From NCBI GenBank assembly GCA_050250855.1, contig JBFWNW010000001.1, positions 32,001-96,000 of the forward strand: a DNA stretch of 64,000 nucleotides, written 5' to 3'. The translations under genes and the position numbers were made by a program. This DNA comes from Candidatus Babeliales bacterium (GTDB lineage Bacteria > Babelota > Babeliae > Babelales > JACPOV01). Numbering within the stretch: the first letter of the stretch is position 1; the number at the start of each line of letters is the position of its first letter. Of the stretch, positions 1 to 64,000 are shown in pieces. The notes under the pieces are model-generated. The model had not been told where the DNA came from. It did no database searches and saw only the letters and a program-made list of their open reading frames with translations.

Positions 1-35
1 CCGTTCGTGCTGAGCGTGTCGAAGCATTCGAACGG
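1..35 (+). repeat. REP-like palindrome (TGCT/AGCA stem type)
   Basis: ccgttcg-tgct-GA-g-cgtgt-c-GA-agca-tt-cgaacgg; 1 mismatch to 52168-52202. Confidence 0.9.
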
Positions 36-65
36 CAAATTAAGGTAATAAAAAAAGGGAGCTCT

Positions 66-725
66 ATGAAACTATTTTTAGATACGGCGGATTATAAACT
101 TCTTGAGGAATGGGCATCAAAAGGAATTATTGATGGCGTAACAACCAACCCAACGCATCTTGCAAAGGAGGGTGGTGATCCTAAAAAGGTGGTTCAAAAC
201 ATAGCAGAACTATTTCCTCAAGGATCTATTAGTGTTGAAGTGACAGAAGTTGAAGCGCAAAAAGTTTATGAACAAGCGCGCAAGATTGCTGATTTGGCAG
301 AAAATATTGTTGTTAAAGTGCCGTGCTATCCAGATTATTATCCAGTGATACAAAAATTAGTACGAGAAAATATTCCTCTTAATATTACGCTTGTTTTTAC
401 GCTGACTCAAAGTTTGTGTATGTGCAAATTGGGCGTGCGCTATATTTCTCCTTTCATTGGTCGCTTAGATGATATTGATACGTCTGGCATTGATCTTATT
501 TTGCAAATTCGCGCTATGATTGATGAATACGGTTATGATACTCAATTACTTGCCGCATCAATTAGAAGTGTAAATCATTTGCATGCAGTAATTCAGGCAG
601 GTGCAGATGTGGCAACGGTTCCGGTTGAGGTATTACATAAAGCTTTGCACCATCCACTTACCAAACAAGGTATGGATAAATTTTTAGCAGATTGGAAGAA
701 GCTCGGTATTACGCAGTTTCCTTAA
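66..725 (+). CDS. tal: Transaldolase (TalC/Fsa family)
   Basis: FLDTA, GVTTNP, VVKVP, NITLVF, YISPFIGRLDD, LAASIR motifs. Confidence 0.93.
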   Translation: MKLFLDTADYKLLEEWASKGIIDGVTTNPTHLAKEGGDPKKVVQNIAELFPQGSISVEVTEVEAQKVYEQARKIADLAENIVVKVPCYPDYYPVIQKLVRENIPLNITLVFTLTQSLCMCKLGVRYISPFIGRLDDIDTSGIDLILQIRAMIDEYGYDTQLLAASIRSVNHLHAVIQAGADVATVPVEVLHKALHHPLTKQGMDKFLADWKKLGITQFP

Positions 726-731
726 AAATGT

Positions 732-1868
732 ATGACCAAAAAAATTACGGTATTGCATGTTACGAACAATTACTATCCTTATCGCTCGGGAGTTGCACGT
801 TCTCTTGATAGTATACATAATGCGGTAAAAAATTTAGGTCATAGTTCATATTTGGTAACACTTGATTTTAAAAAAACAGAAGAAGATCAAGAAGGAGTGC
901 ATCGCCTTTTTTGCCCTTTTAAATTTTCTTATAAGCAAAAACCGATGGCAATTCCCTTGCGGCCATTTAAAGAACTTTCTGCGCTTATAAAAGCATTGAA
1001 GCCATCAATTATTCATGTGCATCATCCCTTTTTTTTAGGAAAAATTGCTCTTGATCTTGGCAAGCGGTATAAAATTCCGGTTGTTTTTACGTATCATACG
1101 CAGTATGAACAGTATGTTCATTACATTCCGTTACCAGAAAAGGTGACGCAGGTGGTGGTAAAAAAATTAGTTGAAGATTTTTGTAATGATGTTGATGCTC
1201 TTATAGCACCGTCAAAAACAATAGCTGATGAATTATCTACAAAGCATAATCATAAAACTATTCAAGTTATTCCAAGTGGTATAGATAGCTCTTTTTACCA
1301 GAACATACTAAAAACTAAGGTACAAAAAACAGTGCGGCTCCTTACGGTAAGTCGTTTTGCGCCAGAAAAAAATATAGAATTTTTGCTGCGCGTTGCACGC
1401 TTAATGCATAATGAACCTATAACATTTCATATTGTTGGGTATGGGCCGCATGAACAGAAATTGTTTTCCTATGCTTATACACAGTTGGGACTATCTACTC
1501 AAAAGGTGCGGTTCATTGTTAAGCCTTCCACGCAAGATTTAGTGCAAGAATATCAGCAAGCGGATCTTTTTTTGTTTGCCTCAACTACCGAAACGCAAGG
1601 GATTGTTCTTGCAGAGGCAATGGCAGCAGGATTGCCAGTTATAGCGCTTGATGCAGCAGGTTCAAGGGACATTATAAAGCATGGTAGTAATGGATTTTTA
1701 ATCAAGACAGAGCAAGAGATGGTAGATTCTATTAAAGCTTTTATAGATGATAATAATTTGTATGCAGCATGTTCACAAGAATCTTTGGCAACAGCGCAAC
1801 AGTATACGCCTGAAATAATAGGCAAGAATATGCTTAATTTTTATTATGAACTGCTCAAAAGTCGATAA
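732..1868 (+). CDS. GT4 family glycosyltransferase
   Basis: SGV, IHVHHPF, VFTYHT, SRFAPEKN, ETQGIVLAEAMAAGLPV. Confidence 0.9.
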   Translation: MTKKITVLHVTNNYYPYRSGVARSLDSIHNAVKNLGHSSYLVTLDFKKTEEDQEGVHRLFCPFKFSYKQKPMAIPLRPFKELSALIKALKPSIIHVHHPFFLGKIALDLGKRYKIPVVFTYHTQYEQYVHYIPLPEKVTQVVVKKLVEDFCNDVDALIAPSKTIADELSTKHNHKTIQVIPSGIDSSFYQNILKTKVQKTVRLLTVSRFAPEKNIEFLLRVARLMHNEPITFHIVGYGPHEQKLFSYAYTQLGLSTQKVRFIVKPSTQDLVQEYQQADLFLFASTTETQGIVLAEAMAAGLPVIALDAAGSRDIIKHGSNGFLIKTEQEMVDSIKAFIDDNNLYAACSQESLATAQQYTPEIIGKNMLNFYYELLKSR

Positions 1869-1988
1869 TTCTATATTTTTCAGGTTTAAATATGGTACGG
1901 TAAAAAAGTAGGTCATTGCATTCTTTTTATTGTTGCGTTAGTATGCAAGAAAAGAATGTTTTTTTATTCTAAAAAGAGGAGTGGTCGT

Positions 1989-2645
1989 ATGTATAAAAAA
2001 CTTTTTTCTTTAGCGTCTTGTGCATTTTTGGTTTCAGCAATCTCTGCACAACCAGATAAAGAGTTTGATGCTATAGATATTGCTATAAAATTGCAAAAAG
2101 ATTGTTCAGAATCTGGCGATACCGTTTCATGGCAAGCGTTAAAACAAGAAGTTGTTTTGATGGCTCGTTCTTGCCAACAATGCACCGATATGACTATTGA
2201 TCGCATGGCTCCTGACGTATGCGCTTGTTTAAAACGCATGATAGAAATCCTCAAGCAAGATCCATCTATTTCTGGTGGTGTTACGGTAACAGTGTATGAT
2301 TCTATGAGCAAAGGGTGCCAAGGTTTTATTCGTCGTCCAAAACAAATGGATCAAGATGTTGAATCATTAGAAATGATGGTTCATATTGAGCGAGATACCA
2401 TGAATGCTCCATCAACGCTTTTGAGTCGTGTATGGGATGATGTTGTCAGAGGCGCTATGATGGTTGCCAAAGAGTGCCAAGAATGCACTGATGGTACTAT
2501 GCATCAGACAGTAGATAAAATTTGTATGTGTATTAAAGATGCTCTTGATATCATTAAGCTTGATCCTGAAACAAAGGGTGGTTTGCGCATGGTAGTGCAT
2601 GATAGTAATCACAGAGGATATCAGGGCTATGTTGCTCGCATGTAA
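1989..2645 (+). CDS. Secreted Cys-rich hypothetical protein with two internal repeats
   Basis: AGAGGAG RBS before ATG 1989; signal peptide; repeated W..CxxCTD..CxC..DP..GG..DS..G.QG unit. Confidence 0.75.
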   Translation: MYKKLFSLASCAFLVSAISAQPDKEFDAIDIAIKLQKDCSESGDTVSWQALKQEVVLMARSCQQCTDMTIDRMAPDVCACLKRMIEILKQDPSISGGVTVTVYDSMSKGCQGFIRRPKQMDQDVESLEMMVHIERDTMNAPSTLLSRVWDDVVRGAMMVAKECQECTDGTMHQTVDKICMCIKDALDIIKLDPETKGGLRMVVHDSNHRGYQGYVARM

Positions 2646-2742
2646 GAAGCTCTCTTTTGTTTTGATTTGACCTGAAAGCATAATACCCTTATGATGAGTG
2701 CAGGAAAAAAAAGGTATTCTTTATAACCAAAAAAGGGTTTTT

Positions 2743-3126
2743 ATGTACAAAAAATTTGCATTAGCATCGTTAGCTGTTGTATCAACATTGTGTGCTTCAG
2801 AAACAACTATGAATGATATTTCTGTTGATCAGTTAGCACAAGAGGTAAGAACAGTTACTCTTGCTTCTTGTATTGTTAATACGGGAGAAAGCAATAGTCA
2901 AGCATGGCATGCTATCATACAAGAAATTCATGATGTGCTGACAAAAATAAGTGCCTATTCCCCTGAAGACATAGAGGCAGCTATTGATGATCTTATTGCT
3001 TGCGCAAGAAGAATCATTGTTCTAAAAAGAGAGTGCCCAGAGATTCAAGCGCTTCTTAATGTTTTCTTTTCACCTGAAATGATGACGCTGCAACAAGAAG
3101 GTCAACCAGAAGCTCAGGAAGCATAA
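2743..3126 (+). CDS. Secreted hypothetical protein, likely single-domain paralog of the upstream gene
   Basis: MYKKF signal peptide; W...IxC...P.I pattern shared with the upstream repeats. Confidence 0.7.
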   Translation: MYKKFALASLAVVSTLCASETTMNDISVDQLAQEVRTVTLASCIVNTGESNSQAWHAIIQEIHDVLTKISAYSPEDIEAAIDDLIACARRIIVLKRECPEIQALLNVFFSPEMMTLQQEGQPEAQEA

Positions 3127-3150
3127 TTTTTTTAGGTTGAACTATTTATT

Positions 3151-3200
3151 AACCTTCGTTTAAAGTCAGTTTCCCTGGCTGCAAACGAAGGTTTTTTCTT
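3151..3200 (+). terminator. Probable intrinsic terminator
   Basis: aaccttcgttt...aaacgaaggtt stem followed by T tract. Confidence 0.65.
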
Positions 3201-3249
3201 TATAGGGGTTATTTTCAAAGTGCAATAAATGTGCTATGCTAGAAGCACT

Positions 3250-5205
3250 ATGAAAACATTTACCTTAAAAGCACCTTACGGGCCATCAGGAAGCCAGCCA
3301 GAAGCCATAAAAAAGCTTCTTAAAAGCCGTCCTGGTAAATCTACGCTGTTAGGAGTAACGGGGTCAGGGAAAACTTATACCATGGCCAACGTTATAGCCA
3401 ACCAGAATAAACCTGTTTTAGTGCTTGCACCTAACAAGACATTAGCGGCACAGCTTTATGAAGAGCTTTCCCTGTTTTTTCCAGAAAACAAGGTTTGCTA
3501 TTTTGTAAGCTATTATGACTATTACCAACCGGAATCATATTTGCCGGCTCAGGATGTTTATATTCCTAAAGAAACTAAGGTAAATAGTGAAATTGAGCGT
3601 TTGCGTATTGAAGCAACCGCTTCCTTAATTAATAGAAATGATACTATTGTTGTAGCATCCGTTTCTAGTATTTACTCTTTGGGTAACCCTGAAGATTACC
3701 GAACGTTAAGTTTATCTTTAAAAGTTGGTCAACATATTAAACGTTCAGATCTGATTCGTCAGCTTCTTTTTATTCAGTATGAACGTAATGACATTACTAA
3801 AAAATCAGGTACGTTCCAGGTTCTTGGTAATACCTTAGAAGTTATGCTTCCTTACCAAAAAGATAAGCTTCGTATTGAACTTTTTGGTGACATGATCGAT
3901 GGCATGAGTTGGGTTGATAAAATGAACAATTCAGTGACCATGAAACTTGATAATACTCTTATTCTTCCTGCAAAGCATTTTGTTACAACACAAGCAAAAA
4001 AAGATGCAGCTATTGCAAGTATTCAAGCTGAGCTTGAAGAATGGGTGCCGCAGGTAGAAAATCCTTTATACCGGGAGCGCATCAAACAGCGCGTTTCGCA
4101 TGATCTTGAAATGCTTGCGCAAATGGGCTACTGTTCTGGGATTGAAAACTATTCTATTCATTTTGATGGTAGAGAAACGGGCCAAGCGCCAAAATGTTTA
4201 TTCGATTTTTTTCCTGAAGATTTTTTAATGATTATTGATGAATCTCATATTGCCATTCCACAGTTACGCGGCATGTTCCATGGTGATCGCGTACGTAAAA
4301 ATTCACTTATTGAATACGGTTTTCGTTTGCCTTCAGCACGTGATAATAGACCGTTAAAATTTGATAAAATTGAACGTTATTTTAACGATGTTATTTTTGT
4401 TTCTGCAACTCCAGGAGAGTATGAATTAAAAAATGCAGATAACGTTGTAGAACAGATTATTCGTCCAACGGGATTGTTAGATCCTGAAGTTGAAATTCAT
4501 CCTCGCCAAGAGCAGATGAAACATTTAATTGAACAAATACGCGAAACCAAAAGGCGTGGTTTCCGTTCATTAGTTATGGTAATGACCAAAAAGCTTGCAG
4601 AGCAACTAGCAACCTATTTAGAAGAACAGCAAATCAAAGTTTGTTATTTACATAGTGAACTGAAAACACCAAAACGAACTGAGCTTTTGCAAAAATTACG
4701 TTTGGGAGTTTTTGATTGTTTAGTTGGGGTGAACTTATTGCGTGAAGGTATTGACCTTCCTGAAGTTGCTTTGGTTTCTATAATGGATGCAGATGTAGAA
4801 AGCTTTTTACGTGATGAACGTTCACTAATCCAGATTATGGGCCGTGCTGCGCGTAATACGGAATCAAAAGTTTTTTTATATGCAGATAAAATAACAAAAT
4901 CAATGAAAGCTGCTATGCATGAAACGCAACGTCGTCGTGCTTTACAGCAAGCATATAATGAAGAACATGGCATAACGCCGCAAACCGTTAAGCGTGAGGT
5001 TGGTAAAACAATAGCCAATATTCAAGCTGCTATTGCTATGGCTTCTGCGTCAAAACGAAAAAATACTCAAAAAATTATTCATAAAGAACTGCAACGAGAA
5101 ATTCTTGAGCTTGAAGCGCATATGCATGAAGCTGCTGAAAATCTTGATTTTGAAAAAGCAATTGCCTTGCGCGAGCAGTGGTATGAGCTCAAAAAGCAAC
5201 TTTAA
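3250..5205 (+). CDS. uvrB: Excinuclease ABC subunit B
   Basis: GVTGSGKT, FVSYYDYYQPE, IDESH, GVNLLREGID, C-terminal UVR domain. Confidence 0.97.
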   Translation: MKTFTLKAPYGPSGSQPEAIKKLLKSRPGKSTLLGVTGSGKTYTMANVIANQNKPVLVLAPNKTLAAQLYEELSLFFPENKVCYFVSYYDYYQPESYLPAQDVYIPKETKVNSEIERLRIEATASLINRNDTIVVASVSSIYSLGNPEDYRTLSLSLKVGQHIKRSDLIRQLLFIQYERNDITKKSGTFQVLGNTLEVMLPYQKDKLRIELFGDMIDGMSWVDKMNNSVTMKLDNTLILPAKHFVTTQAKKDAAIASIQAELEEWVPQVENPLYRERIKQRVSHDLEMLAQMGYCSGIENYSIHFDGRETGQAPKCLFDFFPEDFLMIIDESHIAIPQLRGMFHGDRVRKNSLIEYGFRLPSARDNRPLKFDKIERYFNDVIFVSATPGEYELKNADNVVEQIIRPTGLLDPEVEIHPRQEQMKHLIEQIRETKRRGFRSLVMVMTKKLAEQLATYLEEQQIKVCYLHSELKTPKRTELLQKLRLGVFDCLVGVNLLREGIDLPEVALVSIMDADVESFLRDERSLIQIMGRAARNTESKVFLYADKITKSMKAAMHETQRRRALQQAYNEEHGITPQTVKREVGKTIANIQAAIAMASASKRKNTQKIIHKELQREILELEAHMHEAAENLDFEKAIALREQWYELKKQL

Positions 5206-5210
5206 TTAAT

Positions 5211-5481
5211 TAACGTGAATTTGATCTAAGGACTTTTAATAAAAAGACGAATCAATTTATTTTTTTAAGAATTATTTTAAATCCCGTTCGTGGTGAGGAG
5301 CCTAGCGTTTACTTCTGCGTGCCCAACGCAGCATTTGTGCGAAGTCTTGGAGTTCGACCGAAGGGTCAGCACGAACGGCTTTAATATAACTATTTTTTTA
5401 TTCCGTTCGCCCTGAGCTCGTCGAAGGGTGCGAACGCAAAATATGATTTTTTCGAATTTTCGAATTATAGATAAACTTTAA
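5211..5481. mobile_element. Composite MITE-like REP cluster between convergent genes
   Basis: 5211-5301 matches the reverse complement of 61585-61671; REPs at 5284 (partial), 5353-5378(-) and 5403-5436(+); right end matches the ends at 27540 and 52000. Confidence 0.8.
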
Positions 5482-5828
5482 TTTTTTGTTAAGAAATTTT
5501 TATCAATATAGATTGGTGTTTCTTTTTCTTTTACTCTGCATATGCAAATAGGTGTATCAGTTACTTTTTCAGGTAGGATGGTGCGAGGATTTTTGCATGT
5601 TTCGAATTTTTCTACAAATTCTTTTAGTTCAGACTCAGAGCAACCCTCAATTCTTTTACCAATAATATCGCCTATTTCCTTGATACCAGTTATAGCATAG
5701 TCGGAAGGAATGAATTCTATTACTAGGCTTACGACATTATTTTTATACGGGCCATCGGTAACATTATAAGTATCCTGAGCTGCGATGTTAAAAATAAATA
5801 TGAATGCAGATCCCATTTTTTTTATCAT
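5478..5828 (-). CDS. Secreted hypothetical protein (split KOW-like), paralog 1
   Basis: AAGGA RBS before ATG 5828; the longer ORF start lies inside a repeat; homologous to 5976-6434. Confidence 0.75.
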   Translation of the reverse strand: MIKKMGSAFIFIFNIAAQDTYNVTDGPYKNNVVSLVIEFIPSDYAITGIKEIGDIIGKRIEGCSESELKEFVEKFETCKNPRTILPEKVTDTPICICRVKEKETPIYIDKNFLTKN

Positions 5829-5862
5829 TGAAATCCTTAGACTAATTTGAAAATTTACATTC

Positions 5863-5964
5863 CCGTTCGTGCTGACCCCCTCGTCAGCTTGCAGCTGCTC
5901 GGGACTAAAGGCCATTTAGCTTGCCTGCCCTGAGCCTGTCGAATGGGTCGAAGCATTCGAACGG
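5863..5964 (+). repeat. REP-like palindrome carrying two nested insertions
   Basis: Removing 5876-5918 and 5924-5947 restores ccgttcgtgctgagcttgtcgaagcattcgaacgg. Confidence 0.85.
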
Positions 5965-5975
5965 TAATTAAAAAT

Positions 5976-6434
5976 TTAATTAACTTTTTCTAAATTCTCA
6001 TTACCAATAACTATTATTTCATTGCTATCTTTATCTTTGCATACGCAAACAGGAATATCTTTAATATGTTGGGGTAATACGTTTACTACCGCACTATATA
6101 ACATTTTTCTTTTTTCATCTTGTTCTTCTTTTTTATCGACAAATTGTTTTTTCTCTAGTTCTTGCTCTATTGTTTCTTGAGATTTTATCTTGAGGAAAAA
6201 TTCTTTTTTTTCTTCTGGTGTTAGCTTAGCAACACGTTCAAGTATAATGTTTCTGACATGATCTTGATTCGTTTCAGTTTCAGGTAGCTTTGGTCGATTT
6301 GCATCAAAAGGTTTGAATGTTTGTTGTACGGTTACCGTACAATCTTTATAAGGACCCGCAGTAATTTTATAGGTTTCTTGGCAGCACTGTATTGATTGGC
6401 TTGCTATCAAAGCGAAAACTATTATTTTTTTCAT
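5976..6434 (-). CDS. Secreted hypothetical protein (split KOW-like), paralog 2
   Basis: Signal peptide; YKITAGPYKD...PVCVC...IVIGNENLEK. Confidence 0.8.
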   Translation of the reverse strand: MKKIIVFALIASQSIQCCQETYKITAGPYKDCTVTVQQTFKPFDANRPKLPETETNQDHVRNIILERVAKLTPEEKKEFFLKIKSQETIEQELEKKQFVDKKEEQDEKRKMLYSAVVNVLPQHIKDIPVCVCKDKDSNEIIVIGNENLEKVN

Positions 6435-6518
6435 TTCACATCCCCTTTATTTTTGGTACCTTAATCTTATATATTTTTTTTTGAGGGAATCAAGAGTTTT
6501 ACAACAAAAAGGGAAACT

Positions 6519-8606
6519 ATGAATGTAAAAAGAAATTCTATTTTTGTACTATACCTTATTGGTCTTACGTTAATAAGTGGCGGGTGCTATGGATTTTTGC
6601 GGCGAGGATTTTCAATGAACTATACGGATATTAAAAATGTTGCTGATGTAAAAGCACTCTTTCCTACAACGGTTGGTCAAATAGAAGAGTTGGTAAACAA
6701 AACAAAGCAAAATGCGCAAAAGCGTGTTGCAGAAATTATTGCCGTGCCAGATGCAGAGCGTTCGTTTGCCAATACAGCATTTGCATTAGATGAAGCTTCT
6801 GGTTTTTATTTGTCAGTACCGATCTGTATTCTTGTGGTATTGAGTAATGTAAGTCCAGATGATGCGGTACGCGATGCTGCTAATAAATATTTGGTAGAAT
6901 TATCACAATTTGCGATTGATCTTTTTGGTCAAAATGTTGAGCTTTATAATGCATTTAAAGCATATACGCAAGGCAATGCTCGTAAAGAAACATTAAATGA
7001 TGAAGAGAAGTACTTTATTAAAGAAACCATGGAAGAGTTTAAGCGTGAAGGCTTAGATTTTTCTGAAGAAAAGCGTAACAAAATAAAAGAGCTTAAAAAG
7101 CAGTTAGCAGAATTAAGCAATGATTTTGAAAAAAATATTAATGAAGATAAAACAACCGTTATTGTTACACCAGCTGAACTAAAGGGCATGGACGAAGATT
7201 TTATTAAAGGACTTAAAAAGACTGATGATGGTAATTACATTTTAACCATTGATTATTCCGTTTATTATCCTATTATAGAATACAACGAACTTTCACCAGT
7301 CAGAAAAAAAATGTATCAAGCATTTTTGAATCGCGCTTATCCTGTTAATATCGAAGTGCTTAAGAAAGTAATCAGCTTACGTGATCAACTTGCCAAAGAG
7401 CTAGGCTACAAGAGTTTTGCAGATTTGAATATTGATGGTGAAATGGCAAAAAATTCTGAGCATGCACGTCAGTTTATTAATAACCTTATTGACCGTGCAA
7501 AGCAAAAATCTGAGCAAGAATTTGAAGAACTCAAAACAGATTTACCAGAATCGGTTGAGCTTGAACAGGGCAAAATCAAACCATGGGATGGTGCTTTTGC
7601 TAAAGAAACCTTTAGAAAAAAACATTACCAAGTTGATGATAGAGAAGTTAAAAAATATTTCCCTATGCAAAAAACAATTGATGGACTTTTATCTATTTAC
7701 GAAAAATTCTTTAACATACAGTTAAAAAAATCAGAGCTTAACGATCTTTGGGCGCCTGATTTGACGATGATTGAAGCCTATAAGGGTGATACCTTACTAG
7801 GTTATTTAATTCTTGATTTGTATCCACGTCCTAATAAATATAGTCACGCTTGTGCCATTACTGTGGTTCCTACGCTAAAAACAAAAGAGGGCAGAACGCC
7901 AGCAGTTGCCGTAGTACTTGCAAACTTCCCTAAACCTGTAGGCGATAAACCTTCATTGCTTGAACTGACTCAAGTTCGTACCTTTTTCCATGAATTTGGG
8001 CATGCCATTCATGGTATTTTAGGAGCAACAGAACTTTCTACCTTCTCAGGCTTGAATACTAAGAGAGATTTTGTTGAAATGCCGTCTCAAATGCTTGAAG
8101 AATGGCTTTGGGATGCTGAAATATTAAAATTATTAAGCAGCCATTATCAAACAGGCCAACCGTTGCCAGATGATATGATTAAAAAGATTCTAGCAACCAA
8201 GAACTTTTCTTCTGGCGCATGGGTTACCCAGCAAGCTCTCTATGCATTACTTGCTCTTGATTATTTTGCACCAGGTATGGCAAAAGATGTCATGCAAATA
8301 CTATTTGCCTTAGAAGAAAAATTAAAGCCTCATATGGTTGTTTACAAAGAGACCCATATGCCAGCAGGATTTGGCCATTTAATGGACTATGGGGCCAAAT
8401 ATTATGGCTATTTATGGTCAAAAGTATTTGCGCTTGATTTATTTAACCATATCAAGAAGTATGGGTTGCTGAATCCTGAGATAGGTGAACAGTATGCTCA
8501 AAAAGTTATAGGTAAAGGTGGATCAAAAGATCCTAACGAGCTCCTAAAAGATTTCTTGGGCAGAGAGCCGAATGCAGATGCATTCTTTGCTGATTTAGGA
8601 TTGTAA
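6519..8606 (+). CDS. M3 family zinc oligopeptidase (thimet oligopeptidase-like)
   Basis: FFHEFGHAIH, DFVEMPSQMLEEW, YGAKYYGYLWS, FLGREPN. Confidence 0.93.
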   Translation: MNVKRNSIFVLYLIGLTLISGGCYGFLRRGFSMNYTDIKNVADVKALFPTTVGQIEELVNKTKQNAQKRVAEIIAVPDAERSFANTAFALDEASGFYLSVPICILVVLSNVSPDDAVRDAANKYLVELSQFAIDLFGQNVELYNAFKAYTQGNARKETLNDEEKYFIKETMEEFKREGLDFSEEKRNKIKELKKQLAELSNDFEKNINEDKTTVIVTPAELKGMDEDFIKGLKKTDDGNYILTIDYSVYYPIIEYNELSPVRKKMYQAFLNRAYPVNIEVLKKVISLRDQLAKELGYKSFADLNIDGEMAKNSEHARQFINNLIDRAKQKSEQEFEELKTDLPESVELEQGKIKPWDGAFAKETFRKKHYQVDDREVKKYFPMQKTIDGLLSIYEKFFNIQLKKSELNDLWAPDLTMIEAYKGDTLLGYLILDLYPRPNKYSHACAITVVPTLKTKEGRTPAVAVVLANFPKPVGDKPSLLELTQVRTFFHEFGHAIHGILGATELSTFSGLNTKRDFVEMPSQMLEEWLWDAEILKLLSSHYQTGQPLPDDMIKKILATKNFSSGAWVTQQALYALLALDYFAPGMAKDVMQILFALEEKLKPHMVVYKETHMPAGFGHLMDYGAKYYGYLWSKVFALDLFNHIKKYGLLNPEIGEQYAQKVIGKGGSKDPNELLKDFLGREPNADAFFADLGL

Positions 8607-8649
8607 AGAAAAAAGAAAGGAGCGCCTGTGTCAGGGGCAAGCGCTCCTT
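8607..8649 (-). terminator. Terminator hairpin between convergent genes
   Basis: aaggagcgc/gcgctcctt stem; T tract on the minus strand. Confidence 0.65.
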
Positions 8650-8668
8650 GGAGTGAGAGTGACCGAAC

Positions 8669-9334
8669 TTATTGTTCCTCAGTTTGCATCATACTTTGCA
8701 TTTTAGCTTTTAATGTTTCTAAGTGTGCTGGTGTTACGTTGATATTTTTGAAGAATACATAGCACCACTCACCAGAACCAGGCATACCTTTGCGGAAGTT
8801 AGGGTTTTTGAACTCTACTAAAGGTTCGCCAATTTGTTTCATATCAATGCCAGAAGCGCATACTATGCCAATATCAGCATGTTTTTCAGCAAAATCATTG
8901 AATGCTTTGTACATATTGTGCATATAAACCGGCTGGTTGTTTGCGCCAATATATGTTTCTTTACCAACTTTTTCATAAAGGAATTCAGTTCCTTTTGGAC
9001 CTTTGAAGCTTGCAATCATAGTCATACCAGTCATAGGTGCTGCGCTGTGAACTATGTTATGATTACGTGTTTTAAGGGCCGCTACTGTTGCATTAAGATC
9101 GTTCATTACAGGGATATGTTTTTGTGTATGGAACATAGAACGCTTTTGATCAAATGGAATTACAAGGTTTTGTGCTTCCATTTCTGCTTCTGAAAATTGT
9201 TCTTCAACTTCACCAGCTTTAGTAGCGATTTGGCTTACTTTTGGCTGTTGTTTAGTAAATTTTGTTATTGTTGCGCCTTGCGCATTAATAACAGTTATCA
9301 GTACTAACAGACTGATAAGATTCGACTTATTCAT
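8669..9334 (-). CDS. Secreted hypothetical protein
   Basis: AAGGAG RBS, signal peptide. Confidence 0.75.
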   Translation of the reverse strand: MNKSNLISLLVLITVINAQGATITKFTKQQPKVSQIATKAGEVEEQFSEAEMEAQNLVIPFDQKRSMFHTQKHIPVMNDLNATVAALKTRNHNIVHSAAPMTGMTMIASFKGPKGTEFLYEKVGKETYIGANNQPVYMHNMYKAFNDFAEKHADIGIVCASGIDMKQIGEPLVEFKNPNFRKGMPGSGEWCYVFFKNINVTPAHLETLKAKMQSMMQTEEQ

Positions 9335-9370
9335 AAAGGAACTCCTTTTTTAGTAAGGTTAACAATACTC

Positions 9371-9856
9371 TTATTTATTCACTTTCGTATACCCTTGGCC
9401 TTCTTTTAACTCGAAGCACCAATATTTTTCATTATTTTTCGTCATTTCTTTTGCACTGGCAAAACTTTTAAATCCGTATACATTATACGGGTTGCTAGGT
9501 TCAAATCCTGGTAATAATTCTTTCTTTATGCATACATTAAATACAGTATCTTGGTGATCATGGCCAACTTGTGCTGCAATTGAATAATCAGGATTTTGGG
9601 CAAAACCAACGGCCTTCATAAGATCTACCGTGGTTTCTACCACAATACGATTACCAATTTTAGGAAAATTAATTCTTCCTACACGGGCAGCATTCACAAA
9701 GTAAGGAATTCTGCCACCTTCAGTACGCTCAAGACCTTTTTGTTGAGCAGGATTTATAAATACTGCATTATAGGTAACGGTAGCCACAGCATTAAGCTCA
9801 AGTGCAAAATTTGTTAGCAGTAACGTTATGCATATTAAAGATAATAAACGCTTCAT
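9371..9856 (-). CDS. Secreted hypothetical protein
   Basis: GGGGAG RBS, signal peptide. Confidence 0.75.
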   Translation of the reverse strand: MKRLLSLICITLLLTNFALELNAVATVTYNAVFINPAQQKGLERTEGGRIPYFVNAARVGRINFPKIGNRIVVETTVDLMKAVGFAQNPDYSIAAQVGHDHQDTVFNVCIKKELLPGFEPSNPYNVYGFKSFASAKEMTKNNEKYWCFELKEGQGYTKVNK

Positions 9857-10023
9857 ACTCTCCCCTTTTTTAAACCTTTTTTTCTTTAGGGCCTTATAAT
9901 ATCTTTCTAATATAAATATTACAAATAGAATTAAACATTATGCAAGGGTTTTGTGAAATTTTCTCTAGATGTTTTTGTGTGCATGCTATAGAATAGCAAA
10001 AAAGCTTTAAAGTAAGGGTTGTT

Positions 10024-10614
10024 TTGAAGTCCATAGAAAAGCGCAACGGCATAGTTTTAAAAAATTATTGTCCAAATAAGCAGAAGCTTATTATTTTTGA
10101 TGAAGAGCTTGGCAAGATAGAGGCCATTTTTTTTGCTCGAGGCCATCATATGATAAGTGCAGGAAGTTATTTATGCTATTATGCAGAGCGGACAAAGAAT
10201 CAGTGGTATAAACTTGAGGGGTATGAACTATTTCATGCCCCTTTGCAGCTTGCTCGGTATGAGCTCTATTTTTATCATCATGTTCTTGAGCTGTGTTATT
10301 ACTTCATTCCCTTTGAATTACCCCTTGATGGTATATTTGATTTACTTAAGTTTTTACTGTATTCATACCATGAAGTAGCAGATTCTTATAAAAAAAAACT
10401 TTTTTTATTGAGATTTTTTGTCCAATTAGGTATATATCCAGAAGAAGAGTTTGGGTTGCATACCATTGGTGATTATTTGCTTTCTCAACCTATTGACGTT
10501 ATCTTGAATACTGAAATTGTTTCAGAAAAAGCTCTTGAAAGATGGTTGTTTTTTTGTATAAAAAGCCATCCTCAAAGTGATTATTTTAAAACTATGCTAA
10601 TAGGGTATAAATAA
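10024..10614 (+). CDS. Divergent RecO-like DNA repair protein
   Basis: GIVLK...IFDEELGKI N-terminal OB-like pattern; LLRFFVQLGIYP resembles the RecO helical region. Confidence 0.55.
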   Translation: MKSIEKRNGIVLKNYCPNKQKLIIFDEELGKIEAIFFARGHHMISAGSYLCYYAERTKNQWYKLEGYELFHAPLQLARYELYFYHHVLELCYYFIPFELPLDGIFDLLKFLLYSYHEVADSYKKKLFLLRFFVQLGIYPEEEFGLHTIGDYLLSQPIDVILNTEIVSEKALERWLFFCIKSHPQSDYFKTMLIGYK

Positions 10615-13600
10615 TGATTCCTAATAAAAAAATTATTTTTTTGAGCTTGTTTATAGGTTTGTTCTCGATGCATTCTGCATCTGGTATTAAGTTGTTTGAT
10701 CCTGCACGTCTTTTTACGCCAGAAAAAGAAGATCGAGAAGATCAACTCTCTCTTCTTAAAGGGGAATATGAAAAGATTAGAGAAAATACTCAAGCAGAGC
10801 TAAAAAAGCTCCAAGAAAATATTGCAGTGGTTGAACGAGCTTTAAATGATGCAAAAAATCAACAAGCTGCATCGCCAGGACAGGATTTTTTAAATAAAAA
10901 AATTTCTCTTTTAAATGCTACTTACCAAGAAAAACTTAATATTCAATTTACCCTTAAAGAAATACCTCTTACTATAGAACAACAGATAAAAACGCTAGAA
11001 GAATACCTTAAAGCACCAGATTTTAAAGCCCTTATTTTGGAGCCTCGCTCTTTTTATCCTTATGATGTTGTTCAAAGCTCAATAAAAAAGGTTTTGGACC
11101 AAGAAGAGCGTATTAATAACCTGAAACTCCAAAGAAATGATGTAACGGTTGAGCTTGAAAATCGCAAAAAAAAGCTTGCCTCAGCTGCAAAAGATTACCA
11201 AGAAAAAAAGAAAGAGCAGGAGGAATTTAGCGCAAAAGCTCCAGAGAGCACTCCTTCTCAGGCAGAGCTTTCTTTTGAACAGCGTGGGGAGATTATTGAT
11301 TTAGAAGAACGTTATGATGGTTATTTGCAGCAACTTGCCGATTTGCAAGTTCAAGCTACCATGCGCAAAATAGCCCTTTTGAATACAACCATTTTTGTAG
11401 AAGAACAAAAACAAAAAGTTCTTGAAAATAATTTGGCTCGTGTAAAGGCGGGCTTGCGTATTACTGAAACTGAAGTTCAGGAAGCAAAAAATAGTGTAGA
11501 AAAACGTGATCAAAAGGCCCAAGCTTTACAGCAAACACGCCTAGAGGAAAGAAAAAAGCTTACCGCGTATAAAGAAAAGCTTAAAAGAGATCTAGAAATA
11601 GAAGCTAAGCGCTTGAATATGCCCGTTTTAGAGAAAGATGAATTAAGCTCTTGGGTTGTAGAGCAGCCATCCCTTGAAAGCTTTACGGCTTTGTGCCAAA
11701 TGGGTTTTTTGAATACAGAAATTAATGTAATTAATCGTAGAATAGATTTTTTGACGGCAGAAGTTGAGCTTGAAAAGGCTAAATCAGCGCGAGAAGCACT
11801 AAAATTTGCTATTTTAATGACCTGGCATGATCTTACTCATCGTAAATTTAAAGATAATGAGCATATTATTGCGGAACTAAAAAAATTCAAAGAGCGAGAA
11901 GCTGAAATTAATCGAGAGTTAAGCTCATTTCAGGATAAGCGCAATGCTGCAATTAATCAGTTAAATATTCAAAATAAAGAGCTCACCAACCTTCGAGCAT
12001 TTAGACAAGAGGTTGAAAAAGAACGCGAGGGCTTTTTTAGACGAGTTCCTGTTCGTTTTGTAAACTGTTTAAAGAGTTTACAGCGAGCAGAAAAAAACAT
12101 ACAAGATCAGATAGATATTAATGGTAAATTGATAGAAACCTATTCTAATCTGATTGCTACGCTCGATAGTACTATTAAAGAGATTAATATTATTACCATT
12201 GAGCTGAAAACTAAAAGTATTTGGCAGCGATCTCAATATGCTATTTCATGGCAAGGGGTAAAAAATATTATTCCAGACTTGGGATATTTTATTACCGACC
12301 TTTACCAGATAGCGGTTTCATTCTTTGCTAATTTAAAGTGGTCTAATATTCTTGCAACCTTTAACCGAATTTTTAATGCCCCAGGAAAAATTTTATTATG
12401 GGCTATTGTATTATTTTTACTTATTTCATGTTTTATATTTTTACGCAATAGGTTACCTGAATTTAGAGCATATTTAACTTCATTTTCTACAAAAGGTTTT
12501 TTGGCTGTTATTATTGAGCTGAGTGTATGTACTCTATTATTCATTGAGCGTTATTTGGTTTGGCTTTATATATGGGCCGTTATTTTTACAATGGTCAATT
12601 TTGATGTTGTTTCAGATTTATTTCTTGAAATAGTTTTTTACTTAGCGTCTATAGGTTACCTAATCTATTTTATAAGAAAATTTATTTATTATGTTATTTC
12701 TTATAATCGTAGGCATAATTATGTTATTTTTGCTCAAGGTTTTGAGAGACGTTTTATAACGGTAACTTCAATATTTTTTTATTTGACGATAGCAGTTCTT
12801 TTCTTTAGAGAGGCATTTATTTTAGCAACCGTTCATAAATCTGAATTACCCACTATCTTACTGGCAGGATATTCAATTTTTCTTCGCTCCTTACTAATTT
12901 TCTCAATTGGCAAAAACGAAATTTTGGGCTTAATAACACCCCGTGGCCCTATAACAACCTGGCTTGCATATGGGGTCGAGCATTATTATTACCCAATTTT
13001 AATTGCTATTACTGTTCTTATGGTTATGAGTGATCCTTATGTTGGAGGCTATGGTAACCTTGTTTCATATATTATTTGGGGTACCATAGGAACGGTTATA
13101 ATAACGCGTCTTTTATATATCATTCACACCTATGCGAAAAATTACTCTGAAGTTGTTTTCTTTTCAACCGAAGAAGAAGTAAAGAGAGAACGTTTTGGTT
13201 ATGCCAAAACATGGTACGGTATTTTTGCTATAGCACTTTTTTTGATTTTTATCTTAGTGGGCCTTTTATTTATTGCTCGCATATGGCATTTACCATTTTC
13301 TCTTGAAGATATTAGGAAATTTTTTGATTATGGTATTTTCAAGACCGGTATTGAATCTAAAAGTGGTGAAGATATTTGGTTTACACCCGGTAAACTTTTT
13401 GTCTTGCTTGGTTTTGTTGCCGGCGGCTTTTTGGCAGCTGTTGCTTTCAATCGTTTTGTGCTACACCGTATATTCGATATTTTACCAGTTGATCTTGGTG
13501 TGCAAAATACGGTTGTAAGTATTACGCGGTACTTGATTGTTATTATTTTTATATATTTAGGTTTTTCTTGGGCAAATCTGGGTAACTTATTAATAGCAAT

Positions 13601-14189
13601 CGGTATCGTTATCGGTTCGATTGGTTATATTGTTAAAGAACCGCTTGGTGACTTTATTTCATACTTTATTATTTTAGTACAACGTCCTATTCAGATTGGT
13701 GATTTTATTATGCTTGATCACGATACGCAGGGTGTTGTGCGCAAAATAACGCCACGATCAGTGATTTTGCGTCGTAAAAATAGCTATAGTATTATATTGC
13801 CTAACTCAATGATTTTGAATCGTTCAGTAAACAATTGGAGCTATGGCAGGAACTTCATAGCATTCGATGACATTTACTTTACCGTAAATTATCAGGCAGA
13901 TCCTGAAGAAGTCAGAAAACTTATGCATCAAATACTTGATGAAAGTACAGAAGTACTCAAAAGCCCCCAACCCATTATTCGCTTACATGAATTTGGGGAA
14001 TATGGCTTTGTATTTATGGTGCGTGGTTTTATTAGCAACATTAATATTCTACGCCAGTGGGATATAGCAAGTAACATTCGCTTTGCTATTATTGCAACGC
14101 TTCGTAAACACAAAATTAGCTTGGCAATTCCTGCTCGCGTATTGCTGCAGGATTCACAAAAAGCTTCAATGCTGCCAGATATTACTTAA
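10614..14189 (+). CDS. Large MscS-family (MscK-like) mechanosensitive channel
   Basis: Signal peptide, long coiled coil, multiple TM helices, RPIQIGDFI...ILPNS...NWS MscS domain. Confidence 0.9.
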   Translation: MIPNKKIIFLSLFIGLFSMHSASGIKLFDPARLFTPEKEDREDQLSLLKGEYEKIRENTQAELKKLQENIAVVERALNDAKNQQAASPGQDFLNKKISLLNATYQEKLNIQFTLKEIPLTIEQQIKTLEEYLKAPDFKALILEPRSFYPYDVVQSSIKKVLDQEERINNLKLQRNDVTVELENRKKKLASAAKDYQEKKKEQEEFSAKAPESTPSQAELSFEQRGEIIDLEERYDGYLQQLADLQVQATMRKIALLNTTIFVEEQKQKVLENNLARVKAGLRITETEVQEAKNSVEKRDQKAQALQQTRLEERKKLTAYKEKLKRDLEIEAKRLNMPVLEKDELSSWVVEQPSLESFTALCQMGFLNTEINVINRRIDFLTAEVELEKAKSAREALKFAILMTWHDLTHRKFKDNEHIIAELKKFKEREAEINRELSSFQDKRNAAINQLNIQNKELTNLRAFRQEVEKEREGFFRRVPVRFVNCLKSLQRAEKNIQDQIDINGKLIETYSNLIATLDSTIKEINIITIELKTKSIWQRSQYAISWQGVKNIIPDLGYFITDLYQIAVSFFANLKWSNILATFNRIFNAPGKILLWAIVLFLLISCFIFLRNRLPEFRAYLTSFSTKGFLAVIIELSVCTLLFIERYLVWLYIWAVIFTMVNFDVVSDLFLEIVFYLASIGYLIYFIRKFIYYVISYNRRHNYVIFAQGFERRFITVTSIFFYLTIAVLFFREAFILATVHKSELPTILLAGYSIFLRSLLIFSIGKNEILGLITPRGPITTWLAYGVEHYYYPILIAITVLMVMSDPYVGGYGNLVSYIIWGTIGTVIITRLLYIIHTYAKNYSEVVFFSTEEEVKRERFGYAKTWYGIFAIALFLIFILVGLLFIARIWHLPFSLEDIRKFFDYGIFKTGIESKSGEDIWFTPGKLFVLLGFVAGGFLAAVAFNRFVLHRIFDILPVDLGVQNTVVSITRYLIVIIFIYLGFSWANLGNLLIAIGIVIGSIGYIVKEPLGDFISYFIILVQRPIQIGDFIMLDHDTQGVVRKITPRSVILRRKNSYSIILPNSMILNRSVNNWSYGRNFIAFDDIYFTVNYQADPEEVRKLMHQILDESTEVLKSPQPIIRLHEFGEYGFVFMVRGFISNINILRQWDIASNIRFAIIATLRKHKISLAIPARVLLQDSQKASMLPDIT

Positions 14190-14400
14190 TATTGGTTTTT
14201 TCTTCTACGGTCTTTCTGATTTTGCGCCATAATTGTGCTTCAAAGAAGCCATAGAAAATCATAGCAAGCGAGAAGAATATTAAAATCCAGTTAAGCCACT
14301 GCTGCAAGATATTGAGAGTATGGAGTAATAGTACTATACCGAAAAGCATAGTTATTACGCCACGGAACTCTTTACTTAAAAAATTAAAATCTCCAAACAT
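14182..14400 (-). CDS. Small membrane protein
   Basis: AAGGAG RBS before ATG 14400; two hydrophobic helices. Confidence 0.7.
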   Translation of the reverse strand: MFGDFNFLSKEFRGVITMLFGIVLLLHTLNILQQWLNWILIFFSLAMIFYGFFEAQLWRKIRKTVEEKTNIK

Positions 14401-14463
14401 AGCATACTCCTTTTTATTTTCAGGGTAGCACATGCCGGAAGGCAAAAGCAAGAGATTAAGCTT

Positions 14464-14673
14464 TTAGAGCTTGGATTTAGGTGTTTTTACTGGAGCTTTT
14501 TTCTCTATATGGGGATCGGTTTGAGGGGCCTTTTCATCTGTCTTGGCCGTAGGAGGATTGATGGTTTGAGATTGGTTTTGAACTGATGATTCTACAGGTC
14601 TCATATTATCTAGAGCAGTAATAGATAGCACGATCACCATAAGACCTCCAGCAATAATATTGATAGGTTCCAT
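14464..14673 (-). CDS. Small hypothetical membrane-anchored protein
   Basis: Abuts the upstream stop; AAGGAG RBS; N-terminal TM segment. Confidence 0.6.
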   Translation of the reverse strand: MEPINIIAGGLMVIVLSITALDNMRPVESSVQNQSQTINPPTAKTDEKAPQTDPHIEKKAPVKTPKSKL

Positions 14674-15213
14674 TTATTCTCCTTCTTTTAAAAATCCTTC
14701 TATAGGCCACGGTGTTTCAAGATCAATATGATAATCATGAAGTAGTTGCTCGTGAGTCAATATTACTATTTTTTTTATGGGAATAGTACTTGTACGTATA
14801 GTTTTTAAAAGTCCTTCCATGAGCATCCATTTTTCATACAGCGCATACTGTTTTTCAAAAGGATTGTGATCAAGAGATATGAGTGCCAGATTATCATGCG
14901 CTACGGCAACGGTTTGCACCGTAATTTTTTTAGGTATAACTTTTTCTTCATGCATAAGAGAAAACCAAGCATTTACCAAGTAATGTACTGTTTGGCTCAT
15001 ATCTTCTGACCATAACAATTCTATTTCTTCATGATGCCATTGGTGAGTGCGCCAAAAAAAAAGAGTTACTTTTTTTTTTGTAATAGCAGTTCTATCAAAA
15101 GAATAATCTGTATTGAATGGGCTACGAAAAATTATAAGATTATTAAGATAGACGTAAAGCAGAGCTCCTATGAGCAAAGATGCAGTAGAGAGTATTACTA
15201 TATTTTTTTTCAT
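14674..15213 (-). CDS. GerMN-like domain protein
   Basis: N-terminal anchor, VTLFF..., IP...V...ISL, E..L...LLKT, IKKIVIL pattern; coupled to the amidase gene. Confidence 0.55.
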   Translation of the reverse strand: MKKNIVILSTASLLIGALLYVYLNNLIIFRSPFNTDYSFDRTAITKKKVTLFFWRTHQWHHEEIELLWSEDMSQTVHYLVNAWFSLMHEEKVIPKKITVQTVAVAHDNLALISLDHNPFEKQYALYEKWMLMEGLLKTIRTSTIPIKKIVILTHEQLLHDYHIDLETPWPIEGFLKEGE

Positions 15214-15875
15214 GATGCATCCGGATTTATTATAGTTTCTAATGCATCTACTAATGCTTCAGCCAAGCAATGCCAATCGTTCCTTTTTTTAAGCCCTGCT
15301 TCTATGAGCAATGCAGGACAATTAATACCAAGCAATGGTTTGCAAGGAAGGCCAAAAAATCCTTTACAATCAAAATAACGTTTATATTTTTTTTTATTAA
15401 AGAATTGAAGCAAGTTTGTTCCATAAGAATAAGAAGATTCTGTATGAGCTCTATAAGCATGTTTGTAAGGAATAAAAGAAAAGCCATTATCGACATAAGG
15501 CCAAAAATCTGTTGCTGTATTATAAAGGAATTGATAGAGATACAAAGATGGTTTTTCTTCTTTTTCTTGATAAAAATGAATGCTCAGGTAAAGATCTGTT
15601 TTCATTCTGTTTGCAATATGAGCATTTTGCAAATGCTCTACAGTTTGGCCAGCAGAGCGAGAGAGTACAACGTGTACGTATGGATAGAGTTCATTCAGAT
15701 TTTTTTTTAGTGCTTCTGCGCATTGGAGTGTGAGTCCTCGTTCAAAACAATCGTCAATTTCACGCCCTTCATACTTTGCATGGCCAGCTGGATCAAGCAT
15801 AAGCGTAAAGCTTTGTATGTTGTAGCACGGAGTAAGCAATAAAAAAAATAGAAAAAAAATTGTTTTTATCGGCAT
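15210..15875 (-). CDS. N-acetylmuramoyl-L-alanine amidase (Amidase_3)
   Basis: LDPAGH, E...L, LSR, LSIH, PALLIEAG. Confidence 0.85.
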   Translation of the reverse strand: MPIKTIFFLFFLLLTPCYNIQSFTLMLDPAGHAKYEGREIDDCFERGLTLQCAEALKKNLNELYPYVHVVLSRSAGQTVEHLQNAHIANRMKTDLYLSIHFYQEKEEKPSLYLYQFLYNTATDFWPYVDNGFSFIPYKHAYRAHTESSYSYGTNLLQFFNKKKYKRYFDCKGFFGLPCKPLLGINCPALLIEAGLKKRNDWHCLAEALVDALETIINPDAS

Positions 15876-18046
15876 GCTAAATCAGTGGTTAAAAATTCTT
15901 GTAAAAAAGTTTTTCTGATAATAGTTTTATTATTCTTAATAGCAATAGCAAGAGCTTTTGGTTGCCCAATAAAAATGCATAGTTTTTTTGCACGTGTAAT
16001 AGCAGTATAGATTAAATTTCGTTGCAAAAGCATAAAATGTTGCATAAAAATAGGAATGATAGCAACATCATATTCAGAGCCTTGGCTTTTATGAATAGAG
16101 ATAGCATATGCCAGTACTAGTTCATCAAGTTCATCAAATCTATATTCTACCGGCCGTTCATCAAAATTAACAATAACTGTTTTTTCTTCTTCTTGAATGG
16201 TTGAAATAGAACCAATATCACCATTAAATACCGATTTATCATAGTTATTACGAATTTGCATAACTTTATCATGTTCTTTAAAAACGGTGTTACCATACAT
16301 AACCTGCTTTTCAGATGATGGATTGATGATAATTTGTAAATCTTGATTTAATTTTATAGTACCAGCTATTCCTCGATTCATAGGTACCAGTACAATAGAA
16401 TCTTGATTATTAAAAGAGGCGCGGGGATGTTTTTTTGCATAAAGCTGTCTTAAATGGCCAGCGAGATTTTCTGGCTTTTCTTCTTTAATAAATAAAAAAT
16501 CTTTTTTTGCATCAGGCAAAAATGACACGGGAAATTCCCCACGATTTATTTTATGCGCATTAAGCGTAATTAAACTATTTTGTGCCTGCCTAAAAATATA
16601 ATGCAAACGCACGCTCGGAATTTTTTTACTTTCAATTAAATCTTTCAATACGCTGCCAGCGCCTACTGAAGGAAGTTGATCAACGTCACCAATAAAAATA
16701 ATATGGCTTGTTAAAGGAAGCGCTTTGACTAATGCATGCGCTAAAAAAGTATCGATCATTGAAGATTCATCAACAATTAAATAATCAAGTTTAAGGGCAT
16801 TTTGCTCATTATGCGTAAAGCTCATAGTACTGACATCAAACTCAAGAAGTCTGTGAAGCGTTGATGCATGCTTTCCTGTTCCTTCCATCATACGCTTTGC
16901 AGCTCTTCCTGTTGGTGCTGCTAAACGATAGGTTACTTTGTGTTCATCAAGAATTGCCAAAAGGCGTTTAATAAGCGTAGTTTTTCCCGTACCAGGGCCA
17001 CCCGTTATTACGCATGCTTTGTGCGTAAGGCTGGTTATAATAGCATGTTGCTGATCTTCGTTAAGCATAAATCCATGCTTATCTGGTACGCGTAAACGTG
17101 TATAGACTTCATCTATATTAAACGTATGTGCAACAGGGTGTTCAAGCAACGTGCGCAATTTATTGGCAAGACCTTTTTCAGAAAAATAGAATTGAGAAAG
17201 CGTAATAAAATGTTTTTCTTGATGAGAAATTAATTTTATTTTTTCATGTTCATAGAGTTCATGGAGCGCCATTTTTATTTTTTGATCAGGCTCACGTGCA
17301 CCTAATTCGAGCAACTCTATGGTTTTTTCTTTTAAGTCTTGCAGTTCAAGATATAAATGACCATTGCTTGTGGCTTGCGATAGTACAAAAGAAATACCCG
17401 CTTTAATGCGTTTGATAGAATCTTGCTCAAAGCCCAATTTTTGAGCAACAGCATCAGCAGATTTAAAACCTACGCCCCAAATATCTTCTGCAAGGCGATA
17501 AGGATTTTCATTGAGGACACTAATGGATGCTTGGCCATATTTTTTATAGATTTTTGTTGCAAATATAGGCGAGAGTCCTTTGTCTTGCAAAAAGATCATG
17601 ATAGTAGAAATTTCTTTTTGCTCGTGCCACGCTTGCGTAATTTGCTCAATACGCTTAGGCCCAATACCTTCAATTTCAGAAAGTTTTTCTGGTGTTTTAT
17701 CGATGATATCTAAAATAGCAACACCAAAATGCTCAACCATTTTTTGAGCATACACTTTGCCAATTCCTTTAATGAGTCCTGAGCCTAGATATTTTTTTAA
17801 ACCAAGAATATTTGTTGGTAGTTGTGCTTTACATTCGGTTGCTTGGAACTGCCTGCCAAATTTGGCATGCATGGTCCATTGTCCTTTAAGTGTGACCTGT
17901 TCACCTGCATGTATGCCAGGAACAGTTCCGGTTACTACCGTTTGTGCGTTGGCAGAAATCTGCAAAACAAATACGCAGTAACCGGAGTCAGCGCTTTGAA
18001 AAAGAAAGCGATCTACAATCCCACTAATATGACTTGATTCATCCAT
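15866..18046 (-). CDS. recD2: ATP-dependent RecD2-type helicase
   Basis: HhH GIGK/GIGP, GGPGTGKTT, APTGRAAKR, VDESSM, HKSQGSE, LIYTAITRAK. Confidence 0.95.
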   Translation of the reverse strand: MDESSHISGIVDRFLFQSADSGYCVFVLQISANAQTVVTGTVPGIHAGEQVTLKGQWTMHAKFGRQFQATECKAQLPTNILGLKKYLGSGLIKGIGKVYAQKMVEHFGVAILDIIDKTPEKLSEIEGIGPKRIEQITQAWHEQKEISTIMIFLQDKGLSPIFATKIYKKYGQASISVLNENPYRLAEDIWGVGFKSADAVAQKLGFEQDSIKRIKAGISFVLSQATSNGHLYLELQDLKEKTIELLELGAREPDQKIKMALHELYEHEKIKLISHQEKHFITLSQFYFSEKGLANKLRTLLEHPVAHTFNIDEVYTRLRVPDKHGFMLNEDQQHAIITSLTHKACVITGGPGTGKTTLIKRLLAILDEHKVTYRLAAPTGRAAKRMMEGTGKHASTLHRLLEFDVSTMSFTHNEQNALKLDYLIVDESSMIDTFLAHALVKALPLTSHIIFIGDVDQLPSVGAGSVLKDLIESKKIPSVRLHYIFRQAQNSLITLNAHKINRGEFPVSFLPDAKKDFLFIKEEKPENLAGHLRQLYAKKHPRASFNNQDSIVLVPMNRGIAGTIKLNQDLQIIINPSSEKQVMYGNTVFKEHDKVMQIRNNYDKSVFNGDIGSISTIQEEEKTVIVNFDERPVEYRFDELDELVLAYAISIHKSQGSEYDVAIIPIFMQHFMLLQRNLIYTAITRAKKLCIFIGQPKALAIAIKNNKTIIRKTFLQEFLTTDLACR

Positions 18047-18049
18047 AAA

Positions 18050-18700
18050 TTATTTTTTAGCTTTTTTTTGAAGATCTAAAAATTGTTGCCATCCTCGTGG
18101 GCAGCTTTGAATAAGGTCAGACATGAAGCTTACTAAATCTTGACAGAATACATGCAAATGCTCAAAAGAAGTAGTCTTTTGTCTAAAAGTATCAAATTCA
18201 TGCCCATCTTTTTCACGTGCCCAATAAAGAAGAGGACTCTCTTCACGCTCATGCTTTTCAGACCATTCTTTAATAAAGCCAAGCGTTACCGATTTTACGC
18301 CACGAGCTTGTTCAACAAAGGGCATTGATATGTGAATGAAATCTTCGATAACCGAATGTAACAATGCTTTGAACTCTTTTTTCTCTGAAGCTGATAGGAA
18401 TGGATACTGTTCTTGCTCAAATTCAGCAAGTGTTGCAATACAATGGATTCTATCACCAAATAAGTATTTTCCTTTACGGATTTTTGTATGAGGATCAAGA
18501 ACACCATATACCAATTTTTCAACTTCACGAATCATATAAATCATTTTTTTTATTTCATAGCCATTAATCCCAAAGGGCGTTCCATCTATAATGGCAGAGA
18601 CGGTAATAGGAGGATTTTCATGGCTATGGATAGGCTCATGAGAATTTGCCTGTAGGAGTGAACATGTTAAAGTGCAATATAAGATCATTTTTTTATTCAT
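18050..18700 (-). CDS. Secreted hypothetical protein
   Basis: AAGGAG RBS before ATG 18700; the longer ORF start overlaps the upstream gene. Confidence 0.75.
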   Translation of the reverse strand: MNKKMILYCTLTCSLLQANSHEPIHSHENPPITVSAIIDGTPFGINGYEIKKMIYMIREVEKLVYGVLDPHTKIRKGKYLFGDRIHCIATLAEFEQEQYPFLSASEKKEFKALLHSVIEDFIHISMPFVEQARGVKSVTLGFIKEWSEKHEREESPLLYWAREKDGHEFDTFRQKTTSFEHLHVFCQDLVSFMSDLIQSCPRGWQQFLDLQKKAKK

Positions 18701-18713
18701 AGGAAATCTCCTT

Positions 18714-20279
18714 TTATAAAATAAGTTCAAAACGTATACCAACGTTAAAATCTTTACCAATACCAGATCTGAGTACCGTCTGATCGCCATAAAGAGCAAG
18801 GCTCCATGTATAACGATGACCATCTCTAAAATAAATAACCGATCCAAAAACTTTTGCTTGGAATGCCGGAGGTCTTTGTGCAATACCTTTGCGCAAGCGC
18901 TTATCTTCTTCTGGTGGGGCTACAATTTTGCCCAATGTTTCGCCTTGTTGCCACCAGATGTCTTGTCCTAAATTAAGTTGTATCTTTCCTTGAGCCATGG
19001 TTCCATTTATCGCATTAGTAAGCTTAAATATAAAACCAGGCAATACAAGCGTATTGAATCCTTCAGGGAAAAATGTTTCTATAATCTGTTGCTCCAAAAA
19101 GCGTAACTGTTCACAAGGATTATTAAAATTAGGATTATTTAAAGCTTCAAACTCTGCTAGATTTTTTTTACGAATAAAGAATCTTCGTTCCCACATAGGA
19201 AAAATATATTCAAGGTTTGCACGCGTTCTAAATTCAAGTTTAGGTTTTACCAATTGTCGATATTCAATAACGGGCCCAGCGCCAAAATGGCCATTATTAC
19301 CAGGGCTTGTTTCAAGCAAAATAGTGGAAAGACGATCAAGGGCCTTTACGCTAAAGTCTACACCGATTGCTTGGGCTGCATCAATATTACCATTAATAAT
19401 CAAATTACAAATTTCACAAAGATCAATAGTTGGCGTAGGAGCATTTTTAGAAAAATGGTTTCCATAAAGGCCGCGCTTGAAAGAAAGGGCAGTGGGAATT
19501 GTTGCTTCAGCACCAAAAATAACGCGTTGTGTTGGTTTATCAATGGCAACATAATCAACATTGAATCTTGAATCCCCTATGCCAAAGCGGTCTGCAATAA
19601 GATGTTGGCGCGCAAAACTAAGATCTCCCGAATCGCCAAAAAATGCTTCAACAGCACGTACTTCTTCTGGCGTCAAATAAAAATTACGGAAAAGATAGAT
19701 AAGCGGCGTTTCAAAAGAAAAGTACCAATCAGAATAATAACGAGCAGCACCAAGCATAATCCCAGCACGGCGTTCTTGGATTTTTAAATCTTCAAATAAA
19801 GAAAGCGCATCGCGTATTGGAAAATTTAAACCGAACTGTTCAAAAGCACGAGCAAAGCCAAATGCTAAATAAGAATTAATGCCCGTTCCATCGCGTGTAA
19901 AGTTACCTTTATGTGTTTCATTGTAAAAGAGGTGTATAAAAGGTTGCCATACGTTGCCCTTTTGCGTGCAGGGAAGGCAGGAGAAAAAATAAAATTCTGG
20001 TAAATCAAGAATTGATCGTTGATTAATAGGATGAGTAAATTTATAGAGGTCTTGTGAGAATATTCCTTGTGTTGCTAAAATCCCATCACAATCCGTGCAG
20101 CAAGATCGCGTGAAGGCGCGTAATGTTCTTTCAGGTGTATAGGCTTCAGGTTTGAATTCTATAGGTTCATCAGGCCCTTCTTCTATAAATGAAAAGAGAT
20201 CAGTTGTTTGCGCATGAAGCAACGATATGAAAAAGAAGGTGAAAAGGCAGTGCCAAGCAGTACGATGCAGACTCTTCAT
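18714..20279 (-). CDS. Secreted hypothetical protein, possibly outer-membrane beta-barrel
   Basis: Signal peptide; alternating amphipathic strands at the C-terminus (WSLALYG, FNVGIRFEL). Confidence 0.65.
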   Translation of the reverse strand: MKSLHRTAWHCLFTFFFISLLHAQTTDLFSFIEEGPDEPIEFKPEAYTPERTLRAFTRSCCTDCDGILATQGIFSQDLYKFTHPINQRSILDLPEFYFFSCLPCTQKGNVWQPFIHLFYNETHKGNFTRDGTGINSYLAFGFARAFEQFGLNFPIRDALSLFEDLKIQERRAGIMLGAARYYSDWYFSFETPLIYLFRNFYLTPEEVRAVEAFFGDSGDLSFARQHLIADRFGIGDSRFNVDYVAIDKPTQRVIFGAEATIPTALSFKRGLYGNHFSKNAPTPTIDLCEICNLIINGNIDAAQAIGVDFSVKALDRLSTILLETSPGNNGHFGAGPVIEYRQLVKPKLEFRTRANLEYIFPMWERRFFIRKKNLAEFEALNNPNFNNPCEQLRFLEQQIIETFFPEGFNTLVLPGFIFKLTNAINGTMAQGKIQLNLGQDIWWQQGETLGKIVAPPEEDKRLRKGIAQRPPAFQAKVFGSVIYFRDGHRYTWSLALYGDQTVLRSGIGKDFNVGIRFELIL

Positions 20280-20483
20280 AAAATTTTTTAACCTTTATGG
20301 TTTGATACTTGATTACTACGTAAATACGTGGAAAAATATATAAAATTATAAGCTGATAAAAATATTATTTAATCTATCAAGTTTTGATTAATAAGGCAAA
20401 AAAGCCCTAGGCTGCTCGCTTTTTTATGCAAAACATTTAAGCTTATTATATTCTTACTACTTATATGCTAAAAGGTTTTTTTC

Positions 20484-21206
20484 ATGATGTCTAAAAATAA
20501 TACCATGGGTTTATCACTTGAGGGGAATATTGGAGCAGGGAAATCTACATTTCTTGGTTTAATTAATCAGTGGCTTGATGTTCAGATTGTTTATGAGCCG
20601 CATACAAAATGGCAAGACGTTGGTGGCTTTAATATATTGGATTCTTTTTATCAAGATCCATCACGTTGGGCCTATACATTTCAAACGTATGCATTTGTCA
20701 GTCGTGTTGTTGAACAAGAAAAATATGCACGTCATGCAACCAAGGCTGTTCAGGTGCTTGAGCGCTCTATTTATTCAGATCGCTACTGTTTTGCTAAAAA
20801 CTGCTTTGAAATGGGCACCATGACAGCGCTTGAATGGAAGCTGTATCAAGAGTGGTTTTCGTGGCTTGAAGGTGCTTATACTTCACGCATTCAAGGCCTT
20901 ATCTATTTGCAGACAGACCCTACAATTTGTTATAGCAGGCTCAAAAAGCGAGCGCGCGCAGAAGAGCAAGGTGTTAGCCTTGAGTACCTTACTATGATTC
21001 ATAAAAAGCATGAACAGTGGCTCGTAGATAAGGAGGAGGTTGATACCTATTTGCAAAAAGTGCCTGTTCTTGTTCTAGAATGTAATAAAGAGTTTGAGCA
21101 TGATGTGGTAGAACAGCAGAAACACATGCAGAAAATTAGTGATTTTTTTGGCATTCCTTTTAAATATAATGGGGTAAAGCAGCAAAATAATGCAATCTGC
21201 TTGTAA
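20484..21206 (+). CDS. Deoxynucleoside kinase
   Basis: EGNIGAGKST, YEP, ERS, DRYCF, lid R.KKRARAEE. Confidence 0.93.
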   Translation: MMSKNNTMGLSLEGNIGAGKSTFLGLINQWLDVQIVYEPHTKWQDVGGFNILDSFYQDPSRWAYTFQTYAFVSRVVEQEKYARHATKAVQVLERSIYSDRYCFAKNCFEMGTMTALEWKLYQEWFSWLEGAYTSRIQGLIYLQTDPTICYSRLKKRARAEEQGVSLEYLTMIHKKHEQWLVDKEEVDTYLQKVPVLVLECNKEFEHDVVEQQKHMQKISDFFGIPFKYNGVKQQNNAICL

Positions 21207-21275
21207 AAAGGCTTTTTTTTGCGTTAGAATAGGAATGAAGAATTAAAAAAATATTACTACGCTGAAAGGGTCTTA

Positions 21276-21524
21276 ATGGAAGGTATTTTTATCGTAAAAG
21301 CTGCATCGGCTATGGCAGCGGCACTTGTTATGGGTATTGGCAGCCTTATGCCTGCTTACGGACAGGGTATAGTTGCTGCAAAGGCTTGTGAAAATATGGG
21401 CAAATACCCAGAAAGCGCGCGTACTATTCGTGGTGCGATGTTTATGGCCATGGGTATTATTGAAACATCTGCTATTTATGCCTTTTTAATTTCCTTGTTT
21501 TTGATTTTTATTGGGCTTCGCTAA
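21276..21524 (+). CDS. atpE: F0 ATP synthase subunit c (Na+-type signature)
   Basis: Two TM helices; PAYGQG and IETSAIY; first gene of the atp cluster. Confidence 0.93.
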   Translation: MEGIFIVKAASAMAAALVMGIGSLMPAYGQGIVAAKACENMGKYPESARTIRGAMFMAMGIIETSAIYAFLISLFLIFIGLR

Positions 21525-21540
21525 ACTTAATAGAGATTAA

Positions 21541-21915
21541 ATGAATCTTAATGGCACTGTTTTTGTTCAAATAATTAATTTCTTTATTGCTTATATTATT
21601 ATTGATCGTATCCTTTTGCGTCGTGCCATTTTTTTTATACAGAAAGAAAACGCTGATCAAGCCAGTTTGATGAAAGATATTCAGCAAGAGCGGGATATCG
21701 TCGAGCAAAAGCAGCGTATAAAAGATAATGATTGGCTCCATTTCTGTAAAGAATTTGGCAAAAAGTCTCCAGGTCAACCAGTTTTTCCTTCTGCGCAAGA
21801 GTTTGTTCAACCACTTTCTCCCGTATCAAAACCTGATCAACAGCATATAGATTCTTCTATCAATAATCTTACGAATTTTATAGAAAAGAAGGTGAGTGAT
21901 GTTGAGTGTTCATAG
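21541..21915 (+). CDS. F0 subunit b'-like
   Basis: MNLNGTVFVQIINFFI N-terminus typical of b/b'; synteny. Confidence 0.75.
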   Translation: MNLNGTVFVQIINFFIAYIIIDRILLRRAIFFIQKENADQASLMKDIQQERDIVEQKQRIKDNDWLHFCKEFGKKSPGQPVFPSAQEFVQPLSPVSKPDQQHIDSSINNLTNFIEKKVSDVECS

Positions 21916-22390
21916 TATACGTTTTATTTTTAATGCTCTCAATACTGGTGCCTTTTTTGGTCTTATTTATTTTGTTTTTATCAAGAAAGTAAAACCTGGT
22001 ATAAAAACAAAGATTCAAGAAGAAGAAATTTTTTGGCAAAATCTTCATATAAATAAACAGGCATTACTTGATCAGCAGCATAAGCTTGATCTTGAAATTG
22101 ATATGCAAAAATTATATGGTACTGGTTTATTAAAAAAAATTGAACAATGGCACCATACGGTTGATGAACAGCAGGAACAGTTTAATGCTCAAGCGCAAGA
22201 ATGTGCACAAAAAATGTATCATCATTCTTTAAAGATACAAGAGCACAGAATGCAAGAAGAAATGATGCGTGTAGTTATTCCTCAAGCATGTGCCAAAACG
22301 CGTAAAGCGATGCATACAAAATTTGAAGATAGTAAAGCCGTTGAACATTATTTTGATAAAATATTTTCATGTATTAACAAGAGTTCTTGA
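21899..22390 (+). CDS. atpF: F0 subunit b-like (divergent)
   Basis: N-terminal TM then coiled coil; lies between b' and delta. Confidence 0.65.
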   Translation: MLSVHSIRFIFNALNTGAFFGLIYFVFIKKVKPGIKTKIQEEEIFWQNLHINKQALLDQQHKLDLEIDMQKLYGTGLLKKIEQWHHTVDEQQEQFNAQAQECAQKMYHHSLKIQEHRMQEEMMRVVIPQACAKTRKAMHTKFEDSKAVEHYFDKIFSCINKSS

Positions 22391-22929
22391 TGAATAGAGT
22401 AGAACAAAATCTTGCCGCTCGTTATGCACAGGCCTTTTTAAATACTGTTGGCAAAGATCTTGCATTGCAAGATTATCAAGCTGCGCTCCATTTATATGAA
22501 TATTTAAAAGAGCATGCAAACCTTATTCTTTATTTTAGATTGCCGCACATGTATGAGGTAAAAAAAGAAGCATTGCATACCTTATTACAATCTTTTTCAC
22601 TGCCAACGGTGTTTGAAAAGATTACTGATTTGCTCCTTGAGCATCAACGCACTTTTTTAATAAAAGATTTTTTAGGTGCATTTCTTGCGTTGTATCGCAA
22701 AAAACATGGAATAGTTTTTTTTACGCTTAAAAGTTCTCATGAACTATCTGCTGAGCACAAAGCAGAATTGCTGCGTTTTATTGAACGTAAAACGGGTAAA
22801 ACTGTTTTGTGTAAGACAGTAATAGATAAAAATTTGATAGCAGGTATTAGGCTTTTAAGTTCAACGTTGCTGTGGGAATATTCGGTCAATAAAACATTGC
22901 GGGATGCCCGATTGGCATTGCGTTCATAG
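22390..22929 (+). CDS. atpH: F1 subunit delta
   Basis: AARYAQAF, IDKNLIAGI, synteny. Confidence 0.88.
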   Translation: MNRVEQNLAARYAQAFLNTVGKDLALQDYQAALHLYEYLKEHANLILYFRLPHMYEVKKEALHTLLQSFSLPTVFEKITDLLLEHQRTFLIKDFLGAFLALYRKKHGIVFFTLKSSHELSAEHKAELLRFIERKTGKTVLCKTVIDKNLIAGIRLLSSTLLWEYSVNKTLRDARLALRS

Positions 22930-22946
22930 AAAGTGGATATGGGTTT

Positions 22947-24446
22947 ATGTTAAAAAATTCTGATTTAGTATCATTATTTGAAAGGTCACTTAGCAATAAA
23001 GTTTCTCATAACTTTGATGAGATTGGTATTGTTATCCAAGTTGGTGATAATATTTGCCGCGTTCATGGCCTTGAGAATGTTCTTTTTGGTGAACTTGTTG
23101 AATTTGAGCAGGGTAATAAAGGAATTGTGCTTAATTTAGCAGAAGATTATGTATCTATTTTTTTGCTTGATATGCATATTCCTGTTAATGAACTTGAAGT
23201 GGTCAAACGAACTGGCACCGTTTTTAAAGTTCCTGTGGGGATGGATCTTTTGGGTCGCGTTATTGATGCAACGGGCAAACCGCTTGATGCGTTAGGTGAC
23301 ATTAAATTTGATGAAATGCGTTCTGTTGAAGAACAAGCTCCTGGCATTATTGAACGTAGTCCTGTTAATGAACCGCTTGAAACAGGAATCATGGCTATCG
23401 ATGCATTAGTGCCAATTGGCCGCGGTCAACGTGAACTGATTATTGGTAATCGTAATACCGGTAAAAGTTCTGTCGTGCTTGATACCATTATTCATCAAAA
23501 AGGAAAAAATGTTGTATGTATTTACGTTTCCATCGGCCAGCGTGGTGCAAGCTTAGCGCGTATAATCAATACGTTGCAGCAGCATGGTGCCCTTGAATAT
23601 ACCGTTATTGTCAGTGCAGACGCTTCTCAGACGGTACTTAAACAATACTTAGCGCCCTATGTAGGCACCGTAATTGGTGAATATTTCCGTGATAAAGGCC
23701 GTGACGCCTTAATTGTTTATGATGATTTGACTAATCACGCTATTGCTTACCGTGAAATGTCATTGCTCATGCGCCGTGCGCCGGGGCGTGAAGCGTATCC
23801 TGGCGACGTGTTTTATCTACATTCCCGTCTTTTAGAGCGTTCTGGTAAATTAAAAAGTGGTTTTTCATTAACAGCGTTGCCGTTGGTACAAATCCAGGGC
23901 GATGATATTACTGCCTACATTCCAACCAATCTTATTTCCATTACGGATGGCCAAGTATTTCTTGATTCCCACTTATTTAATCAGGGGATTAGGCCAGCGG
24001 TAAACGTAGAGCTTTCCGTTTCACGTGTTGGTGGTGCTGCGCAGACCAAAGCAATTAAGAAGATGACCAAAGCGTTACGCTTGGAGCTTGCGCAATATCA
24101 TGAACTTCTTGATTTTGCACAGTTTGGTACTGAGCTAGATACCGTAGCGCAGAAGAAATTAGCCCGTGGAGCTTTGGCAGTAGAACTTTTAAAGCAGCGC
24201 CAATTTGAAGGGTATTCATTTGTTGACCAAGCTCTTATGCTCTTTTTGCTTAAAGAGAATTTCTTAGATCCTATAGGTAAAGAGCATGCGGCGCAGTTTG
24301 CCCATCAGTTTATTAGCTATGTTGCTTCAGTCTACCAAGAGCTCTATCAAACAATATTAGAAACCAAAGATATTTCCAATGTACAAGAAGATGAGCTGAG
24401 AAAGGTTGCAAAAGAGTTTAGCAAAATCTTTGTAGCAAAGGTGTAA
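22947..24446 (+). CDS. atpA: F1 subunit alpha
   Basis: PIGRGQRELIIG, GREAYPGDVFYLHSRLLER, PTNLISITDGQ. Confidence 0.97.
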   Translation: MLKNSDLVSLFERSLSNKVSHNFDEIGIVIQVGDNICRVHGLENVLFGELVEFEQGNKGIVLNLAEDYVSIFLLDMHIPVNELEVVKRTGTVFKVPVGMDLLGRVIDATGKPLDALGDIKFDEMRSVEEQAPGIIERSPVNEPLETGIMAIDALVPIGRGQRELIIGNRNTGKSSVVLDTIIHQKGKNVVCIYVSIGQRGASLARIINTLQQHGALEYTVIVSADASQTVLKQYLAPYVGTVIGEYFRDKGRDALIVYDDLTNHAIAYREMSLLMRRAPGREAYPGDVFYLHSRLLERSGKLKSGFSLTALPLVQIQGDDITAYIPTNLISITDGQVFLDSHLFNQGIRPAVNVELSVSRVGGAAQTKAIKKMTKALRLELAQYHELLDFAQFGTELDTVAQKKLARGALAVELLKQRQFEGYSFVDQALMLFLLKENFLDPIGKEHAAQFAHQFISYVASVYQELYQTILETKDISNVQEDELRKVAKEFSKIFVAKV

Positions 24447-24461
24447 AAAATACCTGATACT

Positions 24462-24490
24462 TTGCACTAAATTCTGATTTGCTCTATACT
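24462..24490 (+). promoter_or_regulatory. Sigma70-type promoter of the tRNA
   Basis: TTGCAC-17nt-TATACT, 30 nt before the tRNA. Confidence 0.6.
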
Positions 24491-24519
24491 ATAAAAACTT
24501 ATCAAAAAATAACATTCTG

Positions 24520-24596
24520 GTGCCCGTAGCTCAGCTGGATAGAGCGACAGACTTCTAATCTGTAGGTCGCAGGTTCGAATCCTGCCGGGCACACCA
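24520..24596 (+). tRNA. tRNA-Arg (anticodon UCU)
   Basis: Full cloverleaf: GTGCCCG/CGGGCAC acceptor, ACAGA-CTTCTAA-TCTGT anticodon arm, TTCGAAT T loop, encoded CCA. Confidence 0.97.
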
Positions 24597-24690
24597 GGCT
24601 TCGCCCATAAAGGGCTACGCCTGGCGAGCCATAAGCTGAGGAAGCGCTATAAGTAAAAATAGAACAAATGAGAAGCCTGTCCGGCATAGT
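24594..24690. repeat. CGNAG/CGNAG-type palindrome overlapping the tRNA CCA end, plus a truncated inverted partner
   Basis: ccaggc-ttcg-ccc-ataaa-ggg-ctac-gcctgg; gcctgtccggcatag at 24675. Confidence 0.7.
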
Positions 24691-24712
24691 TTGTCATATG
24701 AATAGATTAAAA

Positions 24713-25552
24713 ATGAAATTTTATAAATTTTGCCTTATTTTCTTAATGAGCAGTTGCTCTTATAGTGCTCAAATTAAGGAAATAGTTTCTTTACATGAAG
24801 CGCGAACTGTTTTAGAAAATTTAGATGAAAATGCCTTAGTTGTTTTTGATGTTGATGAGACATTGATAATTGCTGAAGATAAAATTAGGCGTAAAAATCC
24901 AGAACATGTTATCTCACATTTTAATGCATTGCATTTTGATATGCTTATAAAAGATGCTGATTATAAAGAGCATTTTGATAGCCTTATTTTGAACAGTGCA
25001 AGGCAAGCTTTAATTGAGGCTGAGAGTGTTTCTATAATTAATATGTTACAAGCAAAGAAAATTAAAACTATTGCATTGACGCATATGCATGCCGGAGCTT
25101 ATGGATTGATACCTTCAATGGAAGAATGGCGCTTTAAGCAGCTTTATAATCTCGGTATAAATTTTTGGCTGAATAATGACCAAGCGATTACTTTTTATGA
25201 TTTGCCAGCAATAAGGAACGCGTACCCTTTATTCTACAAAGGAATATTAGTAACGGCACGTGGATGTTCAAAAGGTGAGTTATTGTCAGCATTTCTGAAC
25301 TATTTAGATTGGAAGCCTTCGATGGTAGTATTTTTTGATGATAATTATTGTCATATAGAGTCTATTGATAAAGAAATGGCGCATGCTCATATACCATGTA
25401 TTTTATTTCATTATAGAGCAACAGAAATCATTAATGAGCCTATAGATTTTGACCCTGCAGCATTCCAATATCATTATTTATTTATGCATGAAAAATGGCT
25501 TAGCGATGTAGATGCTAAATTGTTGATGGATGATGAAAAGAATTATACTTAA
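24713..25552 (+). CDS. Secreted HAD-superfamily (DUF2608-like) protein
   Basis: VFDVDETL, ALT, KG, FFDD motifs; signal peptide. Confidence 0.8.
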   Translation: MKFYKFCLIFLMSSCSYSAQIKEIVSLHEARTVLENLDENALVVFDVDETLIIAEDKIRRKNPEHVISHFNALHFDMLIKDADYKEHFDSLILNSARQALIEAESVSIINMLQAKKIKTIALTHMHAGAYGLIPSMEEWRFKQLYNLGINFWLNNDQAITFYDLPAIRNAYPLFYKGILVTARGCSKGELLSAFLNYLDWKPSMVVFFDDNYCHIESIDKEMAHAHIPCILFHYRATEIINEPIDFDPAAFQYHYLFMHEKWLSDVDAKLLMDDEKNYT

Positions 25553-25574
25553 ATATTAAAAAGCAAGGACTTAT

Positions 25575-26015
25575 ATGTCATTAAAATTAAATAAAATAAT
25601 TTTTTGTTTACCTTTTATTATGGGTGCAAATTTTATTTTTGCTGGTTTTTCTATAGATAATTTGACAGAAGAGCACAAACAAAAAATAGTGCATGAATTA
25701 GAATCAATGGAGGTGTCATTAGTACATACAGAATATATAGGCTACTCTTGGGGTGGGGATCCTATAGGTAAACTAGCATCAAGCGAGGAAATAATAACAG
25801 AAATATTAAAAAAATATCCAATGAATGAACAAGAACAGTCAGAATGGCTTGTTGATATTGCTAGCAAACCGATTAGATCAACTTATTATGGACCAATTTA
25901 TGCTCTAGATTGTCCGGAATATAAAGAAGGTGCTCTATCTTCTAAAGAAAAAGTAAAACTGTGGAGTAAATGGAGAGAAAAGCTCAATGAAGCGTTATTG
26001 CCAAAAAAAGAATAA
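25575..26015 (+). CDS. Secreted hypothetical protein
   Basis: AAGGA RBS, signal peptide. Confidence 0.7.
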   Translation: MSLKLNKIIFCLPFIMGANFIFAGFSIDNLTEEHKQKIVHELESMEVSLVHTEYIGYSWGGDPIGKLASSEEIITEILKKYPMNEQEQSEWLVDIASKPIRSTYYGPIYALDCPEYKEGALSSKEKVKLWSKWREKLNEALLPKKE

Positions 26016-26154
26016 TTTAAAAGAAATTCTAACAATAATAAAAATAAAACTAAGCACGTAAAAGCTTGACTGGCGCAGTAATACTTTATTAACCTTCTCT
26101 TAGAACCTTTAAAGAATCGTAATAACAATTTTTAAAAATTTATGTGAGGTTTAA

Positions 26155-27387
26155 ATGTCAAAGAACTTTAATTCATCTAAAAAAAATAATAGTAAAAAAA
26201 ATTCAAAAAATCCTTATCAATTTTCAAAAAAAAAAGGTTCTTCATCCTCTAGTAAATCAAGATTTGGTAAACCAAAGCAGAAGCATATTCCTACCTTTGA
26301 TCCATCACTTTTTATTAAAAAAGTTGAAGAACAAAAAGCGGCACAAGCCTATATCCCCAAAAATACGTTTTCTGATTTTGCCATTGAGGATCAGTTAAAA
26401 ACGAATATTGCAAAAAAGGGCTATGTTCTACCAACGCCCATACAAGATCAGGCAATTCCTTCTTTGTTAGAGGGGCGTGACGTTATAGCTTCAGCAAATA
26501 CTGGTACGGGAAAAACGGCCGCGTTTTTGATTCCTCTAATACAAAATGTTTTAGCTAAAAAAAGTACCCGTGTATTGATTATTGCACCAACAAGAGAACT
26601 TGCTACTCAGATTCAGAGCGAATTTAAAAGCTTTGCTCCTCATACCGGTTTGACGTCGGCACTCTGCATAGGTGGTGCAAATATTAATGCGCAAATAAAA
26701 AGTTTGGACCACGATCCAGCATTTGTTATAGGAACGCCGGGTAGATTAATAGATTTAGAAAGAACTAACAAGCTAGATTTTAGCAACTATACTTCCATTG
26801 TTTTAGATGAAGTTGATAGAATGCTTGATATGGGATTCATTAAAGATATTACCTACATCATTGATAGATTACCAAAAAAGCGCCATTCATTATTTTTCTC
26901 CGCTACGGTGCCTGCAAGTTTAAAAAAGATTATGAATAGCTTTTTGCAAAATCCTGTTTCAATAACCGTTAAAACAAGGCAATCAGCTGAAAACGTTAAT
27001 CAAGAGATTATAAAGGTTGGCGATAAAAATAAAATAGAAATAGTGCATGATTTGCTTATTAAGCCAGAATTTAAAAAAGTTATTATCTTTTTACGCACAA
27101 AGCGCGCCGTTGATAAATTAGCAAAAGAGCTCACTAAGCGTGGCTTTTCGGTAGCATTAATTCATGGCGATAGATCACAATCGCAAAGAAACAAAGCGCT
27201 ATCATTATTCAAAAAAGGCAATGTTAATATTCTTTTGGCTACTGATGTTGTTGCACGAGGAATTGATATTGATGACATTTCGCATGTCATTAATTTTGAT
27301 TTGCCACAAACGCATGAAGATTATATTCACCGCATTGGCAGAACAGGACGCGCTGATAAAGTTGGCCAAGCAATAACGCTGGTATAA
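26155..27387 (+). CDS. DEAD/DEAH-box RNA helicase
   Basis: PTPIQ, TGTGKT, PTRELA, TPGRL, DEVD, SAT, HRIGRTGR. Confidence 0.95.
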   Translation: MSKNFNSSKKNNSKKNSKNPYQFSKKKGSSSSSKSRFGKPKQKHIPTFDPSLFIKKVEEQKAAQAYIPKNTFSDFAIEDQLKTNIAKKGYVLPTPIQDQAIPSLLEGRDVIASANTGTGKTAAFLIPLIQNVLAKKSTRVLIIAPTRELATQIQSEFKSFAPHTGLTSALCIGGANINAQIKSLDHDPAFVIGTPGRLIDLERTNKLDFSNYTSIVLDEVDRMLDMGFIKDITYIIDRLPKKRHSLFFSATVPASLKKIMNSFLQNPVSITVKTRQSAENVNQEIIKVGDKNKIEIVHDLLIKPEFKKVIIFLRTKRAVDKLAKELTKRGFSVALIHGDRSQSQRNKALSLFKKGNVNILLATDVVARGIDIDDISHVINFDLPQTHEDYIHRIGRTGRADKVGQAITLV

Positions 27388-27542
27388 GAACTTATCATTA
27401 AATTGTTAAAAACCGTTTAAATGCTTCGACAGGCTCAGCACGAACGGTTGTAATATAACTATTTTTTATTCCGTTCGCCCTGAGCTCGTCGAAGGGTACG
27501 AACACAAAAATATATTTTTGTGAATTTATCAATAAACACTAA
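27385..27542. mobile_element. About 158-bp MITE-like unit: imperfect TIRs enclosing a REP doublet
   Basis: REP(-) 27413-27447, 23-nt spacer, REP(+) 27471-27503; ends AAGAACTTATCATTAAATT and rc TAGTGTTTATTGATAAATT. Confidence 0.8.
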
Positions 27543-27575
27543 ATAGTGCTATGCAGCAGCCTTTTAAGGATAATA

Positions 27576-28319
27576 ATGTTGACAATAAAAAGTTATAAAC
27601 GAAATGCTGAAAAACTACTTTGGACTTTAGCTCCTTTAGCATTTGGCAGTTTTGTTTGGGCTATGGGCTGGGGTTTTGGTTCTTATCTAGTGCCCTATTA
27701 TCCTTTAAACTATCTGCTGAGAGTTGTAGTTGCATCAGCGATAACTATTTTTTTCTTTAGAAAAACCTTTGATTATGCCACGCAGCATTACGAATTACAG
27801 TTTTTTGGTTATACTGTTAAGCTGCCTTCCTGGTGGATTTTTATTGCTTTAGCCTTACTCGTAAGCTGCTTTAACTTTACCCCATTAGCGCGATTTGAAA
27901 CTATGCAATCACTTATTGGTGGTGTTTTTGTTTCTGCGATTATCGAAGAATTTATAGCAAGGTCATATTTTGTAAAATATAAAATGAGCGCACCAACGTT
28001 TATTGTGCTTAATATACTTTCTTCATTAGCATTTACCTTTATGCATATTTTTTACACAAAAGATATGCATATGGATGTAGTGAACTTACTTTCCAATCAT
28101 TTTGAATTTAGTTTTATGCTTGGCATTATTGTTTATAAAACACAAAGAATAGAGCTTTCAATCATACTGCATATGTTATCGAACTTATTGCGCTATACTA
28201 TTCCAGTATGTATTTTGCATTGTGTATATCCTTCATTTATGATGGTGCTCTTATCATTAATGGTCGGCACGGTAATACTGCTAGCATTAGCTGGTTGTTC
28301 TTATAAAAGAAAAGCATAA
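27576..28319 (+). CDS. CPBP (Abi/CAAX) family intramembrane metalloprotease
   Basis: EEFIAR, FTFMH, LHMLSN in a multi-TM protein. Confidence 0.85.
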   Translation: MLTIKSYKRNAEKLLWTLAPLAFGSFVWAMGWGFGSYLVPYYPLNYLLRVVVASAITIFFFRKTFDYATQHYELQFFGYTVKLPSWWIFIALALLVSCFNFTPLARFETMQSLIGGVFVSAIIEEFIARSYFVKYKMSAPTFIVLNILSSLAFTFMHIFYTKDMHMDVVNLLSNHFEFSFMLGIIVYKTQRIELSIILHMLSNLLRYTIPVCILHCVYPSFMMVLLSLMVGTVILLALAGCSYKRKA

Positions 28320-28326
28320 AATAATT

Positions 28327-29244
28327 TTATATAGGAAGGTGAACATAGTTGTTGTTATACGAGGAGTTATCGGACAGTTCTGCACAACACTTAAATACTC
28401 CATCGCAGGGCCAATGTAGCCAACCACAAGCTGTTTTCCCCTCAGCAAAGTTCTTTCTGTCTTGGTCTTTACGATTACAAAAATCATGGCCTATTCCATA
28501 ACTACACGCGCAAAGAGGGCATAAGGCCAGTTGTGCAAGAGTGCGTGTGCTGCACATTAGAAGCCATAACCCAGCACCCAGGTAAGTTTTTTTTGCTTCC
28601 TGGTATTTTTTGTAATCTTGTACCTGTGCAGTTTGATCGAGTGTAATGCCATATTTAGCTTGAACTCTATTTTTATAAGTTTTTTGGCAGACATTCTCCC
28701 ATTGTTTTCCCCAAGGAGAATTCAATGGCAGGGCACAGGCAAAGTAGTCTTGGCAGTTGTCACTACAACGAGGTTCAATAGTAAGAGCATTATAAACATT
28801 TGTCTCTGTTTCTTTATCTTTTTTTTCTAATGCCGTTTTTAAAATGTGCTGTACGTTTTTTGGTTCCATTATATGCATATTATTTTTTGTTAACTTTTCA
28901 AGTTCGCTTTCTCTCGCATACTTTTGTCCTTCATTTGTTTGATAAATATAGGGATGAGCACATAATTGTGCAAAAACTTCATTATGCTTTTTACTGGTAC
29001 GCAATAAGCTATTTATAGTTTTTAAACCATTTTTTGTATCTGCTGCGATATATTTTAATATATGCAGTTGTGTTGTAGAAGGTAAATCTGTCAGGAAAGC
29101 AGGTAATAATTTTTGATTTTGTGGAGTGTTTTCTTTTTGCTTGCTTTGACCCAATAAACGAGTAGTTTCATTTATTTGAGATGATTTTATTTCTGACATT
29201 ACGGTTATAGTGAGCATGAGTGTTGCTAAAAATAGTTTTTTCAT
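28327..29244 (-). CDS. Secreted protein with F-box-like motif and Cys-rich C-terminus
   Basis: Signal peptide; LTDLPSTTQLHILKYI...LLRTSK. Confidence 0.6.
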   Translation of the reverse strand: MKKLFLATLMLTITVMSEIKSSQINETTRLLGQSKQKENTPQNQKLLPAFLTDLPSTTQLHILKYIAADTKNGLKTINSLLRTSKKHNEVFAQLCAHPYIYQTNEGQKYARESELEKLTKNNMHIMEPKNVQHILKTALEKKDKETETNVYNALTIEPRCSDNCQDYFACALPLNSPWGKQWENVCQKTYKNRVQAKYGITLDQTAQVQDYKKYQEAKKTYLGAGLWLLMCSTRTLAQLALCPLCACSYGIGHDFCNRKDQDRKNFAEGKTACGWLHWPCDGVFKCCAELSDNSSYNNNYVHLPI

Positions 29245-29267
29245 GATTTTTCCTTATGATTTAATGC

Positions 29268-29600
29268 CTATTTTGTGATTAGTATTTTTTTTCTGACGTT
29301 GAAGATATTACCATACTGAGACACCATTTGTGTAACATTTTCATTATCCTGTAGGGTAATTATATTTATTGGCGTATAATGAGCCATTAACCAACTAAAC
29401 TCGTATCCAGCAGTTGTGTAAAGCTCAAGGTTATTAATTCCTGAATACCCTTCCAAAATTTTTTTTAGATCACCAATAGTCATCTTTTCATCATAGGCAA
29501 TCATTTGATGGTTTTGAGAATCCCTTATCTGTACTTCTTTTTTTTCCATAGAAAGGGAAATTCCGGGTAGAAGTAGTGCAAAAATAACTATCTTTTTCAT
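29268..29600 (-). CDS. Secreted ubiquitin-like domain protein
   Basis: VQIR...I...MTIGDLKKILEGYSGI..L...AG...LQD. Confidence 0.55.
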   Translation of the reverse strand: MKKIVIFALLLPGISLSMEKKEVQIRDSQNHQMIAYDEKMTIGDLKKILEGYSGINNLELYTTAGYEFSWLMAHYTPINIITLQDNENVTQMVSQYGNIFNVRKKILITK

Positions 29601-29699
29601 AGCTTCTCCATAGATTAAGGCAATTCTTATTTGTTAAAGATGCCTGTTTTTACAATAACCTTAACGTATTAATTTCAATTATGCTGAAAAATAAATAAA

Positions 29700-29736
29700 A
29701 GTCAACATTGACTGACCGTCGGTCATATGATATAGT
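29700..29736 (+). promoter_or_regulatory. Promoter with TetR operator
   Basis: TTGACT-17nt-TATAGT; palindrome TGACCG-T-CGGTCA (29713-29725) in the spacer. Confidence 0.8.
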
Positions 29737-29769
29737 AGGTATAAATACCCTATAATGGAGAACCAAATT

Positions 29770-30402
29770 ATGGCAAGAACAGTAAAAAAGCCCCAGGAGC
29801 GTAAAGCTGATATTGTTAATGCGGCGCGTTACCTGTTTCAGACTAAAGAGTATGATAAAACAACTATGCAAGATGTAGTCAACTATCTAGGGATAGCTAA
29901 GGGGACGGTTTATCACTATTTTGCATCCAAAGAAGACCTTCTTGAAGCTGTTGTGCACGATATTGTGGATAAATCTATTGAGCATATGACCAGGCTTCTT
30001 GCTCGCTCAAAAAGAAGTGTTTTGGGAAAAATGAAGCTTTTGATGCAAGCGGGCAATGTAGCTGCAGAGAATGAAGGAATTTTGCATGAGCTGCATAGGC
30101 CCGGCAACGAGACTATGCATACGCGCCTTCTTGCTGCGGCTCTGGTAAAGCAGGCTCCGCTATATGCAGAGCTTATCAAGCAGGGATGTGATGAAGGGAT
30201 TTTTCAGACAGATACGCCGTTAGAGTGTGCAGAATTCATACTTTCTGGTGTTCAATTTCTTACTGACGTTGGCATTTATCCTTGGACGCAAGAAGATTTG
30301 CAACGTAGAGTACGTGCTTTTCCAGCGTTGATTGAGCAGCAATTGAAGGCATCACCAGGTTCTTTTCAATTTATGGTAAAACTTTTGAGGATAAGGAATT
30401 AA
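29770..30402 (+). CDS. TetR/AcrR family regulator
   Basis: LGIAKGTVYHYFASKEDLL HTH; GGAG RBS. Confidence 0.93.
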   Translation: MARTVKKPQERKADIVNAARYLFQTKEYDKTTMQDVVNYLGIAKGTVYHYFASKEDLLEAVVHDIVDKSIEHMTRLLARSKRSVLGKMKLLMQAGNVAAENEGILHELHRPGNETMHTRLLAAALVKQAPLYAELIKQGCDEGIFQTDTPLECAEFILSGVQFLTDVGIYPWTQEDLQRRVRAFPALIEQQLKASPGSFQFMVKLLRIRN

Positions 30403-30443
30403 GCATGATTTTTTTTGAAAAATTTTTAATGAGAGGTTAACGA

Positions 30444-31400
30444 ATGTCAAATTTTGCAATTAATATAAAGAATTTATGTAAATCATATGGTAATTTTAAG
30501 GTTTTAAAAGATGTAAATTTGCAGGTAAAGTCTGGGGCTATATTTGCACTACTTGGTCCAAATGGTGCAGGCAAAACAACACTGCTTCATATCATTGCAA
30601 CACTTTTAAAGCCTGATTCTGGGATTATTTTGATTGATGATATCGACCTTATCAAATTTCCTAATAAAGTTAAGCAATTAATCGGTATTGTTGGTCAATA
30701 TGCTTCAATTGATTGCCAACTAACAGGATTAGAAAACCTTAAACTTATTGCCCGCTTGCATCATTTAAGCAAGCAAGAGACGAATGATGTAGTACGTGAG
30801 CTATTAGAGAAGTTTAAGTTAACTGATGTTGCTCATAAATTTGTAAGTAAATATTCAGGTGGTATGCGCAGAAGGCTTGATTTGGCGGCAAGCTTAGTAT
30901 CAAAACCACGAATTCTTTTTCTTGATGAACCAACGACAGGGCTTGATCCCAATAGTCGAGAAATGTTATGGAAAATAATACATAATTTAGCAGAAAATGG
31001 GACCACTATTTTTTTAACTACGCAATATCTAGAAGAAGCCGATCGCCTTGCTGATAAAATTGCTATCATCAATCACGGAGAAATTATAGCGTGTGATACG
31101 GCTGATTATCTTAAAACTCAAATTGGAGAAGAATACTTCAGCATTATTGTTTCAGATAATAAGGATATAGAAGCAATTAAAAATAGTTTTTCAGGAATGA
31201 ATATAACTATTGATAGCAAATCGAGGACTATTAATTTTTCCATATCCAATGATCTTAAAGGTATTTATACGTTGCAAATAATAATCAATAGACTTCTAGA
31301 AAATAAGATATCAATTCAACACTATAATGTGCATAGACCAACTCTCGATGATGTGTTTATGAAACTTACTGATTCAGAAACGAAAGAAAAAAAACAATGA
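30444..31400 (+). CDS. ABC transporter ATPase (DrrA-like)
   Basis: GPNGAGKT, YSGGMRRRLD, DEPTTGLDP, LTTQYLEEAD. Confidence 0.93.
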   Translation: MSNFAINIKNLCKSYGNFKVLKDVNLQVKSGAIFALLGPNGAGKTTLLHIIATLLKPDSGIILIDDIDLIKFPNKVKQLIGIVGQYASIDCQLTGLENLKLIARLHHLSKQETNDVVRELLEKFKLTDVAHKFVSKYSGGMRRRLDLAASLVSKPRILFLDEPTTGLDPNSREMLWKIIHNLAENGTTIFLTTQYLEEADRLADKIAIINHGEIIACDTADYLKTQIGEEYFSIIVSDNKDIEAIKNSFSGMNITIDSKSRTINFSISNDLKGIYTLQIIINRLLENKISIQHYNVHRPTLDDVFMKLTDSETKEKKQ

Positions 31401-32185
31401 TGCATACCATATCATATATCCAAAGACTTACATGGTTTTTAAGTGATACATGGGAACTGGTTAAACGTAATCTATTTCATATATTTCGCGATTTAGATCA
31501 AATATTTGGTTTAATAACACAACCAATAATATATACGTTATTATTTCTTTTTTTATTTGGTGGTGCTATTAATGTCGGCTCTATTGATTATGTTAATTAT
31601 TTAATACCCGGTATGCTTGTTACCAATGTTTTATTTGCTTCAATAGTTACAAGCGTAGGAATTTCAAATGACTTAAAAACAGGTATTATAGATCGATTCC
31701 GTTCGTTGCCCATTAGTCAATGTGCGGTAATAAATAGTTACATAATTGCAAGTGTTCTTCGTGCAGTGATTGTTATTTTAATTGTGTTTATCCTTGGTCT
31801 TATTTTGGGCTTTCGCCCTACTACAGGACCTCAAGATTGGTTTTTTGCTTTTGGTATATTATTACTTATGGCATTTGCGACATCATGCCTTTTAACATTG
31901 ATTGGTTTTATAAGTAAAAGTGTTGAAGCTGCTCAACAATTTGCTGCATTAATAGTTCTACCTTTTGCAATGATTAGTCCTGCACTTGTTCCAATCAATA
32001 CGTTGCCATACTTTTTACGTATATTTGCAGAGCATCAACCTTATACACACACAATTGAGGCAGTACGTTCATTGCTTTTTGGAAACCCACTTTCTAATCA
32101 TCTTCTAATGTCATTAACTTGGTTTTTAACTATTATCATTATAACTTTTACTCTGACTTCCTATTTGTTTTCTAAAAGGTCGTAA
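31397..32185 (+). CDS. ABC-2 permease (DrrB-like)
   Basis: Six TM segments, GIIDRFRSLP. Confidence 0.9.
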   Translation: MMHTISYIQRLTWFLSDTWELVKRNLFHIFRDLDQIFGLITQPIIYTLLFLFLFGGAINVGSIDYVNYLIPGMLVTNVLFASIVTSVGISNDLKTGIIDRFRSLPISQCAVINSYIIASVLRAVIVILIVFILGLILGFRPTTGPQDWFFAFGILLLMAFATSCLLTLIGFISKSVEAAQQFAALIVLPFAMISPALVPINTLPYFLRIFAEHQPYTHTIEAVRSLLFGNPLSNHLLMSLTWFLTIIIITFTLTSYLFSKRS

Positions 32186-32186
32186 A

Positions 32187-34526
32187 ATGTTGATGAAAAT
32201 ATTAAAAAAAGATTTTCTCAAAAACAAAGGTATTACTACTGCTTTAGTTTTTTTCATCTTCATGTCAGCATTACTTATTGCCTGTGGCACAAGCATGCTT
32301 TTTGAACTCCATAATTCTTTGAATTACTTATTTGAAAAATCAAATGTCCCGCATTTTCTGATAAAGCATTCTGGAAAAATAAATCAATCTGAAATCGAAC
32401 TGTGGTCAGCAAATAACCCCTGGATAAAAAATAAACAGATCATTGAAATGGTCGATATTAATAGGTCAGATATTTATCTAAATGACAGTAAATTATCTGA
32501 ATATGACAGCGTAATGAATATTGCTTTTGTTAAACAAAACACTTCAATGGATTTACTGCTCAATCAAAAAGGACAGATCATTGAGCTGTCAAAAGGAGAA
32601 ATTGCTGTTCCTCTTTACTACATGCAATTAAAAAATATGAAGATTGGGGATAAGGTTAGAGTTACTAATAAACACCTTGACATGAGCTTCATTGTTGTTG
32701 ATTTTGTTCGTGATGCTCTTATGAATCCAGCATTGGTACATTCAAAACGGTTTGTAATAAGCAATTCTGACTTTGAAACACTTAAACAGAATGTCAAAGA
32801 ACTTGAGTATTTTATTGAATTTCAACTTACCGACACAAATAAACTGAATGAATTTAGAAATACATATGAAGCATCAGATTTACCCCAAAATGGTCCTATG
32901 CTAGATTTTCATTTACTCAAAATTCTAAATGCAATATCGGATGGCATCATAGCAGCTATGCTATTATTAATAAGTATCTTGCTCACATTGATTGCTATTC
33001 TTTGTATTAGATTTACTATTCTTACAACAGTACAAGAGGATTACAAAGAAATAGGGGTAATGAAGGCAATCGGCATTCTCCAGGGAGATATTAAAAAAAT
33101 ATATATCGCCAAATATTTTTTAATAACTACTGTAGGTATTGTTCTTGGATATTTTGCATCATTATTTTTAAAAAAACTTTTTTTGGCTAATATTCTTTTT
33201 TATTTAGGGAGCGCACCAAAAACTATTTTACTTTCTATAGGCCCGGTTGCTGCTGTAATGGTTCTATTTATAGTAATGATATTTTTTTGTGCATTAGCAC
33301 TCCGAAAAATAAATAAAATATCACCCATAGAAGCTCTACGAAGTGGAATTATTGGTGAGGCAGAAATCTCAAAAAGGAATCTGTTTCTTTATAAAAATAA
33401 GTTGTTACCCGTTAACATTTTTCTTGGCATCCACAATGTATATCAGCAATTAAGAAAATATATAGTATTATTTTTAATTTTTTTCTTTTGCTCATTTATC
33501 ATTATCGTCCCTGTAAATTTCCTTAATACTATTAAATCACCTAATTTCATTACCTACATGGGAATAGGACGCAGCGATATAAGAATAGATTTGCGAAAAT
33601 CACAGAATATTCTTGAAAGATTCAACACTTTGGTAACCTTCTTGAAAAATGATCCTGATGTTGCTCAATTTTCTCCAGAAGTTACAAGTCAATTTAAGAT
33701 GATAAATGACGCCGATATTGTGCAAAATATAAACATCCAAACAGGAGATTTTTCCAAATTTCCCTTGGAATATTTAGAAGGATCTGCTCCAAAACACCCT
33801 TACGAAATTGCACTCTCACTGCTTTATAGTAAAGAACTAAAAAAAAATGTAGGGGATAAGCTCCGATTAATAATTGATAATCAAGAAGAAAATATAATTA
33901 TCAGTGGTATTTATCAAGATATAACCGGAGGAGGTTTGACGGCGAAAGCTCATTTACCTTTTAATTTTGATACCGCACTATGGTACGTAATAAATGTCAA
34001 CTTAAAGCCTAATACTGAGTTTGAAAAAAAAATTGAGGAATACATCAAAATAGCCCATCCAACAAGAGTTAGTGATTTAGAAACATACGTCTCACAGACT
34101 TTAGGAAATACAATCAAACAACTAACACTGCTTACCTTCTTTGCAATTATAATCGCACTTTTTATTGTGCTAGTAATTACCTATCTATTCTTAAAGTTAA
34201 TACTTGCAAATGAATGGTCTCAAATCGCTATTATGAGGGCCATCGGCTTTACGTTAAATGACATTCGATTGCAATATATAACCAGGGTATCTCTCGTACT
34301 TCTTATGGGGGTAACATTGGGAATTTTAATTGCTAACACACTTGGCCAATACCTTGTTGATCTACTATGGTCATTTTTAGGAGCTTCCAATATTAAATTT
34401 GTTACTTTCCCTTTACTAACGTACTTTTTTATTCCTCTCACAGTACTGTCTATAGTAACCATTACAGCATTAACGAGTATGCTTTCTTTGCGTAAAGCTA
34501 CCATAATTAAAATAACGCAAAATTGA
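32187..34526 (+). CDS. FtsX/MacB-type ABC permease
   Basis: Two repeats with EIGVMKAIG / IAIMRAIG. Confidence 0.9.
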   Translation: MLMKILKKDFLKNKGITTALVFFIFMSALLIACGTSMLFELHNSLNYLFEKSNVPHFLIKHSGKINQSEIELWSANNPWIKNKQIIEMVDINRSDIYLNDSKLSEYDSVMNIAFVKQNTSMDLLLNQKGQIIELSKGEIAVPLYYMQLKNMKIGDKVRVTNKHLDMSFIVVDFVRDALMNPALVHSKRFVISNSDFETLKQNVKELEYFIEFQLTDTNKLNEFRNTYEASDLPQNGPMLDFHLLKILNAISDGIIAAMLLLISILLTLIAILCIRFTILTTVQEDYKEIGVMKAIGILQGDIKKIYIAKYFLITTVGIVLGYFASLFLKKLFLANILFYLGSAPKTILLSIGPVAAVMVLFIVMIFFCALALRKINKISPIEALRSGIIGEAEISKRNLFLYKNKLLPVNIFLGIHNVYQQLRKYIVLFLIFFFCSFIIIVPVNFLNTIKSPNFITYMGIGRSDIRIDLRKSQNILERFNTLVTFLKNDPDVAQFSPEVTSQFKMINDADIVQNINIQTGDFSKFPLEYLEGSAPKHPYEIALSLLYSKELKKNVGDKLRLIIDNQEENIIISGIYQDITGGGLTAKAHLPFNFDTALWYVINVNLKPNTEFEKKIEEYIKIAHPTRVSDLETYVSQTLGNTIKQLTLLTFFAIIIALFIVLVITYLFLKLILANEWSQIAIMRAIGFTLNDIRLQYITRVSLVLLMGVTLGILIANTLGQYLVDLLWSFLGASNIKFVTFPLLTYFFIPLTVLSIVTITALTSMLSLRKATIIKITQN

Positions 34527-34536
34527 ATAGGAACTT

Positions 34537-35301
34537 ATGAAAAATATATTAGAAACAAAAAACCTAACAAAAACGTATACGATAAATAAAAAAAACTATG
34601 AAGTCCTTAAAAATATAAATTTACAGATTAAAAAAGGTGAATTTGTATCAGTAATGGGTCGCTCTGGTTCTGGGAAATCTACATTACTTTATACTATCAG
34701 TGGCATGGATAAGAGTTCATCGGGAAGTATTATTTTTGATGGAAAAGAATTATCAGGACTTGCAGAAAAAGAACTTTCCAAAATTCGACTTGATAAAATA
34801 GGATTTATATTTCAGCAGTTTTATCTTTTAAAAAATCTTTCTATTTTTGATAATATCATATTACCAGCTTATTTGGGGAAAAAAGTAAGCCGCTCAGAAA
34901 TTAATAAGCATGCTTTTGCTTTAATGAAGGAAACTGGGGTTGAAGGTCTTGCTGAAAACGATATTACCCAAGCCTCCGGTGGTCAATTACAACGTGTTGG
35001 AATTTGTCGTGCTCTTATCAATAATCCGGAAATTATTTATGGTGATGAGCCTACCGGTGCCTTAAACTCAACAGCTGCTGCAGAAGTAATGGAAATTTTA
35101 GATCAGCTCAATAACTCGGGAAAAACAATTCTATTGGTCACCCACGATCCAAAAATAGCTGCGAAAACGGAAAGAGTTCTTTTTATGCTTGATGGCAGTA
35201 TTGTTGCCGAAAAGAATCTTGGCAAATATATAAAAGAAAAAAACGACCTAAAACAACGAGAAGAAATACTTGCAAACTGGTTAATAGAGCTAGGCTTTTA
35301 G
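34537..35301 (+). CDS. ABC transporter ATPase (LolD/MacB-like)
   Basis: GRSGSGKST, SGGQLQR, DEPTGALN, VTHD. Confidence 0.93.
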   Translation: MKNILETKNLTKTYTINKKNYEVLKNINLQIKKGEFVSVMGRSGSGKSTLLYTISGMDKSSSGSIIFDGKELSGLAEKELSKIRLDKIGFIFQQFYLLKNLSIFDNIILPAYLGKKVSRSEINKHAFALMKETGVEGLAENDITQASGGQLQRVGICRALINNPEIIYGDEPTGALNSTAAAEVMEILDQLNNSGKTILLVTHDPKIAAKTERVLFMLDGSIVAEKNLGKYIKEKNDLKQREEILANWLIELGF

Positions 35302-35385
35302 CACAAAGAAATTAAGAGGTCATGTAATTAGCACAAAGCGTTGAATGTAAAAAGTGACTTCTGATTTAATTCTTAAGGGGGCCTT

Positions 35386-36258
35386 ATGTATAAAACAACG
35401 TTATTAAAAAATTCTAAAATAGTTTACTATGTAATTATTTTAATTATTTTTGTTGTCTATATCACAAGAACTAATAGGCGTTATACTATGTCAAAAAGTG
35501 TATCATTCAAAAATTCAAAAAACTTAACATTAAAAGGAACGCTTTGGCCTGCCTCTTCCGATGCTATGGTAATTATGGCTCACGGCTCTGGCAGTAATAA
35601 ACTTGCAAGAGGATTATTTCCTGAAATTGCACAAGCACTTGCGCACGAGTGTTATAATGTATTATCATTTGATTTTTCAGGGCATGGTGAAAGTGATGAT
35701 GCTGTATTTACTTTACAGCAATCAGTTGATGATGTTGCTTCAGCATTAGCCTATGCAAAAAAACTTGGTTGTAAAAAATTTGCATTGATTGGCCATAGTA
35801 TAGGAGTCTATTCTTGTTTGAAAAATTATAGTTCTGGAGTAAAAACTATTATCGGTATTGGAGGTCTCACTGGCCCTGTACAATGGCAATGGGAAAGTAT
35901 GTGTTCTCCTGAACAGTTAGAAGGCTTGCATAAAACTGGTTATATTGCTGCGGAGGTTAATGATGGACTTCGTGAAGTTCTTACTATAGATGGTAATCTT
36001 TTAAAAGATATTCAAGCAATTAATCAAGAAAAACTTTTTAGGGGCGCTCAATGTCCTGTTCTTCTTATTCATGGTGATGCTGAAAGTGATAGTCAAGAGC
36101 TTGATTTATTAGCAATTTCTCAACAAGGAGTTCCCTTTTTATATGAAGGATCTCAGCTTAAAATAATTCCTGGTGCTAATCATACCTTTGTAGAAGTTTC
36201 TGATCAGGTTATAAAGCTCATAAAAGATTGGTTTAAAGAGAATTTTCCTTTATCTTAA
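35386..36258 (+). CDS. Alpha/beta hydrolase
   Basis: HG, DFSGHGES, GHSIG, IHGD, GANH. Confidence 0.88.
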   Translation: MYKTTLLKNSKIVYYVIILIIFVVYITRTNRRYTMSKSVSFKNSKNLTLKGTLWPASSDAMVIMAHGSGSNKLARGLFPEIAQALAHECYNVLSFDFSGHGESDDAVFTLQQSVDDVASALAYAKKLGCKKFALIGHSIGVYSCLKNYSSGVKTIIGIGGLTGPVQWQWESMCSPEQLEGLHKTGYIAAEVNDGLREVLTIDGNLLKDIQAINQEKLFRGAQCPVLLIHGDAESDSQELDLLAISQQGVPFLYEGSQLKIIPGANHTFVEVSDQVIKLIKDWFKENFPLS

Positions 36259-36291
36259 ATTTAAAGTTTTTTTCAAGAGGTGCGTTAAAAG

Positions 36292-36672
36292 ATGCAATTA
36301 TTTAATCATGTGCAAATAAAAGTTGAAAATTTAAAAAGAAGCCAAGATTTTTATAATGCAATAATGGATATACTAGGCTATTCTGTGGTTCTAGAAATCG
36401 AAAATAATGTTATTGGTTATGGTACAAGCGTACATGACATGTTTGAAATACGCAGAGCTACAAAGGAAGCACCGCTTTCAAAATCAGTTCATGTAGCTTT
36501 TAATGCTTCAACTTTGCAAAAAGTTAATGATTTTTATAAAACAGCTCTTGAAAAAGGTGCAACATGTAATGGTAAACCAGATTATAGACCTGAGTATGAA
36601 GAAGGTTATTACGCTGCTTTTGTAATAGATCCTGATGGACACAATATTGAAGCGGTTTATATGAAAGAATAA
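36292..36672 (+). CDS. VOC/glyoxalase family protein
   Basis: HVQI, HVAF, YYAAFVIDPDGHNIEAV. Confidence 0.92.
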   Translation: MQLFNHVQIKVENLKRSQDFYNAIMDILGYSVVLEIENNVIGYGTSVHDMFEIRRATKEAPLSKSVHVAFNASTLQKVNDFYKTALEKGATCNGKPDYRPEYEEGYYAAFVIDPDGHNIEAVYMKE

Positions 36673-36831
36673 TGATTCTGTTATACTTTCTAAAAAGTTC
36701 CATCCAAGTACATTTTAAACGATAAATTTTAAAATAGAACAAAAAAGCAAGGACTTACGCTGAAGCTTTAGCAGAGATTAGTATCGCACAGTAAATTTAT
36801 ATAAAAATAATAGAATCAAAAAAATACTCCA

Positions 36832-38007
36832 ATGCGTGCATTATATTACCTTATATTAACCTTATCATTTGGAATTCTCATAATGGCACAAGAAAAAATT
36901 CAATTACCACAGCCAACGGGTCCTTACTGTGTTGGTGTAAATACGTATTTTTTAAATGATATGTCTCGTTATTATAATAGTGAAAAAGGTCGTCCTATTT
37001 TGATTCATCTTTATTATCCATCTCTAGGAATACAAAAAGAATATCCACCTTATCTTTCGAGTACTATGCATCTTTATAAAGAAAAACTCGCTCGTATCTA
37101 TAGTACAGAAGATTTAGAGTATTTAGATATGATCTGTGACTGGGCTGTACCTAATATACCGATTGATGTAGAAAATTCTCCGTTTCCCGTTTTATTTTTT
37201 TCCCCAGGTATTTTTATGGCGGCACAGCTATATTCATCTTTGATTGAAGAAATGGCGAGTCATGGGTATATTGTCGTTGCAATTAATCATACAGATGCTT
37301 GTTGGCCTGTGATGTTTCCTGATGGATCTATTCCGGTAATCTTGCCAGAACTCGCGAATATATTTTCTAATAAAGAGAGATCATGTTTGCAAACATTTGA
37401 CATGACTCAAGACGTATGGGTTAAAGATATAGAATTTGTTCTTTCTTGGTTACGCAATCAACCATTAACAAAATTATTTGATTTCTCGCACATGGGTATA
37501 TTTGGGCATTCATTTGGTGGGAGTACGGCAACTGAAGCTGTACGCCAATACAATGATTTTAAAGCGATGGTGAACCTTGATGGCATGCTATTTGGACCAA
37601 ACTGGAATAAATCCTTTGAAGCACCAAGTTTATTTATTATAGCTGAAAAGCTGCCAACGCATGAAGAGATGCTTAATGCAGGACTTACCATAGAGCAATT
37701 TAACAGTTTATTGGAAAGATGCTCAAAAAAAGTTTTTGATCAACTTAAAGATAATTCTTTTTATGTAAAGGTAAAGAATTCTGACCATGCAACTTTTGTT
37801 GATTCAAAGCTTATCAAAAGTCCTCTATTAAAAAGTAGAAAGAACTCTCTAGAAGGGATTAAAATAGCTCGTGCTTTACTCGTAGACTTTTTTAATCATT
37901 ATTTAAAAAACCAAAAATTTATGTTGCTTAATAGTCAATCTCCAGACATTGTTGTCACAAAGAAGCAAAAAAGAGGCGAAAGCTGTCTTATTAATGAGAA
38001 AAAATAA
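36832..38007 (+). CDS. PAF-acetylhydrolase-like alpha/beta hydrolase
   Basis: LPQPTGPY, ASHGYIVV, GHSFGG, NLDG, DHATF. Confidence 0.88.
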   Translation: MRALYYLILTLSFGILIMAQEKIQLPQPTGPYCVGVNTYFLNDMSRYYNSEKGRPILIHLYYPSLGIQKEYPPYLSSTMHLYKEKLARIYSTEDLEYLDMICDWAVPNIPIDVENSPFPVLFFSPGIFMAAQLYSSLIEEMASHGYIVVAINHTDACWPVMFPDGSIPVILPELANIFSNKERSCLQTFDMTQDVWVKDIEFVLSWLRNQPLTKLFDFSHMGIFGHSFGGSTATEAVRQYNDFKAMVNLDGMLFGPNWNKSFEAPSLFIIAEKLPTHEEMLNAGLTIEQFNSLLERCSKKVFDQLKDNSFYVKVKNSDHATFVDSKLIKSPLLKSRKNSLEGIKIARALLVDFFNHYLKNQKFMLLNSQSPDIVVTKKQKRGESCLINEKK

Positions 38008-38058
38008 AGAAGATGTTAGTTCTAAATCCTATACACTTTTACATCAAAGGATAAAACC

Positions 38059-38913
38059 ATGTTAAATTTTTTATTGATGGCAATCTTTATGGTTAACGCT
38101 TTACAGGCAAATTCCAATGAAAAAGCTCTCTATGATACAATTGGTAAAACTTATGATGTGGCAAGGTGCGCTGATCCTGAAATTACGGATTTATTAATTA
38201 AATATCTTGGCGTGTGTGAGAATGGTAAATATTTAGACGTATGTTGCGGTTCAGGCAATTATACTATAGCTATCCATGATCAAGGGGTTAATGTTTCTGG
38301 GGTTGATATTTCTGAAGTTATGCTTGAAAAAGCTCATAGAAAAAATGCTTCAATTCATTGGCTTCAGGGTGATGCTCATGAGCTACCGTTTGAGGATAAC
38401 TCTTTTGATGGTGCTTTGTGTATAAGTGCAATTCATCATTTGGGTGATTTAAATTCTGCTTTTAAAGAAATTTTTAGAATATTAAAACCGGGAAGTAAGT
38501 TAGTGATATTTACTAGTACAAAAGAGCAATGTGAAAAATCATGGCTCACTCACTATTTTCCGTTTATTTGGTATGGACTTGGCAAAGACAAATTAATGGA
38601 TGAGCCATCTCTTACGCAATATCTTTTGGATGCAGGATTTAATTCAGTTGATATTGAAAAATTCTTTGTAACACCAGAAACACAAGATTTATATATTTAT
38701 GCTGGAAAATATAAGCCAGAGATATATCTTAATGACCTTGTTCGTGAAGGAATGAGTCCTTTTAAACTGGGAGAATTTTCTAAAGAGATTGCAAAAGGCT
38801 TAAAAAAGCTAAAGATTGATATACAGTCTGGAAAAGTTAAAAAGATTGTCACTAAATATGAAAAGAATTTAGGTGAAAATGTTTTTGTAATAGCTGAGAA
38901 AAAAAATGTTTAA
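38059..38913 (+). CDS. Class I SAM-dependent methyltransferase with signal peptide
   Basis: LDVCCGSG, GVDIS, LPFEDNSFD, LKPG. Confidence 0.9.
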   Translation: MLNFLLMAIFMVNALQANSNEKALYDTIGKTYDVARCADPEITDLLIKYLGVCENGKYLDVCCGSGNYTIAIHDQGVNVSGVDISEVMLEKAHRKNASIHWLQGDAHELPFEDNSFDGALCISAIHHLGDLNSAFKEIFRILKPGSKLVIFTSTKEQCEKSWLTHYFPFIWYGLGKDKLMDEPSLTQYLLDAGFNSVDIEKFFVTPETQDLYIYAGKYKPEIYLNDLVREGMSPFKLGEFSKEIAKGLKKLKIDIQSGKVKKIVTKYEKNLGENVFVIAEKKNV

Positions 38914-39574
38914 AAAGTCCAAATTAATTATTGTTATATTTTTAGTTTTGAACATGGGTGCAGAAGATTCTCTGCAGATAAGTACCACGGAATTAAAAAT
39001 GCAAGATTCTAAAAAAACGTTATATTACGCCACAGGAAATTCTAGTAAGTTTAAAACTTCTGCTAGCTTTATTCCTCAAAATGCTCAAATAGAGCTAAAG
39101 CAGTTTGCATGTAATTTATTTGAAGAGCAGACTGAGGATCAAGTAGAGATTGCAGTATCTAAGGCAAAACAAGCGTGGGAACTATTGCAAAAACCTTTGC
39201 TAGTAGATGAAGTTGGTGTGTATTTCCATAAATACAATAATTTTCCTGGAGCCTTTACCAAGTTTGTTTATAAAGGTTTAGGATTTGATGGTGTCTATAA
39301 GTTAATGAATGATGGAGATGAACTCAGTATTTTATTGATTATTGTATATATCTATGGCCCAGATCAATACAAAATTTTTACTATACGAAAAACGGGATTT
39401 TTTAAGAAATCTGATAGAGAGTATGATAAAAATGCACCATTTGATTTAGTGTTTGTTCCTCAAGGTTTAGATAAAACGTATATTGAGCTAGAAGAATTTC
39501 CTGAAATTTATAATAAAGTTTACTACAGAGCAGTGGGTATGAGAGAGGTTTTAGAATTTATAAGTTTGGAATAA
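38906..39574 (+). CDS. Ham1/RdgB-like NTP pyrophosphatase (divergent)
   Basis: YATGNSSKF, KAKQA, PLLVDE.G, FPGAFTK, FD.VFVP. Confidence 0.8.
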   Translation: MFKKSKLIIVIFLVLNMGAEDSLQISTTELKMQDSKKTLYYATGNSSKFKTSASFIPQNAQIELKQFACNLFEEQTEDQVEIAVSKAKQAWELLQKPLLVDEVGVYFHKYNNFPGAFTKFVYKGLGFDGVYKLMNDGDELSILLIIVYIYGPDQYKIFTIRKTGFFKKSDREYDKNAPFDLVFVPQGLDKTYIELEEFPEIYNKVYYRAVGMREVLEFISLE

Positions 39575-39681
39575 AATCTTTAGGGTACAGTTTTGTCATA
39601 TGAATAGATTAAAACAGAAATATTTTGAGCTTGCTGCATTTCAATATCATTATTTATTGAAGCATAAAAAATGGCTTAGTA

Positions 39682-40842
39682 ATGATTTATCTATATTTCT
39701 TTTTCATACTTTTACTTGGGAGCTTTATGGAGATATTTCCTAAACCATCAGGGCCATTTTCTGTGGGTACGGTAGTAAAGCATTGTATTGACACCGAAAG
39801 ATCTGAACGTTATTCATCTGAAAAAAATCCACGAGAATTATTAATACAAATTTGGTATCCTGCAAAAACAGTAAATTCTCAACCAAAAACTTTTTATGCA
39901 CAAGATGTAATGTCTGAATGGACTGATGGGCTTGCTCAAAGTGGATTTCCTGTTGAACATATTGAAGAGTTAAAGAATCTTACTACCTACGCTCAAGAAA
40001 ATGTTCCTTTATGTCAATCAAAAAAGCCATATCCATTACTATTATTTTGCCATGGTTATGTTGCTTTAAGATCAGCGTATACAGCCTATTGCCAGGAGCT
40101 TGCAAGTCATGGCTTTATTGTTGTTGGTATTGCCTATACTTATTACACACAAATTACAAAACTTCCTGACGGAAAAACAATCTACGCTTTGCCTGAGCAT
40201 AGTTCACAGATAAAATTAACCAACGAGATAGAAAGCCAAGCGGAACAAACTCTCTGGCTTGAGGATACTGAATTCATTCTTGATACCTTGCAAACTTTAA
40301 ATGAAAATAAAAATCCAGAAAATATTTTTTATCATGCAATAGATTTTAATAACGTTGGAATTTTTGGGCATTCATTTGGAGGATCTACAGCTCTTCAGAT
40401 GTGCCGTCATGATGAACGTATTAAAGCGGCCGTTGATTTGGATGGTGGTCTTTTTGGTGACCATGCAACAGAACCAATTGGAAAACCAATAATGATTATT
40501 GTGGGACAAAATTCCTTTGAAAGTTATCAGCAGCATGATGATGCTGAGATTGCTCAAGAAACAGGGTTTTCAAAAGAGATTATTGCAACCTTACGTAAAA
40601 AATATTTTGAATATATTCCTCGATTAGTAAAGGCATCACCAAATGCTTCTTTTATTATGATTAAAGATGCCAAGCATGCAGCATTTTCTGATTGGGCTTT
40701 TTTGAAGCATTTGCCTCTTTATCACGAAAACAAGCAGATTTTTGATCTTGAACAGCAAACGGGAAATATTGATGGTTCAGAAACAACAAGATGCATCAAT
40801 AACCTTTTAGTTAATTTTTTTGATCAATATCTAAAAAGCTAA
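39682..40842 (+). CDS. PAF-acetylhydrolase-like alpha/beta hydrolase (paralog of 36832-38007)
   Basis: PKPSGPF, LASHGFIVV, GHSFGG, DLDG, KHAAF. Confidence 0.88.
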   Translation: MIYLYFFFILLLGSFMEIFPKPSGPFSVGTVVKHCIDTERSERYSSEKNPRELLIQIWYPAKTVNSQPKTFYAQDVMSEWTDGLAQSGFPVEHIEELKNLTTYAQENVPLCQSKKPYPLLLFCHGYVALRSAYTAYCQELASHGFIVVGIAYTYYTQITKLPDGKTIYALPEHSSQIKLTNEIESQAEQTLWLEDTEFILDTLQTLNENKNPENIFYHAIDFNNVGIFGHSFGGSTALQMCRHDERIKAAVDLDGGLFGDHATEPIGKPIMIIVGQNSFESYQQHDDAEIAQETGFSKEIIATLRKKYFEYIPRLVKASPNASFIMIKDAKHAAFSDWAFLKHLPLYHENKQIFDLEQQTGNIDGSETTRCINNLLVNFFDQYLKS

Positions 40843-40909
40843 GACCTCTTTAAAAGTGCAAGAGCTTCAATACATTTATATTGATGCAGCATTAATCTAA
40901 TAGGCTATA

Positions 40910-41303
40910 ATGAAAAATGACATTGAAAATTTAGTATTACATTTTAGAAATCCGATTACGCTACAAAACTTTGTTGCAAGCTTAGAATATTGGCTTCCAG
41001 AGCTAAAAAAATGCAATTCAAGACTATAAACAGGATGATCCTGCATGTGAGTTAAAATTTATATTTATAAGTGAAGTTTTTAATCCTTTTTTGAGAAACT
41101 ATTTTGATAGTTACAAATCAGACGAAAAATTAGGCAAGCGCCTCTTTCACATTCTTGAATTAATGGCCCGCAGTCCCGATACAGAGGTACAGAATATCCT
41201 CATTCTTGGCATTCTCAAGAAACTAAGTCAAAAGCAGCTGGCGAGAGCAAAAAGCTTAATGGGGCCAAGTACAAAAAGAAATTTAGGTTATCAGAATTAC
41301 TAG
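40910..41303 (+). pseudogene. Hypothetical gene split by one extra A in an A7 run
   Basis: Frame from ATG 40910 joins the 41091-41303 frame if one A is removed at 41005-41011. Confidence 0.6.
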
Positions 41304-41304
41304 T

Positions 41305-42312
41305 TTAATGATCCAAATTGCGTTCTGCTAAAAAAGTTTTAACAGTTGCAAGAAAGTCAGCATCCCGTGCAAGGTATGCATGCTTGATACTTTTATTGTG
41401 ACTTTCAAAAACAGTAATCTTGATATTATTTTTTTTCAAGATCTCTTCTTGTCGCGCTATAGTTTTTGATGGCGTTACACGATCATGTGCTAATTTTGCA
41501 ATCAAAAATTCAATATGTTTTGGAATGGTATTATAGCGCGCTAGTACTTCTTGCTCATTTTCTGGCTTGCAGTTGGGCAATGCAACATGGTGAATAGCAG
41601 CTTGGAAGGCAGGCTTTAAAAATGGTACATAGTTAAAAAATGGCTTAACGCGATCTTTTAATACGCGATCAGACGTTATGCCGGGAGATTGTAATAAAGC
41701 AGCTTTAATATTTTTTTGTGCTAAAGGGGTGAGCAAATCAGTGCGCGTAAGCGTATTTAAAACACCTGTTGCGCCAGCGCAGGTACCGTTTATTATAATG
41801 CTTGCCTGTGGATTTTGCCCAGCAAGCGTATTAAGAAATTTGCTTAAAAGCTTTTGGTCATCTTCTTGACCAAAATTAAACTGTGAGCGGTCATGGTTTG
41901 GTGGACAGAAAGAAACTGCCAAACAGTTTTCTATAAATCCTTTTTGGTAGGCAAGAACCATTTCTGCAGCACAGCGGTCTGGATAGTTATATTTATTACG
42001 TGGCGTAATATAGCCAGGCATATTTACATACAGCGTACCCATGTAGTTTTGTGGCAAATAGGTTGAAAGCTGCAGAAATTTGTTTGGTTTGGTTTGTATA
42101 TACGTTCCTTCAAGCGTCCAGCGTTTATTTTTACGCATAGTTTTGATCATTCTATTGAGGGTAATTTTTTTACCAGATGCACTTTTACACGGCGTAAACG
42201 TTACAAGGTGGTATGCTTTGCAATCGTGTAAAGTGGCAAAAGGATGAGCCCCTAGCTGATTTATACAAAGAAGAGCAGCAAGGTAGATTATTTTTTTTAA
42301 TTGTTTATTCAT
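41305..42312 (-). CDS. Secreted alpha/beta-hydrolase-like protein (GxCxG)
   Basis: FNFGQEDD, GTCAGA, HDRVT, KHAYL. Confidence 0.75.
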   Translation of the reverse strand: MNKQLKKIIYLAALLCINQLGAHPFATLHDCKAYHLVTFTPCKSASGKKITLNRMIKTMRKNKRWTLEGTYIQTKPNKFLQLSTYLPQNYMGTLYVNMPGYITPRNKYNYPDRCAAEMVLAYQKGFIENCLAVSFCPPNHDRSQFNFGQEDDQKLLSKFLNTLAGQNPQASIIINGTCAGATGVLNTLTRTDLLTPLAQKNIKAALLQSPGITSDRVLKDRVKPFFNYVPFLKPAFQAAIHHVALPNCKPENEQEVLARYNTIPKHIEFLIAKLAHDRVTPSKTIARQEEILKKNNIKITVFESHNKSIKHAYLARDADFLATVKTFLAERNLDH

Positions 42313-43297
42313 GTTTTTCTTTTAAAAATTGTTTTACCGCATTTAGATAATCTTGATCTTGTGTAAGATATGCATGCTTAATGTTTCGATTATTACATTC
42401 AAAATAAGTTACTGTATTACCATTATCTTCTAAAACTTTCTTTTGTAGTTTTACAGAAGCTGGCGGTGTTACCTTATCATGATTAAGTTGCGCAATAAAA
42501 AAATTAATAATTTTTGGGATCTTTTTATATGAATCTAAAACAGCAGCTGTTTTTTCTTGCTTGCAGTTTGGATAGAATAATCTAGCAACTATAGGAAAAA
42601 TCCATCGTAAGCCCCATGGTAAATGATTAGCGCTCATATCTTCCCAAACTTTTTCAGATGATATAGCAGGGCATTGTAATACCACTTTTTTAACAGATGC
42701 TTTTGCTTCTGGCGCTAGATAGTCGCATGCTAAGGTATTCAAAGTACTTGTAGCTCCAGAGCAGGCACCATGTAAAATAATAGAAGCGCTAGGATTTTTT
42801 TGTACCAGAATATTAAGAAATTTACTTATGGTTATTTGGTCTTGTTTTTGGCCAAAGTTAAACTGTCTACGATCATGATTTGGCAAACAGAAGCTGACAA
42901 CACAATCAGTAGTTCCAAGTTGCCCTTTATTAAATTCTGAATAGGCAGCTACAGCAGAACGCTCAGGGTAGACATATTCATCGCAACAACAGATAGCACC
43001 TGGTGTGCCAATATGAATATTTCCTCTATAATTTTCAGGTAATTTAGTTGAGAGAGAAAGATTAATACCAGATTCTTTTGTTGCTATAGTGGCACCATCA
43101 AGCTTTTCACGGTTATTGTTTTTTAGCTTTATGACTACGTTCTCAAAGGTTTCTGATGGATTTTGCTGTGTTGGGCAGAATGTTACCAGGTGGAATTCTT
43201 TGAAATCCACTTCTGTGGCACAAGGGTATTCTGTTTCCATAGCCTGGGTAGTTAGTGCTATAAAGGGAAGAAGGTATAAGAGTTTTACTGTTTTCAT
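42305..43297 (-). CDS. Secreted alpha/beta-hydrolase-like protein (GxCxG), tandem paralog
   Basis: FNFGQKQD, GACSGA, HDKVT, KHAYL; AAGGAG RBS. Confidence 0.75.
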   Translation of the reverse strand: MKTVKLLYLLPFIALTTQAMETEYPCATEVDFKEFHLVTFCPTQQNPSETFENVVIKLKNNNREKLDGATIATKESGINLSLSTKLPENYRGNIHIGTPGAICCCDEYVYPERSAVAAYSEFNKGQLGTTDCVVSFCLPNHDRRQFNFGQKQDQITISKFLNILVQKNPSASIILHGACSGATSTLNTLACDYLAPEAKASVKKVVLQCPAISSEKVWEDMSANHLPWGLRWIFPIVARLFYPNCKQEKTAAVLDSYKKIPKIINFFIAQLNHDKVTPPASVKLQKKVLEDNGNTVTYFECNNRNIKHAYLTQDQDYLNAVKQFLKEKHE

Positions 43298-43440
43298 AAT
43301 CACGCTCCTTACAGTATCTATTTTTCAGGTTTAAAAAGCTTATTATACTACTATTTTACTATAAAAAGGCCTATTTGAAAAATGCCTGCTGTCCCTGCTT
43401 TTTTGCAAGAAAAGGCCTATCTGTGCTATACTTTGTCATT

Positions 43441-44181
43441 ATGACTAAAATTCTTTCTTCCTACGGGGCTCTCAGCAGCCTTTTTTATGAATTAACCAAT
43501 ACCTATGCCTCGCAAAAAGAGGTAGCTTTTTATACTTCGTTTCTGGCGCAAAAAGATGATAAAATCTTGGAAGCAATGTCTGGTGCGGGCCGGTTGATGG
43601 TACCACTTTTAAAGCAAGGGTATCATGTTGAAGGTGTTGATAATTCTTCTGCTATGCTTGAGCGGTGCAAAGTGCGCTGTGCATCGTTAAAGTTAAATCC
43701 CGCACTGTATGAACAATCACTTGAACGTATGACGTTGCCGCATCAGTATGCATTAGCAACCATTTGCGTTGGCTCGTTCCAGCTTATTACCAATCGAGCT
43801 TCTGCGCTACAAGCATTAAAAAATATATATGCTCATATGCAGCATGGTGGCAGTTTGCTTATTGATTTTTTTATTCCTGAAGAACCTGAAGATCCATATT
43901 CAGAGCAATTAATTAAAATAGATGAACGACGTTCATTACACTTAGCGCGACACAATGTATTTGATGCCGATAAAAAATTAGCAGATGCAGTATGTATCTA
44001 TTCACTGCTCCTTGATGGGGTTGTACAGCAAACTGAACAAGAATGTATTCGTGTTACTTGGTATACCGATGATGCATTAAAAGCATTACTAGAAGAAGCT
44101 GCTTTTGTGGTACAAGGTATCTACACGGAATATTTTGATGATGAAAATCCTTCGTATATAGTGCATGCGCAGAAAGTTTAA
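43441..44181 (+). CDS. Class I SAM-dependent methyltransferase
   Basis: ILEAMSGAGR, GVDNSSAML, GG.L.ID. Confidence 0.88.
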   Translation: MTKILSSYGALSSLFYELTNTYASQKEVAFYTSFLAQKDDKILEAMSGAGRLMVPLLKQGYHVEGVDNSSAMLERCKVRCASLKLNPALYEQSLERMTLPHQYALATICVGSFQLITNRASALQALKNIYAHMQHGGSLLIDFFIPEEPEDPYSEQLIKIDERRSLHLARHNVFDADKKLADAVCIYSLLLDGVVQQTEQECIRVTWYTDDALKALLEEAAFVVQGIYTEYFDDENPSYIVHAQKV

Positions 44182-44393
44182 TTTTTATCATTTAGAAAAA
44201 GCTGGAAATCTTTTATTATCTCATCAGATTTTTGTATGAATTGATCTATGGCAGCATATTGTCCATCAAAAAAACTACGAATTTTAATTCTTAGAAGGAA
44301 TAATTGTTGTTGTGTATCAATAGTAGTTGTGTAGTCCATGCTTGTACTGAACGTGCAGTATAGTAATATGGCGAAAATGAAGCGATATTTCAT
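44178..44393 (-). CDS. Small secreted hypothetical protein
   Basis: Signal peptide followed by MD. Confidence 0.5.
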   Translation of the reverse strand: MKYRFIFAILLYCTFSTSMDYTTTIDTQQQLFLLRIKIRSFFDGQYAAIDQFIQKSDEIIKDFQLFLNDKN

Positions 44394-44488
44394 ATAATGA
44401 TTACTCAGGTTTAAAAACTACATTTTTAGTATATACTTTTTAATTAAAGATATTTTTACATAAAGTTTTTACGGAAAGGAAGCATTGT

Positions 44489-44968
44489 ATGAAGAAAAAA
44501 TTAATGGTATGTATGAGCGTAGCGCCATTACTTGCTTTTACAGCCTGTTCATCAAAAGTAGAAGAAAAAAATACGGCACAAAAAACAACACAAAGGAATA
44601 ATGCTATGGAAAAAAAACGTGTAAAAAAAACATCAGGCCTTGAATATGAAATTATGCAAGAAGGCTCTGGGAAGTCTCCGCAAGCTGGTAAACGCGTAAA
44701 AGTACATTATACCGGGTGGTTGAATGAAAAGGGTAATCCAGGAACAAAATTTGATAGCAGTGTAGATCGCGGTACACCATTCCAGTTTACTATTGGCGTA
44801 GGCCAAGTAATTAAAGGCTGGGATGAAGGTGTTATGGATATGAAGATGGGCGAAAAACGCCGTTTGTTTATTCCTGCACATCTTGGTTACGGTATGCGCG
44901 GCGCAGGAGCGGTAATTCCACCAAATGCAGATTTAATTTTTGATGTTGAATTATTGGGTGTTGAGTAA
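44489..44968 (+). CDS. FKBP-type peptidyl-prolyl isomerase, probable lipoprotein
   Basis: [40 protein letters not shown] lipobox-like. Confidence 0.95.
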
Positions 44969-44991
44969 ATTTTAGATTTTGTAATTCTTCT

Positions 44992-45028
44992 AAATAATAA
45001 AGGCCGCATTCAGCGGCCTTTATTATTT
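44992..45028. terminator. Bidirectional terminator
   Basis: aaataataaaggccgc / gcggcctttattattt perfect stem between convergent genes. Confidence 0.8.
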
Positions 45029-46336
45029 GGTATCTTTTTTATATTTTTTCTTTTCAGATGTATTAGTATCTAGTGCTGCTTTCTTTTTGCTCGGTGCTGT
45101 TTGTAGCTTTTGCTGAGCCAGATATGCCAGAGCTGTTTTGAGCGGCATACATTCTTTTTTAATTTCTTCAAAATTTTGTATCATACTCTCTGCCATCTCT
45201 TTATTATTTTCTTGTGACGGAATAAAAGTAAAATTATTGATATCACTATTGTTAGCAGTAGTAAGGTTTGTTGAACCGATGCCCACTAAAAAATCATTGT
45301 CATTATTTTTTCTGACAAAACCTTTTGTGTGCATAATTGTTGGAAATTTTCCTACCTTTGTATTTTCATCAACATTGAATACATGCACGGGAGCATGTTC
45401 TGGCAGGTTCTGGAAGTATTCAAGATTACTCTTTAAGCAAGTGCGATCAGTCAGTAAAAGTTCCAATTTATTGTTTTGTATAAGATCTCTTATAGTAGCC
45501 TGCGCTTCAGGGTCATTAAAAGCATACAAAGCGATCCATGCCTTTTCTTGAGTGTTTGCAAAACGCTGTGTAACCGTTTTTGCAATATTATGTTTTGTTG
45601 AAAAAATAGTAGTTGGTTTTTGTGGCGTAATTTCAAGAGCAGGATTATTTTTATAATTTATTATCGATTTAGTCGGCGTAGTTGGTGTTTTTAAAGATTC
45701 ATGGAACTTTAAATGTGTTTCAAAACTTTCTTTATTAACGTCATATAAACTTAATTCTTTATTTGATTCTTTACCCTCAAAAGACATGGTCATATACGTC
45801 GGATTACGTGATCCATCAAATATACGGTACTGAGTGCCTTTTTCAGGATGCTGATAAGTCCAGCCAATTGTTTTTGTATGCAATGTTTGCGGCAATGTTT
45901 TTTCATCAGTAGTATGTATTTTTTTACGCACCGAAGAATTTTCATTAAAGAAAGTAAGTGAGCTGTTTGGGGCATTTTTTACTGCTTGCTGAATGCTGGC
46001 AAGGCCCTTTGATATATGCTTATGAGAATTGCTGAGCATAACGGAAACATGTACGCCAGCCTTAATTTTTTCTATTAAAATGTTAACAAACTCTAGATCG
46101 GTTAAGCAAAAAAGATGAGCAAAAATTTTATCACCAGGTTGTGTTTTTTGTACTGACGGTTTTACTATTTTAAAGCCGCCATCATCCTGGGGGTTTGAAA
46201 AGAAAGCAGTTGGTTTATTTGGAGAAATAAAGGTCTTTGCCTGGTAGGGAATAATCTGTCTGTCCATACCTGAAAGCATAGGTGCCATAGTTATGGTAAA
46301 AAAACAGGTTAAAAGAGCTGTTTTCAGATTTTTCAT
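45023..46336 (-). CDS. Secreted phospholipase D-superfamily protein (two HxK...GSxN motifs)
   Basis: LHTK...GSRNPT and MHTK...GSTNLT; IALYAF; signal peptide. Confidence 0.8.
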   Translation of the reverse strand: MKNLKTALLTCFFTITMAPMLSGMDRQIIPYQAKTFISPNKPTAFFSNPQDDGGFKIVKPSVQKTQPGDKIFAHLFCLTDLEFVNILIEKIKAGVHVSVMLSNSHKHISKGLASIQQAVKNAPNSSLTFFNENSSVRKKIHTTDEKTLPQTLHTKTIGWTYQHPEKGTQYRIFDGSRNPTYMTMSFEGKESNKELSLYDVNKESFETHLKFHESLKTPTTPTKSIINYKNNPALEITPQKPTTIFSTKHNIAKTVTQRFANTQEKAWIALYAFNDPEAQATIRDLIQNNKLELLLTDRTCLKSNLEYFQNLPEHAPVHVFNVDENTKVGKFPTIMHTKGFVRKNNDNDFLVGIGSTNLTTANNSDINNFTFIPSQENNKEMAESMIQNFEEIKKECMPLKTALAYLAQQKLQTAPSKKKAALDTNTSEKKKYKKDTK

Positions 46337-46496
46337 GGTTAAATTTTCTCCATTTTTTATAGTTCTAATCATACTACCAGTTTACCTTAAATTTTCTATT
46401 TGTCAATGGCCTGTGGAGGGTGTTTTCCCTGTTTTTTTAAAAATATTGTAGTTTTTTCCTAACTATGCGTAAGCTGTAATCAAAAAGGATTCTGGT

Positions 46497-47909
46497 ATGA
46501 AAAAAAGCCTTCTTTTTCTTTTACTGTTTTCAGGTTCAGTTTACTGTTTTTATAGTAAAAAAGTATGTTTAATTGCCCCAAAAACAGTTCAGGGAGCGTC
46601 TACGCCTTGTTTGCCCTGTGTGCCTTCTTTTGAACCTGAGGCACAAAAAATAGCTGTAGAAGCTGTAGATCGTGACGTGGATCCACGTTATTACTGGACT
46701 CCCTTATTGTGGGCTATTGCTCTTAATGATACAAAAGAGCTTGCTCGTATTTTAGACCAGATAGAAAATGATTATAAGCAAGCAGCAGAGCGCCTTGCGC
46801 AGCTTATATGGCAAGATTGGGCGGGAAGAACATCGCTCTATTTGGCTGTTGAATGGATAGAACGTGATGCGCTTAAAATGCTGCTTGAGCGTGCAAGCCG
46901 TTGGTTTGCTAATGACCCCAAACTTTTTTTTGAGTATCTTGCAAAACAAGAATCGTTACTTGCATGGTCTCCCTTGCATGGTGCTGCGTATGGTAGCTTT
47001 TCAGAAGGAATTGCGTTATTAATTACGGCAGCAAAAAAAATGTTTGATAGTCGTTCAGAAGAGTTTAAAGCATTTATTAATTTGAAAGATAATTTTGGTA
47101 GAACGCCGTTGAATCTTTGCTTTGAAATATGGGATCGCTTGTATATTGCAAAGCACGGTGGCATTGCAAGTTTTGTACCAGAGTTAGAAGATTCATACCA
47201 TGCAATTCTAAAAAAAGATTTATTAAAATATGCAGCATATAGTGGTTTTAACAAAGAGCTTAATGAAGTGTTGCGCCATGGCATTCAGCTCTATTCGCAA
47301 CCAAGTTATAAAAGAAACACGCGCCGTTTGCAAGGAGTATTGCAAGAAGCAGGATTAGCATATGATTTTAGTAGAAAAGAATTTTTAGATTTTATTACGG
47401 CACGTGATGAAGCCGGCTGGTCTCCTTTAATGAATGCAGCGGCTGATGGTAATGCTGAATATGTAGAACTTATTTTAAGAGCGGCAAATGCTTTTTATAA
47501 AGATGATAAAGTATGGGTTGCTTTTATTATGAATAATAATGATACGCATGGCAGAACGGTGTGGCATATAGCAATTTCGCGCCGTCATTTGGATGTAGTA
47601 AAAGCATTAATACGTGTGCAAAAAGAAATTGCTGGCAATAGAAAAAAACCATTCTTGCGTTTAGCCACCCATAGGACAGAGTTAAACGGTTTTACACCGC
47701 TCATTGCAGCAGTTTATGAAAGTGCTGATGATAATGTCACCTTCGCTATTATAAAACTTTTAGTAGAGCGCGCAGCTGAAGTTTTAGGAAAAGGCTCACG
47801 AGAGTTTTTATCATTTATTAATCGCAAAGATTATAATGGCTACACCGCATTGAGTTATGCAGTAACACCACGCATACAAAAATTTCTAAAGGAATATGGC
47901 GCTGAATGA
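46497..47909 (+). CDS. Secreted ankyrin-repeat protein
   Basis: WTPLLWA, GRTSLYLA, WSPLHGA, GRTPL, GWSPLMNAA, GFTPLIAA, GYTALSYA. Confidence 0.9.
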   Translation: MKKSLLFLLLFSGSVYCFYSKKVCLIAPKTVQGASTPCLPCVPSFEPEAQKIAVEAVDRDVDPRYYWTPLLWAIALNDTKELARILDQIENDYKQAAERLAQLIWQDWAGRTSLYLAVEWIERDALKMLLERASRWFANDPKLFFEYLAKQESLLAWSPLHGAAYGSFSEGIALLITAAKKMFDSRSEEFKAFINLKDNFGRTPLNLCFEIWDRLYIAKHGGIASFVPELEDSYHAILKKDLLKYAAYSGFNKELNEVLRHGIQLYSQPSYKRNTRRLQGVLQEAGLAYDFSRKEFLDFITARDEAGWSPLMNAAADGNAEYVELILRAANAFYKDDKVWVAFIMNNNDTHGRTVWHIAISRRHLDVVKALIRVQKEIAGNRKKPFLRLATHRTELNGFTPLIAAVYESADDNVTFAIIKLLVERAAEVLGKGSREFLSFINRKDYNGYTALSYAVTPRIQKFLKEYGAE

Positions 47910-47948
47910 TGATTCATCAGTAATATTTAGCATATAAAATTCTATATT

Positions 47949-48176
47949 CCGTTCGTGGTGAGGGTTTTTCGAAGAAAAACGTCTCGAACCACTTGAACTC
48001 AAAATTAAAAAATTCATATTTTTTTTAAATAGATTTGTCGTTATGGTTCGACCCTTCGTCGAGCTCAGGACAGGAACGCAAACTTTAGTTTGCTCCTCAC
48101 CACGAACGGGATATAAAAAAGTGATTTCGCTCATCCTGAGTGATGTGCGTAGCGCATTGTATCGAAGGATAAGAGC
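47949..48176. repeat. Cluster of three REP-like palindromes, one with a nested insert
   Basis: 47949-47991(+), 48044-48109(-) with insert 48052-48074, 48128-48176(+). Confidence 0.88.
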
Positions 48177-48182
48177 TACATT

Positions 48183-48830
48183 TCATCGCGCAGCGTTATA
48201 CAGTTCCTTTAATGCAGCAACAGGATCTGGGGTACTAAAGATTGCAGCGGCAACACCAACTTCATCGCAGCCATTGCGTGCAAGTTCAGCAATATTAGTA
48301 CTATTAATACCGCCATCCATGCAAATCATAAAGTTCATTTTTTCTTCTTTGCGATAGGCAGCAAGTTTTTTAAGGCGCTCCCATGAACTTTCTAAAAATC
48401 GCTGTCCAGAAAAGCCAGGATCAACGGACATCAGTAAAACGGAGTCTATCATGCCAAGATAAGGAAATAATTTTTCTAGGGGCGTATTTGGCTTAATGGC
48501 GATATTTGCATGCCATTTATTTTCTCTTATGCGTTGAATTGCTTCTGAAATATTTTTTGTATTTTCAATATGAAAAGAAACGGTGCTTGCGCGCTTGATC
48601 TCTATTTTTTCTAAAAATTTTTCAGCATTTTCAATCATTAAATGGACAAAAACTGGTTTTGTTGTTGCATGGGCAATTGCTTTGATAAACATTGGCCCCC
48701 ATGTTAAATTAGGCACAAAATGGTTATCCATGATATCAAGATGAAAACCATCGCAGTGGGGTTCTAAATTTTTTATGACAGTATGCAGATTCAAAAGGTC
48801 AGCAGAAATAAGTGAGGGGTAAATTTTCAT
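48183..48830 (-). CDS. rpe: Ribulose-phosphate 3-epimerase
   Basis: PSLISAD, HLDIMDNHFVPN, VHLMI, MSVDPGFSGQ, DGGI. Confidence 0.96.
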   Translation of the reverse strand: MKIYPSLISADLLNLHTVIKNLEPHCDGFHLDIMDNHFVPNLTWGPMFIKAIAHATTKPVFVHLMIENAEKFLEKIEIKRASTVSFHIENTKNISEAIQRIRENKWHANIAIKPNTPLEKLFPYLGMIDSVLLMSVDPGFSGQRFLESSWERLKKLAAYRKEEKMNFMICMDGGINSTNIAELARNGCDEVGVAAAIFSTPDPVAALKELYNAAR

Positions 48831-48913
48831 GATTAGATCCTTTTTTTTGTGTATACTAATCCTTGTACTATGTTTTTTCTGTTAACACAATGAATTTTTA
48901 AGAAAGATAGTTT

Positions 48914-49303
48914 ATGATACAAACTCCGCGTGTTTCAATGCTTATTTTAATGCAAAATAAATTAGATGAAGCAATTGCTTTCTACACTAAAATTGGATTA
49001 ACCTTAAACTTTCAAATTAAAGATCAGTGGGCAGAAATGGAGCTGCATGGTATTAAGTTTGGTTTAGCAAAAACAGATACAGAGCTTCCTGAGCGAAGAA
49101 CGGGCATCATTTTGGAGCTTGATGACTTGTATACATGGCGCAAGGAGCAAGAAGAGCAGGGGATCATCTGTTCAGAGCCTGTTGAGCGTTTGCATGGTAT
49201 CATGGCAAGTATAAAAGACCCTGGTAATAATATTTTAGAGCTTTATCAGCCAACGCCACATAAGGTTCATGAGATGGCAGAAAAAATGAAAAGCGATAAG
49301 TAA
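48914..49303 (+). CDS. VOC/glyoxalase family protein
   Basis: AIAFY, KDPGNNILELYQ. Confidence 0.85.
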   Translation: MIQTPRVSMLILMQNKLDEAIAFYTKIGLTLNFQIKDQWAEMELHGIKFGLAKTDTELPERRTGIILELDDLYTWRKEQEEQGIICSEPVERLHGIMASIKDPGNNILELYQPTPHKVHEMAEKMKSDK

Positions 49304-49495
49304 AAATAGTCACATTTTCTTCAAAATTCAGGAAGAAAAGTTTAGTCTTGTGATGTAAATATTGCATTCATTTTAAATCTCGGTATACTGATCTTGAGTT
49401 GAATATAAGGCGAATTTGGCGACTCTTATTTTTTTAAATAGATTCATTTTTTTTCTAAGGTATTTTTAACAATTTTTATAAAGCAGGGAGGATGT

Positions 49496-49783
49496 ATGTT
49501 TGAGAAAATCAAACCATTGCATGACCGAGTTTTGGTAAAGCGCATAGAGATTGAAGGTACTACCCCTGGTGGTATCATTATCCCTGATGCAGCCAAAGAA
49601 AAAGCACAAACAGGCAAAGTTGTTGCTGTTGGTGCTGGTCGCGTAACAGCAGAAGGAAAAGTTGTTCCTATGGCAGTTAAAGCTGGTGATGTAGTCTTTT
49701 TTGGCAAATATGCAGGGACTGAAGCTGGTGATGATCATCTTATTGTTCGAGAAGAAGAACTTTTAGGTGTAGTAGAACGCTAA
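49496..49783 (+). CDS. groES: Co-chaperonin GroES
   Basis: [26 protein letters not shown]. Confidence 0.97.
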
Positions 49784-49794
49784 AAATTTATTAA

Positions 49795-51453
<1,659 letters not shown>

Positions 51454-51482
51454 GCCAACCTAAAGTTCTTTTTAAAACTATT

Positions 51483-51510
51483 AAAGGCCCCGCATTGTCG
51501 GGGCTTTTTT
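51483..51510 (+). terminator. Intrinsic terminator after groEL
   Basis: gccccg/cggggc stem plus T tract. Confidence 0.8.
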
Positions 51511-51940
51511 ATTTCTTGTACCCAAGTTTTTGATAATAATCTATATCATCCTGCGCACGTTTAATTAATCGCTGAGCATATTGTCTCAATTGCTGCTGTG
51601 CCGGTTTGAAATTAGGATCATTAGCAAGCTCTAAAGCGACGTTAATTTTTTCAGTATCAGAAAGATTGCTTTCATCTAAAGCACTCGTTACTTCAAGGGC
51701 AAGATAGGTAAGCGTTCCTTCATTATTTTGTGCTTTTATTTCAGCTATTTTTTTCCATACAGCGCCTTGCTTGCCACCAATAATTTTACCAGCAGAACTG
51801 GGCTGTTTTATCGCTTTATTGAGCATTTCTATTTTTTGATAATCTTTGTTTTGTTGCGGAGAAATGGGAATAATAGCATTGCTATAATGAGCTACTAATG
51901 CAGCGCATAATATGCCAGAGAAATATAATTTTTTCTTCAT
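51509..51940 (-). CDS. Secreted hypothetical protein
   Basis: AAGGAG RBS, signal peptide. Confidence 0.75.
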   Translation of the reverse strand: MKKKLYFSGILCAALVAHYSNAIIPISPQQNKDYQKIEMLNKAIKQPSSAGKIIGGKQGAVWKKIAEIKAQNNEGTLTYLALEVTSALDESNLSDTEKINVALELANDPNFKPAQQQLRQYAQRLIKRAQDDIDYYQKLGYKK

Positions 51941-51999
51941 ACAGTCTCCTTTTTTCTTTTATACTACTGTATGAATTTTTTAAAAAACAAGAAAAGATT

Positions 52000-52202
52000 T
52001 AGAGCTTATCCATAAATTCAAAAAAATGATATTTTGTGTTCGTACCCTTCGACCCATTCGACAAGCTCAGGGTCAGGGCGAACGGAGTGAGAAATGAGCG
52101 CAGCCTTTACTTCCCTGAGCGTTGTCCAATCTAATGATCAGGGTGAACTGAATAAAAGTACTATGAGCCGTTCGTGCTGAGCCTGTCGAAGCATTCGAAC
52201 GG
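52000..52202. mobile_element. MITE-like REP doublet unit (inverted homolog of 27385-27542) with internal insertions
   Basis: End TAGAGCTTATCCATAAATT; REP(-) 52038-52085 with nested 52053-52072; degenerate copy near 52138; REP(+) 52168-52202. Confidence 0.82.
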
Positions 52203-52271
52203 AATTTAAATAACGTTAAGTAATCAGTTTGTTCAGTATATAGTTTTTAAGAAAAAATCGCTATTTAAACC

Positions 52272-53771
52272 TTAAAAACTGCCTCCTCCTTTTGCCCAGA
52301 TTCCCCACGTGCGCAGAGCGCTATTATTGTGTGGTAATTCAACATACATACCAAAGCCGCCAAAAAACTCTACTGTTTTATAGTCTGCGCGAGCACCAAG
52401 CGTAAAAAATACGCGGTGTGCTAGTGCTTTGCGTGCAGCTGCTGAATCAAAATCAAGATCATAATCATGCAGCGGCACAAAGGTGGGGTCTCCTTGCGCA
52501 TCACGGTCAATTGCAGCTTGTGCATTAATAGTACTCGCGCTTGCCGTAGCGCCAATATTAGTGCCAGGAACTAACGTGCCATCACCGGCAATCCCATACT
52601 CAGGAATAAATGGTTGTGCCAGTTCAATCTGTTCATCACCATGACCCCACAAATTGTAGCCGCACGCAAGTTCAGCGCATGCAACTTGTACGCGAATCCC
52701 GGCAGTCAGATCAAAAAAATTAAAAGGTTGTACTTTGCATTTAGGTGTTAATATTGTTGTTGCAGGAATGTTCATTACACCATCATTTTTATTGAGCAAT
52801 AAATAGCGGCTCCAGGGTTTAAAACGCAGATCAAACGTGCGGCGTTGAAAGTTACGCAAAAAAAATTGATTTTCAATACTCACAATAAGTGCAATAATTT
52901 TTGCATGCGTATCAGTATTAAAAGGCAGCTGCGCATTCATGCCGCATAAAAAACCAAAATGTTTATTATGGCCAAGAAAAGAATCAAACATATAGGCAGG
53001 ATTTTGTTTTCCCGTTGTTGCCAAAATAGCACCACCATAAAAACCAAGCTGAAAGCCGTGATGCTGCAAGTAACTATTGCCAATTTTTAAATAGATTTCA
53101 GGAATAGAGAATTTTCTGTGTGCTTGCGGATTTATTTTGCCATAGATAAGATTGGGCGCATTCAGTGCTTGGATAATAGTTGCTGGAAACTGTTCTGTTT
53201 TTAACGATAATAGTTCTTGTCGCGGATTTATTTTGTTTTCTACATACTGCAGCGGGAGCGCTAAAGCGACCCATATTGCTTGCAAAAAAGTATGATCAGA
53301 AAATTTTTTTACATCTTGATTTACTTCAAGCCACAATCCTGCTTGCCGCTGGCGTGGTTCAAGCGAAAAGATGCCATTAAATGTAGCAGGTAAATTAATC
53401 CATTCTGCACGCACATCCCGTTCATTATTATTTTGTACAACAGCATCACCTTTTACCGTGAGCGCCGTTTTACCATTAAATAAAAAATAACGCGTTGTTG
53501 CTTTGCTGTGCAGTGAATGTTGATACAGGGGCATACTTTGTACGCTTACCAGTTCACAGCCTTGTTTATTGTACACGGCATCATGCCAAAAGGCAGCATT
53601 TTGTGCGGCAATATTTTGGTAGATCGGTCGCGTGAACATAAACGATTGGCTGTAAAAATCATTATGTTTGGGTTCTTGCGCTTTCCAGAAAGGAAAACCA
53701 ATACCGTGATTATCAGCGCAACAGGAAGTATAAACAAAGAATATATACCAAAGAAGGACTGTTTTTTTCAT
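52272..53771 (-). CDS. Secreted hypothetical protein, probable outer-membrane beta-barrel
   Basis: Signal peptide; amphipathic strands; C-terminal WGIWAKGGGSF ending in Phe. Confidence 0.7.
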   Translation of the reverse strand: MKKTVLLWYIFFVYTSCCADNHGIGFPFWKAQEPKHNDFYSQSFMFTRPIYQNIAAQNAAFWHDAVYNKQGCELVSVQSMPLYQHSLHSKATTRYFLFNGKTALTVKGDAVVQNNNERDVRAEWINLPATFNGIFSLEPRQRQAGLWLEVNQDVKKFSDHTFLQAIWVALALPLQYVENKINPRQELLSLKTEQFPATIIQALNAPNLIYGKINPQAHRKFSIPEIYLKIGNSYLQHHGFQLGFYGGAILATTGKQNPAYMFDSFLGHNKHFGFLCGMNAQLPFNTDTHAKIIALIVSIENQFFLRNFQRRTFDLRFKPWSRYLLLNKNDGVMNIPATTILTPKCKVQPFNFFDLTAGIRVQVACAELACGYNLWGHGDEQIELAQPFIPEYGIAGDGTLVPGTNIGATASASTINAQAAIDRDAQGDPTFVPLHDYDLDFDSAAARKALAHRVFFTLGARADYKTVEFFGGFGMYVELPHNNSALRTWGIWAKGGGSF

Positions 53772-53917
53772 AGAAGTTTTTTCCTATTAACCAAGATGAA
53801 GAGATTAAATATTTTTTTAGTATAATTTTTTCCAATACAAATCACTAATATACTTTTGTTCTATATTATTTTTATATAGTATGCGGCTACTCTTTTTTTA
53901 CATGCTATTTTTTCTGT

Positions 53918-54285
53918 TATAAATTTCACGGTCCCTCTCCGGGACGGGACCAGCCCCTTTTGCTTGTACAAAAGGGCTGGACAAAAATACACCAACATGC
54001 TGTTGGATCCGCTTGCCCGCTCAAACATCAACCACTCATCCTTCGGCTTTCAGCCTTGGCTTCAGGTCGCTGATTCGCTACCGGTATGAATGTATAAAAT
54101 TATCATCGTTCGCACCCTTCGACGAGCTCAGGGCGAACGGAATAAAAAAAATACTTATCTTCTGGCCGTTCGTGCTGAGGGTTTTTCAAAGAAAAACGTC
54201 TCGAAGCATACGAACTAATTTGCCGGCCGTGTCCGCCATAGCTCGAAGAGCGACGGCTGGACATGAAGGCGCCGTGAGATTTGTA
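53918..54285. mobile_element. About 370-bp non-coding element with 14-bp TIRs carrying several palindrome types
   Basis: TATAAATTTCACGG vs rc TACAAATCTCACGG (12/14); REPs 54107-54140(-) and 54166-54215(+); hairpins 53931-53980 and 54230-54263. Confidence 0.75.
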
Positions 54286-54364
54286 TAAACAAAGAAGATT
54301 TTTTCCCTGAGAGGAATTGTGAGATTTGTCATTTAAAAAATATATTAATTATAAAAAAATAGTT

Positions 54365-55249
54365 TTACTTATACACCACTGCAGCCAATTCTTTACAAAA
54401 AGCCACCGCATCAGCTAATGATTTTTGGTGAATATTGCGCCCGATAGCAGCACCGGCGATATTTTCAATCATCATATATTCTTGCAGCTGTTTAATAAAT
54501 TTTTTTGGTGCAATAGTTTGGCCGCCAGAAAGTAATAATTTAGTATTACCTGCTGCTTGTCCTGCAACCGCAAGCCATTCCAGGCTGCTCATATCTTCTT
54601 CATCACTTGGTTCTGGTAGATTAATTTTTGCAAAATCAGCACCAAGAGCATTTGCTGCACCGGCAGCGCCGGCAATAATCATGCCGTGGCGTTCATACCC
54701 TTCTAAGCATTCACCGCGCGGGTACATCCATAAAATAGTTACCAAGCCATGTTGATGCGCTTCATATACTATTTGTGCTGCCTGGGTGAGCATTTCTGCT
54801 TCATACTGACTGCCAAGATAAACGGTGTAGCCAACGCCGCAAATGGGAAGATTTGTTTGCTGCTTGAATGCAGCAACTTGCTGAATGTTCCAGAGCTCTT
54901 TACTTAAAGGATCAGAATAATCGGTTGGAATAATATCCGTTTTTCCATTTAATTTGACGATATAATTAATATTCTTGTACTGTTTTCCATAGCGTGCAAT
55001 AAGGCCTAACTGGGTTGCCATAGCGCCAATATCAGCTTGTGAGGCGATCGAAAATAAATGATTTGGATTGCTATCAGCAGGATCTATATCAGCCCCAAAA
55101 AAATCTTTATGAAGATGCTCAATTTTTTGATCAGCGGAAAAAAGCAAGAGGTTGCCGGTGTTGCGTGTCAGTGCTGTATAATGCTTTACAAATGCATCAA
55201 TACTTTTTTCTGGTACATCAGCCGGAACAAAACAATGTTTTTCTGCCAT
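54365..55249 (-). CDS. Class I aldolase (DhnA/FbaB family)
   Basis: DQKIEH, YIVKLN, VGYTVYLGS, LWMYPRG, GADFAK, SGG, GRNIHQ. Confidence 0.9.
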   Translation of the reverse strand: MAEKHCFVPADVPEKSIDAFVKHYTALTRNTGNLLLFSADQKIEHLHKDFFGADIDPADSNPNHLFSIASQADIGAMATQLGLIARYGKQYKNINYIVKLNGKTDIIPTDYSDPLSKELWNIQQVAAFKQQTNLPICGVGYTVYLGSQYEAEMLTQAAQIVYEAHQHGLVTILWMYPRGECLEGYERHGMIIAGAAGAANALGADFAKINLPEPSDEEDMSSLEWLAVAGQAAGNTKLLLSGGQTIAPKKFIKQLQEYMMIENIAGAAIGRNIHQKSLADAVAFCKELAAVVYK

Positions 55250-55325
55250 AAAAAATTCCTTGTAGGTTTCGAGTTTTTTATTTCGAATCTACAAGGAACT
55301 GTATTTTTAAACAAGTATTTTGGAC

Positions 55326-55940
55326 TTATTCTTTTTGTTTATACTTCTCTAAAAGAGCTTCAATTTCTTTTAAGTTATATTTTTTTGTAAGAGAGAAAGC
55401 ATCTTTTTGCGATGCTTTTATGCTAAGGGAACCCAGACCAAAAGCTTTTGTTTCTGGATTTGCACCAGCTGCCAAAAGGTCTTTAATCGTTTGAAGATAC
55501 TTTTGCTGGTCGTTTGTTTTTGTGTTATAGAATTCTATAGCCCACATTAAGGGAGTTGCCGATCGATTACCATCAATAGTATTTATGTCGCCACCAGCTT
55601 TTTTTAGTGCTAAAAGAGCTGATAGAGAATGCCTTCCGTTAACAGAAAAATCAAAAAATAACGCATTAAGTTCTCTGTTTGATTTATTTTGTAAATAATT
55701 TTTAACAAGGCTGTCGAGTGCCAAATCACCTAAATATTTATCAGATATATTATGCGTGATAAGATGATCAATTTTTTGAGCTGCATCAAAAAAGTTTGGT
55801 GTTGTTTGTCTAATCTCCAGAAGCTTACCTACAAAGTCAAGTTGAGAAATAGCAGGTTCTTGTACTGTTTTTTCCGATGCAAGCAAAGAAGTTCCTGCTA
55901 GTAGAGTAATTATTAAGAAATTTTTTTTAATATTTTTCAT
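55326..55940 (-). CDS. Secreted ankyrin-repeat protein
   Basis: AGGDIN, TPLMWAI, LLAAGANP. Confidence 0.8.
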   Translation of the reverse strand: MKNIKKNFLIITLLAGTSLLASEKTVQEPAISQLDFVGKLLEIRQTTPNFFDAAQKIDHLITHNISDKYLGDLALDSLVKNYLQNKSNRELNALFFDFSVNGRHSLSALLALKKAGGDINTIDGNRSATPLMWAIEFYNTKTNDQQKYLQTIKDLLAAGANPETKAFGLGSLSIKASQKDAFSLTKKYNLKEIEALLEKYKQKE

Positions 55941-56083
55941 AGTATCCTTATTTTTCTTTGTTCATTAACTAGAGAGTAAAAAAGCTAAGTACAATTGGTT
56001 TAAATTGTATCTTATTTTATTTTAGTAAATATTGCGATAAAAAAGCAAGATTTTTAGTAAAAAAGCCTTATCTACAGGTATTT

Positions 56084-57721
56084 TTAGACCATTTTTTCAT
56101 GGATTACTAGGTTTTCAGCCACCTTCATAAAAAGAGGGGCGGCAACCTGGGAGGCGTAGAGATTCTTAGAGGCAGCATTTTGAATATAGGTTACAATAAC
56201 GCGTTTATAATCACCTTTTTCTATAATACCAGCAAACGTATAGGTGTTATGATCTGGTGTATACTGTCCATCAATGACCATGTTAGCAGTTCCTGTTTTG
56301 CCCATAACGCGATAACCATTGAGCGCAGCGCGCCGCGCTGTTCCTTGCGTTACTGTTTTTTCTAATATATCGCGCATGGTTTCAAGTGAGCTATATTTAT
56401 ATAGATACTCTTTCTCTTTATTCTCCTCAGGATTATGCTTCTTAATAAGTCTTGGTTCAATTAAATAACCACCATTAGCAAGTAAAGAAAATGCGCGCGC
56501 TAATTGTACTAAATTAGCAGTAATTTCATAACCAAACGATAATGAAATAATAGAAGGCTTAGACCAATTTTTTGGTGGATTGACAAAACCTGCTTGTTGG
56601 CCTGGCCAGTTGATAGGTAATTTTTGGCCAAAGCCCAAGCGGTTGTAATGATGATACAAATCTGGCCCTAAGCGGCAGGCAACGTGCGCTATGCCGATAT
56701 TATTTGATTTTTGAATAACTTCAGTAAAAGGAATAATGCCATGAGGATAAACGGTGTTAACGCGAACGCCATTAAGCATGGTAGTTTTTGTATTTTGGCA
56801 ATCAATAAGTTCATCCGGCTCTACAAGATGTTCTTCAAGTGCGGCAAGTGCGGTAAAAACTTTCATAACAGAACCCAGTTCATGAACATCGGTGAGAGCT
56901 TTATTTTTTGTATATTCTATACAGAGCTGTTCGGTATTATTAGGATCAAACAACGGATACTGAGCCATGCTCAAAATATCTCCTGTTGTAGGATCCATGA
57001 CAACAACAGCGCCTTCTTGCGCATTGAATTTTTCAACCGCTTCTTTTAAATTTTCATAGGTCAAAAATTGTAAATCAGCATCAATGGTAAGTTCAATCGG
57101 TTTTCCTTCAACCCCTTCTTGCTTGGTTGATTTGGTAAAATAAAAATGTCCTGAGCGTGCATCCTTTTCAAGCACGTAGGTGGTAGGAATACCAGCAAGA
57201 GATTCGTTATAAAGAAGTTCTATGCCGCATTGTCCATTATTATCGATGTCAGTAATGCCAACAACGTGACCCAAAGATTCATACGGATAAAAACGATTTG
57301 GTTCTTTGAGTAGTTTTATGTCAGGAATATTTGTTTGTTCAAGTAGCTGTTGCTGTTCTGGTGTTAGTTTGCGTTTTATATATAAAAAGTGTGCATCAGG
57401 ATGACTATATAAGCGCTCAAGTGCTTGCGGGAAATGCTTTTTTAAAAACTGTTCCACGCGTTCAATGTGCTCAATTTTTTTAGGGAGTATAAAAGCAGAA
57501 AGAGAATGTTTATTGAGTGCGAGTGGCTGGCCATTGCGGTCAAAAATAAGAGCACGTTCAGGGGTGCTTTTTATGGTTACATTATATTGTTGTTTGCCAA
57601 GATTAGAAAAAAAAGCACGTTGCTTTATTTGAATGGCATAAAGATTACATAAAATAAGAAAATAAAGAGCGCAGAAAAATAAAAATATAAAGGCGGTTCT
57701 AATTTTATATGCTGTTTTCAT
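56084..57721 (-). CDS. ftsI: Class B penicillin-binding protein (FtsI/PBP3)
   Basis: R..IFDRNG, GSVMK, SNN, GKTGT; downstream of an ftsL-like gene. Confidence 0.9.
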   Translation of the reverse strand: MKTAYKIRTAFIFLFFCALYFLILCNLYAIQIKQRAFFSNLGKQQYNVTIKSTPERALIFDRNGQPLALNKHSLSAFILPKKIEHIERVEQFLKKHFPQALERLYSHPDAHFLYIKRKLTPEQQQLLEQTNIPDIKLLKEPNRFYPYESLGHVVGITDIDNNGQCGIELLYNESLAGIPTTYVLEKDARSGHFYFTKSTKQEGVEGKPIELTIDADLQFLTYENLKEAVEKFNAQEGAVVVMDPTTGDILSMAQYPLFDPNNTEQLCIEYTKNKALTDVHELGSVMKVFTALAALEEHLVEPDELIDCQNTKTTMLNGVRVNTVYPHGIIPFTEVIQKSNNIGIAHVACRLGPDLYHHYNRLGFGQKLPINWPGQQAGFVNPPKNWSKPSIISLSFGYEITANLVQLARAFSLLANGGYLIEPRLIKKHNPEENKEKEYLYKYSSLETMRDILEKTVTQGTARRAALNGYRVMGKTGTANMVIDGQYTPDHNTYTFAGIIEKGDYKRVIVTYIQNAASKNLYASQVAAPLFMKVAENLVIHEKMV

Positions 57722-57983
57722 GAGGCATCTGTTTAATTTGTGATAACGTTATTTTTTTCATGCCAAGTTCTTCTTGGGCGTACTGTTTTATAGCGGCTCT
57801 ATTATGCACCAGATACCATTGTTGCATAAGATTGTTTTTTTTTTCAAGAAGATCGTGCTTTATTTTTTCACTTTTTTGTTTTTGGTACGATAGTTCAACT
57901 AAGTAGCTTTGTTTATGAATTTGCAAAAAGATAAAGCCAATATGCAGGCTAATAAAAAGAGTAATAAAGGTATGCGCTTTCAT
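57705..57983 (-). CDS. ftsL: Cell division protein FtsL-like
   Basis: TM then coiled coil, AQEELGM; overlaps the ftsI start. Confidence 0.75.
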   Translation of the reverse strand: MKAHTFITLFISLHIGFIFLQIHKQSYLVELSYQKQKSEKIKHDLLEKKNNLMQQWYLVHNRAAIKQYAQEELGMKKITLSQIKQMPHENSI

Positions 57984-58042
57984 AAAATCCCTTTTTTTTG
58001 AGCATACCCTTATTAAGGTGAATTTTTAAAGAGTCTTGTAGT

Positions 58043-58546
58043 TTATTCTGTTTCCAGTTTTAATTTTTTATGCGTAAGTTTTTCTTTTTCATCTAAAAAA
58101 TCATCTAATTTTTGTTTAAAAGTATTCGTTTTTTGTAATTTCTTTTCATAATCTTTAAGGAACGATGTTTTCATACCTATTAAAAATTTATTGGTTTCAG
58201 GATCTGTATCTAATTTTTCAAGCTCATTTTTATGCAATGTTACACGAGCTTCTAGATCCGCTTGGTCTTTTGAAGCTAGGGCCCAAACATTTAGACGTAC
58301 TTCTTCATCCCACTTATTTAAATCAGGATTTTTTTTGCTTTTGGTATTTTCATAATAGATAGCGATTTTTTCAAATTTGTTTTTATTTTCTGCCCATTCA
58401 TTTTTAAGTTCTTCTGGAGAAATAACAGGAATATCTTTTTCAAATACATATTCCAAAGCTTTTTTTTTAAAGCGTACTTTACGTTTTTCCATGCAGTTCA
58501 TGAACATACATGTTGTAATGGTGATAATAAAAAATAGTGACTTCAT
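58043..58546 (-). CDS. Secreted hypothetical protein
   Basis: Signal peptide + ME; basic stretches. Confidence 0.7.
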   Translation of the reverse strand: MKSLFFIITITTCMFMNCMEKRKVRFKKKALEYVFEKDIPVISPEELKNEWAENKNKFEKIAIYYENTKSKKNPDLNKWDEEVRLNVWALASKDQADLEARVTLHKNELEKLDTDPETNKFLIGMKTSFLKDYEKKLQKTNTFKQKLDDFLDEKEKLTHKKLKLETE

Positions 58547-58550
58547 AGGT

Positions 58551-59096
58551 TTAAAGATTTTCTGCTTTTAACTTTTTTGTTGATTGTAAATCTCTTAATG
58601 CAACCAATTCACTGCGAGCCCAGTGATCTTTAAGTTCTTCTTGGTAAGAAATACCATGTTTAATAAGCTCAAGTTTGATTTTTATTTGTTCTTGCAGATG
58701 TTTATCAATACTATCAAGAGCATCTTTATATTTTGGTGCCCCAGTATCTTGATAGTTTTCTGCCGCTATCTTTCTGAGTTCTATGATTTCTGGATTAGTA
58801 CGGTATTTTAGGTTTTCTGGCAAAGCAACTATATTGTGCAAGAGCAAGCCGAGTCCTGACTCTCTTTGAACGAAAGTAGGTTTTTTTTGTTTTTTTTCTG
58901 GTGTGAGCGGTTGTTTTTTGGGGCTCGTCCATGCAGTTTCAAGGTTTTGTTTTTTTTGATCATTATCGAGAGCTTTAATATCAGGTCTTGCCAAAGATGA
59001 AAAATTTGGTTTTTTTCTATTTTTAAGATTTTCCATGCTATTAATGAGCCCGCATGTTGAAGTTGTCAGTATTAAAATAATAAGTAATTTTTTCAT
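58551..59096 (-). CDS. Secreted hypothetical protein
   Basis: MKKLL signal peptide + ME. Confidence 0.7.
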   Translation of the reverse strand: MKKLLIILILTTSTCGLINSMENLKNRKKPNFSSLARPDIKALDNDQKKQNLETAWTSPKKQPLTPEKKQKKPTFVQRESGLGLLLHNIVALPENLKYRTNPEIIELRKIAAENYQDTGAPKYKDALDSIDKHLQEQIKIKLELIKHGISYQEELKDHWARSELVALRDLQSTKKLKAENL

Positions 59097-59115
59097 AGTA
59101 AAATCTTTCATAGTT

Positions 59116-59453
59116 TTATAGTTTTTCTTGTTTTTGTTTTTTTATAGTTCCGAGAAATTCTAGTAATTTCCCTTTGTCTATTGCCGGTACAGATAGTTCA
59201 GATTTTGCAGGGTTATCCTTACGGTCTTCTTTTGGGTTTAGTATATCTTCTACATCTAATCCTGATAAAGTACTAGGCAGAAATCAAAATTTATTTTTTG
59301 TGGGCGTGGAGGGCATTGTGGGCCTGATTTTTGAGTGTTTGCCAAGTTTTCAAAGCTAGGGACAGGAATAGCAGGTTTTTTTATCGCAGGTTCCATACCA
59401 GTAACCAAGCCGCAGGTCAGGGTGCATGTTAAGGTGATAAGTAGCTTTTTCAT
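59116..59453 (-). pseudogene. Secreted hypothetical gene with a 1-nt frameshift
   Basis: Span is 338 nt (3n-1); a shift near 59282 continues FLPSTLSGLD...QEKL* to a stop just ahead of the next gene. Confidence 0.55.
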
Positions 59454-59622
59454 AGAATATTCTCCATATTAAGCCGATATTGGTTTAATAATAGTTATAG
59501 GTAATTTTAACCTAATAATTTCAAATTGTCAATAGGGGTCTGTGGAAGTATATAGGCAAAAAAGAACCTTTTTGCTATACTAGAACTGTTTTCATGATTT
59601 TATAACCAAAAAGGTTTTTAGC

Positions 59623-61125
59623 ATGGTTTTTAAAGAAAGCTCTCCCGAAGTTCTTATTGAACATGAGCAAGAACTCTCAGATGAATCAAAAGTCCGTATT
59701 GCAAAAGTAGAAGAGATGCGCAAACAGGGTATTGAGCCCTGGCCGCCAGCACGTGCTGTTTCTCATACTTGTAAGCAGGTGCATGATGAATTTGAGCCTG
59801 ATGCGCACAAAGAGTATACGCTTGCCGGTCGTTTAATGTCTTTACGCTGGCATGGAAAAACAGCGTTTGCTGATCTGCAAGATAGAAGCGGCAGGGTGCA
59901 ACTTTATTTTAAAAAAGATGCATTAGGGGAAGAGCAATTTTCTATACTTAAAAACTTTGTTGATATTGGTGATATTGTCTGGGTGCAAGGAACTTCCTTT
60001 AAAACTAAAATGGGAGAAGTTACCCTTGAAGTAAAAACATTTGAACTCTTGAGCAAATGTATTCATCCGTTGCCAGAAAAATTTCATGGCCTGACTGATA
60101 CAGAAAAACGCTATCGCCAGCGCTATCTTGATTTGATAGTGAATCCAGACAATAAAGAAAAATTTATTCGCCGTACGCTGCTCGTGCGCGCTATGCGTAC
60201 CTTTTTGGATAATCATGGCTTTTTGGAAGTGGAAACACCGATGCTGCACCCCATTGCTGGTGGCGCTACAGCACGTCCTTTTGTAACGCATCACAATGCG
60301 TATGATTCTGATTTTTATTTACGTATTGCGCCTGAGCTTTATTTAAAACGTTTAATCGTTGGTGGTCTTGAACGCGTGTATGAAATTAATCGTAACTTCC
60401 GCAATGAAGGCGTTTCAACAAGGCATAATCCAGAATTTACGATGTGCGAATTTTATATGGCACATCATGATTATCATTTTATCATGGGCTTTGTTGAAGA
60501 AATGCTACGTGCCATGATGCTTGAAAGTTGTGGAACGTTGCAAGTACCATTTGGCGATCATACGCTTGATTTTGGCGTTAGTTTTAAACGTTTGAGTATT
60601 CGTGATTCAGTGCTTGAAATTGGTGGCTTGCAGGAAAAAGATATTCAAGAAAGTGCTCTTGATGCAACGTTAAAAAAACATAACGTAAAAGTAGCCAATA
60701 AAAAAGCATCAGCAGGCGAAAAGATATTTGCTTTATTTGAAGAGCTTGTAGAACACAAACTTATTCAACCAACCTTTATTACCGATTTTCCTATTGAAGT
60801 TTCTCCGCTTGCAAAGCGTGATTCTAAAAATCCTGCCATTGCTGCACGTTTTGAACTATTTATAGCCGGCATGGAGTTGAGCAACGGTTTTAACGAGTTG
60901 AATGATCCTTTTGACCAAGCAGAACGTTTTGAGCAACAGCTGGAAGCGCATAAAGCGGGCAATGATGAAGCGCATCAGTACGATGCAGATTATATTCATG
61001 CACTTGAATATGCTTTGTCGCCTACTGTTGGCGTGGGAATTGGTATTGATCGTTTAGTTATGCTTGCAACCAATACAACGTCCATAAAAGATGTAATTTT
61101 ATTTCCGACATTAAAAAAGAAGTAA
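59623..61125 (+). CDS. lysS: Lysine--tRNA ligase (class II)
   Basis: RYRQRYLDL, YLRIAPELYLKRL, FRNEG, HNPEF, GIGIDRL. Confidence 0.98.
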   Translation: MVFKESSPEVLIEHEQELSDESKVRIAKVEEMRKQGIEPWPPARAVSHTCKQVHDEFEPDAHKEYTLAGRLMSLRWHGKTAFADLQDRSGRVQLYFKKDALGEEQFSILKNFVDIGDIVWVQGTSFKTKMGEVTLEVKTFELLSKCIHPLPEKFHGLTDTEKRYRQRYLDLIVNPDNKEKFIRRTLLVRAMRTFLDNHGFLEVETPMLHPIAGGATARPFVTHHNAYDSDFYLRIAPELYLKRLIVGGLERVYEINRNFRNEGVSTRHNPEFTMCEFYMAHHDYHFIMGFVEEMLRAMMLESCGTLQVPFGDHTLDFGVSFKRLSIRDSVLEIGGLQEKDIQESALDATLKKHNVKVANKKASAGEKIFALFEELVEHKLIQPTFITDFPIEVSPLAKRDSKNPAIAARFELFIAGMELSNGFNELNDPFDQAERFEQQLEAHKAGNDEAHQYDADYIHALEYALSPTVGVGIGIDRLVMLATNTTSIKDVILFPTLKKK

Positions 61126-61129
61126 TATA

Positions 61130-61154
61130 TACTCCCGTTTACCCAACGGGAGTA
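61130..61154 (+). terminator. Hairpin after lysS
   Basis: tactcccgtt/aacgggagta 10-bp stem; no T tract. Confidence 0.5.
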
Positions 61155-61163
61155 ACAAGTGAA

Positions 61164-61671
61164 TGCATTGATAGAATCCCGTTCGTGGTGAGGAGCCCAG
61201 CGAAGTTCTTTAACAGAGCCTGGGCGTCTCGAACCATAGGGATACAAAAGAAAATAATATAATAATGCTTCCTTTTTATTTGTTTTACATTGTGCTGATA
61301 ATTCATACTACAGTGGTCATACCGATGATATTGAAAAACGTATGGCAGAGCATATTGCTGGTGGTATAAGTAAATACACATCTACTCGTTTACCTGTTAA
61401 GTTAGTTTATCTAGAAACATTTTCAACAAGAGTAGAAGCTTTAGAGGCAGAAATTAAAATAAAAAAATGGTCAAAAAAGAAAAAAGAAGCTTTAATTGCT
61501 AGAAATTGGACAATGCTCATTCAATTAGCAAAAAGAAGAAAGAGTTTTTAGCATTGTGGTTCGAGACGCAAACTAAATAAGTTTGCTCCTCACCACGAAC
61601 GGAATTTAAATAATTTTTAATAACTCGATTGATTCATTTTTAGTAAAAATCCTTAGATCGAATTTACGTTA
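61164..61671 (+). mobile_element. REP-flanked GIY-YIG unit
   Basis: REP(+) 61179-61236, nuclease gene, REP(-) 61557-61602, and a conserved right end also found at 5211-5301. Confidence 0.8.
61265..61551 (+). pseudogene. Small stand-alone GIY-YIG nuclease (YhbQ/UPF0213-like); start codon out of frame
   Basis: The frame of 61342-61551 extends upstream as FLFVLHCADNSYYSGHTDDIEKRMAEH...KYT..R.PV.LVY.E...ALEAE..IK; nearest ATG (61265) is 1 nt out of frame. Confidence 0.85.
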
Positions 61672-61677
61672 AAATAG

Positions 61678-61772
61678 TGCATTGATAGAATCCCGTTCGT
61701 GGTGAGGAGCCCAGCGAAGTTCTTTAACGGAGCTGGGCGTCTCGAACCATAGGGATACAAAAGATCGAATTT
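61678..61772 (+). repeat. Direct copy of the unit's left arm fused to its right end (gene deleted)
   Basis: 61678-61764 equals 61164-61251 apart from 1 substitution and 1 indel, then tcgaattta as at 61658-61666. Confidence 0.9.
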
Positions 61773-61822
61773 ATTTTTTTACTGGTTAAAATTTAGTATA
61801 CTTTAACCTTAATGAAGCGCTC

Positions 61823-61983
61823 AACGGCTTTTAAGCCGTTCTTTCCCAGACTTCGTTAAAACTTCGTCGGGCAGGCTGCGCGGAATTCTTCGAAGCCAAC
61901 CCTACTACGCTAAAGCTTCGAAGGGTTCTACTTGCCATTCATCCCCAGTTTTAAAAAACTTGGGGTTTTCTGGCGAAGTAGAA
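61823..61983. repeat. Multi-hairpin non-coding element, possibly an IS200/IS605-type miniature
   Basis: Four consecutive hairpins; the last is ttctactt-gcca-ttcat-cccca...tgggg-ttttc-tggc-g-aagtagaa. Confidence 0.55.
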
Positions 61984-62055
61984 TAGGTTTGTATTTATAA
62001 AAAAATAATGTATGCAGAACAAGTGAATGCATTAAAAATTATTAGGGAGTTCTCT

Positions 62056-63024
62056 ATGAAAAAATTATTTACACTGTTTAGTCTCACAGTCATTATCCAT
62101 GGAACAAGCTTTAGTTCGGAAAAAGATAACAACAACTTTTTTGGTGTTCCTGAAGGGGCTCCTTTTAAACTAATACATGAAGCATGTTCAAAGATGCAGA
62201 TGAGAGACCTCAGCCCTGAAGAAAAAGAGGCTATGAAGAAAGCCTATACCATGGAGCTGAAAAAACGAGGCTTTGACGAATATGGCCTTACACCTTTAAC
62301 GCATGCTATCATAAAAGAAAAAGAAAAAAAGAAAATAAAAGTAGAAGAGTTGCTAGCAAATGGTGCCTCAGTCAATGCAGGAAATTTTCTAGATTTTACT
62401 CCTTTGCATTACGCTGCAGCTGAAGGTGATATAGAAATGATAAATATTTTAAGTAAGTATAAGCCAAATGTTAATGCTCAAGAAGCTAATGGCCAAACGC
62501 CATTGCATAAAGCTAAGGATGGCAAAACAGTAAAATGCCTTTTGAGTTTGGGGGCGGCTATTATTAAAGATAATGATTTGAAGACACCATTGCATCGAAA
62601 AATTCTGTGTAAAAATATGTATAACACTTTTGACGCAATAGAAGAGCTCATTGCAAGTGGCAAGGAAAATCTTGATGCTATATCAGAATTGGATAGTCCT
62701 TTGGGGATTGCTATAGGTGTAAACGACCTTGAAGTTATGAAGATGCTTATTAAGGCTGGAGCAAACGTTAATAAGAGAGGTAAAGATTTGACTCCTTTGC
62801 GTAAAGCTGTATCGCTGAAAAGAATAGCTATGGTACAATATTTACTTTCAAATGGAGCGAATGTAAATGATGGAATAGTTAAAGGAACAACTCCCCTGCA
62901 TTTGGCTGTAAAGAGCAAGAATAAAGAGCTTTGCCAATTATTATGTAATGCTGGTGCTGATACAACAATTAAAGATGAAGAGAGTCGAACTCCTTTTGAC
63001 CTTGCTCTTGAACATTGGCAATAA
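62056..63024 (+). CDS. Secreted ankyrin-repeat protein
   Basis: GLTPL, FTPLHYAA, GQTPLH, TTPLHLAV; GGGAG RBS. Confidence 0.92.
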   Translation: MKKLFTLFSLTVIIHGTSFSSEKDNNNFFGVPEGAPFKLIHEACSKMQMRDLSPEEKEAMKKAYTMELKKRGFDEYGLTPLTHAIIKEKEKKKIKVEELLANGASVNAGNFLDFTPLHYAAAEGDIEMINILSKYKPNVNAQEANGQTPLHKAKDGKTVKCLLSLGAAIIKDNDLKTPLHRKILCKNMYNTFDAIEELIASGKENLDAISELDSPLGIAIGVNDLEVMKMLIKAGANVNKRGKDLTPLRKAVSLKRIAMVQYLLSNGANVNDGIVKGTTPLHLAVKSKNKELCQLLCNAGADTTIKDEESRTPFDLALEHWQ

Positions 63025-63086
63025 AGAATATTTATGCATCAATCAGTAGAAACAAATTAATACATTAAAAACTATGAGGAGTTTTC

Positions 63087-64000
63087 GTGAAAAAATTATT
63101 TACGCTGTTGAGTTTTGCACTCATTATCCATGGAACAAGCTTTAGTTCGGAAAAAGATAATAACAACTTTTTTGGTGTTCCTGAAGGGGCTCCTTTTAAA
63201 CTAATAGATGAAGCACGTTCAAAGATGGAGATGAGAGACCTCAGCCCTGAAGAAAAAGAGGCAATGAAGGAAGCCTATGATATGGAGCTGCAGAAGCGAG
63301 GCTTTGATAAAGAGGGTTTGACACCGTTGATACGTGCTATAAAAAAAGAAAAAAATAAAATAAAAGTAGTAGCAAATTTTCTAGCAAATGGTGCCTCAGT
63401 CAATGCAGGAGATTTTCTAGATTTTACTCCTTTGCATTATGCTGCAGCTGAAGGTGATATAGAAATGATAAATATTTTAAGTAACTATAAGCCAAATGTT
63501 AATGCTCAAGGAGCTAATGGTAAAACGCCATTGCATTGGGCTAAGGATGGCAAAACGGTACAATGTCTTTTGAGTTTGGGGGCGCTTATTCTTAAAGATA
63601 ATGGTTTTATGACACCATTGTTTAGCAAAATTAGTTTGAATGAGACTGATGCGGCAAGAGAGCTTATTTTAAGTGGAAAAGAAGATGTTAATGCTATAGC
63701 AGGCCGTCATAGCCTTTTAACGCTAGCTGTACGTTTGGGAAATGAAGTAATTGTAAGAAGGCTTATTGACGCAGGAGCCAGCGTTAATAAGGCTAATAAC
63801 CATAAAGAAACTCCTTTATTTTGTGCTGTAGATGCATTTAGATATGAAAGCGGCTCTTGTAATCTTGTAAAACTCTTACTTTTTAATGGAGCAGATGTAA
63901 ATGGTGGTATTGTTAAAGGAACAACTCCCTTGCATCTTGCTGCACAGATCAAGAACGAAAATCTTTTCCAACTACTATGTAAAGCTGGCGCTGATACAAA
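63087..64000 (+). CDS. Ankyrin-repeat protein, recent tandem paralog (runs off the window)
   Basis: GAGGAG RBS + GTG; high nucleotide identity to the 5' half of 62056-63024. Confidence 0.88.
   Translation, partial: MKKLFTLLSFALIIHGTSFSSEKDNNNFFGVPEGAPFKLIDEARSKMEMRDLSPEEKEAMKEAYDMELQKRGFDKEGLTPLIRAIKKEKNKIKVVANFLANGASVNAGDFLDFTPLHYAAAEGDIEMINILSNYKPNVNAQGANGKTPLHWAKDGKTVQCLLSLGALILKDNGFMTPLFSKISLNETDAARELILSGKEDVNAIAGRHSLLTLAVRLGNEVIVRRLIDAGASVNKANNHKETPLFCAVDAFRYESGSCNLVKLLLFNGADVNGGIVKGTTPLHLAAQIKNENLFQLLCKAGADT

Follow-up and report, generated by a model that had tools for sequence, protein, structure and literature searches.

REP-in-REP nests with a fixed G^TCGAA junction in a Dependentiae genome, and a GIY-YIG nuclease as candidate enzyme

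Three loci in the window, that is, the whole 64,000-nt stretch of DNA analysed, consist of one REP-like hairpin lodged inside another, which confirms the nesting noticed in the original prediction. The explanation we consider reasonably probable is that they are REP-in-REP nests which arose when a short module was placed at the G^TCGAA position of a resident REP, with a small GIY-YIG nuclease as the candidate enzyme. All three fit one family layout, which reads CCGTTCG, a 3-nt stem S, TGAGCNNG, TCGAA, S′ and CGAAC. The host is a 1.2-Mb Dependentiae genome of a small, parasite-type bacterium (draft assembly, 11 contigs, 95% complete) with 86 simple and about 15 nested copies of the family; these REPs are dispersed, intergenic palindromes, frequently in inverted doublets, which here form pairs of type A (−) and type B (+) and are also seen in Polaromonas. 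The core CTGAGCNNGTCGAA, with up to one mismatch, is matched 9 times in the window versus 0.17 times expected from shuffles. The un-nested form is represented by a simple type A REP at 52167–52201 (+; direct read and fold), and a type C REP at 47948–47996 (+; direct read) has another recurrent hairpin, GGTTTTTCGAAGAAAAACGTC, in its loop; this latter arrangement occurs 12 times in the genome, with a TGG host in 10 cases and a TGC host in 2.

The three strings from which the nesting was first deduced, at 5924–5947 (+), 48052–48074 (−) and 52053–52077 (−), are present letter for letter. As read from the sequence, each is directly followed by the TCGAA of its host, lies in host orientation and sits in a different host stem type; no target duplication is visible at the three loci.

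Locus 1 (5863–5964, +) has a type A host with a TGC/GCA stem. The host 5′ arm, CCGTTCG-TGC-TGA (5863–5875), matches those of simple type A REPs and is followed by a 48-nt hairpin module that recurs genome-wide (5876–5923), the inner REP unit CCTG-CCC-TGAGCCTG-TCGAA-T-GGG (5924–5947) and the host 3′ arm TCGAA-GCA-TTCGAACGG (5948–5964), the last two with exact letters. Excision of 5924–5947 had been expected to restore a near-canonical REP, but it does not, as the foreign block comprises 72 nt (5876–5947), namely the hairpin module, which is the first part of this composite insert, plus the unit. The composite has propagated whole: there are 10 copies of it in the genome, six in CCC, three in TGC and one in TAC hosts. 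At locus 2 (48040–48109, −), a type C host with a TGG/CCA stem contributes the 5′ arm and the usual apical hairpin, GAGCAAAC..GTTTGCG (48075–48109, direct read), and the 3′ arm TCGAA-CCA-TAAC (48040–48051, exact letters); between them lies, again with exact letters, the 23-nt inner unit CCTG-TCC-TGAGCTCG-ACGAA-GGG (48052–48074). “Empty” paralogues, 12 copies with the same apical hairpin, read ..GTTTGCGTC-TCGAA-CCA, and the filled form has a second copy of the unit at C3:175340 and a deletion derivative at C1:411189. Locus 3 (52038–52085, −) has a type B host with a CCC/GGG stem, and all its parts were matched by exact letters: the host 5′ arm CCGTTCG-CCC-TGA (52073–52085), the inner core CCC-TGAGCTTG-TCGAA-T-GGG (52053–52072) and the host 3′ arm TCGAA-GGG-TACGAAC (52038–52052). 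Here an insert starting with CCTG had been proposed; the cleanest parse is instead a 20-nt core in place of the host pentaloop GCNNG, with the leading CCTGA belonging to the host. A ribozyme-like reading of the repeats (CUGA..GAA) was dropped because hammerhead core residues are absent.

Searched as first proposed (CCTG, YCC, TGAG.., CGAA, GGG), the minimal unit has 14 genome copies versus none with a reversed control. It directly abuts TCGAA in 10 of the 14; the remaining four are inside hosts too, without direct TCGAA contact. Among 99 paired cores, TCGAA follows 14, CCTG precedes 15, and both are found at 10 (Fisher p = 1.6e-7); the flanks are non-random, as opposed to the random flanks that had been named as an alternative. 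The 10 unit copies directly 5′ of TCGAA comprise eight of the 10-copy composite family and two of the locus 2 type; a handful of composites accounts for most nested copies in this genome, so independent nesting events are few. In the genome-wide REP list, several classes show an identical fill at one position in hosts with differing stems. What survives of the proposed minimal unit at a fixed site is a module of 20–24 nt, often led by (G)CCTG, at G^TCGAA in differing host stems.

The nested form was found in none of six same-family genomes, where REPs are nearly absent, and no empty alleles of the three loci were found. The only sequencing runs are three from a single study; their Logan contigs break off at REPs, and the variants in them are all paralogue mappings. 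The fixed G^TCGAA position was borne out beyond this genome: other Babeliales genera (G109 and G023) have the same nested layout in TCC/GGA and TGG/CCA hosts, and a cross-phylum scan gave at least 123 loci, with nesting in more than ten phyla among the matches listed, the outer stems pairing in nested order. Among the matches listed, 129 sites with two 3′ arms were parsed, and an exactly complementary outer 5′ arm lies within 40 nt at 60 of them versus 1 of 129 for a non-complemented control (79 versus 18 of 129 with one mismatch allowed); within 90 nt, an outer arm was matched at 65 of the 129. For the 39 listed pairs with a spacing of 11–21 nt, the host half-loop TGAGCNNG is intact in 22 and the inner stem equals the outer one in 13. 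Deep nests exist as well, for example five 5′ arms and five 3′ arms at L113.

In the Comamonadaceae, 17, 9 and 6 nested copies share one near-constant inner unit; its leader and 5′ stem are fixed (GCCTG-TCC), two loop positions (NN) and the 3′ stem (GGG or GGA) vary, and the outer stems around it covary (GGC, CGC, CCC, GAC, CAC and TCC). Within Polaromonas, genome G126 has 17 nested copies versus 1, 0, 0, 0 and 0 in five relatives; simple REPs number 125 in G126, 30 in G136, 33 in G169, 24 in G138 and 5 in G167, counts that leave out G165. The comparison of empty and filled sites that had been called for could be made here. One orthologous REP is simple in G136 and nested in G126, the two differing by a clean 24-column gap between G and TCGAA without target duplication and with a direct repeat, and hence ambiguity, of only 1 nt; the flanks align across the gap at 74% mean column identity, calculated over the whole alignment including other gaps. 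A second orthologous locus (L199) is simple in G169 and nested in G126, while a third candidate, L177, was set aside as ambiguous since the closest relative is without the host REP altogether. From the 17 copies versus none or one in relatives, the nested state in Polaromonas is derived; the polarity of the clean indel itself is unrooted, the outgroups having no REP at that place.

The mechanism we propose would start with the module entering a resident REP, between the last G of its loop and its TCGAA half-site. Such a module would consist of a 3-bp stem and a 13-nt loop, usually with a 4–5-nt (G)CCTG leader, 20–24 nt in total, and would be placed in host orientation without target duplication, usually with all host bases kept. 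As the module carries in a further G^TCGAA site, nesting could recur, and further rounds may build up Russian-doll arrays. The step itself might be a single-strand cut-and-join reaction or nick-primed copying at G^TCGAA, performed by the small GIY-YIG nuclease of UPF0213-like type that is encoded between these REPs. Finished composites also spread in one piece, as whole REPs or REP doublets, which accounts for the 10 copies of the 72-nt composite of locus 1, with gene conversion as a possible further route. The first interpretation, a mobile unit added at a fixed position that marks the cut site of an enzyme, is supported in part.

It could be argued that no dedicated enzyme or mobile unit is required, the 5′ and 3′ arms being doubled when replication slips or switches template on hairpin DNA. 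Duplicated 3′ arms without a matching 5′ arm are indeed common (50 to 69 of the 129 sites among the matches listed), and therefore arm slippage must also happen; compared with G126, one more 3′ arm, of 7 nt, is present in G136, and some arrays, such as L143 and L047, have identical arms and no linker. The locus 3-type core has three genome copies, every one in a CCC host and thus with CCC inside and outside; because inner and outer stem are the same at locus 3, slippage is a possible origin there. The original prediction had regarded inserts matching their own host stem as the mark of slippage, and while this applies to locus 3 it fails overall: the stems differ in 41 of the 65 sites with a matched outer arm (among the matches listed), the outer pair being still complementary. 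Moreover, the 24-nt indel is flanked by a direct repeat of merely 1 nt, the near-constant Comamonadaceae unit occurs in hosts with six different stems, and a single slip cannot keep the loop and also add an arm of each kind, 5′ and 3′, to opposite sides of it. Slippage as the general cause appears unlikely. We regard as quite improbable a scenario in which nests originated once or rarely and then spread when dispersed REP doublets recombined or underwent ectopic gene conversion, together with whole-doublet transposition. The spacer of L199 in G126 differs from that of its G169 orthologue and is identical to the spacer at a different copy within G126, a hint of gene conversion; whole nest-bearing doublets are present in G126 and missing from relatives at three loci; and the 72-nt composite has reached 10 copies in the Dependentiae genome. 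However, homology 3′ of the junction is about 8 nt and is broken where host stems differ, and the repeated origin of lineage-specific linkers (CTTG, CGCC, GACT, CCTG) in distant phyla is left unexplained. Conversion and doublet movement are compatible with insertion at G^TCGAA as a secondary route. Where filled and empty sites of a doublet were compared (L197), the ends of the doublet were blurred, and the comparison revealed no rule for the target.

The composites might also be structured elements under selection, such as protein-binding platforms, terminators or RNAs, and not products of insertion at all. In another Babeliales family (G023), a module related to the hairpin module of locus 1 precedes the unit, so a locus 1-like composite has been retained there; the outer stems covary; and locus 1 (5863–5964; −22.6 kcal/mol as ssDNA, z = −3.9) and locus 3 (a continuous nested hairpin, z = −2.7) fold better than shuffled sequences. 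Locus 2, on the other hand, does not fold better than expected by chance (z = −1.7; 11 of 200 shuffles match it), the REPs have no match in Rfam at E values up to 1, the deep nests are 3-bp stems parted by large internal loops, and the nested or simple state varies between close relatives; selection for structure is a very unlikely explanation.

A frame at 61258–61551 (+) matches the GIY-YIG profile PF01541 and belongs to a UPF0213-like clade of small nucleases; no in-frame start codon precedes 61342, an ATG at 61265 being out of frame, and it is 58% identical to an intact copy on contig C2. The PF01541 matches are frames of 97 and 111 amino acids, and the intact C2 protein has 91. By direct read, the window frame is preceded by a type C REP (61178–61244, +) and followed directly by an inverted one (61553–61603, −) and by a further one at 61692–61757 (+). 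REPs on both sides of the gene are likewise found on contig C2 and in G126 and G124 and, as read from coordinates, in G055 (two loci), G075 and G069. Across 121 Dependentiae genomes the gene is present in 22 of the 29 with at least three REP cores versus 14 of the 92 with fewer; it is absent from 7 of the 29 REP-rich genomes, and in one cyanobacterium with deep nests no GIY-YIG match was found. NCBIfam does not assign the nuclease to any family. Among solved structures, its closest sequence relatives are the UPF0213 proteins BH0048 (PDB 1ZG2, E = 5e-15) and EF2693 (PDB 1YWL, E = 8e-13), structural-genomics entries named “hypothetical”, whose names give no link to repeats. A Y1 transposase (PF01797) was matched nowhere in this genome by a search that matched 6 of 14 control genomes. 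From sequence, we infer that the G^TCGAA junction may be where the GIY-YIG enzyme cuts; no GIY-YIG nuclease is known to join DNA or to transfer strands.

The closest known counterpart are the Ssn nucleases and their NTS/SRM hairpin repeats (Chenal et al., Nat Commun 2025, PMC11893778); according to the text of that article, Ssn proteins belong to the cd10448 clade and cleave ssDNA only, site-specifically and upstream of their hairpin, and their repeat has tens to hundreds of copies and a patchy distribution across phyla. Shared with that system, as it is described there, are a single-domain GIY-YIG protein of about 90–100 amino acids, a gene flanked by hairpin repeats in opposite orientation, and many copies distributed patchily across phyla. 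The present clade differs in sequence (27–30% identity to Ssn-like proteins of G136 and G124 versus 49–58% within the clade), and the published SRM consensus (HGTCWY..YYVSBRH..WNVSBRG..RNCYNB) has no match on either strand of a genome with 91 REP cores. The junction is in the loop here and the Ssn cut, as described, upstream of the hairpin; in the main text of PMC11893778 the words “nested” and “tandem” are both absent. With REP/REPIN-RAYT systems the family shares short intergenic palindromes, frequent inverted doublets and a repeat-flanked enzyme gene, and, as with REPINs, related species differ in the presence of entire doublets; in contrast to them, no Y1 (HUH) transposase was found in this genome, the enzyme is of another class, and there is no GTAG head. 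To our knowledge, descriptions of REPINs do not include self-nesting at a fixed loop position.

Single-strand transposition of the IS200/IS605 type offers a parallel in its hairpin-defined ends, fixed short target, lack of target duplication and seamless presence or absence, and the same traits are seen at G^TCGAA, where the junction of the clean 24-nt indel, with 1 nt of ambiguity, recurs in other nests; unlike there, the unit has 20–24 nt and no gene, and no HUH enzyme is present. The loops of enterobacterial REPs are also the specific target of IS1397 and ISKpn1. These are full insertion sequences, about 1.4 kb long, that encode a transposase and duplicate their target, whereas the piece inserted here is a REP itself. 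A literature search by core and peptide strings found no paper giving the sequence of this hairpin family, nor one linking GIY-YIG proteins with repetitive extragenic palindromic repeats.

The present family, which occurs in very many phyla among the matches listed, bears on how REP-type repeats multiply outside RAYT systems and on the role of small GIY-YIG nucleases beyond Neisseria. Its single-nucleotide nesting position yields a concrete prediction, cleavage and joining at G^TCGAA with a minimal substrate of about 24 nt, and should the nuclease be site-specific on ssDNA, it would extend the Ssn toolbox by a second class of specificity that follows another logic of recognition. Tentatively, and with more doubt than confidence, the module of about 24 nt may be taken for a genuinely mobile element, one of the smallest known, that is moved as ssDNA by the UPF0213-like nuclease cutting the module's own loop at G^TCGAA, the REP loop being its preferred landing site. 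If so, the nested arrays in more than ten phyla (among the matches listed) would be a fossil record of repeated self-insertion, from which the cut site of the enzyme could be read without experiment. The nests also account for many of the spurious, repetitive reading frames that genome annotations contain.

All three loci of the original prediction, at 5863-5964 (+), 48040-48109 (−) and 52038-52085 (−), belong to one hairpin repeat family (REP) whose grammar, taken from genome-wide listings, reads CCGTTCG, a 3-nt stem S, TGAG, a fill, TCGAA, S' and T-N-CGAAC(GG). Throughout the draft genome (1.22 Mb, 36% G+C, 11 contigs) 86 simple REPs have a 13-nt loop, TGAGCNNGTCGAA, and a perfect 3-bp closing stem, with three main stem types, A (TGC/GCA), B (CCC/GGG) and C (TGG/CCA). 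Other REPs bear a loop hairpin, that is, GGTTTTTCGAAGAAAAACGTC (12 copies; ten in TGG and two in TGC hosts), GAGCAAAC..GTTTGCGTC (12 copies; 11 TGG, one TGC) or the type GAGTCCGGCG..GCCTGGACGTC (eight copies; seven TGG, one TGC).

The nesting of REPs within REPs is real, and direct reading of the window confirmed the three predicted strings and their positions. The short nested form, CCC-TGA-[CCC-TGAGCTTG-TCGAA-T-GGG]-TCGAA-GGG, is present in three copies, in CCC hosts only, among them the locus at 52038-52085, where the host GCNNG is missing and inner and outer stems are identical. In the long form the TGA and TCGAA of the host are separated by 72 nt, made up of a 48-nt hairpin module and then the unit; the ten copies of this form lie in CCC (six), TGC (three, including 5863-5964) and TAC hosts (one, which bears one more insertion). 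For 5863-5964 a 24-nt insertion had been predicted, excision of which would restore a near-canonical REP; the foreign block is instead 5876-5947, and deleting 5924-5947 alone yields no canonical REP. At 48040-48109 a GAGCAAAC hairpin is followed by a 23-nt unit; this form occurs twice, and C1:411189 has a deletion derivative of it. The original interpretation, a small unit added at a fixed position, is largely right in outline, its errors being details such as the size and excision of that first insert.

The pattern of the predicted unit occurs 14 times in the genome, versus none for a reversed control. TCGAA follows directly in ten copies; in two a GGTTTTTC hairpin comes first and then TCGAA, and in two another hairpin and then TCGAA-GGG, so that all 14 sit inside hosts while the predicted direct contact with TCGAA applies to ten. 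Among 99 paired cores, CCTG before and TCGAA after the core coincide in ten (CCTG only, five; TCGAA only, four; neither, 80), a significant association (p = 1.6e-7). As most nested copies derive from a few composites, this genome alone perhaps records four to six independent nesting events. Insertion in host orientation holds for the three loci, though "always" partly reflects the design of the search: outside the window (C1:389365-389500, C4:155600-155700, C4:106880-106940 and others) arrangements of 70-71 nt combine a host 5' arm, CCGTTCG-TGC-TGA, with a reverse-orientation REP core next to it and, after that, a second complete REP, and inverted placements therefore exist too. In one long composite (C2:152030-152143) the TGAG of the inner core is split into TG and AG by an additional 32-nt insertion; this piece (CCGTGCCCGACGCAGC..GCGAAGTCTG) is found again beside other REPs.

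Empty and filled versions of one site, which the prediction had called for, were found in Polaromonas. Three Comamonadaceae genomes contain 17, 9 and 6 copies of the nested form CCGTTCG-S1-TGAGCNNG-GCCTG-TCC-TGAGCNNG-TCGAA-GG[G/A]-TCGAA-S1', with GGC, CGC, CCC, GAC, CAC or TCC as S1 and usually an inverted simple REP after the element. The Polaromonas genome with 17 copies, G126, was compared with its relatives. At G126:C50 ~24560 the REP is nested, whereas the orthologous site of the close relative G136 holds a simple one, CCGTTCG-GGC-TGAGCCTG-TCGAA-GCC; the host is the same, with 24 nt more between G and TCGAA in G126. The flanks align, the alignment has one clean 24-column gap at the site, all host bases are retained and a target duplication is absent (1 nt ambiguity). 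Locally the polarity of this indel is unrooted, because outgroups lack a REP at the site; the counts across relatives, with nested copies numbering 17 in G126, one in G136 and none in G169, G138, G167 and G165, support the nested state as derived in G126. Simple REPs number 125 in G126, 30 in G136, 33 in G169, 24 in G138 and 5 in G167. At a second locus (L199) a simple GGC REP in G169 faces a nested one in G126 between the same flanks; the spacer differs as well, that of G126 being shared with another G126 copy, so that gene conversion between doublets is possible. A third pair (L177), simple in G169 and nested in G126, is ambiguous, the closest relative G136 lacking that REP, and at three further loci G126 has an entire doublet, with its nest, that is missing from its relatives.

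Across 121 Dependentiae genomes, the nested junction was found in three and the CCTG-led unit in six; neither occurs in any of six same-family genomes. In G109 the layout is CGTTCG-TCC-TGAGC..CCTG-[T/C]CC-TGAGCTTG-TCGAA-GGG-TCGAA-GGA, and in G023, of another Babeliales family, a TGG/CCA host contains a different apical hairpin and then the unit, a module-plus-unit arrangement similar to that at 5863-5964. One of two junction matches in G041 was rejected, being a simple REP whose arm reads GGGTCGAACGG. A scan across phyla for CTGAGCNNGTCGAA, 3-4 nt and TCGAAG, with one genome per species, gave at least 123 loci; by record title, the matches listed include Chloroflexota, Bacteroidota, Pseudomonadota, Cyanobacteria, Actinomycetota, Acidobacteriota, Planctomycetota, Nitrospirota, Spirochaetes, Saccharibacteria and others.

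From the matches listed, 129 sites were analysed. An exactly complementary outer 5' arm (rc(S1')+TGA) lies within 40 nt at 60 of 129 sites versus one with a non-complemented control (79 versus 18 with one mismatch tolerated). Within 90 nt it is present at 65, with the outer stem unlike the inner one in 41 of these; spacing has two peaks, 12 cases lying at 7 nt and 33 at 15-17 nt. Of 39 pairs spaced 11-21 nt, 22 retain an intact host half-loop TGAGCNNG and then a 4-6-nt linker, most commonly GCCTG (six), CTTG (three) or CCTG (three). Against insertion count the 50 to 69 of the 129 listed sites where no outer 5' arm matches; the 3' arm is therefore commonly duplicated on its own. A deep nest (L113) matches five 5' arms with five TCGAAGGG arms, and another locus (L045) has an additional complete unit 5' of an outer-level TCGAA.

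What the comparisons show is a seamless, unit-sized difference at a fixed position. Folded as single-stranded DNA, nesting makes the hairpin longer; GA of TGA pairs with TC of TCGAA, and a repeated T/GAA internal loop remains. The proposed mechanism is a cut at G^TCGAA within the single-stranded loop, then joining of a REP module or its nick-primed copying, after which composites would spread as whole REPs or doublets. The candidate enzyme would be a small REP-flanked GIY-YIG nuclease. We know of no joining activity for GIY-YIG enzymes, so a host ligase or copying from the nick would be needed; joining is the weakest link of the explanation.

This genome has no Y1 transposase and three GIY-YIG frames, two small and one large. 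The frame in the window (61258-61551) has type C REPs on both sides; it lacks an in-frame ATG, GTG or TTG upstream of 61342, the ATG at 61265 being off by one base, and a frameshift right at the start of this copy is probable. The copy on C2 is intact and likewise flanked by REPs. Both fall into a first clade that includes small proteins encoded in G124, G125 and G121 (32-58% identity to the pair), their closest solved relatives being the UPF0213 proteins 1ZG2 and 1YWL; a second small clade (G136, G124) is separate, with 27-35% identity to the pair. The G126 gene sits between REP(+) and REP(−) in a cassette that looks AT-rich by eye, and its protein looks, again by eye, homologous to the first clade; GIY-YIG matches in G169, G138 and G167 are UvrC-sized only. 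REP cores are patchy in Dependentiae (40 of 121 genomes, 0 to 130 copies), and a first-clade protein (E at most 1e-20) is encoded in 36 of 121: in 22 of 29 genomes that have three or more cores versus 14 of 92 others (p = 3e-9, an overstatement because related genomes are not independent). It is missing from seven of those 29 REP-rich genomes, and no GIY-YIG match was obtained in a Phormidium genome that has deep nests.

A gene between hairpins is also the layout of Ssn, which belongs to another GIY-YIG clade and, according to the main text of the paper, cleaves upstream of the hairpin (PMC11893778). The REP does not fit the SRM consensus as presented there, and the words "nested" and "tandem" are absent from that main text (PMC11893778). 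A literature string search found no paper containing the REP sequence.

In G126 the upstream REP is separated from the GIY-YIG gene by an AT-rich open frame (G126:C14, ~6130-6650; L232), and the 3' end of the nuclease frame extends into a nested-type REP. The second-clade gene of G136 (G136:C38; L233) has another kind of hairpin repeat at its flanks, TGTCATTGCGGGC..GCCCGCAATGACA, SRM-like by eye; repeats of this type occupy, in G136 and G138, the site of a REP doublet in G126 and G169 (L227/L228). Type A (−) and type B (+) REPs are mostly paired, ~20-25 nt apart, in the window (5400-5440, 27420-27500, 52030-52201) and genome-wide; their AT-rich spacers are alike and a downstream stretch, ..ACAAAATAT..TTTGAATTTATGGATAAGCT.., is common to them, which makes these REPs parts of a larger mosaic repeat. 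The REP cores at 52177-52192 and 54115-54131 are joined in many contigs of other, G+C-rich organisms from the same metagenome runs, by spacers of 14-23 nt peculiar to each, which shows that the family is abundant in this community.

Follow-up and report, generated by a model that had tools for sequence, protein, structure and literature searches.

Why does a small gene for a GIY-YIG nuclease lie between two inverted copies of a REP hairpin, and what has the enzyme to do with the spread of the repeat? The question is raised by a locus of a Candidatus Babeliales bacterium, found in a stretch of 64,000 nucleotides that we call the window (positions 32,001 to 96,000 of contig JBFWNW010000001.1, assembly GCA_050250855.1). 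The host genome belongs to the Babeliales (Dependentiae/TM6), comprises 1.218 Mb with 36% G+C, and is 95% complete. The original prediction, made from the letters of the window, was that the nuclease may drive REP spread or nesting.

A probable pseudogene between inverted hairpins

The lysS stop codon at 61123-61125 and the open reading frame (ORF) of an ankyrin-repeat gene, which begins at 62008, enclose an 880-bp block of repeats with one small gene (Table 1). The reading frame of this gene matches Pfam PF01541 (E-value 2.4e-16; 60.2 bits, cut-off 22.6); the window protein has no match in NCBIfam. A stand-alone GIY-YIG gene of about 95 codons had been proposed here. The domain stands and the intact ORF does not, because the ATG at 61265 lies in a different frame of only 34 codons. 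The GIY-YIG frame has a stop codon just 5' of it, at 61255-61257, and its first possible ATG, GTG or TTG is not found before 61342, so that the first GIY-YIG motif is untranslatable in the window copy. The residues of the catalytic core (two tyrosines, an arginine and a glutamate) are conserved in the clade to which the protein belongs, but the frameshift separates the first motif of the window copy from every start codon.

Logan contigs from two public runs, both of which belong to one study that is possibly the source of the metagenome-assembled genome (MAG) itself, cover positions 61222-61586 and contain zero indels there. A contig from a relative (run X4, 151 nt, depth 2.7, 9 differences) has four extra bases after the ATG, which bring the ATG into frame. 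Since the window ATG is out of frame, the contigs are free of indels and the relative has four extra bases, we read the window copy as a pseudogene, probably dead and recently frameshifted. The inactivating event would have been a small deletion directly after the start codon.

The hairpins lie where the original prediction had placed them, with a REP 28 nt before the ATG (from the ACCA end to 61265) and an inverted REP 5 nt after the stop codon (from the TAG at 61549-61551 to 61557). The inverted arms around the gene measure 22 nt (95% complementary) and 25 nt (80%), and the fold of every hairpin unit is more stable than those of its shuffled versions (z between -2.3 and -4.0). Two further features of the locus had been missed, an 88-bp direct repeat that brings in a third hairpin and a 16-bp repeat that brackets the locus. 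The two copies of the 88-bp repeat are 98-100% identical and are the only full-length copies in the genome. The exact 16-mer likewise has two occurrences genome-wide, which flank the whole 848-bp block. Several repeat families share the intergenic region of the window copy.

The downstream hairpin belongs to a subtype that is accompanied by an AT-rich leader, and the stretch from 61557 to 61652 is identical at 94 of 96 positions to a gene-less copy at position 454443 of contig C1. The idea that gene-less doublets are internal-deletion derivatives of the cassette was considered and rejected; outside the hairpin and the 50-nt leader, which account for the 94/96, the alignment is AT-rich noise.

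Table 1. Repeats, reading frames and hairpin cores of the window (position 1 is the first letter of the window)
Feature	Position	Strand	Remarks
16-bp direct repeat AACAAGTGAATGCATT, left copy	61154..61169	+	edge of repeat/nuclease block
88-bp direct repeat, copy 1	61164..61251	+	includes upstream hairpin
Upstream REP hairpin	61176..61243	+	outer stem ATCCC/GGGAT, TGGT/ACCA stem, TGAGG...GTCTCGAA internal loop, nested CCCAG/CTGGG
GIY-YIG reading frame	61258..61551	+	97 codons open, stop TAG 61549-61551; P0003-type clade, probably frameshifted
Out-of-frame ATG, start taken in the original prediction	61265..61369	+	34-codon frame, stop 61367-61369
Downstream inverted REP hairpin	61557..61602	-	TGGT/ACCA type, inner stem GCAAACT/AGTTTGC
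AT-rich leader accompanying downstream hairpin subtype	61603..61652	-	alignment to gene-less copy
88-bp direct repeat, copy 2	61678..61764	+	third REP hairpin (+) at about 61690-61756
16-bp direct repeat, right copy	62018..62033	+	within 5' leader of ankyrin-repeat gene
Gene-less inverted pair, TGG-type hairpin	47951..48107		cores 47951 (+) and 48097-48107 (-); pattern scan
Further window cores (start positions)	3, 5286, 5366, 5405, 5865, 27435, 27473, 52073, 52138, 52170, 54128, 54168

The commonest hairpin repeat of the host genome

The pattern GTTCRYSSTGA matches the window 17 times where 0.13 matches are expected, a number that none of 100 shuffles reaches; the REP family is scattered across the window, as the original prediction had it. 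Genome-wide there are 128-134 hairpin cores (128 with the pattern GTTC[GA][TC][GC][CG]TGA), and the hairpin is the commonest hairpin repeat of the host genome. The consensus of the simple unit (n=60) is CCGTTCG-NNN-TGAGCYYGTCGAAG-N'N'N'-TW-CGAACGG, with stems of 7+4 bp, a 2-nt bulge and an 11-nt loop that is conserved and includes GTC. Positions 10 and 28 are complementary in 60/60 simple units (T-A in 35, C-G in 25), and positions 11 and 27 are paired in 60/60 (G-C in 31, C-G in 26, A-T in 2, G-T in 1). In other units an inner hairpin is nested within the internal loop, with TGAGG on its left and GTCTCGAA on its right. The stems vary with compensation around a conserved loop, which is either TGAGCYYGTCGAA or TGAGG-stem-GTMTCGAA. 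Units are frequently arranged as inverted pairs, and gene-less inverted pairs are common.

No Rfam family fits the hairpins. Gathering thresholds return only tRNA from the window, and the E-value mode applied to positions 61000-62050 gives only chance-level matches. A literature search for the motif string CTGAGCTTGTCGAAGG found no occurrence.

Association of the nuclease gene with the hairpin

The host genome encodes an intact, hairpin-flanked paralogue on contig C2, situated between yraN-like and cdsA-like genes, which has 91 aa, is 58% identical to the window copy and scores 67.5 bits with PF01541. A uvrC-type GIY-YIG match is also present in this genome. The C2 paralogue is the only one of 1133 crude ORFs (80 codons or longer) with cores on both sides within 120 nt in the up(+)/down(-) arrangement; the window copy is too short for this list although its layout is the same. 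The REP that flanks the nuclease is the genome's own abundant REP, represented by about 130 cores; hairpins of the GTCTCGAA type accompany the window copy and those of the GTCGAA type the C2 copy.

With the C2 paralogue as query, 23 of the 41 related genomes give matches (0-6 per genome), fragments and stop-containing copies included. To score the flanks of the homologues, we reverse-complemented the downstream flank and aligned it locally to the upstream one. This flank-repeat score exceeds 13 in 34 of 61 homologue loci, as against 1 of 81 control ORFs from the same loci; the 61 are non-redundant, four duplicates having been removed and one locus having no local hit. Within the Babeliales-type clade, the table of loci gives a count of 30/39 above the same score. 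The original prediction had put forward an inspection of homologue flanks as a check, and these flanks are enriched for repeats. The association of nuclease and hairpin is far beyond chance.

The cassette as a unit

Two copies of the cassette in the related genome G004 are 90.7% identical over 376 bp, and their homology breaks off precisely at the outer borders of the hairpins. One of these two copies is nested centrally in a larger palindrome. Filled and empty versions of the same site were found twice. In G001, a genome of the same genus, the cassette separates a gyrI-like gene from tilS, and the host genome has at this site a 35-nt spacer with no hairpin. The host genome itself has a cassette between yraN and cdsA, which are direct neighbours in G004 and G002. 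The 600-nt yraN-cdsA spacer of G001 contains no remnant of the nuclease gene (best E-value 1.6). In members of two distinct families (L005, L029), tilS lies downstream of the nuclease gene.

A protein clade probably outside the Ssn family as defined

The Ssn proteins (cd10448, GIY-YIG_unchar_3) are described in the accessible text of Chenal et al. 2025 (PMC11893778) as site-specific single-stranded-DNA nucleases that cut beside the NTS/SRM hairpins by which their genes are flanked. The original prediction knew of no established mechanism for such a pairing, and in this respect it has been overtaken, as one is published for the sister family Ssn, so far as that text of PMC11893778 goes. According to the same part of the paper, 42% of Ssn homologues have the gene flanked by NTS/SRM hairpins; the IS-like layout of Ssn/NTS-SRM is remarked on, and in those sections mobility is not demonstrated (PMC11893778). 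SsnA modulates transformation in Neisseria, and a domestication hypothesis is proposed in the text consulted (PMC11893778). Supplementary Data 4 of PMC11893778 has, in the portion available, one Dependentiae genome, that of Babela massiliensis, with 0 SRM and no ssnA. The principle of a GIY-YIG nuclease with a flanking hairpin is already published for Ssn; the clade and the hairpin described here differ. Searches of the literature, judged from listings, found no relevant work that joins GIY-YIG with REP, REPIN, RAYT, miniature inverted-repeat or Dependentiae, and none that treats YhbQ together with GIY-YIG.

In an alignment of 16 sequences of the clade, residues Y4, Y14, G16, R24, H28 and E62 (numbering of the first sequence) are invariant. 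The paralogue with its 91 aa, and the homologues, which have 87-102 aa unless they read into the hairpin, are within the single-domain format of about 90-100 residues of Ssn. A tree built by quick search from 60 rows and 95 columns, with the exclusion of rows with internal stops or fewer than 75 residues and of N. mucosa L201, places the Babeliales type in a 34-row clade (SH-aLRT 95) apart from a 9-row Ssn-type clade (100). The Babeliales type groups weakly (83) with YhbQ of E. coli, a Peptoniphilus protein and a UPF0213 protein from Neisseria. Among solved structures, the UPF0213 proteins 1ZG2 (BH0048; E-value 5.1e-15) and 1YWL (EF2693; 8.3e-13) match best. Against eight Neisseria-genus Ssn-type loci, one of which (L249) has exact NTS flanks, the best E-value of protein P0003 is 0.06; these loci serve as a proxy for SsnA of N. 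meningitidis, and the criterion for Ssn homology given in the accessible part of PMC11893778 is a tblastn E-value below 1e-10.

The flanking repeats of the two families are likewise distinct. The SRM motif (HGTCWY...RNCYNB) has 0 matches in the host genome and 0-6 in surrogates, and the exact NTS is absent from the host genome and from its cassette flanks. Among 29 loci, none of 21 genes of this type has an SRM nearby, the one match being near an Ssn-type gene. As positive controls, the Sphingopyxis locus and the Neisseria-genus loci gave SRM matches; the same loci anchor the Ssn-type signature NGTLYIGVT...NPxWxDL. N. lactamica and N. mucosa have only a YhbQ-like gene and uvrC, and a pair of NTS 415 nt apart at locus L077 is associated with no GIY-YIG ORF. 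Judged by sequence, the cassette has the layout of Ssn/SRM, yet it probably lies outside the Ssn family as defined. True Ssn-type genes with flank repeats also occur in Babeliales genomes (L020-L022).

Spread across phyla

In an Eremiobacterota MAG, a gene of the clade with 44% identity is bracketed by inverted hairpins that have the 17-nt core CCTGAGCTTGTCGAAGG; no fewer than 125 loci from at least 20 phyla contain this core. With a profile built from the clade, at least 575 relatives were found in species-representative genomes, and the best 80 of them were taken. For the 70 of these best 80 that have full flanks, a flank repeat is present in 51/70 as against 1/210 shuffles. The flank-repeat score was rejected as proof of inverted orientation, palindromic repeats also matching directly, in 32/70. 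Because palindromic flanks match in the direct orientation too, the description as inverted rests on the asymmetric loop motif, which in the same 70 of the best 80 relatives has the up(+)/down(-) arrangement in 29/70 and the reverse arrangement in 14/70. An SRM is present at 0 of the 72 cross-phylum loci with full flanks among the best 80 of at least 575. In the cross-phylum hairpins the loop is nearly invariant and the stems differ with complementarity kept. What had been predicted, a small GIY-YIG gene bracketed by the REPs of its genome and unaccompanied by a RAYT, extends to homologues of other families and phyla.

Transposases and repeat load among the relatives

The original prediction saw no RAYT gene in the window. 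This can be widened to the whole host genome, 95% complete, in which PF01797 (Y1/RAYT) has no match at an E-value of 1 or below. Y1_Tnp genes are present in 15 of 41 relatives, and the hairpin-rich relatives G001, G004, G029 and G039 have none. Fourteen Y1 loci fetched from the relatives comprise 13 of IS200 type and one RAYT-like locus with an unrelated repeat; the IS200-type loci with a resolved ORF carry their own terminal hairpins. TGAG...TCGAA hairpins flank 0/14 of these Y1 loci, and one locus has a lone core. No Y1 transposase is linked to the hairpin, and the idea that REP abundance might track a RAYT instead of the nuclease, which had been named beforehand as a way to refute the prediction, finds 0/14 Y1 loci flanked and a host genome that lacks Y1.

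Cores per genome were counted as the sum of two patterns, with 0-5 per genome in reversed-pattern controls. At least 15 cores are present in 9/15 relatives with this nuclease type against 5/26 without it, a contrast that overstates the link, the relatives not being independent. The five hairpin-rich relatives without this nuclease are G005 (18 cores), G006 (57), G019 (99), G025 (35) and G030 (18). In G006, G019 and G025 the GIY-YIG genes are all of other small types, and in G005 and G030 all matches are of uvrC length. The genome-level link between nuclease type and repeat load is real but imperfect.

Discussion

We consider it rather probable that the window contains one decayed copy of a hairpin-GIY-YIG-hairpin cassette built around a single-domain nuclease of about 90 residues. 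The cassette in all likelihood works like Ssn/SRM. By analogy with Ssn, the intact nuclease would recognise the conserved loop of its cognate hairpin in single-stranded DNA and cut nearby, and host repair or recombination at the cuts may then duplicate, relocate or remove hairpins as well as entire cassettes. Binding, cleavage, single-strand specificity, mobility and a causal role in the spread of the repeat are inferred. Several points count against this reading. Five genomes hold 18-99 cores without a gene of this type, and the window copy is broken, yet the TGG-type hairpins include near-identical copies, such as the pair at 94/96.

A further point is that GIY-YIG enzymes work by hydrolysis of DNA, with no covalent intermediate, and so are unable to perform strand transfer by themselves. 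Such chemistry suits cut-and-repair over transposition, which would also be expected if the GIY-YIG gene were a homing-like parasite of the hairpins, one that cuts at doublets and gets copied there when the cuts are repaired with the hairpins as homology, the hairpins themselves spreading by other means. We regard this alternative as unlikely, if the most serious of those considered. It is favoured by the commonness of gene-less inverted hairpin pairs, by cassettes that lie exactly between two full hairpins, one of them nested in a larger palindrome, by the 5/26 genomes that are hairpin-rich without the gene, and by the 0-6 copies per genome, fragments and stop-containing copies among them. 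The empty sites speak otherwise. Both of the empty syntenic sites are without a hairpin doublet, one being the 35-nt spacer and the other a pair of adjacent genes, and this indicates that gene and hairpins were gained or lost jointly. Nor did any other candidate for a mobilising enzyme come to light, Y1 being absent from the host genome.

The chance is small that the nuclease has instead been domesticated, either to restrict or shape the recombination of hairpin-bearing single-stranded DNA or to clear hairpins at replication forks, with its flanking hairpins being self-regulatory or a relic. The modulation of transformation by SsnA and the domestication hypothesis, in the sections of PMC11893778 that treat them, provide a precedent. 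The gene is upstream of tilS in two families (L005, L029), and E. coli YhbQ, the nearest named relative, is annotated as a "DNA damage response nuclease". Patchy presence, divergent multiple copies, pseudogenes and positions that are non-syntenic within a genus are better fitted by a selfish element.

It is highly improbable that a RAYT or other transposase, located elsewhere or since lost, mobilises the repeats while the GIY-YIG gene is a bystander. Y1_Tnp genes do occur in 15/41 relatives and in three of the five hairpin-rich, nuclease-less genomes (G005, G025, G030), but they are missing from the host genome and from hairpin-rich G001, G004, G029 and G039, and the hairpins flank 0/14 Y1 loci. 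Equally improbable is the absence of any functional link, with hairpins accumulating in tolerant intergenic DNA or as terminators near a dispensable gene, for although cores lie mostly downstream of genes (within 120 nt downstream of 65 crude ORFs and upstream of 31) and several repeat families occupy the intergenic region of the window, this is contradicted by the enrichment (1/1133 ORFs, the paralogue; 34/61 against 1/81) and by the recurrence of the layout and loop motif in the Eremiobacterota genome and many others.

The cassette reading can be extended more tentatively. Possibly, though we would sooner doubt it than assert it, the clade is a second cross-phylum branch, YhbQ/UPF0213-like and with at least 575 relatives, whose near-universal hairpin has the loop TGAGCYYGTCGAA and freely varying stems, and which, in hairpin-gene-hairpin cassettes that come and go as units, would constitute a transposase-free, nuclease-driven mobile element that seeds a REP family among the most widespread in bacteria and altogether eluded the published Ssn/SRM search. 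If the pairing is functional, the rule of a bare GIY-YIG nuclease with its own dispersed hairpin would reach beyond the family described in 2025, and many proteins annotated merely as "GIY-YIG nuclease family protein" would acquire a testable role. The hairpin core of at least 20 phyla (at least 125 loci) would gain a candidate partner enzyme, and more enzyme/site pairs would become available for single-stranded-DNA tools. A functional pairing would also account for the repeat load of Dependentiae, whose reduced genomes lack the usual REP transposase. For the window itself the stakes are lower, since its copy is decayed.

Comparison with known systems

The closest likeness in layout is to Ssn, with which the cassette shares a single-domain GIY-YIG protein of about 90-100 residues, a gene between inverted hairpins, a repeat dispersed in tens to hundreds of copies, enrichment in symbionts and an IS-like arrangement. 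It differs from Ssn in that the conserved letters of the hairpin are in the loop or internal loop and not in a 5' tag, and in that the protein, known from sequence, forms a separate clade in the quick tree, with no SRM match in its flanks.

The CGTC-tagged REPs were reported without a dedicated transposase in the accessible text of Di Nocera, De Gregorio and Rocco 2013 (PMC3733652). In that text they have a terminal CGTC/TGTC tag, an 8-9-bp stem, a 4-5-nt loop and a CCA tail, and the first two positions of the stem are almost invariably the complementary A and T (PMC3733652). As far as that description goes, they resemble the present hairpins in having no dedicated transposase, in occurring in intracellular bacteria and in often forming dimers, whereas the hairpins here have a bulged stem of 7+4 bp, an 11-nt loop and nested modules.

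A REPtron likewise consists of a nuclease gene inversely flanked by an abundant REP, with REP doublets (REPIN/BIME-like) and an enzyme that presumably acts on single-stranded hairpins. The enzyme of the REPtron is a Y1 transposase with a covalent intermediate; here it would be a hydrolytic GIY-YIG nuclease, and the GTAG tag is missing.

The UPF0213/YhbQ proteins are the nearest solved or named relatives and tree neighbours, and are of equal size with the same motifs, but the Babeliales type is distinguished by the signature HTDNIEKR... KIKxWSRxKKEALI. The hairpin flanks were seen in the Babeliales-type clade; the comparison with UPF0213 at large was one of proteins.

The free-standing GIY-YIG homing endonucleases (I-TevI / Seg) are similarly small, selfish-looking, patchy in distribution, multi-copy and often decayed. 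Homing enzymes have an extra DNA-binding domain and double-stranded targets within genes, whereas the protein encoded by the hairpin-flanked cassette is a bare catalytic domain.

Direct repeats at the window locus

The window copy of the cassette, in which a frameshifted GIY-YIG nuclease pseudogene is enclosed by hairpin repeats, lies between two exact copies of a 16-bp direct repeat (see table). The 848-bp block between the copies includes additional repeat modules besides the pseudogene and three hairpins. The direct repeat resembles the scar of a template switch or, alternatively, a long target duplication. Slightly past the window end, at C1:97080, there is a 16-mer that differs from it by two mismatches.

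The 514-bp period within this region, present in 1.17 copies, arises from an 88-bp repeat. In contigs assembled from two public sequencing runs, X1 and X2, position 61721 is joined back to 61552, and the first hairpin copy carries the loop variant of the second (61215 A>G, with one nucleotide omitted at 61219). Together, the joint and the loop variant suggest exchange between the copies of the 88-bp repeat or, instead, ambiguous assembly.

Among the dispersed hairpin units of the same genome, loop positions 17 and 20 co-vary, with C..G in 55 units and T..A in 5. The gap of 2 nt between these positions is too short for them to pair, and the co-change is therefore due either to shared descent or to a recognition variant.

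The GC-rich modules downstream belong to other repeat families, e.g., CCAGACTTCGTTAAAACTTCGTCGGGCAGG-like and GAATTCTTCGAAGC...GCTTCGAAGGGTTC, and also occur beside hairpin doublets at other sites in the genome. The two ankyrin-repeat genes are tandem paralogues with near-identical, signal-peptide-like N-termini (MKKLFTL...).

Features at and beside the window cassette (window positions)
Feature	Coordinates	Remark
16-bp direct repeat, first copy	61154-61169	exact; genome-wide only here and at second copy
514-bp period region	61164-61764	hairpin, gene, inverted hairpin, spacer, hairpin
GC-rich repeat modules	61783-62000	
Ankyrin-repeat gene	62008-63024	
16-bp direct repeat, second copy	62018-62033	
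Ankyrin-repeat gene	63087-63998	

Small GIY-YIG genes in related genomes

Two cassette copies in the related genome G039 (L046 and L047), 86% identical over 436 bp, have two hairpin variants in common, with left and right exchanged. Such a swap would be expected if the inverted hairpins had recombined with each other and thereby flipped the gene. The tilS gene is directly downstream of the nuclease gene in two different families (L029 of G039 and L005 of G001); at L029 the nuclease frame runs through the downstream hairpin into tilS, resulting in a fused ORF of 462 codons.

A third small GIY-YIG type, of ~80 aa and with the C-terminal end ...YLKSGSGRAF..K.F, is encoded at L024-L026, L226, L230 and L231 (G003, G006, G009, G015 and G019) and at L227 (G025). 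The inverted flank repeat is absent from these loci (flank scores 8.5-11). Directly upstream of the gene there are tRNA genes at most of the loci, with none seen at L025 and L227, and at L026 a direct repeat of ~110 nt flanks the gene on both sides.

In the window genome, yraN adjoins the intact small GIY-YIG gene on contig C2, and in Escherichia coli K-12 (L238) the distance from yraN to yhbQ is 4 kb; the proximity of yraN to a small GIY-YIG gene in both genomes is possibly a coincidence.
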